From Epiperipatus broadwayi (Eukaryota > Animalia > Onychophora): a stretch of DNA of 64,000 nucleotides. Positions 1 to 64,000 of the stretch are shown piece by piece. The translations under genes were made by a program, and so were the position numbers. Under the pieces are notes generated by a model. The model saw only the letters and a list, made by a program, of their open reading frames with translations. It did not search any database and was not told where the DNA came from. The stretch is from the NCBI GenBank assembly GCA_028023455.1, contig JAQFVV010000003.1, forward strand, positions 19,158,001-19,222,000, given 5' to 3'. How positions within the stretch are numbered: the first letter of the stretch is position 1; each line of letters opens with the position of its first letter.

Positions 1-1847
1 TGTTAATAATTACCCCCTTATTAATCTGATGTTAATCTGGATTAAATTGATGTCAACCATCCATTTCCCAAAATACTGGGCTGTTATCAGTCTGTCAAAT
101 TTAACCAGAAGAATACAATCCATGGTTTGACATTTTTCAGTAAATTCTTGCATGAATCCCTAAGTCCTCTTTTTTTTTAAACCCTTGGCTAGCTGGTTGG
201 CTTCATACTTTTCCGAAGATGGAAATTCCTCTGCATACTTCAGGTGCAGCTCAGGAGACACTTTCCCCCAGAGAGAAATCCTTAATTCTCTCGAGCCAGT
301 GAACATTTTCATAGCAACTTACAGCAGTAACTTTAAATAAAAAGTTTTAATAATTAATCTTGAATAAAAGAAGATTCCGTAATTTATACTATTTTCAATT
401 CTCTCTGCACCTTTAATTAATTTTATTTTCTGAAAAGGATTCACACCTTTTTGGTTACTTAAATGTCTTTTTTTCTTTTGGAATTTTTAATTTTAAAAAG
501 CTCTTGATTAATTAACAAAATTTACAAGGGATAGACTCTTATAATATTTTTAATTAAAAATCAATATTTATCTTGGATTTCAACAATAGAGTTTAATTGT
601 GACCTTTTCTAATTTTATCCAACCCACCTTTTTCCCAAGAATTTTAACAAAATAAGCTTTTACTAAAAAAAAACCTTATAATTCAAGATAACTTTAACTT
701 GAATTATAATCATCTTAAATAATTTTTTAAAAATAATACATTAAATAATTTTATAAAATTCTACTTATAAAGTAATGAAATAGCTACGAAATTAAATGTA
801 TACAAAAGTCATGTCTATAATGCTTTTTAATTCTGTGAAGCCATGTTATGCGATAACCATACCTAACAAGTACTTTTGCTGTAGTGGATAATAATGATAT
901 TTCACAATAATTACTGCCATCTTACTTTTTATTTTTAAAAATTTCAAATATCTCATCAGGATTTGCAGCCTTTTCATTTTTAAGATTACAAAGAACTCTT
1001 TGATTGCAGTAAGCTGCAAGTCTAAATGAGTAGATAAAATATATTTAAAATCATCATTTCAATTCTTGTAACATTCAAAAAATGATCAAAATATTCTTTT
1101 CACCTGCTTAAAATATTGTCTTTATATAAGAGCATCATTGTTGTATTTAATAGGATTGTGATACTGTTTGTCAGATCCATATAGTGCATAAAAAAAAAGA
1201 TCTAATAAAAGTATTATCTGTGTAATAAATGAAACTTGGAATTAATTTTATAAAATTTATTATATCCATTACTAATTAAATATTAATTTGCAGCTAGCAT
1301 ATACTATAATCATCTCTAATAGCATATGTGTAACTTATGACAATATTTATTTCTATAATTAATATTGGTATAATAAATTTAAAAGATTATCAAGTAATTT
1401 TATTATATAACATATAATGTTAAATTTGGTCTCAAATTTTTTTTCAGGTTCTAATCATGCTTAATATTTCCTATTAGAAGTATAAATCATTGTCTGTTTG
1501 CTCTAAAAATGAGATGTTAGAATAAAAAATTGATCATCATAGTCAAGCTATTACTGATTATAATCAAGAGTTTAAACTTTTTATCATAGTCATCTGCCTA
1601 ATTAATTTAACCTGTACTTAAGCCAAAGAATTCAACATGCAATAGTATATGTAAGGTTTGTAAGCAAGCATTGCTAGTAATTTTCTTAGTTTAAGTAAAA
1701 GATGAAATACATAGGCTTATATATACCTGTGTCTATATATGTAATAGACAGGGTATGAGCACAGACTTTCACATGACCCACCACTCTCCACACTATCTCA
1801 TAATACTGATACACCTGAACACACATATATTGAAAAGATAAATAATC

Positions 1848-1891
1848 ACCAATATACGTATTTCATGCTAAACCAGCAATCATCAGTTGGT
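1848..1891 (-). ncRNA. Minimal type I hammerhead ribozyme (left arm)
   Basis: Minus strand reads ACCAA CTGATGA TTGCT-GGTTT-AGCAT GAA ATACGTAT A TTGGT. This gives a 5-bp stem I, the CUGAUGA/GAA core, stem II TGCT/AGCA, a palindromic stem III and an AUA cleavage triplet. Confidence 0.85.
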
Positions 1892-1994
1892 CCAGATTAC
1901 CATCTCTACACATATATGCTACAAGTGCTCAGATTTGCTATCTTAATATATATCTGAGCACTTGTAGCATATATGTGTAGAGATGGTAATCTGG

Positions 1995-2038
1995 ACCAAC
2001 TGATGATTGCTGGTTTAGCATGAAATACATATATTGGT
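1995..2038 (+). ncRNA. Minimal type I hammerhead ribozyme (right arm; stem III palindrome carries one G>A change)
   Basis: ACCAA CTGATGA TTGCT-GGTTT-AGCAT GAA ATACATAT A TTGGT. Confidence 0.8.
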
Positions 2039-2502
2039 GATTATTTATCTTTTCAGTATATGTGTGTTCAGGTGTATCAGTATTATGAGATAGTGTGGAG
2101 AGTGGTGGGTCATGTGAAAGTCTGTGCTCATACCCTGTCTATTAGTTTAAGTAAAGTAATATTAATGAGTTCTCTCTTTTTTTATTAAATAAAAATATTC
2201 TTAGTTTAGGCATATTTAGTTGATTTTGATTATTTATTAATTGCATCTTTATAAAATTTATTTTAATTTTTCTAATTTTGTTAAAATTTAATTATCATAT
2301 TTATCTAATATTAACAATAAAATGTTTTATTCTGAAAGATAAGTTTTCAATATATATTTCTTAGAATGTATTTGGAATCTGAATTTGATTCAGATAATTT
2401 AGAAAAAAAATTATATGTTATTTTTATTTCTAGTTGTATTTATTTTAATTATTTTTGTTTTTTATTTAGAGTATTTTTTATTTCTTCTTCACTATACTGG
2501 TA

Positions 2503-4458
2503 ATGACTCACAATCAAGCAGCCGAAGTTGCTCTAGGCATAGTTTCAGCTGTCATTTCAGGAAAAATGAATCATACTCTAATACCGTTTGACCAACTTCC
2601 TAAAAACATAAATATAGCTTCTAAAACTGCAGATAAATATCTGAAATCTTATGGTTCTATTATTACTTTTGTAAAAGCTCATCCTGGCTTATTTGGAATA
2701 AAAGATAATTGCGTTTATCTTAAAGTTAACTATTTTTCACCACTAGTTAAAATGCTGAGCGAGCACCTTACAAAAACGGGTATTATTCATTCAAAAGATG
2801 TTGAACTTATGACTAAAAGTATGTCTGATGTTGAAAAATTACAACTTGAATCTGGTATTGATGTCTTTTTTGCAAAACATTATTGTTCTTTTAAAGTTTT
2901 GCCAAATTGTGAAGTTACTTTGAGATCAGAAATTGATCGTAAATTTATAAAACATTTGGTTAATAAGTTATTGCCTAATGATTTGAGTTTAGATGACTTG
3001 CTTAAAAATTTATCTGATGAAGAAATACAATGGATGGGTACAACAAAACATTTAATTGAAAACTACATAAAAAATAACACAAATGTATTTAACTATAGTA
3101 ATGAAATTGTAAGTTTAAACACGAATATAAGAAATATTTCTACGTGTATGATTATTTCAGAAGTAGGTCATATGGCTGCAAATGAAAATTCAAAACTGTC
3201 AAACAATATACAAGCATATGGTAAAATTACATTAATTTTAGAGAATGCTGCAGTTATTTATTGGGAAAAAGCAAATGTCTATATTTGGGCAGATAAGGAC
3301 AAATTCACAAATAAAAATATTAATTTAAAAAATATGTTAAAACTAGATGAAGTATTTGATTTTACTGCAAAAAGAGTAAATATTTCATCAATGTTTAAGG
3401 CAGAATATGTGTGGAAAGCAAATAATATAAAGAATAAAGTAACAGGACACAGTGGAAGCATTTTCGCTCTTAGTGAAAAACATGGAATTATAATAAATAA
3501 ATTAGGTTCTGTAGATGTTAGTGTTGATGTTTGTTACTGTGATCTAATAAAAGTTAAAAATTTATTTGAGTTTTTAAAAAAAAATGATCAAGTTTGTTAT
3601 GATGCTAAAGTAATTAATGTGAATGGATTTTCCAGGTTGCAAGCTGAACTTGTATGGAAAGGGAAGAAACCCAGAATTAATGCAGCTGTTTTCCCTCATG
3701 CAAGTGGTAATGTGTATAGTAAACTTGTTACAGAAGTTAAATCATCATCCAATACTAATTATCAGCCTCTTGTATTGTTATCCAAAACAAATGTTTCTGA
3801 CAATAATATAAATGGACAGTGTGGAAAAATTTCTCTAATAAATGAAAATCATGGTATTATAAAATATAAAAGCTGTCGGATAGAATTCAGTATTGTTGTT
3901 TGTTATCGATATGGCAAAAAAATCAATAACTTATACAATTGCTTCAAGGAAAATGATTATGTTAATTTTAATGCTGTATTAGTTTCAATCAACAATTCTT
4001 TCAAATGGCAGGCAACTTGTGTATGGAAAGGTTGTAAACCAATGCTAAATGAAATAAATTGCAATAATTTAGCCACAGAGACTAAACCCTTATCCATTTC
4101 AGATACTAAATCCTTGCTCAAATTGTCTCCAGCTAGTTCATTAAGTAGTACATCATTGCCTAATTTAGATAAGCTTACAAGTGATAGTAATCAATCCTTG
4201 GAAAATTATAGAAGTGAACCATCTGTTGAAAGTGAACATGAATTAAAACATGATTATTCATCACAACATTTAGATACATCTGATGATTTGGATCATTTAG
4301 CAAGCGAGTTAAATCGTGATTGTGTTGAATTTAGTAATCATTTTTTAAGTCAGTTGGAGTGTGAAGAAAAGAGTTTTCTGAAAAGTAAAACTAAAGATGT
4401 TGCCTGCCAAACTGTCAGTACTGGAGACATTCTTAGTTTTAAATTGTTTTTAATATAA
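2503..4458 (+). CDS. Egalitarian-related protein, paralog 1: 3 winged-helix (LOTUS-like) repeats, 3 cold-shock/OB-like repeats, C-terminal LC8-type QT motif
   Basis: Intact 651-aa ORF in a stop-rich background. Three ~68-aa repeats end in F..H...F.....V.L (aa 1-205). Three repeats G.I......G.I...F.A......A..VWK lie at ~3217-4041. C-terminus DVACQTVSTGDILSFKLF. Splice-acceptor-like AG at 2468-2469 and AATAAA at 4511-4516. Paralog at 42686. Family assignment is from recalled Egl motifs, not a search. Confidence 0.8.
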   Translation: MTHNQAAEVALGIVSAVISGKMNHTLIPFDQLPKNINIASKTADKYLKSYGSIITFVKAHPGLFGIKDNCVYLKVNYFSPLVKMLSEHLTKTGIIHSKDVELMTKSMSDVEKLQLESGIDVFFAKHYCSFKVLPNCEVTLRSEIDRKFIKHLVNKLLPNDLSLDDLLKNLSDEEIQWMGTTKHLIENYIKNNTNVFNYSNEIVSLNTNIRNISTCMIISEVGHMAANENSKLSNNIQAYGKITLILENAAVIYWEKANVYIWADKDKFTNKNINLKNMLKLDEVFDFTAKRVNISSMFKAEYVWKANNIKNKVTGHSGSIFALSEKHGIIINKLGSVDVSVDVCYCDLIKVKNLFEFLKKNDQVCYDAKVINVNGFSRLQAELVWKGKKPRINAAVFPHASGNVYSKLVTEVKSSSNTNYQPLVLLSKTNVSDNNINGQCGKISLINENHGIIKYKSCRIEFSIVVCYRYGKKINNLYNCFKENDYVNFNAVLVSINNSFKWQATCVWKGCKPMLNEINCNNLATETKPLSISDTKSLLKLSPASSLSSTSLPNLDKLTSDSNQSLENYRSEPSVESEHELKHDYSSQHLDTSDDLDHLASELNRDCVEFSNHFLSQLECEEKSFLKSKTKDVACQTVSTGDILSFKLFLI

Positions 4459-6429
4459 CACATCATTACTTATTATTACATTTATATTATTGTTAAAGTT
4501 ATGAAAATTCAATAAAATTTGTTATTCAAGTCTAAAGTTTAGATATGTTTTAATTTAAAAATTTTGCTTTTCTGAAATTAATACATTTATTAACATATCA
4601 ATACTATAAAAATCTTGCTTAAGACCCCAAATTAAACTTATGATTGTATACAATTAGAGTAAAAAATAAGGTACCAGAAGAATCGAATACCATTCTTATT
4701 AATAATAGTATCATCTTCAACAACTACAATGTAAGCAATTGTGATTTAAAAGATAATCATTGAATGCAAACTGCAAAATTTAGCACCTTCTATCAGAATG
4801 CTAACTAGTTAGAAAGTAAATGGATAAATGCACTGCCATTTAGTTTCCACCAAAATAACTTGTTTATTTACATTGTGGCTGCTAGAATTAGAAGATAGGT
4901 ATCAGTACTATCTAAATGTAAAATGGTACCATTAATGATATTTAATCTCTGGCATTTTATATTGGTTTATTGCATATATTTATGCATAAGTATGTATTTG
5001 TATATATTATGATTTTTACTCATCAAACAAATTTAAATAGCAAATTCTTTTAATATTACACAAGCAAACAGTTTGTGCTAAAAAGCTTAAGCAATATTTT
5101 AATATAGTTAATGTGTTGAAACTTTTATGGTCATTAGCATAGATATTATGTGGATGCAATCTTTAACTAATCATTTCTTTTGCTTAAATAAAGATTATTT
5201 AACTGGAAATCTTTTAAAGTAGATATTTGTTTTGATCATATTGCACTCTAGTGTTCATTATTGTTTCATTTCTTAAGGCTAAAATGGATTATATTTATTT
5301 TTAAAAAATATTATGAGCGATGTGATACTTGATTCATTGTAAATTTAGAGGAAATTTATTAATGTACTGTGCTTGACAAATCTTGTCAATGGGGACTAGT
5401 TTATATTTAGCTGTGAATAATTATAATTAAAAATCTTGTCTAATCTATAAGTTTGGAATAAAATAATAAGTGCATATAAAATAAAGAACTAAGGATTTAT
5501 TAATAAAAACATAACTAACAAAAATTCTTTAAATTTTTAATTTGTATACTTTTGCATTCATCATCATTGTCAGAGTAGAATGTAGTTGATGTTCCATGCC
5601 TGATTAATACTAATACAAGTATTAGTGGCAACAAACATGAACTTTTTTATAATCAAAGTTGTATGTATGGAAGTTGTTCATTATACTTTATATAGACCAA
5701 TAATTGATTTGTTCCAATTAGAAATTGTGATTGATAAATGCTAGTTTTCAGTTGGGTCGTATAAAGGCTATATAAATAATAAACAGTAAAAGTAAATCTT
5801 TAAAAAATGTTAGATCAATATTAAGGCATATCTGGAATTTATATTGTGATTAAAAATTTATTTTTTTGAGATGGGCAAGTGTTGTTTTTATCTAGAGTTC
5901 AATGTGATTTGTCTAACTGATAGTGCATCATGAAGTTTTCCATTATAATTTTAGAAATTTTGATAAATTTTATATCACTTAATTGTGCATAGTACTTCAT
6001 TTATAATCACTTAATTGTTCTGTCATTTTTCAAAATGGAAAATTATTATTGTTATTTGAAATTTGTTCTAAAACATAAATTTAAATAATTTTTTGCCCTA
6101 TTATCAGTATTACTTTGTCTCTAGAATTTTGTTTTTAAAAATTATTTCTTTTTAAAATAGGCAAGTACTGTAATATCTTTGATACTTAAAATATATCAGA
6201 AATCTTTTTGGAATTATAATTTGAATGACATTATTAGATTTTAGAATTTATATCTTATTTAGGCTTATAATCTGGGTGATTTTAGAATTTACAATATCTT
6301 TTTGGCATTATAATTTGAATTAAACTTATAAACTTTGTAGGAAGGAAATTGATTTTACACTTATTAAATTGATGTACTGTATAAATATGTATGTATATTT
6401 TGTGCACACTTTGAATTTGCAGATTATAA

Positions 6430-7255
6430 AAACGTATTTGATCCTACAAGTGTTTCTGCAATGATTAAAGCTTTGGACTATCAAGAAGATATAAACCGGG
6501 GTATTGTCATATTCTGAAGAATATTTATTAAAATGCAATAGTAATAATTAAATTACATGATTAATATTGAAAAGAGTATATGACAGGGTGATCTCCAAAC
6601 TTTTTACAGAAGTTTTACAAAAATTAATTTTATGTGTAAAAATGAGAATTAAAGAAATAAAAATGCATAGAAATTAAACCATCCAGATTTTGCTAATGAT
6701 GTGGTTTTGCAAATAGTTCTTCAGATCTTCAGGAAATACTGCAAGAATTATCAGTTGAAAATAAAAAACTAGGACTAAAAGAAATACTAATAAGACTAGA
6801 ATAATGATTTTGTGAGAAGAAAATAAATATTGGTTAGATTATTGGATGAAATTAATCATAGAATCAAACTTGAAGGTAGTTTTTTTATAGAAATAAGGGA
6901 AATCATATCTATTTGTTTGAAATAGTGCTTTAATATATGTATTTTACTAATACTTACTTATAGATCAGAGACTTGGATATTTAACAGCGACCAATATAGA
7001 AGCTTCAAGTTGCTCAGGAAAATAAGGAGTGCATGTATCATTGATATCACTAAAAAAAAGTAAGACACTGAAATAGAGCCGTGCTGAATATATTAGAAGT
7101 GATGGAATCCCAGGAGAGTGAAAAAAGACCCAGAAAGAGACTATATGTGAAATGGATGAATAAAATAAGAAAGTTTGTTGGTGGAATTTGGCAGAGACTA
7201 TGGATTAGAAAAATTAGATTGGAGAGACTATCCTGTTTTGGATCGATAACAGTTG
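6430..7255 (+). mobile_element. RTE-clade LINE, 5'-truncated decayed fragment
   Basis: Decayed RT motifs (AFD...IKALDYQ, RQGD.SPKLF, NHPDFANDVVL) and a 3' region similar to the copy at 24.3-27.8 kb. Boundaries approximate. Confidence 0.75.
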
Positions 7256-7810
7256 AAAATTATAGGACAGGGGTTGCAAAATGCAGCATTTGCCATTGAA
7301 AATGAAGATAATTAGAGTCGTATTGATTTTGAGTACACCAATCGATTATTTAATTTCTGATAGAAATAATACTAGAGGAATTTTATTCTTGTCCAATTCA
7401 ATTAGGAAATCTTTATCCACTCCAATTTGTACATTGAATTGTATTTAATATTAAACAAGTATTTGATAATATGGGGGTGATTTGATTGAATCTTTTTCAA
7501 AGAATGTGAACTTATTAAAAGCTGCAGTACTTTTATTTGCATGTACAATTTCTTTATGTCTGTTTATTATGGTCTTGTTAGCTTTATTCTTTAAATGTAT
7601 AAATATTCAAAGCCCATTTAAGATCTTATTTTTAAAAGATAGGTTTTTTTTATTATTTTTGATTGTCAAATTAAAATTAGCAGAAACTATCTGTATTTTC
7701 CCAAAATTGTTTTATTTTGTTTTGCAATTAAGTGATTATGTTACTGGAGCAACAGCATTATTGTAAACTTGAGTAACTATATTCATATGCAGCAACATCC
7801 TATCCATATC

Positions 7811-7848
7811 GTCAGACTAGTTACTCGCCTATGATTTTTGTCAGTGAG
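7811..7848 (-). ncRNA. Degenerate family B hammerhead remnant
   Basis: Minus strand CTCA CTGACAA AAATCATAGGCGA GTAA CTAGTC TGACGATATGGAT aligns to family B CTCA CTGATGA TGGCCACAATCCA GAAA CTAGTC TGGTGATATTGGAT. The core is mutated. Confidence 0.55.
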
Positions 7849-10800
7849 GAACTTAGATCTTAATTGAATATAGCTGGATCTTTATGAATTAATACACTTT
7901 CTATTCAGCAGACTTTTTTTAAAACTTTTTACTCTCAGCTTGCTTGCTTAATTATATAGTTCTTACATCAGTTTAGTAACTGCATATTTTGGTGTCCTTA
8001 ATTTTTATAATAATTGTAGGTATCTATATGCTTTGGCCAGGATTGGTGCAGATGATAGTAGTAAATTAGAATAGAGTAATGTGAAAGTGAAAATTATATT
8101 TTTTGGTTTTAAATCACTTTCCGCATTTTATAGGCTAATCAAAGAACTGATCATTCTCTATTTTTGCCATCACAGTACATTAGTTTCAACTGACTTAAAG
8201 TAGAATATACAGTACATTGTGTTTATTTTGTTTTTACATCCTTTAGTACATTACAAGGATTCTAAAAAAATAAGTTTTTGAAAAATATTCATCTGAATTC
8301 CCAATTATTATCTATAATTCAGGATTTCCCATAAATCCATTATCTTAAAGTTAACATGTATTTATGTAGAATATAATGCATCTGAGAAGGAAAATTGAAG
8401 ACAAAAAAGTGTTTTAGAATTTAACTGACGACAGAATTATGCTTATTAAAAAGTTTAAGAAATTGGAAACATATACAAATAGACTTCTGAGATCAACCAA
8501 TGAATGATATAATGACTGCTGTTTTTGTTTATTATAGAAGAATCTTTACTGAATATTTTCCCCAATTAGTCACATAATAGAAGTACTGAGTTATTGTGTT
8601 TTTTCTTATTCTGGCATCATTGTCTGGGTTTAGTTCAGTTGTAGAGTGATTCATCAAAAACTAAAGATTTATAATTTGTGGCTCAATCTGTCGCTTCTGG
8701 AGTTGAAACTTTTTACAGCCTCCTAAGTAACAAATTATTCATACATTTATCCTTTATGACTCATTGCATCTAAATTTATGCATTGAGAATATTAATGGAC
8801 ATGAAGAACAATTTATGTAAATAAAAACTTTTATCCTTTTTTTCCTTTGTAATATTGACTTATAATATATGCTATAAATATTTTGTATAGGTAGTAAGAT
8901 AGTTGGACTAAAGTTTATATGGTATTGCACCTGTGATGATAACAAAATGTAATATGTCACTGTCTCAAGAACATAATGTGTAAGCCAATCTTGCAAGTAA
9001 AAACTCAAATGAGAATGTAATAAAAGAGTAGTTGTACTACAGTTTCCGTATTTAAATGATCTTTGTATTTTGATTATAAAATTTACATATCTTTGAAAAA
9101 ATAAATTGTTACAATTCATTAAGTTTTTTGTTTTAAATTACATTGAAAACTTTTTCACTTAGAGAATTTGTAGCAGATATTGGTTGCGGGGGGGGGGGGG
9201 GATTAAAGGATGATCATGATCTTGGGGATTTGCAACTTTGGGATATTATAATTCTGAAAATATAGATTTTATTGGCATCAAGTATGTCTGTTTTATTTCA
9301 GTGAAACTTAATTTCTTTTTTTTTTTTTTTTTGTAGGGAGTCTTTCATATATATTCCATTCTATAACCAGAGATCTGTTAGTTACCTATATTTTTGAAAT
9401 ATTTCTAAACATTCCATGCTTACCATTATTACACATGAGAATGGAATGTTGTTTTAAACAGAATTGTCCTTTTAGGAAGTGGATCTTTTTTTTTTAAAAA
9501 AAAATAAAAGTATATTTTTGAGACACAATTTAATTATTGAACTGGTCAGAGTAATGTAAGAAAATTAATTATTTAATCATTTTTTTCTACATCAGTCCTT
9601 TCCAACATTCATTTAGTATATGAGATTTTTTTTATTTTGATAGTTTAATTAATATAAAATATCATAAAAAAAACTGCAAAGATTTCAATCAGAAGATGGA
9701 CTCATGCTAATGTAGCAATAGATTCTTCAATTATTAATTATGTAGATCATGTATTGTATTTGTCCACATTTACATAAATTATTAGTTGTTAAATTATTTT
9801 ATGAAGCCGATTAATACATTGACTTTGGGTTGTTCTACTTTGGTGTTGAGAGTTTACTTATATTTAGGAAGATCAAATCTAGGTAGTTAATTGTTGGATC
9901 TGGAGGGGGGGGTACAGTATTTAGAATCTCTCATAAATATTAAATTTTTATGCCATAATTCTTTGTTTATAGATTTTTGGCAAAACATTCAAAAAAGGGA
10001 ATTTGGATTTGAGACAAATCATAGATAATGAAACTATATTTTGAATTACTAGCAAATTAAGTTTGCTTAACAGCATGTGTGTTTATACATTTTATGTGAG
10101 GCAAATTCTATATCTGGTGGAGACTCGAGTATGTCAGTAATAATTCCAATTTATATCATATGGATAAATTAATGATCTATATATAAAACAGTCTTAAAGT
10201 ATGCATTTGTTATAGATCTATATTTTTTTAATCTCGTAACTGCTTTAAATCTTTAAATATTGGCAGTTGATATTTCAGTTTTTTATATTTTTCAATCTTA
10301 AAGATTGATAAATTTCATTTTTGAAGATGCACAAAGATCCTAAGTTGATTATACATATATATATATTCTTATGACAAACAACTGTAATTTTTTTTTGTAC
10401 AGTTGCATGCATTTTGTATATATTATCATGCACATGTTTTAATTTATTGTTAAATCAATGATTTCCTTTTGCAGATTTTTGAGTTATTGAAATATCAGTG
10501 TGAAGTAGAAATTAAAATCTCAAAAAATTTGTCATAGCTTGTGTATACTTAACAAATGTCTATCAAATTGTTTTCTAAACTTTTTTTTAAAATTTCTTCT
10601 GAAGAGAATACTGTTAATCCAAATATCTATTATCCTAACAGAATTTTTAAAGATATTCTTAAACATTTTACAATAAAAACTTTGTACTCAATATGATTGC
10701 ATTGCTATTTAGTAGTCTGTTTTAAAAATAACTTTTGAAATTAGCGAAATGTTAAAGCAACGCATTTCTGATATTTGTTTTATAATTTTTCTCAATAGGA

Positions 10801-13800
10801 TTAATGAAACTATTATTGAAATATTTGAGAGAAAATGTTTCAATGATCTGGCATTTTCATTGATTTTTTGCACAGCATTTGTTAGTTATTACATTTTTTT
10901 GTCTGTCTGCCCATAATATTGTCAAATAACAATTTTTTTATAGATAATAGAAATATTTAATTAAAACAGAATGCTTAAAAAATTATTTTGGGAGAACAGT
11001 TTTTGATAATGATTACTAAAAGTAATATACTCACCATTTCAAAAATTATACTTTAGGTCAGATAAATAATTTGTTTGTTACTTAATGTTAGAAGCAGTTA
11101 TTTTAGACTATCATTGAATGATAATACTTAATTATTGTTGCTATAATCTGTTTTAACATATCTTTTGAAGATGATAATGGTAACAGTTAACTCCAGAATA
11201 CAGATTATTTAAGCACAGTAAATCAATGGAAGAAAATGGTGTAATATAACCAGATATCTATTTTCTGGCATATGGGTCTTCTTTTTTTTAATAAGGAGAT
11301 ACTAATAACATTTTTATTGATATCAAATGTTTGTAGCTAGTTAATTTAGGTTTAAACATTCAGTTAAGTGAACTGTCATTTATTTTATTGACTTTGAAAA
11401 TAAGTCATGGCTAATAAGAAATCACTGAATGGAAAATGCAAATCCAATGCTCTAACAAAAATCCAAATAGTAAACAATTGTAGGAATTTGGAATTGACAT
11501 TTAGAGTCTATCATTGCTTATTTTTCAATGTTTGGAATTAAGTTATAGATTTCACCACAATAATAAAATGTTTATTTGTAATCTTTTAACAAGTGACATT
11601 GTTAATATAAGGAATAATTATATAAACAAATTTAAAGAGGATATAGTTATCAGTAAAATTTACAAAATGATAAGTTTCTGCTGCTGAAAGAGAGGGTGAT
11701 GGAAATATGTTAGCTAGAAAGGATAAAGAAAAATGTGTCATCCCAGTTTTGGAATGTTAGATATTATTAAAGTATTAGGAAAATTAATAAAGTTTTGAGG
11801 ATATGATAAATAGATTTTGTGGAGTTAGTTTGAGGCTAAAATATTTGTGTGGGGATAATGGTGTTAAATTTTTAGATGTGTGAAATGTGTTCACTAGAAC
11901 TTATTTAAAACAGATTATATTTATTACAGGTGGGAGGGAGACAACATATCAGTTGAGTTAATTTGTAATTAATGTTATGATTCATTAAACTAAAGAATGG
12001 GGATGGAATATATATATGTAATTCAATAAGAATATAGTGTTTGAAATAAACATGAAAAAAAAGAATGTGTACATTTATGATTGCAAATAAGGTAATATGG
12101 ATGAAGAGGTGAAGGATGTAAGAGTAGAAAACTTTTTTTTAAATAGAAACTGCCTGGAAGTTATAAGACAGAATATAAGGATTTAAGGATGTTAATGTAA
12201 AAAAACTTGGTTTTATAAATATGTAACATTTTAGAAATATGAATAAATGTAAAGAATTGGAGGTTTTTGTATGAAAGATTTGTTAATAGTGGTACAGACA
12301 TGTTTTTGGAATGAAAAAAAACCTACATTTTCAGAATTGTAAAAGAAAGGGGCTAAATAGATATGATTAAAAAAAGAGGAGTTATAAAATTATTGTTAAA
12401 GAGGAGAAATCTTAGAAATTATAAATTTCTTATGTGGATTAAATTGAAATTGGATTTAAAAAAATGAATGTGTAGCATAATATATTTAACTTCTGGAAAT
12501 GGCAAGGATGTGAAAAAGATGATATGAAAGTATTTGGAAACTTTTATATAAGAATATAAATGAATTTATGAAAGAATAGTTTTATATTGATTGTGGATAA
12601 TATGAATGATCATATTAATGAAATTGATGGAGTGGAAAATATGAATGATGTATTATTAAAAAGGATGTGTAGGAAAGATGGATTGATAAATTTGAGTAAA
12701 GTAGAAGATAGAAAGTTTAAAAGGGCAAGCAGAATCTGAAGTAAATTTTTTATTATGTGTTGGTTTATAAAGAGAATTGAGAAAAAAACAATTTAAGGTA
12801 TAAAGTATATGAGAGGAATTATAATTTTATGTTAATAACATTAGAGATATCAGAAAGTTTAAATAATGAAATTTATAGTATGATTAGTAGAGATGATTGT
12901 GGAAATATGCAAGTCTTGAAAAAATATATGACAGGTGTTATTTTAGAAGTTGGAAAGAATTGATAGATATGACGAAGATTACAAATGAATACTTATTTAA
13001 AATTAACAAGATTAATATAAAAAAAAAATCAAAGGAAATTTTTTTTAGAAAATATAAAAGGTATGAAGAGATTATAGTGAAGCTGTTAAAAACCATATAG
13101 GAGAAAACATGGTAACAGTTAGATGCTATAGTTACTAAAGAACAAAAAAGTAACTAAATTAGAATTAAGATGGAAATAGGGTGAACTTAATAAGTTACAT
13201 TAAGAAATTAGTACTGCAGAAAGGAAGGGAAGATTGTGCAAAATTTTATAGATATATGAAGACAGAAAATGCAGAGAGAAGAGAGTGTGAAAATAGGGAA
13301 TAACTTGAAAAAATATTTAATGGATTTGTATAAAAACTTTGGGGGTAGGAGAATTGGTATATGATTAATTAGAAAGTTTAATTTTTGAGGAAATGCATAG
13401 AATGATAGATGTCAAATTTGGAGAGCAATAGGCAGAGTGGAAAATGCAAAACCACTAGATATTATGGCAGTTTAAATGGTAATTGGTTTGGAAAAGTATG
13501 CAAAGCTTGGTTTAAAGGTAAGTTTTAATAAAATTGTAGTTAATAATAAGATTCCAAATGAATGAAAGGTGTGAGAAATAGATTATTATATAAAGGGGAC
13601 AGATTTAGATTTTTAAATACTTAATAATCCTTAGTAAAATTTGCATAGCTTATAAAATATTTATACATTTTTTTAATGGGAGAGAATGAAATCTTGGATG
13701 AGATTCAAATTGGATATTGTTCAGAAAGAATAAGAGATAATTTACGTTGTATTTATTTATTAATTTATGTATTGCATTTTCAGATATAGAAAAGGCTTAT

Positions 13801-15216
13801 GTTGGAATGGTTAGAATTAGACTGTAGAGAAGGCTTGTGATCATAGACACAAGATTATACCAATTGAGGAATATAGAATCAGTGAAAGGTGAATGTGAAA
13901 ATTGGATTGAAACAAGTATATCCATTATCACATTTTCTTTTTAAGATAATTGGAGGATAACAAAGAAATATTAGGGATAGGATTGAGGATTCCTATAGTT
14001 GGAACTAGGAAAGTATGTAAGGTAATAGTAATAATACTGAACCCTACCATCTGATGGTGCTCTTTTTCGCCCATTTCACATCAATATACCATATCATGGG
14101 CCATCTGTTTGTTTACATAATATTACGGTAAAAGTTTTTTTTTTTTTTTTTTCAACCGGTTTTTTAATTTTTTTTATGTCAGTGACAGTAAACCAAAGTT
14201 TTATTTTATTACACCTGTGTGTTTTTTTTTTTTTAATAAACAAATACTTCGTTTTTATATGGTCTAGGGGTGTTGGTTTGTTTGTAAATTAATGACTAAC
14301 TGTCTGTAGGTTTCTTTACATAATATTACTTATGATAAACCAAATTTTTTTTTCACATGGGTTTTTTTTTTTTGGTTCGTTTTTTTAAGAAACAAACATT
14401 TTGTTTTTAGATGGTGTAGGGGTGTTGCTTTGCTTTTAAATTATTGATTAACGCTCCATCGGTTTTTTTACACAAAAATACTGTTGTTTTTAGATGGGGG
14501 GGGGGTTGTTTGCTTTTAACTTATCTTTTTTTTTTGTTGATGTTTTGATTTGCTGAAAGACTTCAACAATCCGGTACTTTTGAATAAACCAACACTTGGT
14601 TTTTTAGAGAGTGGAGGGGAGAGGGGTTGTTTTGATTATGAATTGTCGTCTTTTTTTTTTTTGTTGTTGTTAATTTTTTACAAGGCTTTTTTTTTTTTTT
14701 TTCAAATATTTATGCTACAGAAAGCTTTATATGATAGCGAAAAGTTCTTCCTTAATTTTTTGGGCCTTTCATTTTAAAAAAAGACATAAACAATTCGGTT
14801 TTGAAGAACACTTTTTTTTTAAGCTGAGGGAGGTGGGGTGGCGGGGAAGATTTGTTTTGATTTTTAATTATCGACTTCTTTTTGGATTTTCTTTTTGAAC
14901 ATTTTATTATGTTACCGCACAGTTCTTTATTATTATTTTATTTTATTTTTTTTGGTGTGGCCTTTTGAATAAACTCTCAAACACTTCTTTTTTTTTTTGG
15001 TATAATAAGTGAAACTTATCAAATATTACCTACTTACTTTATAATCATATGAACAACGAAAACAAGTTTTCCATAAAATAATTTATTGAATCAAAAAGAA
15101 ACGAAACTTTGGGCAAGTTGTGAAGCAAAATAAGTAAAAAAAAACAAACAACAAAACACCATTTTCAGGGCATAAAAAACAGCAGCCAAAAGTAACACGC
15201 AAATAAAATAACAGGG

Positions 15217-15687
15217 TGCTATGTCTTACGGTTTCTTAAGTTTAACCAATAAGTTAGCAATAAATACAATTTACACTCATTTATAATTCTATATATTTTA
15301 ATAACTACTTTCAACAACATGGACATACAATTATAATATAAAATAAAACACAAGATTTCATTTAGTTTATTTACATACTAATATAAACAATGTTCGCTAT
15401 TTACCAGTCCTTATTTTCATGCCTTGCCACAGTAGCCATTTTATCTACGGTTTTCTCTGCTACGGATTTCATATTTTTCTTAAGGCTGTGCACTGGTAAC
15501 ATCCCGGGAACTGAGAGCAATAAATCTATGCTATCAGTTTTATACTATACCCAATTTATCGGGCATATATCTTGGAATCCATAATTGACAGCAGCGCTCT
15601 CTTTATATTTTTATGGAGAAGCATTTACATTACGAGGTAAGTACAATGTCACTATTTATCACAAACCCAACATGTATATATATAGCA
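15217..15687 (-). repeat. 3' LTR (471 bp)
   Basis: Direct repeat of 19540-19995 with several substitutions and indels. TG...CA ends. A purine-rich PPT-like tract lies just inside (minus strand AGAGTCGGGCAAGGACG). Confidence 0.92.
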
Positions 15688-15999
15688 CGTCCTTGCCCGA
15701 CTCTAATAATACATATTACTTTAGTTTACTACATAGTCCTTAAATTTAACCGGTGGTCTCTGTATTCGAGAAATTTTAGGGCTATCATTTCTATTTTCCC
15801 TTTGCACTCTTGGTAAGTCCAGTTCTTGCTCTGTCACTTCATCTTCGGTCAGTTCTGGCTCATCATTCTTCCTATTTTCTTCTTTAGTCGGTCCCTTCAT
15901 GATGTGATTCATTTCTGGCCATATAGCTTCGTCTTTCTTTGTTTCACAACTCTCCCCATGATGGTGAAGGTGGTTTATGTGTTTTCTTAACACTTCCAC

Positions 16000-18900
16000 T
16001 TTCTAACTCAATTAGACAAAATCGCCTGGTAAAAACTTTACCACTTTGGTATTATTATTTCTACTGTTTCCAGGTAGTAATTTTGTCAAATGGGTCCTGA
16101 ATGTCTGTCACATCAATAGCTCCATGGAGTTTTACACATTGCAGTGATTGGAGTGAAGTGGAGCATACATAGCCTGTATCAAGGCTTCTGCTATGTTTTT
16201 GTTCTGAAGTTTTTTAATGTGTTTTTTTTTTAGTGCTGCACTCCTTGTTCTGCTATCTCATTGCTTTCGGGATGGTACGGGGGTCTAAGAAGGTGTTTAA
16301 TCCCTCCCTTGTTTAGAAAATCCATAAAAAAATTTTGAAGCAAAACCTGAACCATTGTCTGTCACAATAGTTTTTGGATAACCATGCATGGCAAATAGTT
16401 CATTTAACACTTGGAGTCCACACTAGTGTCCTTAACTATTCAATACTCTGTTCATTGAGAAAAAGCATCAATCACTAATAGGTGTCCATCTCACAGGATA
16501 ATGTGATCCAGATGAACACGTGTCCATGGAGATTTGGGCGGTTCCTATGTTTCATAATGCTTTGGTGGTAATCTGGCCACTTGTTGGCAGTTCCTGCAAT
16601 TTTTTATCTGGGTCTCTATTTCTTTGTTAAGTATGACTGTGCGAGGGCCTTCATTCATACCACTCCTGAGGGTCCTTGATGAAATAGGTTTAGGACTTGA
16701 GGCCTACCTTCCATAGGTACTAACTGTCATTATTTAAGATGCATTCATTGTACACAGAAAGTTTATCCCTAGCTATCCAGATAGCTTTGCTCAATTCACT
16801 AGGGCATTTCTTTGGCCACCCATTTCTGATCCACTTTATGAGCTGTACATAACCATTTTTTCTTGTCCATTCCTTTATAGTCGTGTTACTTATCTCCTTT
16901 GACTGTAATGTGTCAATGTAGTTTATTTCTTTAGTTTTGACTACCCTTTCTGTGGTATCTGGCAGCCTAAACAAAGTTTCTGTGTGTGCGATTATTTTCC
17001 CAGGTTTGTATATTAGTTTATAGTCATATTGTGACATCAAGTTTGTCCATCGCACCATATGTTGAGTTGGGGGTTCTATAGATCCCTTTTCACTGCCGAA
17101 AATCCCTGTTAAGAGGTGCTGATCTGTATAGATGGTAAAGTTATAGCCATACTCATATTGGTTGAATTTTTTTATCACAAAAATCACTGCCAACACTTCC
17201 TTGTCTATCTGGCTATAATTTTTCTCTGCAGCTGTCAATACTCTTGACGTGAATACTATTGGATGCTCCCCTTCATAGCATGGGTGCGATATGACTGCTC
17301 CCACACCATACTTGGATGCATAGGTCATGATGTTCACTGCCCAGTCGCTTCGGTAATGTACCAGTAGCGCTTCCGCCATTAATGTCTTTTACACTTCTAA
17401 AAGCATTCTCCTGTGCGTCAGTCCAGATCCATCACTTTCTTTTTTAACAATGTGTATAATGGTGACAGCAAGTGTGACTGTCCTTCTAAAAAACTCATAA
17501 AAGTTTAAAAGTCCTAAAAATGCCTGCAATTCTTTGACATTTTTGGGGTTTTTTAGCATTTTTTATAGCCTTTACTTATTTGGGGTTGGGTTTTTGACCG
17601 TTTTAATTTATTATGGGTCACAGGAACTTGATTTCTCAAGCTGACCAAATGCATTTATTAACATTAAGCTTTGCTTTGGCTTGAGACAGTCCTGAGCAAA
17701 CCTGATCTACCTGTTTCTTGAGTTCTGCCTGTCGCACCAATAATTAAAATGTCATCTAAATAAGGTATCACTCCATTCATAGATCTGAATAGCATGTCCA
17801 TTTTAGCCTGGAACACATTCGGAGCAATGGTTATCCCATAAGGCAATTTATTACATGTGTATAATCCTTTATGCATGGTCAGTGTAAGTAATTCGGATGT
17901 ACCCCTTGTTACTGGGATCTGGTGGAAAGCTGCTCTTAGATCAATTTTTGCAAAATACTTGGCCTTCTGTAATGATGCTAGTATTTCCTTTACGCTTGGG
18001 ACTGGGTATGCACCTTTGTTTATATATCTGTTGACCATAACTTGATAATCCCCGCATAATCTTATACTCCCATCTGGTTTTACTATGGTTACAATAGGAG
18101 TCGCCTAGGATGATTCTTCAATGAGTGTTAATACTCCTTTTGATACCAAATCCATTATTGCCTTTTCCATCCTCTCCCTCATTGCAAATGGCACTTTTCT
18201 GGGCTTATAAGCAATGGCTTTGGCTTCTGGTACTAATTCTATGTCTACTGGTATTGTTCTAAATTCCACTAGGCCTGATGTAAATAGTTATGGATATTTT
18301 TTTTTCTTTTTCTATACGGACAGTCTTTAGTATATTTATGTGCATTCCCAATGGGGAAAACCAGTTTCTGCCTAATAATGGACTGTCTTTATTAACTATA
18401 TACAGTGTCAAAGATTTATGTCTGGAGTTAAGTGTCACAGGCACAGTTAATTTTCCTCGGATATCAACTTTGTTTCTGTTTATATCTGTTACAATTGTAT
18501 CAGCCTTACATAGCTTTAATTTATATTTACTGCCTCGAGTGATCTCTGTCCAATCCTTAAGTGATATCAACAACAATCCAGCTCCACTATCCACTTCCAT
18601 TGTGATCTCTTTTCCACAGACCTGCAAATCCAGAAGAAGGTGATCTGTTTTATTGTTTCTTTTTGATATAGTCTTAATGGTTGATTTTTTATATTTACTT
18701 CTACCTGGGGTTTAGGATCTACATTTTTTGTCTGCCTCGCCAACTTTATAGTAACACATGGCAACTAAATGCCCTCTCTTGTTACATTTTCTACATATTT
18801 TATTCTTGTGCCTACAGCTACTTTTTGTATGACTGGATTTTTCACAGCAAGTACAATTTTGTTGTTTGGTGTGTCCGCCAAAAGGCATAGAGTCACATTT

Positions 18901-19400
18901 TTTTATTTCTCTACTGAAAGCGATCTTTTCCGGTGATTTTGATCTGGTATATTCTGGTGCGATGTTGAGCATGGCCTCTTGCGTGGCACATTTATCAATC
19001 GCTGTTTTGTATGTTAATTCCGGATCATTCAATAAGACTCCTGAAGTTTGCGTCCGTCATTCTGTACAAGAACTGTTCCAACAATGCGTAATTTATCTCT
19101 CGACAGTATTCACATTCCTTGGCCAGTTTCCACAATGCAAGATCATATCCACATATTTTTTTTGTGGTGACGTTTCTCAGCCTAAGGCATGCTATCTATT
19201 TAGACTTTCGGCAGAAAATATTCATTCAACTTTTGTATAAATTCCTGATATGTGAAATCTTCAGGATGCTTTGGGTTGGTAATCCTGCTTGCTAATTGGA
19301 TTGTGTCTTTTCCCACTAAATATAATATTGTGGAAATCTTATATCTGTCATCCTCAAATTTTATTTATGAACATATAATATTCTACTTGTTCAATATAAC
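16000..19400 (-). pseudogene. Fragmented gag-pol of the Mag-like element
   Basis: ORF fragments 18712-19032 (gag), 18259-18627 (PR), 17664-18038 (RT) and 16720-17379 (RNase H), plus integrase pieces broken by stops and frameshifts. Boundaries approximate. Confidence 0.9.
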
Positions 19401-19516
19401 TCTTCCATGAGTCAACATTATTTACGTCGAACTCGCGCATTATAGAATTTATGGCCGCCATGTTGTTTTTATACCTAACTTTTTTTACGAGTGCCTGACT
19501 TTAATCTTGGGCTTTT

Positions 19517-19536
19517 AATCCTGTATGACTGCATCA
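19517..19536 (-). promoter_or_regulatory. Decayed primer-binding site, tRNA-Ser-like
   Basis: Minus strand TGATGCAGTCATACAGGATT starts 3 nt after the 5' LTR. It resembles the recalled complement of a tRNA-Ser 3' end (TGGCGTAGTCGGCAGGATT), mostly through transitions. Confidence 0.5.
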
Positions 19537-19539
19537 CTC

Positions 19540-19995
19540 TGCTATGTCTTAGGGTTGTCTTAAGTTTAACTAGTAACATAGCAATAAATACAATTTACTT
19601 TCATATTTTAATGACTACTTTCAACAACATGGACATACAATTATAATATAAAATAAAATCCACAAGATTTCATTTAGTTTATTTACATACTAATATAAAC
19701 AATGTTCGCTATTTACCAGTCCTTATTTTTATGCCTTGCCACAGTAGCCATTTTATCTATGGCTTTCTCTGCTACAGATTTCATATTTTTCTTAAGGCTG
19801 TGCACTGGTAACATCCCGAGAACAGAGCGATAAATCTACGCTATCAGTTTTATACTATACCCAATTTATCAGGCATATATCCTGGAAACCATAATTAACA
19901 GCAGCGCTCTTTATATTTTTGTGGAGAAGCATTTACATTACGAGATAAGTACAATGTCACTATTTATCACAAACCCAATGTATATATATGTAGCA
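19540..19995 (-). repeat. 5' LTR (456 bp)
   Basis: Direct repeat of 15217-15687, followed by the TSD CAGGG. Confidence 0.92.
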
Positions 19996-22900
19996 CAGGG
20001 AAGCTTTAAAGCTGTAACGGGATTTTGGAGCCTTCGAACCAATTTCCCTTACGCAAACCTATATAGGTACACTTGCAGGAGTTTCTTTCTGGGAAAACAC
20101 AATATTGTGCATCCACTTGTGTCGCCGGCTGGCAATTCACTCAGCTTCGACCAATTCGGACAACTTGCGGACAACCTTTGTCAGTTCTCGCACGGATTCA
20201 TGCGTAAACAGGCATTTGCACTCTAAATTGGGAAAAACTCTGCTGAAAATAACCTTTTCAAGTTGTGTGCAGTTGAAAAGCATAGAGAAGCGTGTGTGAT
20301 GACATGACAATTCTTAATAAGGAATACTAATTCCACTACGCTTTCTAAAAAAATTTCCGACAATGAAATTTTTGTAGAGTTTTGTCTCTTTCAAATTCAG
20401 CTACCATCAAGTCAGACCGTAGTGAGAGTTCAAGAGCGCTTACTTGACTAATACTGTCACAATGCAATGGGCATAGTATTTTGTTACATTATCAAAAAAT
20501 ACATCGCCCTCAGGTGGCCTGTTACAGCTCAAAAAACACCTCGTACTATCAGCTATAAGTTAAGCTTAGCTGCTAAAACGATATATTGATGTGCATTTTG
20601 TAAACAAAAACAGCACCATCAGACGGTAGAGTTCAGTATTCATAGTGGCTTTTTTTAGCAGTTGATATGGCATTTGTTTTGCAAATAGTATACAAAAAAT
20701 AAGTTGTTATTAGAGAATCATGGAAAGGTAAGAAAAAATAGGAAAAATAAATTTGTTGAGCTCCTAATATATAATGAGATAGATAAAATAAAAGATAAAA
20801 AGATATTTGTCTTAAGGAAATGAAGGAGCATAGGTATTATGTTACTTATATAAATGGAAAAAAGAATTATTCAGAAAGTTGAGAAGAAAAGCAAAAAATA
20901 GAATGGAATTGATTAAAAATCTGATATGTTTCTTACATAATACATTTTTGATATGTAGAGTAATTTGGAAAGGAGCCATGGTTCCTGCTTTCATACTTGA
21001 AAATGATGTGTTTTTTATTGGCCAAGGAATTCAGAAGTTTTAGATAGTATATAAAAAGTAGGAAAATATGCATTTGTTGATGAATTGTGAGACGATTAAG
21101 TGAAATGGAGTGAACTTTTTTTTTGTAATGAAAGATTTTATAAATAAATTACAATAGTTTCGAGGGTTACAATATATGCATGAAAATAAAATAGCAAAAA
21201 TAATGTTCAATTGGTTTATGTAAAAAGGACAAACACATTGAACAATAAATATTTTATAATTTATATAAGAAATGGGATAAATGTGTAGAGAATGTAGTAC
21301 AAATACATAATTTTGAAGGAAGGCAAATTGGATTAATTAGTGAAAAAGAAATAGAATAATGGAAAATGAATGAAAAATTTTTTTAGAGTTGTGTAAGAAT
21401 AAAAAACAATATGTAAAAGAATATGATAATTCTAAAGTGCACTTATTTTTATTTCATTCAAGAGCAGGAGCTTTAAGTACCAGAGAAAGAAGACACAAAT
21501 GTAAAAGGGATTTGGATTGTAAACATAGTTTGCTTGTATGATATTGAAAGAGAATCAGATTAAATTATATGGAAAGTGGAAGAAATGAAAAGATTTTAGA
21601 TTTTATGATTTTTTGTTTTTAAATCTTCAAAAGGAAATTGGAAAATGTAAGAAGAGAATAGAGAACTAGAAAAAAGCTTTTATTAAAACAGGAGGACCGG
21701 AAGAGTAATTGGGTAATATGGAGTAAGAATTAGATGACTTTATTGTGGAGTAAAATGTTTTTGGAGAAAGGGAATGGTTTATCTTGGCTAACAGTTTTTA
21801 GACATATAACATATGCACAGAAACTTAGAAGTAATCATGTTGCATCCGGTGAAATATGAAAAAATGTGTAACACAAAATAATTGCATAATACACTTTAGT
21901 AAACTCTGATGTTTGTAGATTACATTATTGAAATGCTTATTAATTTATCAAATGCTTGTAAAGAAAATAAATATGAGAATTAAAATATATATATATTTAT
22001 TTTTATGCTGCGCTCTAAATGCACATCAGTGAAGCTATATATTTTGAAAAAATTTCAAGCTTAGCGCTTTAGGCACTTGCTTGATCCCATGTTCATAGCT
22101 TGTGCTACTAATGGTTTTTTATTAATCATAAATTATGCAAATGTATTCTTTTGATTTTAGATTTTATTCAACTATCTAAAAATAAGATTTCTCCAGATCG
22201 CTATAATAAAGATTTGTGTGTTTTAAAAACATCACTGCTTAATGTCATTTCTGTAGTGATAATGTGTTCAAAATCCTCAATTAAGAAATTGAATAAAATT
22301 TAAAATAAAATAAAAAACTAAATTTGATAAAGTAACTTTAATACTTTTGTGTCTTTGGTGGTGGTGGGGGGAGGTGCTGCAGTTTAATTCTTTTAAGATT
22401 TTTGAGTGGCTTGTATTGTTACAAATGATTCATTTTTATTGCTTTACAATTGATTTAATCTTTGTGGCCTTTATTTTTATAATAGATATTTAAGTTATCA
22501 TTTTTTTACACATTTATATTTTACATTTGAGACTATTATTAAATAAAGACTTTTGCTTCTTTAAATTTTTATCATTGCTAGCTATTATCAGCAGAAGTAG
22601 CCAATTGTAAATAAATGTAATCATTCTAATCCCAGAAGTAAGTCAAAAAATAAGCTAAAGATGATTCTGTCATGGTTATACATAAATATATCTTCATAGC
22701 AAGTGTGATAGTATTTCTTTTATGTATTTGATATTGTGCAAGTTTTAGCCTCTACAATAAAGTGAACTTTGTTTTATTTGTTTTTTGATAGACTTCAACA
22801 TGTACTTAGATGTAGCTCACCATTTGTATTTTGCCCTCAATCGTATTTTCCCAATGAAAGCATTCAATACTGTATTTCTATAAATTATCTTTGATATAAT

Positions 22901-23239
22901 TTTTATAACGTGGAATGCGGTCTTTCCCACGAAAGTGTTGATGGAGTTCTCGACAAAACTTTTTTTGGCAAATCTTTTACCTTTCATTTACTTCACATTT
23001 TCAACCTAGTCCTAACTCCAATCTTAATTGTTTTTGTGCACAAGACTTCATTCTGTGAAAGCAATGATAGTCAAGGTTAGAAGACTGGTGTTATAATTAA
23101 TAATTTTTATTAGTCATTGATTAGAGTAGAGATTATCCAATAATGAATAATATTTCTGTAGTGTAATTTTCATAACGCCATTCTCACATATGGTAGGGAT
23201 TGGTTTCCTTTCATTTTTAACACCTTGTGGAGGGATAAC

Positions 23240-23281
23240 CCAAGATGCACATTTTGTGCTGAACCAGCACTTATCAGTTGG
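23240..23281 (-). ncRNA. Degenerate hammerhead ribozyme (three G>A changes)
   Basis: Minus strand CCAA CTGATAA GTGCT-GGTTC-AGCAC AAA ATGTGCAT C TTGG. Stems I and II are intact but the core is mutated. Confidence 0.75.
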
Positions 23282-23569
23282 CCCAGACCACAATCTTACA
23301 AATATCTATCATTCTTCATTATATATATATAGATAGCAAATTATTATAGCTTAATTGATATGTCAAATGTGCTACCCTCACAACTTTGACATAAAGCATT
23401 TGATAGTTGTTCATTAGACTAGATATCCAATACTGAAATATATTTCTGTAGTATAATTTTCACTGCTCCACTCTCACGCAAGGGAAAGACTAGCTTTTAT
23501 CCACTTTTAACACCATGTGGAGAGTTGTAAATCATAAACATGACCAAGATATGAAAAAGATCTATGATC

Positions 23570-23612
23570 CCAAAGATGTACATTTCGTGCTGAATCAGCA
23601 CTCATCAGTTGG
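23570..23612 (-). ncRNA. Minimal type I hammerhead ribozyme with intact catalytic core
   Basis: Minus strand CCAA CTGATGA GTGCT-GATTC-AGCAC GAA ATGTACAT C TTTGG. This gives a 5-bp stem II with G-C closing pair, palindromic stem III and AUC triplet. Stem I has a 1-nt bulge. Confidence 0.85.
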
Positions 23613-24157
23613 CAAGTTTTTACGCATATGTTTTCCTGAAGGTTTGTGATGATGGTGTTTTAGTTGTATTTATTTATTGGACTATTTCCATCATTTTATA
23701 TCTTTATCATTGTTCAATATATATAGATAGCAACTTACTACAGTTTTAATTGATATATCGAATGTGTTGACTTCAAGTATAAATAATTTTTATTAATCAT
23801 TTGTTAGACTAAAGATTATCCAATAATGAATAATATTTTCATAGTATAATTTTCACTACACCATTCTCACACAAGGTAGGTACTGGTTTCTATCCACATT
23901 TAGCACTTTGTGGAGGGATGTAATCATAACCATGACCAAAGACATGAAAGATTTATGATCCCAATATGATCATTGCACAAGACAATACAATCAATAACTT
24001 TGGAATCAGATTTGGAAAGGAGTTTCAATTCTGAAAATTATTGTTTGCGTTGTGAGTAGTCAAATTTATTAGAGATTTTTCAGTTGGAATAATTTTAAAA
24101 ATATCACTAAAAATGATGTTTCCATAATATTAGATCATTATGGCAATAGAAATAATT

Positions 24158-24227
24158 AAACAAAGCAAAACTCTCCATACAGTATTGCCACCCTGTGCTA
24201 GTATAAGATAGTGATCATGTGATGCTT
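24158..24227 (+). mobile_element. 70-bp mini-element of family B (no ribozyme left)
   Basis: AAACAAAGCAAAACTCTCCATACAGTATTGCCACCCTGTGC is joined to tail TAGTATAAGATAGTGATCATGTGATGCTT. Perfect 13-bp TSD AATAGAAATAATT at 24145-24157 and 24228-24240. Confidence 0.85.
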
Positions 24228-25623
24228 AATAGAAATAATTGTAAAATCATTAGTGGAAAGATCAAACTATTTCACATCAGGTAAGACTTATTTCTAAAAA
24301 ATAACTTTTTATACTCTTTTATTTTTAAAAGCATGTATTTGTATAAATCATGGCTCTTATTCTCAAGAAGCTGTAAAGTCACCAACCAAGACGGCGATTG
24401 GTGACCGAAGGCGGATGGTGCAAAGAATCCCCTGATTGTGGACCCAGACTGCCATTTGATGATGATTTTTTATTTAGCTACTTACAACTGCAAATCACTT
24501 TCAAGTAAAGGAAGATTGCAAGAATTAGAAGAACTGTCTTGTATCAAATGGAACATTAGTGGACTTTGTGAAGTTAGAAGAAAAGGTGAAGAGACAATTG
24601 ATTTAAAAAGTGGACATGTACTCTACTATAAAGGCACTAATATTGGAAATATAAGTGGAGTAGGATTCATTATAAATGAAAAGTGGAAGAACAACATTGT
24701 GGAGATTGATGGTATATTGGACAGAGTGGCAAGATTAGTTATACAACTTAATAGCAGATACCAAATGCAGATAATTCAGATTTATGCCCCATCAAGTTCT
24801 CATAGTGATAAAATAGTAGAAGATTTTTATATAGATGTACAAAAGGCTTTTAATCAGAGTAAACAATATTTTAAAATTGTTATGGGAGATGTTAATGCTA
24901 GAATTGGTAAACAAATGAAAGATGAAAGTGCTGTAGGTAATTTTGGTTATGGTAATAGAAATGAGAGAGGACATAGACTTGTGGAGTTTGCAGAAAAAGA
25001 AAAACTTTATATTATGAATTCTATTTTGAGAAAAATGTTAAAAGGAAATGGACATGGAAGCATCCAAATAAAGGTACAGCAGAATTGGATTATATTTTGG
25101 CTAACAGAAAATACATATTTCAAGATTGTAATGTTCTTAATAAATTTAACACAGGAAGTGATCATCGATTAGTAAGATGTAAGATATGTATTAATGCAAA
25201 ACTAGAGACAAAAATTTTTAAGAAAAACAATATTTACAGTTGATATTCCTAATATTCAGAAACATTCTAATGAATTCAAATTAGAACTTACAAATCGGTT
25301 ACAGGTATTAATAGATTTTGAATATGATTCAGATTTGAATTAAATTAATATGAAAATAACTGATACATTTGTAAAAACTGCAACAAAGATAGCTGGTAGA
25401 AAAAAGCAGCAATTGACTAATAAAATTTCTACTGAAAGAGAATTTATGACGAAAAGGAATAAACCACTAAACATCACATGATCACTATCTCATACTAGCA
25501 CAATTGTTATTAAATGAGGCAAAACTCTCCATACAGTAATGCCACTCTGTGCCAATCAGAGCAATCAATGGATGCCAGAAGGCTTGTGCATAAAATCCCT
25601 ATCTAATGCCTACTCATCCAATA

Positions 25624-25664
25624 TCCCCAGACTAGTTTCTGGCTTGTGGCCTCATCAGTGATGA
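25624..25664 (-). ncRNA. Minimal hammerhead ribozyme, family B left arm
   Basis: Minus strand TCATCA CTGATGA GGC-CACAA-GCCA GAA ACTAGT C TGGGGA. Confidence 0.75.
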
Positions 25665-25842
25665 GCCTTGGATCTGAGAGCACTGCAAACTAGATCTCAT
25701 AAGCTATTGATCTTAGATTGAAAATATTACTGTGTTTTCAATTTCATTCTCATAGTTTTGTAGGTAGGTGGAGATAAAAGGTGGTTGCTGGAGGGTTGCA
25801 TTAGATCCTAAGATCTAGGTGCAGTGCTCTCAGAGCCAAGGC

Positions 25843-25884
25843 TTCTCACTGATGATGGCCACAATCCAGAAACTAGTCTGGTGA
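25843..25884 (+). ncRNA. Minimal hammerhead ribozyme, family B right arm
   Basis: TTCTCA CTGATGA TGGC-CACAA-TCCA GAA ACTAGT C TGGTGA, with a GUC triplet and ACTAGT palindrome. Confidence 0.75.
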
Positions 25885-28039
25885 TATTGGATGAGCGAGC
25901 ATTAGATAGGGATTTTATGCACAAGCCTTCTGGCATCCATTGATTACTCTGATTGGCACAGGGTGGCACTACTGTATGGAGAGAGTTTTGCCTTGTTTAA
26001 GAAAAGGAATATGAAGATATACAAAATTGATGCATTAAAAAGGATTGAATATCTCGAATTTTGTAAAATGGTGTGGAAAAGAGTTGAAAATTATATAAGA
26101 AACTATAACTGAACTAGCAAGGAAAGCTGTAAAGGAGAATAAAAGCTCCACAGTGTAAAACTACATTTTGATATTGGTAGGAAATTTATATCTGCAATAG
26201 GAAAAAAGGATGGAATTATTATTAAAAAGAGATGAAAGAATAGAAGACTTCTATCAAGAATTATATAGTAATAAAGAACAAGTACCTCCTATATCTATTA
26301 TATCCTCCAAATTGCCCAGAATTTTAAATGAAGAAGTGAGACATGCAATTAAATTTATGAAGAAAGGGAAAGTTCCAGATAATGATGGAATTTTAATTGA
26401 TATATTAAAAGAAGGGAAAGCTCCAGTTAATGATGGAATTTATAATTGATATATTAAAAGAAACAGGTGAAGAAATTAAATTTTTTTTAGCAAAGTTATA
26501 TACCAAATATCTAAATGACAAAGATGTACCACATGATTGGAAGAATGCAGTATTAATATTTTAAAAAGGTGATAAAGATATTAGAAATTACAAACTTATC
26601 AGCCTTATATATACAAAATTTTAATCAAGATAATTATAGCTCGTCTACAGAGACTTGGATTTCCACCAACCAAGAGAACAAGCTGGATTTAAAAGTGGTT
26701 TTAGTACAGTAGATCATATCCAGATATTGAGAGAAGTTATAGGAAGGACAACTGAATATGAGTTGCCATTATGCTTTGGATTTGTAGATTATGAAAAGGC
26801 ATTTGATTCTATAAACATTTTTTCAGTGATTAAAGCAGTGTATCATCAAGATATAGATCCAGGATATTGCCATATTTTAAAGAATATTTATGAAAATGCA
26901 ACAGCAACAATTAGAGTACATAATGATAATAGGAATGTCAACATTGAGATGGGTGTATGATTGAATGACTCCATATCTCCAAAACTTTACAGCAGTGCTG
27001 CAAGAAATATTCTTTGGATTAAAATGGGAAGCTAAAGAAGTGAAAGTAAATGGAGATTATTTAAATCATTTAGATTTTGCAGACGATGTAGTTTTTGCAA
27101 ATAATACTTTAGAGCTGCATGAAATGTTGCAGGAGTTATCAGATGAAAGTAGGACTAAGGATAAATGTTAAAAAGACTAAAATAATGTTTAATGGATTTA
27201 CTCAAAATATGAAAATAATGATTATGATGTGTTAGAAGTTAACAGCTACAAATACCTGGGTCAGATTATTAATATAGATGGAAACGTAATGGATGAAATT
27301 AATTGTAGAATTAAACTTGGAGTGTTTTTGGTAGAAATAACTTGATACTAAAAGGAAATGTGCCTATGTGTTTGAAAAGATTTTTAATAAGTGTGTTTTA
27401 CCAGTTCTTTCTTATGTATCTGAGACTTGGACACTTAATAGAAGAGTAATACAGAGACTTCAGTCCATTTAAAGAAGTATGGAGAGATCCATGTTGGGAG
27501 TAACAAGATCGAAAATGCAATATGTGTAAGAGAACAAACAGGTGTTACTGACCTCATTGAAAAAATTAAAAGAAAAGTGGAGTTGGGCTGGACATATTAC
27601 TAGAAGAGATTATAATAGATGGACAATTTAAATCTTAAAGTGGATTGTAAAAGACTCAGAAAGAGACCATGTGTGAGATGGAATGATGAAATAAAGTGTG
27701 CAGGGGTGACATGGAGAAGTTAAAGATTAGAGAAGATGGATTGAACTTGGAGAGACCATCTTGCAGTGGATTGATAATGGTTGTTGATGTATTTGCAGTA
27801 ATTCTTCAATAAATACTAGTCTTTATTAGATTATAAATTATTGTATTACAGTTAGATATAGTCTCTAAAATTTAAATATAGTATCTGCTAAAACAAATTG
27901 ATTAGTTTGGTTCATTGTAATTTACATTGTTGAAGAATATATATTTAGGGATAATTCTGTATAGTACTATTTACACTAGGGTGAATGGCTATTTCCAGTT
28001 GATCAATATTGTAATGGTATGGAAAATAGAGGGTTAATA

Positions 28040-28720
28040 CAAAAAGAAGCTGGGATTACAAAGTCCCACAATTTTGTAGTTATTTGTAATAGTACACTAC
28101 ATTAGATCTGAATTATGAAGAGATGGGAAACTATCATCATCCCCAAATAAACAAAATATAAAAGGAATGAGCATCAGAGATCACACTACTAACTAAGTAA
28201 ATATAAGTTCACTAGCATTACCTAAAAGCAATAATCATTCTTCATCATGAACGATCAACAAAAATAGAGTCCATCTTCTGACTGGATTTGAAACGGGTCT
28301 ACTATAGACAATGCTAATTATTTAGCCTTTGTGAATTTGGGGCAGATTATTTAAACTAATTTAGATGCACAAACTCGAGTGCTAATCCATAAGAATATAA
28401 CAAAATAATGTTGAGATACTAACACATGCTGATCATCATTAAAGCTCTGGCCACTTAATACCTGTAATGTACTGGCCAACTATAAATTTAATTTTTAATA
28501 AATACTAAACTAAATAAAATGTACTGCATGGACTTTAAAGGATATTCCCTTTGCACCAATCCAGAATAATCCAACTGGATGTCCATAAGCACTAAACATA
28601 AACCCCTTTTATATAACAGACCATTCTGCATGAATCTAGCTCAGGAACAAAAGCTCTATAACTTACTGTGAGCAAGAGATGTAAGCCTAATATATAATGC
28701 TTTAAATCTAGGAATAATTA
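28040..28720. repeat. Unclassified dispersed repeat with decayed minus-strand coding, copy 1
   Basis: Similar to ~33890-34570 (e.g. TAAGTTCAC[T/C]AGCATTACC, GACTGGATTTGAAA, TGCATGGACTTTAAAG). Translated remnants are shared between copies (GFMF...PV....IG..G...K..H; SIVD.FQIQ). Boundaries approximate. Confidence 0.7.
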
Positions 28721-30523
28721 AATTCAGTGGAATAATTTTGACAATGAAATATCTTGATAACAAAAATGGAATTAAGGTCTGCAGAATATGGCTATAGATA
28801 TAAATTAAGCCCTTTGATTTTGATGAATACAAAAAGAAGTCACCTATTACACTGTACCTTGCAAATATGTTTCAATAGGTTTACATGAATCACATATTTA
28901 AGCACACAGATGTGTGGTATAATTATGAACATATTTGAATTGTCATATAATGAAAAATGATTAATTTTAACCTATACAGTCTACCTGACACATTTATGTA
29001 AGTGCTCTGATGTGCTGTAACATGGGAATTGTCATATAATAAAAGTTATATTTATTGATACATAAATGACGTGTGTACACACAAGAATAATCAATTAGTT
29101 CAATGTCAAAGTATACATAAAATCCACATATATATGCACTCACATATGCTATATAATAATTTAAATATAATGTGAATCAATTACTAATTCATTCCTTATC
29201 TAATGGTAAAAAAAGTTTTTTTTAAAAAAAGTAATATTAATTCTTTGACAGTTCTTCATAAAATTTTGCTTTTTTAACAAATTATTCTTGATTAATTATA
29301 AACATCTCTTAAAAAATATTCTAGCAAATCTTGTTCCTCAATCTAGCAAGCTTTTTGGAGTTTCTTTTTTCCATAAAATATACTGGAAATGCATCTCATT
29401 TTTTGTTAAATAAAGTCATTTACTTAAAAAAAAAAATGTAATTTTAAATAAAATTACAACTGTCATTTTTACTAAAGAAATTATTTAAAATAACTCACCA
29501 GCTGTATTTTATATATATATATCTAATACAGTACCTTTATCTTGATTCTCGGCATATAGAAAAAACTAAACTAATTCTTCAGCAAGCTAATGCACTCTAA
29601 GTAAGCTGGTCCCTTCTAAACATTGTCATTTTCAGGAAAAGTATAAACAAAATAACTGTTGGCCTGAAGTGAGCTTTCAGTCTATGCTCTATAATATAGA
29701 GGCTATGGAGAACAAAGGAGACCCATTTATTTCTATATGAATTCAAACTACTATAGTGAACTAGTAGCAGTAATTGAACTTGCCTTCAGTTATAACCTCA
29801 TGGTAACTCCAACTCTTTTATAGTCAGGGTGGAGGAAAAATACAGTAATTAAAAATAAATTTTCCCTATCTTGATTGGAAAAAGTTAATGACTTTTTCAA
29901 TTCAACTTAATCCTTTGAAAAGTAACTTTATGGAGTTTTATCAAAATATGTTATATAAGCATTAATTACAAAAAAAAAATCTGCTGATTAACTTAATGGA
30001 GTTTTATAATTACTAGTATTATAACATAAAAACATGCTTGTTTTAATTTCAAACTCAGAATTAATAAAATATTAATTAGACCTTTTTAAATGTTTAACTT
30101 ATAATAAAAAAAATTAAATTCAGAATTATTTAATCCTTAAGTGTTATTCCAGTGTAATATAGAAAATATCTACAAATGTTTTTTCTATGTTTATTTCTAC
30201 TTTATATATATACATGTACCCACATTACTTTGTTATGTGCCATGAGACACAACCATTTCACTATCTTTCCATGACTATTTTTAGAAATCATAAGTGCAAG
30301 CTCATTTTTCAAACATTTTGTTATAAGTGATTGTGATAGAGGAGGTATATTAAAATGCATTTGATTTAATCGTGATGAATATTAAGAGACAAAATAGAGT
30401 TAATGTTAATTTTAACATATGCTTTTTACTAATCTTAAATATTTTTTATTATTATTTTGATTGTGAATGAATTCAAAAGAATGTTACAGCATTGAAAAAA
30501 TGGGGCTAAAAATATATTTCAAA

Positions 30524-32942
30524 CTTTTTGTCAGTGCCATTTTATGTGCGACTTAATTTTTTACTGTTTGCTTATTTTTTCTTGAATTTATGTACAATAT
30601 ATTGATAAAGTTAGTATAATTTATTTGAGATGGCAAATAAACCTAAAAGTCAACATCCAGTTCTTATGGAACCAAAAATAAATCAAAAGAAAATGGCACT
30701 GGACAAAAATGAAAATGACACGGTTGTAGAGGTTGTGGTAGAGCAGGTGAAATTGGTGGTGGGCCTTCAAGGTTTAGATCAAATTTTAATACAAATTTTG
30801 GAAGTCCTAATCAACAGCCTGACTTACTGAAGGAAAAAGAAAAAATAAAGCAAGTGGAAGATGCAGATTGTTTTTGCTAATCTTACAAATGATATGGAAG
30901 AAGATGAATTTAGGCAGATGGTTGAAAAAATTGGGAATGTATATGAATTATTTTTAAATAAATCATGGGGATTTGGCTTTGTTAGATTGGATATTCGTGA
31001 AATCTGAGGCTGCTAAAAGTGCTCTTGATGGAACTAAAAAAAAAAGAAAAAGTCATACGTGTTTCTTTTGCTGCACATAATGCTGCTCTCAGAGTACGAA
31101 ATATTCATCAATGCATATTCAATGAATTACTAGAACAAGCATTTGGAATATTTGGTCCTGTTGAAAGAGTTATTGTGAATGAACGTGGTCGTCATTGTGG
31201 AGAAGGAATTATTGAATTTGCTCAGAAGAGAAGTGCAATTATGACTTTAAACTGATATACAGAAGGAATATTTTTAATGACAGCTCCAAAAGCTCTTATT
31301 GCTGAACCATTAGAACAAAAAGATGAAGATAGATTACCTGAGAAAGTCATGCCTAAGAATGTATTTTCTAAGGAGCGAGATGCTGAAGCTCGTTTTGCTC
31401 AACCAGGATCCTTTGAATTTGAATTTAGTAATCATTGGAAAAAACTTTTTGAATTAGAAAAATAACAGAGAAAAATCTTGAAAAAGACATTATTGAAAAA
31501 AGGAAAAATTAAAAGCAAAAATGGAGAATGCTGCACTTGAACATCATCAAGAAGAATTAAGGCATATTGAAGAGGCCAGCAATCAGTGTATTAAAATGAG
31601 ATGGCAAAAAGATGAGCAAATTCATGATGGACAGCGTAATTTATTGATGGGTCAAGATATAATGGCTCATCAGGGTGGTAGTGGTGGCAGTGGTTTAATG
31701 AATTGAAGGCAGGATAATATGATGATGCAGAATCAGATGCAAAATCCTGGAGGTATGGTTAGCATGCCAAATCAAAATTTGTCTGGTAGTGGATTGGTTG
31801 GTGATCTTCCAGTTGGTACTAACATGGCTAATGGTACTGGAGGTGGATTGCTTGCTAATTAAGGCAATCAGACTACAATTAATCTAGGAATGAATGAATT
31901 TCAAAATGCAACCTCCTAATGCTGGCGGAGGAATTGTAAATAATAATCTACCCAGAGGAATTGGAGGGAATAATCAAGGAATGATAGGGCAGAACATGAT
32001 GGGATCACGTTTTGAGCAAGGCAAAGTATAGGAGGAGCAATGGGTGGGAATATGGTACCAAATATAAGTGGTTTGGGTAGAGGAAATCCTGGTAATATGA
32101 TGGCTGGTGGAAATATGGGAGGGAAGAAATATGGACCGGCCAAACATGATGGATTGTAGCAGAGATATGGGTGGTCGTGAAAATTATGGAGATATAAAAA
32201 GATGCAGATTTTAATCATCTGAAAAAAAAACTTTTTATTACTTTTTATTCAGACTTGTTTTATTTCTTTCCTGAAAAATATTTTTATATTTAATATAAAT
32301 TTTTCTGATAATCAGATTTATTTTTAAATCTCTTGTCAGTTATATGCTTGCATATTGAATTGTACCTTATCCTAGAGGACTTCTCAAAAAGTAGATCAAT
32401 ACAAATAGTATGGTAAAGTTAATTCACAATAGTATTTTTTTTAATCATTCAGTTTATACATTATTCATCAAAGAGTCACCATTATTGTGTGTTCACAGCA
32501 CTAAACATTACTTTTTTTTTTAACAAAAATACAAAATTTAATGTGAAATATATATATTTTTACTGTGAATAGTTGAAACACATTGGTAGATAAATAAAGT
32601 GATTTTCATTATAAGGATTTGTGTATTGTGTATATATATATACACACCCAGGCACACATGATAACATACATTTGTGAATGTTTGTAAAATTTGTTACTCT
32701 TTTACAATTTCTATATATAATTTTCAAGATATAGTCAGTGTATACTTTTAAAAATTATTGTATGCATTTTTTTCTATTCACAATTTGTGTGTGTGTGTGT
32801 GTGCTTTTTTTTTAAATATGTCACTTTGGGCATTGTATTGTTATACCATCTGAAGTTGTGTACTTAGACTTTTGCAAAACTTCTTTAAATGTTTAAAAAA
32901 ATTTTAAATAAAGATTTTTTTCCCTTCAAAAAAATAAAATAG
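30524..32942 (+). pseudogene. nonA: Processed pseudogene (retrocopy) of a DBHS-family gene (nonA/hrp65/NONO/SFPQ-like)
   Basis: Intronless, frameshifted CDS ~30630-32214 with RRM1 (RLFFANL, GFGFVRL), RRM2 (NAALRVRNI, GEGIIEFA), NOPS (RFAQPGSFEFEF..HWK), coiled coil, G/M/N-rich tail and KRCRF* end. It has a 3' UTR, AATAAA at 32907-32912, an A-rich tail at 32928-32941 and a 14-bp TSD AAATATATTTCAAA at 30510-30523 and 32943-32956. The symbol marks the family, not proven orthology. Confidence 0.93.
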
Positions 32943-33855
32943 AAATATATTTCAAAGAAATTAGGAACTAAATAAATAAAAGAAGTAATTAGTATATGAT
33001 AAAATGAAAAGCTGAATTTTCATTTTCCACACAACTGATCATTTGATTTTCTTTTTATGGTAAATAATACATAATTGTTAAAAAGATTTAGATTTCATAG
33101 TCATATTACAGAAACTTCATAAAAGATATGTTAATAAATTATTAGAATGTGAATAAATCATCCAATTTTTAAAACTTTAACATGATGTCAATTGAAATTA
33201 CTTTGAACGTCTAATAGGATATATTGCAGATATAGATAAGCATCTTTTGGGATGGTCTTTACTCACAGATCAGATAACTATCAAGGATGTTGAATCTGGT
33301 TTTTTATCTTATGATCTGAAAACATATTATACTTGCATTCCCCAGTTTACCATCATTATTTGATGATTACTTAGCTTACAAAAGATAGCTGTGGAATAAA
33401 ATGTAAATGAATTAGTTTCACTTGCAGATGAGAAAACAAATAGACATTTATATGATACTTTGTATTACCTCAGTAATATACATATTTAAAAAAGTAAATA
33501 CAAAAGGCAAATTGTATTTTTATATTGGACTAAAATAAGAATATTCAATTTGGGAACAGATTACCATGGTATCTGACATAAAGGCACAGCATAGTAGAGA
33601 AATGTTAATAAGAGGAAAATAATGAATAAACCATTGATTATGATAATTTTTTTTCTCAGTGGTATTAAATAAATAAAATGAGCTCATTTTGTAATATTTA
33701 TTTACTTTTTAATATATGTGGAGAAAATTGAAATGGCTTCATTTATCACTAGTGTAATTTGTAGTTGTATTTTGGATTATTTTCATCATCCAATAATTCT
33801 CAACCTAGTGGAAAAAGACATGATCAATTGAAGTCATATTTTATTTATATATATA

Positions 33856-34010
33856 GTAACAGTATGAAAATAGGTGATTAATAAGGAAAAATCTGGGCTT
33901 ACAAGATCCCACAATTGGGTAGCCATTTGTAACAGTATGAAGATAGGGGATTAATACAAGGAGAATCGGGTTACAAGGTCCCATAATTGGGTAGCCATTC
34001 ATAACAATAC
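33856..34010. repeat. Tandem duplication, ~73-bp unit x2 plus partial
   Basis: GTAACAGTATGAA(A/G)ATAGG...ACAAG(A/G)TCCCA(C/T)AATTGGGTAGCCATT starts at 33856 and at 33929. Confidence 0.85.
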
Positions 34011-34570
34011 ATCACCTTAGGGCTGAATTATGAGGGGATGGGAAACCATTCCCAAATAAAATATAAAATTAAATATAAAAGTTAATGATAATGAATATAA
34101 TGAGCGTGAGATCATCAAATAACATCATAAGTTCACCAGCATTACCCAATAAAAATAAATCAGTCAATTTTGTGACTGGATTTGAAAGTGGTCCACTATA
34201 GATCAGACTAATTAATTAGCCATTTCCAAACCTAGGGCAGGAATATGAACATTAATTATCTGGATGCATATACTTGGGTGCTACTTCATCAAAATACAAC
34301 AATAAATCAAATAATACTAAAAACATCCTGACTAGCATCAATGCTCTGGTCACTCAGTACCATTAAGGTATTAGCCAATGAAACTAAATTTTTCAAAGAT
34401 AAAATGTAGTGCATGGACTTTAAAGTATATCCATTTGCACCAATCAGGATTAGAGAAGTAATGAAATCAACTGGATATTTATAACCAAACATAAACCCCT
34501 ACTCCATATAACTAACTTATGCACAAATCTAGCAACTATTACTGCGAGCAAGAGATAAATAAAGGAGCTT
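33890..34570. repeat. Unclassified dispersed repeat, copy 2
   Basis: Direct-orientation homolog of ~28040-28720. Boundaries approximate. Confidence 0.7.
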
Positions 34571-36599
34571 ATTATAAATCATTTTAAATAATTCTTAGAT
34601 TTACCATATAATTTATTGGGATCATTTTTAAAAAATCCTACAACATTAAGATGCTGTGAAATAAAATTGCACACACTACAATTTGTAAAACAAGAATTGG
34701 ATAGAATAAAGAAGTTAAGACCAAAAAATATTTTTAAAACAATTTAATAACTACTTGACTAACAATAAACAAAGAAAATGATATGATAGTATGAACTTTT
34801 AAACATTCATTTCATCAAAAAAAATATTTTCATAAAAACTATAAAGAATCAGTTGATTTCTATTTATAAATTAACTTAATTATTTCTTTAAAATAACTAA
34901 GTTGGAAAAACATTTTCAAATAAAAATCTTTGATTTAGCTTAACTAACCTTTTATTAAGTTTTTAGGAGGGAAAACGAATGAAAAGAGAAAAACATGTTT
35001 CAAAAAAAAAATTAAATTTACAAAAAAATTTCTAAAAACTATTTCATAATTTTGAAGAGAAAATTGACTGGATTTTTAAAAAAAGTTTCTCAATTTAAAA
35101 ATATTAACATAATGAAAATATTTAAAATTATCAATTCTTACACCAATAAAAAAAATAATTTTTTATTATATATGAAAATTTAGTGTACACACACACAAAA
35201 TACCTTTAACTATGTTTTTATTTTCTGTGGAGTCCTTTCCAGTTACAATTTCCAGTTTTTTCCAATTGAGTTTCTTCTTGGAGGCTTCTAGACATGTACA
35301 TTGTTAATTTGTCTTTTTTGGCTTGCAGTAATTCTAGGTTAAAATAGCCAATTTCATCCATTTTCAATAAAATTTCCAGATGATGCTAATATAGATCAGA
35401 GACTCGTACTCTTGGTTGAAGACAAGGTTCTAGATTACCTTAGGTGGTGACTTCTCTATATTTTTGTTCCAGTGAAGGTAGGTTACATGGAGGAAGATGA
35501 TCTCTAGCTTTTAGCTGGATTATCACATGGTTTTGCTAAAAACTTGATTAAAACCGATGTTATTCTGTGCAATAGCTTGTTTAAGATTTTTGCTCTACTA
35601 TGCAAAAGCTTGATAAAGACATCAGCTGGATTAAGATTTTGCTGCTCTTGCTGCAGCTAAGTTAGAAATATTTATTTCTTACCAGATAATTGGGTCTTCT
35701 GACTTATTCGCAGCCCCATTATTATTTTTCTAAAACAAGCCAATCACAATCTTTCTAATCTGATAATTTTTATAACAACCAATTAGGTCATTTTTTACAA
35801 ATACAATTGTTCAATTATTTCCCACCTCAATCATAGACATTGAAAAACGAGTCAAGAACTTAAAGTTAACACCATAAAATTCTTGTCATTTCTTTGTAAT
35901 TAAAAAAAAGTTATTGCAAAAAGAAAAGATAATCAGTTAATTACACTGAATTTATTTTTTTGTAATGAGAGATAAAGAGAGAAAACAAACAACTCTGACA
36001 AATTAAAATGTTATTTTTTTTATTTTTAATACTCTTAAACGTAAAACTTTATCTCTTTTAAAAGGTTAAAATTAAATGCAACTGGTAATTAAATAAAATT
36101 ATTGAAGAGAGAGAACAAAAGAAATTATGATTTTATACTTTTCTCTCTCTTCTATCAACATTTACAATATATATGCATATTACAATTTAAAAAAATTGTC
36201 TAGAATGTTCCTAATATGATGTGGAAATGAAAAAATATTTAATTAATTTCAGACCCATTATTATTTTAAAAATGCATGGGAAAATTAAATACTATTTCCC
36301 CCATTAATTAAATAATTCTGCACTTAAATCCAAGGAGCATGCTGCCAATTATCTTTTTATTTTTTAATAGTGCAGCAATGTAGCCAATTGATTGCAATAT
36401 ATATCTGACTTATTTGAATTCATTGTATTTTTAGAGTTCTGGATATAAATGTACTTATGCAGTGTCTGTTCAACTTATTTTGTTGCTTTTTAATCCTATT
36501 ATTTGGGTTATGTATGTGCAATTAGAACATATAAATTGAAATTTTGCTAATATGAAAGTCCAATCCATGGAATGGGCTACTAAGAGGTATGCAATTGAG

Positions 36600-37030
36600 A
36601 AAAAGTTTGGAAACTATTGATGTAGTTGAATTGTTAAATGTTTTTAAACAATTTCAATTTTTTTTTATACTTTTCCGAATATTATTTGCACTATTAATAA
36701 TAATAACAGGTTAGTATACAGCATGTTTTGATTTGTGTTTTTCTCTGCTTTTCTTCAGGTGTCTCTGGCATGACCAGTTGTGTTGCTAGCACTGAAATTA
36801 AGATAATGTTGTATACAATAACAATGGGTTAATAGTTCACAGCTCAATCATTTTGCTAGTACTATCATTAGCCAAATTAGAAACACCTGAAAAAGAGGGG
36901 AGGAAAATGCCTCTCAAAATATTCTACAATAATCTATGTAATATTAACAGTTTAAGTGTAATATAAAGTTGAATTTTTCTTAAAACATTTAACCATTCAG
37001 CTAGATGATAAAAATAATCCAATGTATAGC
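36600..37030. mobile_element. Old, degenerate fold-back element of family C
   Basis: Left part ACAGGTTAGTA...ATGTTTTGA...TTTTCTTCAGGTGT and right part ACACCTGAAAAAGAGG...CCTCTCAAAATATT...TAGATGATAAAAATAATCC match the two arms of the 60.25-60.73 kb element. The HHR cores are decayed. Boundaries approximate. Confidence 0.6.
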
Positions 37031-39215
37031 TAACTATAAGTAAAATGTTATTATCGCAACAAACTTCATTAGTGTAATATTTCTGTTTATTTATAAGATA
37101 TTTTTAATGAAAAAATGAGACAAAAGAATATTAAGTTATAAAAAAAAAGAGAAAAGTATTTGTATATGTAATCGAGTATAGTAAAATAGCTTTCACAAAT
37201 AACCCACTTTAGGATAAAGACTTCACCAACAATCCCCATGGGGGAGTAGTGAAAGCATTACTTATCGGGCATGTCAATTCCTGGATGATGTTGGGCTGTT
37301 ACCCAATACTGAATGGTTATAATGGATTATGTAATTCCCTGGCTTACGTTATATATGGTAAAACATGAGAAGCTCTCTAGTGTCAAGTATAGTAAGTTTG
37401 AGTAATCAGTGATTATCAGATGATAATGTGTTTAAATTCCCAGTCTGATTTTTAGCTTACGTCTTTATCATTGTGGCTTGGGTTTCATAGTTGGAAGTAA
37501 TGCTTTTGGCAACTACTTATAAAGGAAAAAACCAAGGTGGAGCTAGTAACCACTGATTATTCAAGCATGTTATAAATGGTACTAAAGTAGAGAACCACTT
37601 TTGTTTTATTATTTATTGAATTGATAATCAGATTACCTGAAAGGAAAATTTTAAACCTGATTTGAAGTTGAAATTTCTACGTTTTATTTGGTCCAGGTTT
37701 GATATTGCTATTCTACAGTGCTTATCACATGTACATATATATATATATAAAAGCAAAAAATATTCTACTAAAAGATATCATTTATTGAAAACATACCATT
37801 ATTATGGAGATAGAAGATTGCTAAATAAAGAATTGCATATATAAAGATTGAATAAATTGTGTACATATATAAGATAGAGGAGTAGAGGGCAGAGATGCAC
37901 ATTTGGAAAGATGGAAGCACATGTAGAAGAAGCAAAAATTCTCAATTGTGTAATATGAGGGAGATCAACAAAGGTTAAGTCATTTATTAGTCAATCACTA
38001 TTCTAAATAATATCTACTAGGTAAATAATGGCCTGAGATTTTAATTCTAGATGTCTTTACTTTGAACTTGTGAAAAATAAATATAGAAAGTAAAAGTAGA
38101 AAAATGAATAGTGTCTAATTATTCATGCAGAATTCAATTAAACATTATATAATTGTTAAAGTAAAATGAAATAATTAACAGATTATCTCAATTTATAATT
38201 CTCAAAAGGATGTAGGTATACCATTTGAAAGAATCCATTTTCCTCTTTACTTCATGAATTTGGCCATGCACAAAATCTCATCAAACTTATGACCAATGAC
38301 TCTCCTAATTTAATCTGCTCATAACATTGAAAAGCTCCCACATGAATAGTAGTTTTTCACTTGTACTTCAGTGATAAACTGTTCCATAGTTTTAAGTCTT
38401 ATTGCTATATATTAGAAATATGCCAGTATACTTTATCGTATTAGTTAGATTGTCTCTTGACTTTTAATTTCTAAAATAGACAATTCATTATTTTTTTTTA
38501 GTGTCCAAGAAACAGTTTTTTATAAAAATTATAAATTTAAAGTATAAATAAAGTTATAAATGCAATAAACAAATACATATAAAATAATTTCATTATTGAA
38601 ATAAAATCAATTTTAAGATGGTTACTTATTATTTCTTATCTATTTTACTGTTATTTTTTTAATTGCCTGACAACAATTGTCTTTTAGAATCAAAATATGT
38701 AAACACTTAATAACAGCTAATCCAGTTTTTTGTGACTGACTTTTAACTTATGCCATTTTCTGTTTTAAGGCAGTTGATTTGCACAATTTTTAGTGGTTTC
38801 CTTTCATTTTTATCTTTCTGTTCAAAGTCATTGTCTGGACATTTTAACAACTTAATGTTTTGAACACTTGAATATGGATTTGATATTAGATCAACACATT
38901 ATATTGACTTGATTTTTAAGATGACTATATCTTAAAAGCAGGAGGAAAAGAAGACATTCAAAACAAGTTTGTTATTATAAATGTATAAGAAATACTTATA
39001 TTTAAATGTTTTTATTTCACAGTCCATTTCTTAACATTTCATAGTAAATTGTTATAGATTTATGAAAATTTTCAACTGACATGCATTGTATATATTTTTC
39101 ATCAGATTTATTGATGTATGAAAATAGATATCTATAGTAATTTATATTAAGAGTATTGGGAGTAATGACAAACTTTCTTTGGGAAGAAATTATAAAGTAC
39201 ATGTTAGAAAAAAAG

Positions 39216-39517
39216 CAGGCAAAACTCTCCATACAGTAGTGCCACTCAGTGCTAGCCAGAGTAATCAATGGATGCCAGAAGATCTAACTGCAGTACTCTT
39301 AGATCCAAGGCTCTTTACTGATGAAAGCCACGAGCTAGAAACTAGTCTATTGGATGAGTAGGCACTAGATAGCAATTTTATGCACAAGCCTTCTGGCATC
39401 CATTGATTACTCTGGCTTGCACTTAGTGGCACTACTGTATGGGGAATTTTGCCGGTTTTAATAACAGTTATGAGCAAGCATAAGAAATGGTGATCATGTG
39501 ATGTTTAGTAGTTTAAG
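39216..39517 (+). mobile_element. Fold-back hammerhead element, family B (302 bp)
   Basis: Inverted arms ~39216-39281 and ~39390-39454. HHR core CTGATGA AAGC-CACGA-GCTA GAA ACTAGT C at 39318-39347. Tail ends GATCATGTGATGTTTAGTAG. 17-bp TSD with 2 mismatches, ACATGTT(A/G)GAAA(A/G)AAAG, at 39199-39215 and 39518-39534. Confidence 0.88.
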
Positions 39518-42333
39518 ACATGTTGGAAAGAAAGTTCATTGTCTCCAAAATTAAAGATCTTTAACCAAAGGTAATTATAGTAAATAGCAGTAGAATACTA
39601 TAACAAAGTGATAGCAGCTGATTGTCAGTGATAGTTTGCCATTGTTTTGCTAGCGTCAGTGCAGTTTATTTTTTCTCAGTTTTAGTCTTATATAAGAGTC
39701 ATTGAATTGTCAGTTTTTAGAGTCTGAAAGATTAGTCGAATTTTATTCAAAAAGGAAATAACTGTATTCATCGGGGATTATAATTTCTGTAAAACAATCA
39801 ATGATTGCAATCCTAATACTGTATCAACTTTTTAAAACTTCTGAGATATTAATCTTTAATATCAATCTAAGTGCAAATTCATCAACATTTGTTATTACTC
39901 TGTATGAGTTAATGCATTGATAAAGTATTAGACTAGAGTATAAGGGCATTGAATTTATTCCAGTTCTATCATTTATCAAGCATTCAAAATAATGTCTACC
40001 CTTTCTTCATAAGAATATTTCTCACCAATTTTTTACTATACATACAGATATCACAACATTCTAATACTTCTGTGGGCTTACTGTAAAACTCATTCCATTA
40101 AATTTTGCATTCATTTTAATAGTACCAGCATGCATTTTTCTTGGGTGCCTTTCTCTTCCAACTCCAACAGTCACATCATAAGCAATGAGTACAATAGTTG
40201 AATATGAAGTTGCAATGTGCGTCAATCCTACTTATAACTAGTATTTTCTGACAGGGAAGGTCAATTTATTAGAAAGAATCTGACTACACTATCTCTTAGT
40301 ATTCATTGATTTTAATCGTACTTATTAATTTTACTCAATGCTTAGTTATATATAAACTGAAAAAGAAAGTCTGTATATTGATTAATAATTATTATTTAGA
40401 GAGATCAGTGTTTTTCAACTTTTTTTTTTTTTTTTTGCAATGAGACCTACTTCTTATGTTATTTTAATATGGCTACTTTTAAATGTTTAGTAATATGAAA
40501 TTAGGCTATTTTTTAAATATGAATTGAACATGTTCAGGACCATCATTCACTTGCAATCCTCACTACATGAGAATTATGTTCTGAATACCATTTATTTTGC
40601 TATCAATTATTTTGATAATCGATTTTTTTTTTGTTTTTAATAGAAGCAAGAATAGGAGGAATGTCAACCAGAAATAAAGAACTGCTAATATAATTTTTAT
40701 ATTAAAAAACTGAAACTTTCAAATGAAATCCACTTTATATAAAAGAAGATTCTAATCACTTCGAATTTGTTCTTAAGTTTAAGAAAGCTAATGAAGTCAT
40801 CCTAAAAATCCTATGAGCCTGTTATGTGCTTAAATGCTCTGATGTTTATATTTTTGATTAACATCTATAAAACTTTTACTAGAATGATGAAAATGTATTT
40901 TTTATACATGTAGAATGTATTTTTGTCATAAATGTCTTTTTTTTTCAAGATTCAAGAAATTTATTTTCTAATCTATCTGTTTATTAGAAGAATACTTGCT
41001 CTTAAAAATACTTAGGCATTAATCATAACTGCAAACACATAATTCAATGTTGAGCATTGATTACTTTAACAGTTTAGTTCAGTTGATTTGTCCTCATTCA
41101 TTAAGAAGTATAAAAACTAACCAGATTAGATTGCGAGTTCCATTATGAAAAAAAAAATGTATATCTTACTGGCTGCTAACTAGAAAAGAAAAAAAACAAT
41201 ATTGTATTTTTTTTTTTCAATAAAGCCCACCCCAAGAAATACTGTAAAGTAATTATTAAAGTAATAAACATAAATTATTGTATTTTGGGGCATAAATTAT
41301 CTGAATAGGTATGCATAATACATATATAAAAGGTGCTTACATTATTTTTTAGAATACAGAAAATCACAATGTTGAAAAAACATTATTTTGTTTTTGAAGC
41401 CCAAATTAACTAAATGTATAAAAGTTAAAAAGAAATGCATAAGCTATCTGAAAAATTGTGCTGATACTTTTGAACTGTGGTCCTAGCTCCTGAATATTGT
41501 GTATAAAAAGGAAAATAAACTTTGGATATCTGATCAGATTAAAATTAAACTTTACCTTGAAGAACATCAGATTAAAATTGTCTTATATTAATCTTATTAT
41601 GTGTTTGTTTAATTCATGAAGATGAAGCAAAAAGAAAAAGGCTACCTTTGACATAAACTTTGTAACCACAATAATGAATGTAATGTTGAGTAACTTGAAA
41701 AAAAATTACTGGTAATATCATTCTGAATTGCCATTCTTAAGATCATCAGGAATAAGTTATAATGTGTATATGAAATCTTTAACTTCTAAGAAGTAGTTAA
41801 ATTCTAGATGTGAACTTTGCTCATACAATGTAGCAGATAACATATTAACTATAATACATTTTCATAGGGGAAGTTCTTTGACTAAACTTTGAAAACTTAG
41901 AATTTTGATAATAAGAGAGTATTTTTGTCATTCCTATACACCAAGAAAATGTCACATTACTTTCTGCTTGTGTTCAATCCACTTTTAAAAGCTATCTCGT
42001 AATTCTTCTTGTAAGTCACATCCCTAGACTAGTTTCTAATTTGCAATATTGAGAGCTTCTGAACCTAATGTATTTACATCAATTAGCCATCTTTTACTTC
42101 TTTTTAAAAAAATACTATTGATTGTATGGAATGGGATGTTTTGATATATGCCATTCTAACTAAAACAGAATTTTGTAAATTAATCGCTGCCTTAAATTCA
42201 GGTCTATATGACTACACAAATGATTGGCATGAATTAAAGCATTAGAATGTATTTGAATTTAAAACTATTAACTTATTAATATAAAAGAAATAAAGGCAGC
42301 TGCTTTATCTTAGAAGCATTAAATCTTCAAGTC

Positions 42334-42368
42334 CTCACTGATGATTCTAAATAAGAAACATGTATTAG
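42334..42368 (+). ncRNA. Possible minimal hammerhead motif, weak stems
   Basis: CTCA CTGATGA TTCTAAATAA GAA ACATGT A TTAG. The core and palindromic stem III are present, but stem II has only ~2 bp and stem I has one mismatch. Confidence 0.4.
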
Positions 42369-42685
42369 CACTATCATTTGGTATCCAATGGATGGTTCTG
42401 AAGTAGAATAAGTGCAACTTTTCCTATATGTGTATCAATGCTATAAATGACAGATTGTCTTTCTTTCTCATTATTTGGAAAAATATTTGTTGTAATTTTT
42501 TTAGGTTCTTTCATTATTAATAGTATGTTCTATTACATATGATTATTTTTAGATAATATTCACTTACTGGCTGAAATTTGACTGCGCTGGTAAAGCTTTT
42601 GTATTTGGAAATTTATGTTATAAACTTAATAGAAATATATATCATAGAGATTTTTTTCTAATATATTTTTTTCCTTTTCTTTAGA

Positions 42686-44302
42686 ATGAACACAATGGAT
42701 AGCAAAGCAGCTACAGAGTTCTTTAGCAAGCAGTTCAAGCTACGTGGTGAACAAATAATTCACATTAACAGTTTACAAGGGCATTTAGGACAAGCATCTA
42801 AAAGTGTTAGAAAATATGTATTAAGCTTTAAAACGTTCAATGATTTTTTAAGTCGTCATAATGATATTTTTCAAATTCATAAAAATAACGTCACATTACT
42901 TACAAAAACAGAAAATTGTACACTTGTTAAATATCTTAAAGAAACTTTGCAGAAAGTTGTCTGTCTAACTTTTAAAAATATTATCGATTTGAAAGCAATT
43001 CTTTCTGCTGAAGATTGTTTAAAATTGGGAGATGGAGAAGAAGGGATTATGGCATTTCTGGTAAAAAACTATCGTATATTCCGAATTTTTAGAGATAGAC
43101 GAATATGTCTGCGTGCAACTATCGATGCAAATATTATTAAAAACCTTGTTATTTTAATGAATAAAAAAAATTCAATTTCTTTTAAAAATATACCGGGTTA
43201 TTTGAGTAGATTGAATTCAGAAGAAAGAAATTGGTTAGGAAATAATGAAGTTGCTTTACAGAATTATTTGAAAGATAATATTAATGTATTTATTATTAAT
43301 ACTGAAAGTCTTTCTTTAATACCTAGTATTACATGTGAATTTAATCATCTAACGGATAAAAAGATTCATTACAATACTGTGCCTATAATTACAAGTAATG
43401 CAAATACAGAAATGAAAACAAATGATAATCTAAAATCTGAACCGTCTCCAGCTCATCAATCCACAGAGATGATTTCAGGATATGGAAAGGTTATACAGCT
43501 TGCTAATAATTGTGGTACAATTGTAACTGAAGATAATCAATTTGTTTATTTTGGAATGCAAACATTTGAAAACAATTCTGATTTTCTTTCACAAGACATT
43601 CTAAAAATAGGTGATGCAGTATCTTTCAAAGCTAAAATAAATTCTATTGATAATAAATATCAAGCAACTCAGACATCGCGCTGTCTTTATTCAGATTATG
43701 CAAATATTACAAGCACATTTACTTATTTAACACCGAGTCCAAATGGTTTCATTTCTGGAGGTACAGGATCAATATGTTTATCAAGTCCTGATTATGGTTA
43801 CATTAATGTCACAAATAAAACACAAATATATTTTTCTGTTGAAGTATGTTACTACCATCAAACAAAAGTTTCAAATCTGTTTGAATCTTATCATGAAAAT
43901 GAAAGTGTCCGTTTTGATGCTATAGCAAGTGATGATTTTAAACCTTTTAAATGGAGAGCTACATTAGTCTGGATAGGAATAAAGCCTAATCTAGTCTCAA
44001 ATAATCCCAGTTCAAAAGAAATATCACAGGATCATACAATCGCAAGTGTAAATTCACCTCATGTTATTTCACAAGAATCTTCTTGTGAGAAGAACTCTGA
44101 GCAAAAAATTGATCAACTGTCATCAGAGTCATTTTCAAAAAGAAATGACTTTGTAAATGAAATAAAATTACAGCCACAGATAAGTTCTGATTTAAAAAAT
44201 GTTGGTAACTCAAAGTCTATAAAAACTAAAACTATTGTTGCCGAGTGTCAAACTGTTTCTACAGGTGAAATATTGTCTTTCAGTTTATACTTAAATGACT
44301 AA
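42686..44302 (+). CDS. Egalitarian-related protein, paralog 2: 3 winged-helix (LOTUS-like) repeats, 2 cold-shock/OB-like repeats, C-terminal LC8-type QT motif
   Basis: Intact 538-aa ORF. First repeat INSLQGHLGQASKSVR..FNDFLSRHNDIF resembles the recalled Egl repeat IKSLLGHRSQASPQVR..FTDFL.KH.D.F. OB-like repeats at ~43478-43987 end in KWRATLVWIGIKP. C-terminus AECQTVSTGEILSFSLYL. Strong acceptor TTTTTTCCTTTTCTTTAG at 42667-42684 and AATAAA at 44322-44327. Confidence 0.8.
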   Translation: MNTMDSKAATEFFSKQFKLRGEQIIHINSLQGHLGQASKSVRKYVLSFKTFNDFLSRHNDIFQIHKNNVTLLTKTENCTLVKYLKETLQKVVCLTFKNIIDLKAILSAEDCLKLGDGEEGIMAFLVKNYRIFRIFRDRRICLRATIDANIIKNLVILMNKKNSISFKNIPGYLSRLNSEERNWLGNNEVALQNYLKDNINVFIINTESLSLIPSITCEFNHLTDKKIHYNTVPIITSNANTEMKTNDNLKSEPSPAHQSTEMISGYGKVIQLANNCGTIVTEDNQFVYFGMQTFENNSDFLSQDILKIGDAVSFKAKINSIDNKYQATQTSRCLYSDYANITSTFTYLTPSPNGFISGGTGSICLSSPDYGYINVTNKTQIYFSVEVCYYHQTKVSNLFESYHENESVRFDAIASDDFKPFKWRATLVWIGIKPNLVSNNPSSKEISQDHTIASVNSPHVISQESSCEKNSEQKIDQLSSESFSKRNDFVNEIKLQPQISSDLKNVGNSKSIKTKTIVAECQTVSTGEILSFSLYLND

Positions 44303-46757
44303 TTGAAGTTAATTTGCTGAAAATAAAATAGTGCATTTTGTTTATATATATATTTTTTCTATATAATTTTGTTATAATTGTACAATTTTATTTTGAGATC
44401 AAAGGATTGGCTCATTAAAGTTTACGAGATCTTAAAGTAAATTGTATGAAATGGTTGGCAGGCAATGACAAACATTATAACTGATGATGAACAATTGTTA
44501 TCACTTGATCATATAACTCTATTTTCTAATTAGTCGACTTGCTTTTAGGCAGAGAATATATATATACATTCTTAAAATTTGAATTAAATTGACGAATAAA
44601 GACTTTTTAATATAAAAGTTTTTAGTTATTAATCTATGAAGTTATTATTACAGAACTGGAATCTGAAATTATGTTTTTCTTCTGTACTACTTGATGTTAT
44701 AATACTGTTTTTGTGAGGGAATAACAATATTATGAGGTATGATTGTACATTTTTGTAAAAGTAATGCTTCATCACAATCCAATATGATACTATTACACTT
44801 ACAAAGAATTGTCACAATGTTTTGTGGGACTGATGATGTGTTAATTTAATGCTGCACAAATATAATCTTACCTGATTTTTTTTTTGTCAGGGGGGTGAAG
44901 CTGATTGCACTAAATTTTTTGTATGGATGGTGAAATTTTCACATTCTTGAATTTATTGTAAACTTTTACAGGTGTATTCATAGATTAGACTATTATCAGA
45001 CTAATGATATAATTTTGCAATGCACAGGCAAGACTTAGTTCCTAAAATTTTAGATACTGAAACTCTTACAAAAGTAAATTTTAACAATTTATAATTTGAA
45101 GTACCGAAGGTTATAAAAATAAATTGTATTGGCATGTGATTTAAATGCATAGTGTAGTGAAAAATGAGTTACCATCGTGCATTAGTAATAGTTGGCTATA
45201 GTTTTTTAATGAAAAGTCTAAATTATTTCAGCATAAAATTATTATGAGGTAATACTGTTTATACAAACAAAGGTATTATCTATTGCATTACTTTTTAATT
45301 ATAATCTTGCCTAAAACTCTTTTAAAATTTATGATTTTTTTTTTTGTCAAAAAAAAATTCAAAGATCTAGAATAAAATAATTCAGTTCCAATACTCTGGA
45401 GTCTTGTCAGAACTCTTCCATTTGAAGTTAAAGTCTGCATACAAGTATAGTCACATTTGTAGAAGATGATGATTTTGGTCTATCAACTTAAGTGCAATTC
45501 TTTTTTTTGCCTAAACTAATCACAGTACAAAATCCAAGAAAAATAGTTAAATGTTCTGAAGCTCAAGCATTGTGGCAATCTGACGATTTATAGATTTTGA
45601 GATCTGTCAACGTATTAGATCATGCAAGCTAGAAAAGCCAACACTAAAAACTGACTGCCTTAACAAAATTTTTTTAAACATCTAATCGGTACTTAATTCC
45701 AGGTTTTTCTAATACATCATTAAAATGGGTAAGTAATATAATTACATTAGGCAGAATAATTTATAGCAATAAAAATTAGGACCAAAGATTTTAATTTTTA
45801 ATAAAAAAAATTAATTAAATAAAAAAAAATGGTGAGAAAGAAAATAAAAAAGATGTATCTGCTAAAAGATATATCAAACCAAATTATCTTCTCTGAGGCT
45901 TTCTATTCATTTTAGTCTGCAAACACTTGCTTAATTCTTTCCATAATTTCATCAGTCAATTTCTTTTATCTTCAACAGTTTTTTTTTTTTTTTTAATATA
46001 TCTTTTATAAATAATTTGTTTTTATATACATGACCAGCCCAATTCTTCCAGTTATTAATTTTCTTGATTAGCTTTTATTTGTCAAAAAATAGTCTTTCAA
46101 AGCTTCTATATTACTTTGCTTTCCAACTTTTTTTTCATTCGACTCCAAATTCATTTGCAGTCTTTATTTTTCTGTTAGTATTAAGCTACATTCCAAATCA
46201 ACCATTTAACAAATCTAGCTTCAATGGGATACAGAAGATCCACTCATTCTTATTAAATATGTTTTGCTTTTTATTTTATTTTAAAGTTTGTATTTATTTT
46301 CATTTCAAATCTTCATAAATTTCATCAATATTTAATGTTTTGTTAATCTTGTACTGCCTGTGTCCCATTACTAGCAAATGTAATATGATGAATCTTCCTA
46401 TCTCTAGTGATTAATAACTTTTCCAGGTAAATATTAAAAATAAATCAGGAGATAAACAACATCTGTGTCTTATATTTATTTTGTAAAAAGATATAAATTC
46501 ATATATAATTTTTTTAATAAATATCTTCAAGTTTGATGTTTTATATATATATAAGAAACCCAATTTTTTCAATTGAATGCCTTTTTGAGATAATAATGAT
46601 GTGAATGAGGATAATGCAGAATAAGATGATATATGTAATAGACATAACTCTGAGTTATAAATTAGGAAAAGATATATCTTATTTTTATAATATGCTAAAA
46701 GATTACTTAAATGTATTTATAAAATAGACAATTTATTTCTAAGTTTAAAATTTAAAA

Positions 46758-47900
46758 AATTTGAAACCATGGTTTTTTTGCAGATATTGTTTTGGTTTTT
46801 TTTTTTACTATAAATTCTAATTAGTTCATCCAGGATGGTAGTTAAATAGGATATACAGTAGATCAGGATAGGTCATACAACATGGTTCATATTTTTCCTC
46901 ATGGCATGATTAAATAAGACAATGGCAGGTTTTAGTAAATTTCAGCATTAATTTCTGGATTCTATTGCATCATTCTGGGTAATTTGATTAATGTGATGGT
47001 TGTTTTCTAGCAACTTAGATAGTCTTCCTCTGGATAATGTCATACTTGCCATGATAGATCTTAATTTCAGTAAGGCATGGCAATCCAAACTATAGTGGAG
47101 AACTATTTTAATCAGTATTTTCCTTCTCTTCATGGGATCACTAAAACACTACTTCTTGAGTTAAGGCTTGGAATAGACTAGACTAGACTGACAGGTTTTT
47201 GTTTCTGACCCATTTATACCCCACTTGTTATTTTTCATGCTTATCGCTGTACTAAATGAATGTTTTCAAAACAAGACCCTTATGAAAATCTATTTTCTAG
47301 ATTAAATATCTGTTTACTTACAACAACATGTTTATTGACAAACATTTTCTTCCTTTCTTAAATTATGATATTGTAAACCATATATATAGTTTCTCTTTTT
47401 TTGTTTTTATTTTACGATAGTGATAGAAATGAAAAAAAAAAAATCATTGCTGACTTAAAATTGATTGAAAACTTTCTTAATTTTAGTAACTCCTAATTTT
47501 GAGTAACATATTTAAATTTGCAATTCAACTTACTATAAGAATGGGTAAATTATTCATTTAAAGCCTAATTCGAAGACAAATCAGAAAGGGTCACAAAACA
47601 CTTTATATTTTTATAAACTACTCAATTCAAAATTCTTCCTTGCATCAAAACTATTTTTCTCTCTTCCTTTATATAATACAAGTTATAAAGTTTATTTTGT
47701 TTTCACTTTTACAAAATATATTTCTTTTATAAAAATATTTAATAACATTATATAAAAAAAAATCTATAGACCAATTTTTTTTCTCTTGAATTACCTAAAC
47801 CTGTGTAATTAAGTGAGTATGTTATATCTAGTATGTGCGCATACACACATAGCAATTTATACATTTATTTATTTTTACTATGTGGCTTTGTAATGTAATT
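46758..47900. repeat. Unclassified ~1.15-kb repeat with decayed minus-strand coding, copy 1
   Basis: Colinear with ~51031-52230 (TTTGAAACCATGGTTTT start; TTGAGTTAAGGCTTGG; ATCGCTGTACT). Shared peptide remnant TTITLIKLPRMMQ.NPEINAE vs TTTLVKIPRLMQSDPEINAE. Boundaries approximate. Confidence 0.8.
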
Positions 47901-48399
47901 AACCTTTAATTTTGATTTATTTCTCTACTAGTTAATATGTGCTAGTCACTTTTTTAAAACATATTGTTTTATGAATATACCAATATATAAGTAAACAGAA
48001 CATATATATTCATGATTTCACTGTTTAGAGATTTGCTTTATATTGAACTGTATAAAGAATTGAATAGGATTTCAAATCTCGATTCATTAAAAAATTCAAC
48101 CAATACTACCTTAAAATATGCAATGAAGCATGAACACTAGAAGGATTGCCTGTTTGATTTTTTTTTTAAGTTAGCTACAATACACTAATATCAATAACAT
48201 TTGAAAATTAAGCCTTATTCTTTTTTGAGTCCTAGAATCTGATAAATTCATAACCAAATTCTATTACATTTCTTGAAGTTGAACATATCTATACAAACTT
48301 TGATAGGAAAAAAAATTTTTTTCTCTACAGAAATCAATCTAATTATTGATCATATTTTTCATAGTTATTGACACCATCTACTTATCATTTAAATTATTA

Positions 48400-49830
48400 C
48401 TTTTTTTAAATCAATATAAGTCACTCTTGCTTTTCTAGCAAGCTGATAATTTCTCCTTTTGGTAATTTTAATTGTCACTTTCTACATTGTCATATATTGT
48501 AAATCTTAACACATTACAAGTAATTTTCTCCTTAAATCATTTGTACTTTTAACAGATCCAAGGTCGGCAGTGAATAAGCCATTCTTTATTTTTCTAAAAT
48601 CAAGTTTTATCTCTCTCTAGATATTTCTTTAATAGGTGGAAATATCATTTGGGATCACCTGAAAAATCTTAACATTCTTTTCATCCTGGAGTTGATCTTT
48701 TACGTTTTCTCTTTTCCATTTTTCTTTTTCATTCCTCACCCTGGCAATGGATGATCTGTCAAGAACAGGTTCAAAGTCAGAATACTATTAGAGTATTTTA
48801 CCTGTTTTGATCTTCATATATTACTTAGCAGTTTTATTTTATAGCCTTTACAATGTCTAGCACTTCTGTTTATAATTTTCTTCACTTATTCTTCTTCATT
48901 ATTCCTGCTTTTAATATTTAGGCAGCAGAAATCATCTTCTGGCTTAATGCAAAAAGCCTTAAAAGATTCATTAAACAATGAATTTTGCCACTCATCTATA
49001 AGATTTTAAGTTTTATTACCTCTACAACTACTTCTATATCATGTTATAACAAGTCATCACATAAAACTTTTCCTAACTGCTCATTTATAATAGTTTTTTC
49101 TCTTTTTACTTCATGAAGTTGTTGACTTTTATCCTCACTATTTATTTTACGTGTACTTTCATCTAAAATATCCAGAACACTATTAGATTTATAATCTTGT
49201 ATTACTTCATTTTGTAAAATCTTCTCTACATCAGTGTGTGTTTTCATGGATACCAGAATTTGGACTTTCGCTTCTCTAGCATTATCACTTTTATTGGAAT
49301 GAGATCCTTTCATTGTGCTTGTTATATTCTCCAACCTTTTCAACCTCTGTCATATTGTTGTTAGTTTCTCTATGTTTTGCCTAATTTCAACAGGATTTAT
49401 TGGCACCTTCCTCTTCATGTGCCACTTCAAAGTTTTCTTTAATTTTTTTAAGCCTTTTTTCATTTCTATGTTGCATTTCTTTCATAAATTCAGTATATCT
49501 CTTTAGTCACTTTTCTTCAAACTTTAGTTGCCTATTAACCCATTTTTTCCACAATTCTTTTTTAAAATTCTTTCATAAATATGCACAACATTTCAATATT
49601 AAATATGCTTTGTTTCTTTTCTAAAGGCTTTTGCATTGTCTGAATGCCTTCTTGTTCTTTCAGTTCTGATTCCATTGGCTGTACCAGCTTGGGTTCCGGA
49701 TGGATCCATGTTTAGTGGTGCCTTGTTACTGAATGTATTACCATCTAAATGTTCTATAATATTTTTACTAATTATGCCATTACTGTGTTACTTACCTCTT
49801 TACGCAGATTTACAAACTTAAATATTTTTA
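48400..49830 (-). pseudogene. Decayed coiled-coil-rich ORF, possibly a LINE ORF1/gag-like remnant
   Basis: K/E-rich ORF pieces on the minus strand (49044-49343 and flanks) with stops. No diagnostic motif recognised. Confidence 0.35.
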
Positions 49831-50853
49831 TATATACTCTATCATTGAATAAACATATCTGTCTCAATTCTTCTTATGCAATCCTCTTCAGAATAATGTA
49901 ATACACCCGCCTTGATATTTATTAATTTTTTAATATACTGCCATTTATTAAATATTACCCTGCCTACCTACTCTCAAACTACTGCTTTCATAAAATGTTA
50001 GTACATATATGTTTTATAAACACTAATCTTGTTTTTCATTTCAAACATTTATTACAAGTTACTTATTATACAGCAAATATGCTCAATTTATTCATGCTCT
50101 CATATTCAATACATTATGTGACTGTAGAGAAGCGAAACTAAGATGAAGAGAGGCAATATTCAGGTCACATGATTGGTTGCACCAATATATAATGGTAATT
50201 TTGGCTGATCCTAAAGACAATGATAATTTTTGACTGTTTCAAATAAATATAATGGAACATTAAATGAGCAAAAATAAATATTTATGAAATGATTAATATA
50301 CATTCAAATAAAAATGGTTAACTGCAAATATAAATGGTAATATTAACCAGACATCTGTGATTATGATGATTAATAACATACAACCTAGCACTGGAGATTA
50401 AAGTAAATAAAATTACTCCAAAAGCATTTTAATTTGTTAAGGTGACAAATCTTCTAAATGGAAAGTTTACTTTTGGAAAATTTATTAATGCTTGATCATC
50501 ATCATTTATAAATTATTACCATTTTTCCTGCATGTTACCCAGTGAATTGCATGATTTCTCAGGGTTGTGGATATTAATAGCATAATGAAAGTTAATAGCA
50601 TAATGGTTAGAGTGAGTTTGATAAGTAAACACAAACTAAATTGATTAATAAAAATAAGTTAACAACTTATTAACAATAGATATATAAAATTGTTGCTTAT
50701 GTATTTGCAACTATTCCTAAGTATAATAAATAACATACAAAATAGTAAAGATAATAAAAATAATAATTATTAGAGATATTTTAAACTTAAGGCCTTAGAA
50801 TAATTACATTGTAATCCTCAAACTTATTTATTAAGTGTATAGGACATATGTAA

Positions 50854-51000
50854 TTAAATAGAAAGGATTTCACATATGTGCCGTAATAATTTATATAAGC
50901 TCAACAATGCTGTGTGAGAGTTTCCTTATACTCAACACAGCATTGTTGAGATATAAATTATTAGGTGCTTATGTGAAAAGGTAAAATCTTTTCTATTTAA
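50854..51000. repeat. Imperfect hairpin (~147 nt)
   Basis: Perfect 16-bp stem CTCAACAATGCTGTGT (50900-50915) / ACACAGCATTGTTGAG (50935-50950), extended by AATAATTTATAT/ATATAAATTATT and TTAAATAGAAA/TTTCTATTTAA. Confidence 0.85.
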
Positions 51001-51030
51001 TAATTATATTGATAAGATCTTACCAAGTAT

Positions 51031-52230
51031 AAAGTTTGAAACCATGGTTTTGTCAGTTATCATTTTACTATATTAATAAATGTTTTAATTAGTTCATCTA
51101 GGATGGTAGTTATCCTCTTTAGGCATTGGTGACATTAGGTAGGGGTATGCAGTAGGCATTGTTAGGTCTTATGGCATAGCTCATTTCTTTCCTCATAGCA
51201 TGATTAAAGCAAAGGATGGTTAGTTTCAGCAAACTTCAGCATTAATCTCTGGGTCTGATTGCATCAGTCTAGGTATTTTGACTAGTGTCGTTGTTGGTTC
51301 TAACCACACATGCTATGTTGTCTTTGGCTAGATAAGATCATCATACTTGCTGTTATAAATGGAGTATTGAACAATTCTTTAAACAGTCAGCAAGGTACAG
51401 CTATTCAAGTTATTCAGTGGAAAACTGTTTTATCCAACAGTTTATTTTCTCTTTATGGTACCATTGCAACACTGCTTTTGAGTTAAGGCTTGGTATAGAC
51501 TGGACTGCTGTAAGTGTTCATTTCTGACTTATTTATACCTTACTTGTTTTCTTTTTCACAGCCATCGCTGTACTCAATGAATGTTTTCCAAACAACAGCT
51601 GTATCAGTTTTATCTGAAAACATCTTACTAATTATAGGCATAAATATTCTCACAACATGTTGTGGAAACAAATAATTTTATATATACTTTTAAATTATAT
51701 CATTATTTGATAACTAAATGAACAAAAGAAAAAAAATGTTTTTTTTATTTGCATTAGTGATAGAAAGAGAAAAAAATATTACCAACTTTTAAAAATTGAT
51801 CGATCACTTTCTTAATTTTAATAATCTCTAATTTTCAATAATATTATATTTGCTATTTAGTTTATTATAAGAGTGGGCAAATCATTTATTTAAAGCCTAT
51901 ATACAAGGCAATTCAAAAAGGATCACAAAAATATTTTACCTTTTATAAACTGTGCAATTTAAATTCTTGCACACCTCAAAATTATTATTTTTTTTACTTT
52001 TTTTACATAGTATAAATTACACATTTTTAAAAATTCTTTTCACTTTTATAATATATATATATATTTTATGTAAAAATATTTAATAACATTATATAAAAAA
52101 GTCTATAGACCTTTTTTTCTTCTTTTAATTGCCTATATCAATGTACTTAAGTGATACATATGTTATATCTAGTATGATCACATACAGCAATTTATTTATT
52201 TTTTTGACTATGCAATTTTGTAATACTAAT
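51031..52230. repeat. Unclassified ~1.2-kb repeat, copy 2
   Basis: Direct-orientation homolog of ~46758-47900. Boundaries approximate. Confidence 0.8.
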
Positions 52231-52949
52231 TCAAACTGCTATTGAATTTGTTCTGTTAACAATAACTTTATTCTTTTTTATACTCAATACATTAGTTTAT
52301 GTATTTATTGTTTTATTTTCCATTTTTCTGTATGTCTATGTTTTAAAAGTTAATTGTTTTTTTATTTATTTTCTGATTATCAGAACAATTTTTTTTTAGA
52401 GATTCAACTCTAAATAAAAGCATAATGTTATATATATATATTGAATACATGTTTCTAATTATGTTGTCATAGAAAAAAAATCTTTATTTCTAAATCTATT
52501 CAGTCTATTTTATAATTTTATCTCTTGGGTTTATTGTCATTATTTTATATAGTCATTAATCACTAAATTACTTTAGCATCAATTATGACTTGTGGAGATC
52601 CCCATATTATAATCTTTTTGTACATTATTTTTGTTCATGTACTTCCTTCACATATAATTAATATTCTCTTTGGCTGACCAACTTTTCTGTTTACTTTCTG
52701 CTTTATAATTAAATACTGACTTCTGGTAATTATAAATGACATTTCCGAAATGATCAAAACTATGATTGCTTAATGCCCATTTATTTCAAACATTGCTTAC
52801 ATTATGGTTCCTGGAATTGGAAGAAAGATGTACATAATGTGAATTAACCTTCAAAAATGAATGTGATGGATGTAAAAAGAAAGTTGAAACTGTTTGGTAG
52901 ATTATAATTTAAATAAATAATTTTTAATAAAAAAAAAAAAGTCAAGCTA

Positions 52950-54230
52950 CCATATAAATGAAAAAATAGGATGCTTGAAAGAATGGAAAAACAATACTTT
53001 ATCACTTGCTGTGAGCATTGTGACTTCTCCTTATACGGAGTCAGGAATCTCTCAGCAACTATGTCCAGAGAAACCTGTTAGCCACTTTGACTTTCCTTCC
53101 CATTTCCCACCCCAAGTTTTCCCACATTCTTCTCTATCCTGCTCCATCCCATTTCCACAACATAATTTTTGTCAACTCCATGGCCTTTATATCTAAAACC
53201 CCCTTATCTTTTCCCAAACCCAGTTTAATAACCAATAAGCCACTTTTTGTATAATCACTTTGTTTATATTTATTCTTCCACAACTTCATTATTTGTACTC
53301 TTTCTGCTTTCAGGCATTTACATTCAATTAGCAGATGCCTAATATTTTCTATGCCTTCCTTACACAACTTGCAGACTAAATCACCCATATTTTTCTATTT
53401 GTGTATATTCCCTTGTTGCTAAAGATCCCGTTCAAGCCTTAAACAGTAAACTACTTTTTTTGCTATTATCATAAATTAACTCACACCCAGTATTCTGTTT
53501 ACTTCTATAAATATTTAAACTCTTTTTATTATCCATACTAGCACTCCAACTTCTTATTCTTTATTAATGCATCTATTCTTCTATTCCATTCCTTAACACT
53601 ATAACACTCAACAATTCTCCTAACACAATCATCCCACCTTTTGTACAACTATACTGACATAAATTCCTTATCTAAATCTTTTGCATATCGCATTACTTTT
53701 CACACCCATTTTGTTGCCTGTCCTTTATTTATAACCCAATTAAATACTATTTTGGCTATTCTTTTATTATCCATAAACTGCAATTTACTAAACATTTTCA
53801 TTTTGATTTTTGCATCTCTTATATAAAAACTTGACTATCCCATTTCTCCTTGAATTGCCTCCTTTGCCATCCATACTTCTGCATCTAATGCATGTCTTCC
53901 TATTTCTTTTTGCACTTTTTCTAAGTAATCTAATACCCCTTTACTAACACATAATGCATCATTACCTTATATTAACTCCGCTACTGCCACTCCTATACAA
54001 TTCCAGCTACATCATATTTATTATACGAGAACACTATTAATTTCGTTATCAATCCCTTTCTTTTCTTTGCTTCATTTGTCAATTTTTTCTCCCATTCGTC
54101 CAAGCAATTTCTCTGATTACTGTACTTAAGACAATTCACTTGTGCACTGTGACTTCTCTTTAAACTTGTTTATTGCATGATCTGGGCTGCCATCTATTTA
54201 AATGGATAATATATAAATATTATGCTCCTG
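52950..54230 (-). mobile_element. 3' fragment of a LINE with C-terminal CCHC knuckle
   Basis: ORF 53134-53388 LVCKLCKEGIENIRHLLIEC and decayed post-RT sequence. Purine-rich on the minus strand, like the 20.6-21.8 kb segment. Boundaries approximate. Confidence 0.7.
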
Positions 54231-54913
54231 ATAAAAAAAATTATCCATTTTCTATTTTATCTATATGAAAACTGGGATAAATGTGTACTGAAGATGGTTA
54301 ATAATAAAAGTAATAAAAAGGATAGGAGAATAGTTTCACCAACAAAAATCAAAGAGATAACATATATAATAAATAAAAAAATTGGATATATAATGAAATA
54401 AGATAACAGAAATAAATCATTTTAAGATACCAATAAAGAAAGATTGATTTTTAAAACTCATATGAATGTAATTATAAATTGAATGCCATGAAGGAATTGT
54501 TTTAAAAAGTTATGAAAATATGAAAAATAATAACTTTATTACTAGAATATAGATAGATTCAAGCAGAAAGAATGCAAATAATGGTTATAATTTAAAACTA
54601 TTTAATAAAGTGTTATTAAGAAGAAACTATTATTCAGAGAAGATCATATTAGTGTGCGGCTTTAGTTTCAAATAATAATAGACCCTAATAATATAAACCC
54701 CTAGATAGACTTTAAACATCACCTCAAAACATATACCATTTACCACTGGTTATCTATTTTAATAATTTATATGTGTATTGCACTAAAGTGTGAGAATTAA
54801 ATGATTTCTTTATTGTGGATATCTAAATAAAATATATAAGTAGCACATAGGGATCATTTTGATGAATAATAAATGATATTGAATTGATTCCTTATATAGT
54901 GTTATAAGTATTA

Positions 54914-54993
54914 CACAGAGGCAAAACTCCATACAATAGCACCACTCACTAAACAGCTTGTGTAAGTATAAAGAATGGTAATCAAGTGATGTT
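54914..54993 (+). mobile_element. 80-bp mini-element of family B
   Basis: CACAGAGGCAAAACTCCATACAATAGCACCACTC followed by a tail ending GTAATCAAGTGATGTT. 17-bp TSD with 1 mismatch, TAGTGTTATAA(G/A)TATTA, at 54897-54913 and 54994-55010. Confidence 0.75.
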
Positions 54994-55979
54994 TAGTGTT
55001 ATAAATATTAGAAGGTTATAATTTTCAATTTGGAAAATTGTTGTTGATATTAATATTTTTTTGTTGATGTCAATGTTTGTTTTTTATGTATAAAATGTCA
55101 TTAGGAATAATAATGAGAGATGCATAAAGGCAAACCAAGAGAAGTTATTATATGGATAAAAAGAGAAAAGGGAGACAATTGGGCATTAATGCTAAGTAAA
55201 TACTTTTAATGGACATTCTCAAAGAAAAGAGAATTGAAGCAGTTACTTCAAGATGACAGTTGAGTAAGGGAGAGAATAATAATATAATAAATAAATAAAA
55301 GAAAATGAAATAGTTTTTCTTTAAAATTAATAATTCTTATAATTACATTTTATAGGTAAATAAGAATTGTTAAAATAAAGTATAACTTTATCTTAATTAT
55401 GGATAATGGAGTCTGGTCATGAAGAAAGTATGTGTCAATATATTTATTTGGTAATATAAAAAGAAAATAATAAAAGGAAAAAAATCATTTTGATTAATTA
55501 ATATTTAAAAAAATATTTATGTATAAAATTTTATTTATTTTTATTTTCATTTATAATAATTAGTTTTGTTGATTTACGTAGTGTGCTAAATGAGAAAGGC
55601 AGGAAAGGAGAATAATCTAGACTCTTATAATAAAAGATAGCAGAAAAGTTTGTCTTCAGGAGTGATAATAAAACAAGAACATATATATATGTTTTAATTT
55701 ATGAACTTTTGAACAAAAGAAAATAATCGGGATGGTCTTAATCTTTTAAAAAATAACAGTAAAAATATTTTCATTGATTTTATATAAACGTATTTGAATA
55801 TATGTAAGTTTTCAAAAGACTAATTAAGAATAAGCATACACATTAAATAGTTGTATATTATTTATGGTGCACAAAATAAGTGCAAGTGATTATAAGAAAA
55901 AATTAGATATTTATTTTTATTTTAAGTATTTATCTTTATTAAACAATATATATACATAATACATATTTACAAAGGTTTA

Positions 55980-58900
55980 GTTATTTTTTTATAATCTCTT
56001 TTTGTATTTGATTACTTACAATTTATGTGCTACATTAATAAAATATATGTCCTTATATTTATGTCTTTATATTTATCTTAATAAACTTTGTTTCTTATTG
56101 GTCTGTCTTAATTTTATCTTTGGTTGGTTGCTATTATGCCTTTGTTTAATGCATATCTTCTTTTCATAAAATTATCTATTTCCATATTTCACATGCTGTA
56201 GGTACTGCTCCTCCCCAGATTTTGAACATTTGTTTTCTTGGTAAGTATTTTAAGCATTGTTTGAAGTATTTATCCCATCCTTTGTCAAGTTTTTTTATCC
56301 AATTATATTTTTTATTGTCAAATATTAGTGTACATCTTATTTCCCATATTGTTCTAATTATGTGGATAAGTACCATAGCATTGTGTGGATCAAATCTCTT
56401 GATGTGTTTGTTAATCATATCTTTTAGATTAATGATTGGAGTTTTGAATACTTTTATCCTTATTTGTTTAAATGCTCTACACTATTTGACCAGGTGTACG
56501 ATTGTCTCTTCACTGTCCTTGCAGGTTGAACACCCTAGCTCTAGATTCATATGTAGTTTTTAATTTAAAAACATCATGGGGTGTATCCCATTTATTAATT
56601 TATAGATGGTTTTCATGTATTTTTGGGGTGTATAGATTGACTGAAAGTTTCTTAGACCTTTACTTACGGATATGTTTAGCCATGATTTTACCTGATAATT
56701 GTTACTTTTTTTAAGGACACTGTATTTTAGCCCTTCTAAATTAGACATATTTAGCTCATCTTGTAAGTCTTTATATGTTATAAGTAAATCAACAACAAAG
56801 GATCTTGTTTCTTTTTCCATCTTTTTATACAATTTTATGTCGCATTCTGGTGGGTTGAAAGTCTTACTCTTTATTATATTTATTAGAGTTTTTGCTTTAA
56901 TAAATGACACATATTTTTTTAGATCTATTATGTTGAGTCATCCTTTATTAATTGGTAATTGTAACATTGCCATTGATATTATTTGGATTGTACTTCCCCC
57001 AATGAACTTTTTTGCTATTCTATTTATTTCATTTACTATATTGTTGTATAGTTTATCCAAGGGCCGTAGTAACTTATTATTCCTGTGGCCATTCCATTAA
57101 ATATTTTGGTTCTAGTCACTTCATATAATTTTATAAATGAAAGTTTATTTATTTTTTTGGCTATTTTGTGAAAGATTAGCTTGTTTAGATATCTCCTCAT
57201 CTTTGTTTTACATTGGTATAAAGGGATTCCTAGGAACATTGATGGATTTGCCTGGAAATCACTGGGAATTTTTTTGCCAGTTGCTAATTGCCATGTGGCT
57301 GATTTGGATGATTGTATTATTGATCTTGTTGTTTTTTAATTTTTCGAATATGTCTATAATTATTTGCATGTTGTAGATATCTTGGAATATAATTATCATG
57401 TCATCAATGAATGCAATTGTTTGAATTTTTGCACTCAACTGTGGTAGATATATGCCTGGAACTTTGTTTTGTATTTCTTTAATCATTGGGTCCAAATAAA
57501 TTGCAAAATCCTTGTGGGATTCCCTTTTTGGGAATAAAGGGGTTAAATTTTCTCATATAATTTTTTAAGGATATACTGCCATTACTTAAGTAATTTTCAG
57601 TTGCATTTACCATATATCTGTGTTCAGATACTAGTTCATTTATTGCATTTATTAAGTACGACCAATTAACTAATCAAAGACTGATTTAAAATCAACTATG
57701 ATGACATAATATTGAGTTGGTTTTTGCTCTTTCACATATATTATTGCTTCTTGGATCCCGATAACTGCATTAACTGCTCTTTTTTCTTTTATTGTATGGT
57801 GGGCTATTGAGATCTTGGAGCTCACTAACTTGTGCAATCTCTTTAGTAGTATTCTTGATAGAATTTTAGAGTCTATATCCTCTATTGATATATACCTCAT
57901 TTCTTCTATTTTAGATATCTGTATCAGTTTGTCTTTTTTTAGGCTAAATACCACTCTATTAATCATATATGGCCAGTTTATTCTTTCTCTACACATTTGG
58001 TTGCATAAAGAATCAATAAACAAAATTAAGACAAAAATAAATGCTGAAAGAATAATTGAAGAAATAATAGATAGAGAACTCAAAAAAGTCTTAATTGAGA
58101 ATGAATATATGTCATAACTTAATAACACTAAATATAAGGGGTTTAAATTGCCCAAATAAAGTAAATAAAATAACAGATTATATAAAGAACCAAGAATATG
58201 ATATAGCTATACTAACTGAGACAAAAATAAATCTGAATACATCCCAGTCAATAATAGATAAGTTGTCCCATCAGAATATTCTAATACATAAAGCTAACAT
58301 AAGACCAGCGCAAGGAGTAGCAGTGCTAGTTAACATAAATTCAGAAATAGAATCATTACAAATACTATCATTACAAACAAATTTTATAATAATCTATCTT
58401 CATCAAAGAACTATACACTACTTAATAACAGTTTACTCAACAACAAAGGGTAAGGATATTAAAAAAGTCATAGAAAATATACAAAACAAACTTATACAGA
58501 ATCCAGAAATAATAATACTAGGAGGAGACCTAAACTGCACATACAATAACATATCAAACCAATTTAAAAATAAAATGCAAGAAATACCATTATACCCCCT
58601 ACAAGACAAATATGAAAATGGTGATACATATTTTTCAATAGCAGATATACAATGCTAATTGATCTATTTTTTGTCTCAGGATACAAAGCGAATGAATCAG
58701 TAATTACAATATCCATGGTTGGTTTCTCCGATCACCTAAAAGTACAGCTGAAAATCAATGACTACAAAATAAATAGAAAACAATATATATTTTCAATAAA
58801 CAAAATAATAAGAGATGATATAAAATTAGAAATTGATCAAATATACTAGTGACCCTACACTACTATATGTATGAGACCAAGTTACCACCATGCATTGCCT

Positions 58901-59120
58901 GGTATAAAATAAAAAGAAATATCCGAAGAATGCAAAAAAGCATCACAAAGAATTTTAACTAATAAACAATTGAAAAATCGAGTAATAGAAATTCAAAACC
59001 TACTCCAAGATCTTAAAAAACTAAAACCAAATCACCATTTAATTTTGGACTTACAAGAAGAGCATGATAAAATATATCAATTACTAAAAATAGACATTCA
59101 TAAATATTTATGTCTATTTT
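55980..59120 (-). mobile_element. L1/Tx1-like LINE with 5' inversion (RT on minus strand; ORF1 end and APE on plus strand)
   Basis: Minus strand ~58010 to 56170 carries RT (VDFKSVFD, IAFIDDMII, FLGIP) and a zinc-knuckle remnant (TCKDSEETIVHLVK.C). Plus strand from ~58010 to ~59100 carries an ORF1-like end (..NEYMS*) overlapping APE (ITLNIRGL, ILTETK, ILGGDLN, LIDLFFVS, SDHLKV). Outer boundaries approximate. Confidence 0.85.
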
Positions 59121-60460
59121 AACTTTACAACTGATTATACATATATCAAAATTGAGATAGAAGTGTGTAAAATAAACTTTATTTTATGAAACTGGGCATT
59201 ATTTATATATTGTCAAAGAGATATTTGATTTTCATGGTCCTCATTTATTTACTTCATTAATCATTAAAGAATTAAATTGTATACTAGAAAATCAAGACCT
59301 AAGATATCAGCATTTTATGTGTAAGGTTAAACAGATATACTATTGTATAAGCTGTGCAAACTTAGAGAAATATATTTTATTTATAAGATAATTATAATAT
59401 GTACTATCCACTATAATGTTGCCTATGAATATAGCAGTATTTATTTGTCAATCAGAATATAAGTATAAAAAAAATATTTTTTATAAAAGCAAAATGAGAA
59501 GTATATGTGATCTTGATAGTATAAAGATGTTTTCTACTTTAAAGATAATAAAATTGAATGGCATAACAAGGCAAATATTTTAGCAAAAATTTGGGAAATA
59601 AGCTTAATCCTTGGTAATTTATAATCCATGATTCATTTTAATTATTAAAATAATCCTACAACTATATTGTAAAAAAAATAACATGTAAAATGGATAAAAT
59701 GAGTTTTTTTGCGTATTATGGAGAAGACAAGCTAGAGATTAGAGTAACTGGTTTAAACTAGGAAATATTTTCATTCTTCAATGGATTAACAGTGATTGAG
59801 CAGTATTAACCGGACTTCTGTCTTAAAAGGAAAAAAAATTCAAATGAAACCAAATCAATAAAAAAACACCAGCACACCAAAGCTTAGTATAAATATTTAA
59901 TGCAATGATTTTAGTAAGCTTTTGTATAAAAGTGTAAAATGTTTAGTAATCATCCATTAATATATTCTAAATTGTACCAAATTAAATATAATTTTGGTAC
60001 AAGGTTTAATTGGTGCCAATTTAATATGCACTCTATACCATTTTGGATACCGGAAAGAGTCTCAAAAGCATTGCTGTCACAACCAAGTGATAAAATATCT
60101 TAGATACTACCAACAAAAATAATAACAAGTGTTCCAGATATTCTGTCCAATTCAATAAAAAAATTGTAATTTTCATTAAAAAAACAAAACAAAAATGTCA
60201 TAGAAATAAGCATTATCAAAAAAAAAAAAAATCAAATTACTAGTGTAATAAAAAAAATCAAATATCAAAAAATAATATTAGCTTGAATGTTTGTGATGAT
60301 GGTATATTAGATGTGTTGGACTATTTCCATCATCTATCAATAAATGAATTTTAAACATTATTTAAATTTTTCAAATACAGATGTTAGTAATAATTCACAA
60401 ATAGACAACACAGGTTAGTAATTACACAATGTTTTGAGTAGTAGTATTCTTCACTTTTCT

Positions 60461-60530
60461 TCAGTTGGTTAGAGCGCTTATCTTAAAATTCAATATTTGA
60501 GAATCTGAAGGTGTAAGTTTGACTCCTAAC
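60461..60530 (+). other. tRNA-derived-like segment (A-box/B-box remnants) in the fold-back spacer
   Basis: TCAGTTGGTTAGAGCG matches a tRNA D-arm/A box and GTAAGTTTGACTCC resembles a T-arm/B box. There is no complete cloverleaf. Confidence 0.45.
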
Positions 60531-60539
60531 TAAATATTG

Positions 60540-60584
60540 ACACCTGAAGAAAAGTGGAGAATTATACTACTTGAAATATTGTGT
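60540..60584 (+). ncRNA. Minimal hammerhead ribozyme, family C (CUGAAGA type)
   Basis: ACAC CTGAAGA A AAGTGG-AGAATTATA-CTACTT GAA ATAT T GTGT. This gives a 4-bp stem I, 6-bp stem II with one extra A, ATAT palindrome and AUU triplet. Confidence 0.7.
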
Positions 60585-62469
60585 AATTACTAATCTGTTG
60601 TCTATTTGTGTGTTATTATTAACAAGTTGTTTGTATTTGAAAAGTTTAAAATTTTCTATACATTCAACATTTACTGATAGACGATGGAAATAGTACAACA
60701 TATCACATCAAAAAACAATATTTAGCAAATATTACTAGCGTAATCAACAAGAAATTGATAAACTAACACAAGTGCTTAAACTAAAGTATTTTACTTTTAA
60801 AATATATCAAATCTACAGCAGCAAAATAAATTATTAAACCAAGATATAAACAATGCTAAAAAGAAGAGGAAAAGGACTAATGGCTTTATTGCTCAGGAGT
60901 TTATAAGAAGTTTAAGCACCAGACTTACAAGTAACAATATATCAATCCCATGTTGGACACTTTACTGCTGTGCCAAATCACACTGAATACTAAAAAAAAA
61001 AAATTAGCATTCAATGAATCAGTTTAGAAAAATGTTAATATTTGACAAAATAAACAACTATATATGAAAAAACATTAAATTAAAACATCGAATACATGAA
61101 AACCTTCGAAAGAATAAAACATGCTTATGGTGACTGAATATAATTTGATATTTCATCAAGAATATTTTGTTAAACAATGTTTATATTATGATGTTTATCA
61201 TTAAATAAATATATTAAAATCCAAACATTATGGATATTTTGTTAAATGAAAAAAAAAATCAGTAACTTTTGCAAGACAAAAAAAAAAGTGGAGAGGGTGG
61301 AAAATTTTAAAAAAATTAGTGAATAATATTTGATCAGAAAAAACAACAAATTATTAACATCTATGAACAAATGTAAGCCACACGTAATATTAAAATTAAT
61401 TTTACAGCTAATAAATAAAACTATAAAAATATTACATATGATTTTAACAAATTTCAAGAACAATAGTCCAGCAAATATTAATATTTGACTAAAAAACAAA
61501 CCCTCAAAACTAACATCTACTAATGAACATAAATCGCACCTAATAAATATCAAAATTAATAAATAAAAACATTACACACAATATAAATGCATTTTTTATT
61601 ACCTCAAGGTGTACAAAGTTATGTCCCACTAACAAACATGATGAGAAAACAAAGTAGAGAAAAAATTCACAGTGACACTTGTAGGGATTCACTTTTGACC
61701 TTGATGATTTCAGTTGGCACTTTATTATGAACTGATCAAAATATATGGGGTAGTTTGTTACTGTTTTTGGCAATATTATTTAAGATCTTTTGTTGTGCCA
61801 ATGGTGGCTTTGTTATGCCCCCCCCCCGTGTCCAAAATGGTATAGAGAGCATTTTAATTGTTACCAAATATATCCATAAGAATCATGTAATTATTAAGGT
61901 AAGTAATACTTTTAATGTCTTGTCTCCCTTGGACCACATCCCCACTGATTTTAATTGATTTGTTATCTAGTTGTACTGTAAAGTGGCATTAGGTAATAAT
62001 TAGCATATCTGAGAATAAATGAAAGCTTTTTTTTTTTGCTAAAAGTGGAAATTATTGTTACATTATTATGTACAGAAGTAAATATTTTGTATTCTCAATT
62101 CTTTAGTGGATTCATTAACTTTATAATATTGCCACAAATATTGTTTTTAACACATTTTTTTGCATCTAATGGTCATCAATTGATGAAATCTAATGAAATG
62201 TAATCATTTTAGAAACTTCTTTCAAATAATAGTATTATCTCATACAAGCAAATAATTGTGAATAGAATTTTCATTCATTTAAAACTAAAATTTACTTACA
62301 GAAGATTATTGAATGAGAAATGAATGATTCACTTTTATTTATTATACAGATCTAAATAATAATTTATTTATTTTATGTGGAATGCAATAAAAAAATTTGC
62401 TGACAGATGTAAATATTTTCTGAATTCTTCTTTCTCTACAAAAGCTGGATTAGGGAATGAAAGAAAAAA

Positions 62470-64000
62470 AACTGACAATTAGTGAAGTTAGAAGAAAAGG
62501 TGAAGAGATAATTGATTTAAAAAGTGGACATATACTCTATTATAAAGACACAAATATTGGAAATACAAGTGGAGTAGGATTCATTATAAATAAAAAGTGG
62601 AAGAACAATATTGTGGATTGATGGTGTATCAGACAGAGTGCCAAGATTAGGTTTACAACTTAATAGCAGATACCAAATGCAGATAATTCAGGTTTATGCC
62701 CCAACAAGTTCTCATAGTGATGAAGTAGTAGAAATTTTTATATGGATGTACAAAAGGCTTTTGATCAGAGTAAACAACATTTTAAATTTGTTATGGGAGA
62801 CTTTAATGCTAGAATTGGTAAACAAATGAAAGATGAAAATGCTGTAGATAATAGAAATGAGAGAGGACATAGACTTGTGGAGTTTGCAGAAAAAGAAAAA
62901 CTTTATATTATGAATTCTTTTTTTGAGAAAAATGTTAAAAGGAAATGGACATGGAAGCATCCAAATGAAGGTACAGCAGAATTGGATTATATTTTGACTA
63001 ACAGGAAATACATATTTCAAGATTGTAATGTTCTTAATAAATTTAACAAAGGAAGTGATCATCGATTAGTAAGATGTAAGATAAGTGTTAATGTAAAACT
63101 AGAGAGACAAAAATTATTAAGAAAAAACAATATTTACAGTTGATATTCCTAATCTTCAGAAACATTCTAATGAATTTAAATTAGAACTTACAAATCGGTT
63201 TCAAGTATTAGTAAATTTTGAACATGATTCAGATTTGAATGAAATTAATATGAAAAGAACTGATACACTTAAAAACTGCAACAAAGATAACGTAGAAATA
63301 AGCAGCAGTTGACAAAATTTCTACTGAGACTAGAAAATGTATGAAAAAAAGAAGGAATATGAAGATATACAAAAATGATGCATTAAAAAGGATTGAATAT
63401 CTCAAATTTTGTAAAATGGTGTGGAAAAGAGTTGAAAATGATAGAAGAAAGTATAACTGTGAACTAGCATGGAAAGCTGTAGAAGAAAATAAAAGTCTCA
63501 AGAATGTTAAACAACATTTTGGTATTAGTAGGAAATTTATATCTGCAATAAGAAAAAAAGATGGAATTATTACTAAAAAGAGAGATGACATCATGAAATT
63601 GGTAGAAGATTTTTATCAAGAATTATATAATAATAAAGAACAAGTACCTCCTATATCTATTACATCTCCCGAATTGTCCAGAATTTTAAATGAAGAAGTG
63701 AGACATACAATTAAATGTATGAAGAAAGGGAAGGCTCCTGGTAATGATGGAATTATAATTGATGTATTAAAAGAAGCAGGTGAAGAAATAGAATTTTTTT
63801 TAGCAAAGTTATATACCAAATGTCTAAATGATAAAGATGAACTGGATGATTGGAAGAATGCAGTAATAATACTAATATTTAAAAAAGGTGATAAAGAAGA
63901 TATTAGAAATTACAGACCTATCAGTCTTTTATCAGTTTTATATAAAAAAATTTACCAAGATAATTACAACTCGTCTACAGAGAACATTGGATTTCCACCA
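62470..64000 (+). mobile_element. RTE-clade LINE copy 2 (APE region to start of RT; runs off the window)
   Basis: Highly similar to 24560-26670 (QVYAPTS, GDFNARIG, ELDYILT, GSDHRLV, YRPISLL). It lacks the family B insertion. Confidence 0.92.

What the first reader, a model, noticed from the sequence alone, without database searches (positions are those of the whole stretch)
2503..44302. Egalitarian-derived proteins with cold-shock/OB repeats in place of the exonuclease-like domain
Seen: both ORFs have three ~68-aa N-terminal repeats, 2-3 beta-rich repeats ending (W/F).A..VW.G.KP, a Ser-rich linker and a shared C-terminus CQTVSTG[D/E]ILSF.L. No DEDD-like exonuclease motifs are visible. Established (recalled, unverified here): Egalitarian has N-terminal winged-helix repeats that engage BicD, a central 3'-5' exonuclease-like domain and a C-terminal dynein light chain site AESQTLSTGDI. 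Paralog 2 repeat 1 (SLQGHLGQASKSVR) resembles an Egl repeat (SLLGHRSQASPQVR). Inference: this is a lineage-specific family that keeps both Egl motor-coupling ends but swaps the central module for tandem single-stranded nucleic-acid-binding folds. It may be an undescribed class of dynein-linked RNA cargo adaptors or germ-granule proteins.
Basis: partly seen in the sequence, partly recalled or inferred. Interest (0 to 1): 0.85.

Follow-up and report, generated by a model that had tools for sequence, protein, structure and literature searches.

The report
Egalitarian-like RNA-binding genes with cold-shock domains
Two neighbouring intronless genes encode relatives of the fly mRNA-transport protein Egalitarian that carry cold-shock RNA-binding domains instead of its exonuclease-like core; they are divergent copies of a widespread, unstudied invertebrate family and lack the domain that Egalitarian uses to hold the dynein adaptor BicD.

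Summary
ORFs 2503-4458 (651 aa) and 42686-44302 (538 aa) are paralogs. Each has three Egalitarian-type winged-helix domains (Pfam WH_Egal), then 3 or 2 beta-rich repeats, a Ser-rich linker and a shared C-terminal CQTVSTG(D/E)ILSF tail. No exonuclease domain is present.

- The repeats are cold-shock domains. A family profile hits Unr, CSDE1 and YB-1 structures. The AlphaFold model (pLDDT 94) matches CSD folds.
- A tail profile hits one PDB sequence only: Egalitarian residues 959-980. These include the two serines whose mutation abolishes dynein-light-chain binding.

Two claims fail.
- The family is not lineage-specific. At least 183 relatives occur in molluscs, annelids, nemerteans, a brachiopod, flatworms, an acanthocephalan, ticks, a centipede and a priapulid. 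Their usual layout is ED1-ED2-ED3-CSD-tail.
- The window copies do not keep both motor-coupling ends. Their first domain is ED2-type, and the BicD-binding ED1 is absent. A spliced leader joins 1-3 nt upstream of the start codon (junction ambiguous over a shared AG), so I see no upstream coding exon.

Most likely they are LC8-dimerised RNA-binding proteins that are not coupled to BicD. The scan noted a third copy about 11 kb upstream of the window. I found no paper describing this architecture.

The parts
2503..4458 (+). Paralog 1 (par1): intronless ORF of 651 aa, layout WH-WH-WH-CSD-CSD-CSD-linker-tail
2539..2727 (+). par1 winged helix 1 (aa 13-75). Weakly ED2-type and degenerate: KNINIAS where the family has GHLSQAS
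2737..2928 (+). par1 winged helix 2 (aa 79-142), divergent, type not assignable
2938..3123 (+). par1 winged helix 3 (aa 146-207). Family W3-type, and the best Pfam WH_Egal stretch in par1
3208..3432 (+). par1 cold-shock domain 1 (aa 236-310), the weakest (family HMM 24.6 bits)
3439..3675 (+). par1 cold-shock domain 2 (aa 313-391)
   Evidence: 55 bits
3808..4044 (+). par1 cold-shock domain 3 (aa 436-514)
   Evidence: 76 bits
4399..4455 (+). par1 C-terminal LC8-type tail (VACQTVSTGDILSFKLFLI)
42683..42684 (+). AG splice acceptor after a polypyrimidine tract. RNA contigs carry 15-21 non-genomic letters 5' of it: a probable spliced leader, joined 1-3 nt before the ATG
42686..44302 (+). Paralog 2 (par2): intronless ORF of 538 aa, layout WH-WH-WH-CSD-CSD-linker-tail. 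Covered end to end by RNA-run contigs of related species
42704..42904 (+). par2 winged helix 1 (aa 7-73). Clearly ED2-type, with motif SLQGHLGQAS
   Evidence: (68.9 bits to W2 profile)
42917..43117 (+). par2 winged helix 2 (aa 78-144), divergent, weakly W3-like
43130..43324 (+). par2 winged helix 3 (aa 149-213), W3-type
43469..43693 (+). par2 cold-shock domain 1 (aa 262-336). Has a weak Pfam DUF7930 hit
43751..43990 (+). par2 cold-shock domain 2 (aa 356-435). Modelled at pLDDT 93.9 as a CSD fold; keeps aromatic residues at the RNP1 and RNP2 positions (YGYI, IYFS)
44240..44299 (+). par2 C-terminal LC8-type tail (AECQTVSTGEILSFSLYLND)

Best explanation
These are two of at least three clustered paralogs; the two in the window lie on the same strand. 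They belong to a protostome-wide, uncharacterised family related to Egalitarian. The canonical family member has Egl domains ED1, ED2 and ED3, then one cold-shock domain where Egl has its exonuclease-homology/XAD module. It ends with the same conserved C-terminal element that in Egl binds dynein light chain LC8.

The window copies are divergent, fast-evolving variants. They are intronless and have lost ED1, which is Egl's BicD-binding and RNA-reading domain. They start directly with an ED2-type domain and carry 2-3 cold-shock domains.

Shown here: domain identities, homology of both ends to Egl, absence of ED1 and of an exonuclease domain, presence of par2 in RNA-labelled runs, and more synonymous than non-synonymous change.

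Inferred: the tail binds an LC8 dimer and so pairs two chains, as it does for Egl. The paired protein binds RNA through its cold-shock domains (single-stranded RNA), possibly also through the ED2-type helix. Without ED1 it is not coupled to BicD-dynein. It would then act as a dimeric post-transcriptional regulator rather than a transport adaptor.
For: Winged helices: Pfam WH_Egal and PDB Egl chain 9rvy_D.

Correspondence with Egl: the family W1 profile matches Egl 14-79 (ED1) at 69 bits, overall E 5e-31. The W2 profile matches Egl 98-166 (ED2) at 57 bits.

ED1 is missing: window domain typing gives par2 as 2-3?-3 and par1 as 2?-?-3. No ED1-type match occurs anywhere in the six-frame window.

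Cold-shock domains: profile hits to Unr 1.5e-7, CSDE1 3.8e-6 and YB-1 9e-6. The model has pLDDT 93.9. Foldseek top hits are UNR, Unr, YBX1 and Lin28 CSDs at probability 1.0 and TM about 0.6.

Tail: 41 of 61 homologs end with (C/T)QTxSTG(D/E)I..T..Y. The tail profile hits only Egl 959-980 among 177,635 PDB sequences (E 0.0024). That stretch holds S965 and S969. The double mutant loses Dlc binding and dimerisation (10.1101/550277).

BicD binds ED1 (PMC13186709).

Expression: contigs of RNA-labelled runs span 42683-44480/44530 in two related species at about 92% identity. They start with a 15-21 nt non-genomic leader at an AG acceptor.

Selection: among 35 changed codons listed for one relative, 15 are synonymous and 20 are not. 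With 129 synonymous and 519 non-synonymous sites, crude pN/pS is about 0.3.
Against: No binding was tested. LC8 binding rests on homology, and position -1 of the anchor is Cys here, Ser in Egl and Thr in the classic TQT motif. The conserved element is about 22 residues, longer than an LC8 groove peptide, so it may do more than bind LC8.

Most of the five CSDs have lost RNP1 aromatic residues, so their RNA affinity is uncertain.

par1 is degenerate in its ED2-type helix and could be losing function. I could not lay reads on par1.

The runs are only guessed to be RNA. The pN/pS estimate rests on a partial list of differences.

BicD could in principle be bound by another surface.
Confidence: 0.62

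Rival explanations
1. One reading: dynein-linked RNA cargo adaptors that keep both Egl motor-coupling ends. The N-terminal winged helices would bind BicD and the tail would bind the dynein light chain, with CSDs as a new cargo-binding core.
For: The tail is homologous to Egl's Dlc site. Egl-type winged helices are present. Canonical family members elsewhere keep a well-conserved ED1, so the model may hold for them.
Against: In Egl, BicD is bound by ED1 (PMC13186709). Neither window protein has an ED1-type domain, and no ED1 exon is in the window. The par2 mRNA begins 1-3 nt before the ATG. Dlc's main role for Egl is dimerisation rather than motor linkage (10.1101/550277).
Confidence: 0.13
2. 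Modulators of a canonical family member. The ED1-less copies share the LC8-binding tail and could be paired by LC8 with the full ED1-ED2-ED3-CSD protein, or compete for LC8 or RNA. They would then tune or antagonise it.
For: The tail is conserved while ED1 is lost. There are several tandem, diverging copies. ED1-less 2-3-C forms also occur in other taxa.
Against: It is not known whether this genome has a canonical copy. No evidence for mixed dimers exists. This is pure inference.
Confidence: 0.12
3. Decaying duplicates: recently expanded copies with no retained function, their open frames being a transient state.
For: par1 has degenerate ED2-type and CSD motifs. The paralogs share only 27% identity. 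The neighbourhood is rich in transposons.
Against: Open frames of 651 and 538 codons in 27% GC DNA are not expected by chance. The tail and last CSD are conserved between the paralogs and with distant phyla. A full-length par2 transcript is present in related species at about 92% identity, with crude pN/pS about 0.3.
Confidence: 0.08

Closest known systems
Egalitarian (Drosophila Egl; C. elegans EGAL-1)
   Same: ED-type winged-helix domains, with par2 domain 1 matching Egl ED2 residues 104-171. The C-terminal element is homologous to Egl 959-980, the dynein-light-chain site. The overall order is the same: N-terminal EDs, central nucleic-acid-binding module, disordered linker, C-terminal tail.
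   Different: No 3'-5' exonuclease-homology domain or XAD; cold-shock domains stand in their place. No ED1, the domain that binds BicD CC3 and reads RNA bases via His31 and Cys35. Of ED2's base-reading Ser127 and Gln128, par2 keeps only Gln and par1 keeps neither.
The unnamed CSD-type Egl-like family. Databases call it 'Egal-1 winged helix domain-containing protein', 'egalitarian protein homolog' (Haliotis) or 'EGAL1-like' (Mya). Examples: Lingula XP_013412851, Opisthorchis, Priapulus, ticks.
   Same: Winged helices of the same types, the same CSD with the W.AT.VW.G.KP ending, and the same C-terminal (C/T)QTxSTG(D/E)I tail.
   Different: Canonical members are ED1-ED2-ED3-CSD, about 570-630 aa. 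The window copies lack ED1, have 2-3 CSDs and are very divergent (at most about 40% identity in single domains). Ticks show another variant, one W3-type helix plus 4-5 CSDs.
CSDE1 / Unr (multi-CSD RNA-binding proteins) and Y-box proteins
   Same: The central repeats are the same fold and are closest in sequence profile to Unr and CSDE1 CSDs. This includes a CSDE1-like ...VW....P ending.
   Different: CSDE1/Unr has no Egl-type winged helices and no LC8-type tail. Several window CSDs lack the RNP1 aromatic residues.
C. elegans LIN-66
   Same: It combines a functional cold-shock domain with a winged helix that Pfam places next to WH_Egal (WHD_lin-66). That family is recorded on some canonical members.
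   Different: In LIN-66 the CSD comes first (residues 101-171) and no LC8-type tail is reported. Both LIN-66 papers state that no homologs are known outside nematodes. The relationship was not tested here.
LOTUS/OST-HTH proteins (TDRD5, TDRD7, Oskar, MARF1)
   Same: Egl domains are LOTUS-like winged helices (PMC13186709). TDRD7 also has N-terminal LOTUS repeats followed by beta-rich modules (from my own knowledge, not checked here).
   Different: The Pfam OST-HTH match is below threshold (E 0.062). The beta-rich modules here are CSDs, not Tudor domains.

Membership tests
Egalitarian (Egl/EGAL-1) | ED1 winged helix that binds BicD CC3 | tested here: not met
   The family ED1 profile matches Egl 14-79 at 69 bits. 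It scores only 17.2 and 11.9 bits on the first domains of par2 and par1. No ED1-type match occurs in six-frame translation of the window.
Egalitarian (Egl/EGAL-1) | ED2 winged helix | tested here: met
   par2 aa 12-79 aligns to Egl 104-171 (E 8e-5) and scores 68.9 bits on the ED2-type profile. par1 matches only weakly (15.9 bits).
Egalitarian (Egl/EGAL-1) | 3'-5' exonuclease-homology domain plus XAD | tested here: not met
   No exonuclease family appears in Pfam at E up to 1. That position is occupied by CSDs. None of the 61 homologs has one.
Egalitarian (Egl/EGAL-1) | C-terminal dynein-light-chain-binding element | tested here: met
   The tail profile hits only Egl 959-980, which includes S965 and S969. 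This is sequence homology only; binding was not tested.
CSD-type Egl-like family (Egal-1 winged helix domain-containing proteins) | WH_Egal domains followed by a CSD with the W.AT.VW ending | tested here: met
CSD-type Egl-like family (Egal-1 winged helix domain-containing proteins) | C-terminal (C/T)QTxSTG(D/E)I..T..Y tail within the last ~30 residues | tested here: met
   Present in both paralogs and in 41 of 61 homologs.
CSD-type Egl-like family (Egal-1 winged helix domain-containing proteins) | Canonical ED1-ED2-ED3 order | tested here: not met
   par2 is typed 2-3?-3 and par1 2?-?-3. They are variant members, as are ticks (3-C-C-C-C) and the 2-3-C forms.
Cold-shock domain (PF00313 clan, CSDE1/Unr type) | Five-stranded beta-barrel OB fold | tested here: met
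   The AF2 model has pLDDT 93.9 and strands in CSD order. Foldseek matches CSD structures at probability 1.0 and TM 0.56-0.65. The profile hits Unr, CSDE1 and YB-1.
Cold-shock domain (PF00313 clan, CSDE1/Unr type) | RNP1/RNP2 aromatic nucleic-acid-binding residues | tested here: inconclusive
   par2 CSD2 keeps them (YGYI; IYFS). The other four CSDs keep RNP2-side aromatics at most, and par1 CSD2 keeps none. Read against the alignment.
LC8 (DYNLL) TQT-motif partners | TQT-type anchor in a disordered region that binds the LC8 groove | not testable with these tools
   The motif is CQT here, SQT in Egl (a proven binder) and TQT in tick and fluke relatives. It needs a binding assay or co-folding.
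LOTUS/OST-HTH | Match to PF12872 | tested here: inconclusive
   E 0.062, 13.6 bits against a cut-off of 23.8. PMC13186709 describes the fold as LOTUS-like.
LIN-66 | WHD_lin-66 (PF26288) plus an N-terminal CSD | not tested
   PF26288 gave no hit in the Pfam copy used. It appears only in precomputed labels of some relatives. The domain order differs.

The most novel reading that the evidence does not exclude
Protostomes have a second, unstudied Egalitarian lineage. In it the ED1-ED2 dsRNA/BicD module and the LC8 tail are joined to cold-shock domains instead of the exonuclease-like core. That lineage may be the BicD-dynein mRNA adaptor of spiralians, where Egl-type RNA transport has not been described. 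This genome would then have expanded it into ED1-less copies that pair through LC8 and act as motor-independent partners or antagonists of the canonical adaptor. LIN-66 of nematodes might be a remnant of the same lineage.
Probability: 0.2. Interest if true: 0.8.

Novelty: new variant of a known kind. Interest (0 to 1): 0.55.

Why it matters
Egalitarian is the best-understood link between localising mRNAs and dynein. It has been studied almost only in flies, and its RNA pocket needs the exonuclease-like/XAD module.

This work shows a conserved sister architecture that keeps ED1, ED2 and the light-chain element but uses cold-shock domains. It occurs in molluscs, annelids, flatworms, ticks and priapulids. 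That gives a concrete candidate for mRNA transport or translational control in those animals. It also gives a natural experiment on how the Egl scaffold works with a different RNA-binding core.

The window's copies add a further natural variant, without the BicD-binding domain. They separate the LC8-pairing function from motor coupling.

Tried and rejected
- Word-indexed protein search with par2 found nothing. The exhaustive profile search was needed.
- Single-sequence AlphaFold of par2 failed (pLDDT 29). Only the CSD with a 143-row alignment folded well.
- Pfam does not recognise the window's CSDs directly. It finds PF00313 in only 7 of 61 homologs.
- PDB searches with the two-sequence profile and with the single tail peptide found nothing. 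Family profiles were required.
- Organism identification failed. The window's own proteins are not in the protein collections. A Gypsy ORF gave only hits of at most 49% identity from mixed taxa. The leader sequence is in no searched paper. Transcript contigs of the two best homologs gave no clue.
- The leader is not encoded in the window.
- Rfam at gathering threshold finds nothing in the window.
- I rejected a Tudor/SN-like reading of the beta repeats, since CSD hits dominate.
- I rejected direct LIN-66 orthology as unproven.
- Literature searches found no paper on this architecture. The library holds open-access papers and preprints only.
Full report
**What is there**

The window is AT-rich eukaryotic DNA (GC about 0.25-0.31 outside a transposon). 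It holds two long + strand ORFs: 2503-4458 (651 aa, par1) and 42686-44302 (538 aa, par2). They are paralogs. BLASTP aligns about 420 residues at 27% identity (E 2e-27), and aligns the last repeat plus tail separately (E 1e-19). No further copy or fragment lies in the window (tblastn and family HMMs on the six-frame translation). Another reader of this scan noted a third copy about 11 kb before the window start, which I could not read. Transposon ORFs lie between the two genes: Gypsy-type at about 16.7-19.0 kb on the minus strand, and RTE/APE-type at 24.4-27.0 kb.

**N-terminal repeats**

Pfam assigns them to WH_Egal (PF23713). For the first 215 aa of par2 the match is E 4.5e-16 with three stretches. 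For par1 it is E 1.6e-6. phmmer against PDB sequences finds Egalitarian (9rvy_D), aligning par2 residues 12-79 to Egl 104-171. The recalled Egl string SLLGHRSQASPQVR is in that chain.

The 2026 cryo-EM paper on Egl-BicD (PMC13186709) describes these features of Egl:
- It has three LOTUS-like 'Egl domains' (ED1-3), then an exonuclease-homology domain plus XAD, and a C-terminal dynein-light-chain site.
- ED1 binds BicD CC3 and reads RNA through His31 and Cys35.
- ED2 reads RNA through Ser127 and Gln128.
- ED3 is divergent and dispensable for binding the TLS localization signal.

**Central repeats**

Pfam sees nothing significant in them directly. An exhaustive profile search of 1.84 billion representatives with the par1/par2 alignment returned 61 proteins, with the repeat as the best-matching part. 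Of these, 54 carry WH_Egal, 7 carry PF00313 (CSD), 4 carry DUF7930 and none carries an exonuclease domain.

I delimited 143 repeat instances with an iterated HMM. Their profile hits these solved structures:
- Drosophila Unr CSDs (7zhh, E 1.5e-7)
- human CSDE1 (2ytv, 3.8e-6)
- YB-1 (9e-6)
- further matches to bacterial Csp proteins and S1 domains

With that alignment, AlphaFold2 models par2 residues 354-438 at mean pLDDT 93.9 as a small beta-barrel. Foldseek's top PDB matches are UNR CSD4, Unr CSD9, YBX1, YBX2 and Lin28B CSDs, at probability 1.0 and TM 0.56-0.65. Swiss-Prot models give CCAR1/CCAR2 S1-like domains and Csp proteins. The repeats are therefore cold-shock domains of the CSDE1/Unr type.

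Only the last CSD of par2 keeps aromatic residues at both RNP positions (YGYI, IYFS). The others are partly or wholly degenerate there.

**C-terminal tail**

Forty-one of the 61 homologs end with (C/T)QTxSTG(D/E)I..T..(Y/F). A 31-position profile of 43 tails hits exactly one of 177,635 distinct PDB sequences: Egalitarian residues 959-980, KLVDAESQTLSTGDVVITKIFF (E 0.0024). That stretch contains S965 and S969. The double mutant S965K/S969R (egl2pt) abolishes Dlc binding and Egl dimerisation. Forced dimerisation rescues RNA and BicD binding, so Dlc's main role there is to pair Egl (10.1101/550277). The tail is therefore homologous to a proven LC8-binding element. Binding by the window proteins is inferred.

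**The family is broad, not lineage-specific**

Named members include:
- Lingula; ticks (Rhipicephalus, Haemaphysalis, Ornithodoros, Dermacentor); liver flukes; an acanthocephalan
- Priapulus, Strigamia, Darwinula and a tapeworm

A search with the ED1-ED2 region of the Lingula protein gave 183 hits at E <= 1e-5. The 120 listed all scored E <= 1.5e-49. Among those that carry a name they span gastropods, bivalves, a chiton, an octopus, annelids and nemerteans, and are about 560-720 aa. Some are labelled 'egalitarian protein homolog' or 'EGAL1-like', and the only precomputed Pfam labels are winged-helix families (PF23713 in all; PF26288 or PF24812 in some).

Position-specific profiles from 24 canonical members show collinearity with Egl:
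- W1 matches Egl 14-79 (ED1; 69 bits, overall E 5e-31).
- W2 matches Egl 98-166 (ED2; 57 bits).
- W3 has no specific partner, in line with ED3 being divergent.

The canonical layout is ED1-ED2-ED3-CSD-tail. Variants include ticks (one W3-type helix plus 4-5 CSDs), Priapulus (1-2-3-C-C-C-C) and some 2-3-C forms. Exonuclease-type Egl clusters in the ESM Atlas are nematode and arthropod. The two architectures therefore coexist in Ecdysozoa, and which core is ancestral is open.

**The window copies lack ED1**

- par2's first domain scores 68.9 bits on the ED2-type profile, 30.3 on W3 and 17.2 on ED1-type.
- par2's third domain is W3-type, and its middle domain is weakly W3-like.
- par1's first domain is weakly ED2-type (15.9 against 11.9 bits), and its third is W3-type.
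- No ED1-type match exists elsewhere in the window.
- par2 keeps GHLGQAS where the family has GHLSQAS and Egl has GHRSQAS. This retains the Gln128 equivalent but not the Ser127 equivalent. par1 has KNINIAS and keeps neither.

**Transcript evidence**

Logan contigs of runs labelled 'RNA?' were laid on 39600-45500.
- In two related organisms, single contigs of about 1.75-1.8 kb cover 42683/42782 to 44480/44530 at about 92% identity.
- In the best-matching run, short contigs mostly >=99% identical (6 of 7) cover parts of the ORF.
- Three contigs from three runs start their match at 42683 and carry 15-21 letters that do not match the DNA upstream. These are ATTTTAGTTGGTACTGTACTG in the near-identical run and GTTTTACTTGGTACGGTACAG in a relative.
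- The genome has a polypyrimidine tract and AG at 42683-42684, 1-3 nt before the ATG.
- The leader is not in the window.

This pattern fits spliced-leader trans-splicing, with a leader of about 23 nt if the shared AG is counted. A far-upstream 5' exon is not excluded. Either way, no coding exon precedes the ATG in that transcript.

Among the differences listed for one relative, 15 changed codons are synonymous and 20 are not. The region has about 129 synonymous and 519 non-synonymous sites, giving a crude pN/pS of about 0.3. The list is partial. par1 could not be tested, because only one read-laying run is allowed.

**Mechanism**

Most likely (about 0.6) these are LC8-paired RNA-binding proteins. 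The tail docks into an LC8 dimer and brings two chains together. Their CSDs, and perhaps the ED2-type helix of par2, then bind RNA. Because ED1 is absent, coupling to BicD and hence to dynein-dynactin is not expected.

It is poorly supported for these copies. Alternatives are modulators of a canonical paralog through shared LC8 or RNA, or decaying duplicates; par1 looks the more degenerate.

**Comparison and novelty**

I found no paper describing an Egl-like protein with cold-shock domains. Databases list these proteins as uncharacterised or name them after the winged helix alone, and Pfam misses the CSD in most of them.

C. elegans LIN-66 combines a functional CSD with a winged helix related to WH_Egal. 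Its domain order differs, and its authors report no homologs outside nematodes. A link is only a lead.

I class the finding as a new variant of a known kind: an Egl-related scaffold with a CSD core, here in an ED1-less, multi-CSD, tandemly expanded form. The source organism could not be identified. Spliced-leader use and the family's distribution are compatible with a spiralian, but that is a guess.

Noticed in passing
window 42683-42684 and RNA contigs: Probable spliced-leader trans-splicing. Contigs from three runs carry a 15-21 nt non-genomic 5' leader joined at an AG acceptor 1-3 nt before the par2 ATG. The leader is about 23 nt with the shared AG and ends in GAG. It differs at a few positions between related species. 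It is absent from the window and from the searched literature.
   Followed up: partly
window 2440-2502: par1 has a similar polypyrimidine tract and AG (about 2468-2470), 32 nt before its ATG. A stop lies just upstream in frame. This may be a trans-splice acceptor; it was not tested with reads.
   Followed up: no
window about 14000-20000, minus strand: A Gypsy-type LTR retroelement. Its ORFs include RNase H/integrase-linker (16720-17379), RT (17664-18038), protease (18259-18627) and a zinc-knuckle Gag (18712-19032). GC is 0.31-0.385 against about 0.27 around it. The best database relatives are only 31-49% identical.
   Followed up: partly
window 24438-25172, 26655-26960, 57670-58658, 62742-63143: ORF fragments of non-LTR (RTE/APE-type) endonuclease and reverse transcriptase. 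The copy at 62742-63143 is related to the one at 24438-25172.
   Followed up: no
window 44556-44670: One contig of the near-identical run skips 113 nt (ends TA..AT, not an intron signature) downstream of par2. It is probably an indel polymorphism or a small insertion.
   Followed up: no
window 1-64000: Rfam at gathering thresholds finds no RNA family anywhere in the window. Other readers' notes report hammerhead-type ribozyme elements at 1742-2144 and 23047-23973. If those are real, they fall below Rfam's curated scores.
   Followed up: partly
window 12001-14000: Strong strand asymmetry (GC skew 0.60, AT skew 0.15) in a 2-kb stretch. It is probably a simple or tandem repeat; not examined.
   Followed up: no
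P0041 (Darwinula stevensoni, 2361 aa); P0010, P0016: The same CSD type occurs 15 times in one ostracod protein that has no winged helix. Conversely, two proteins carry 7-8 Egl-type winged helices with no CSD or only one. The two modules are shuffled widely.
   Followed up: no
canonical family members (for example P0030, P0143 Octopus, P0144 Tubulanus): Precomputed Pfam labels include PF26288 (WHD_lin-66) on some members. This hints that nematode LIN-66, reported to have no homologs outside nematodes, may be related to this family.
   Followed up: partly
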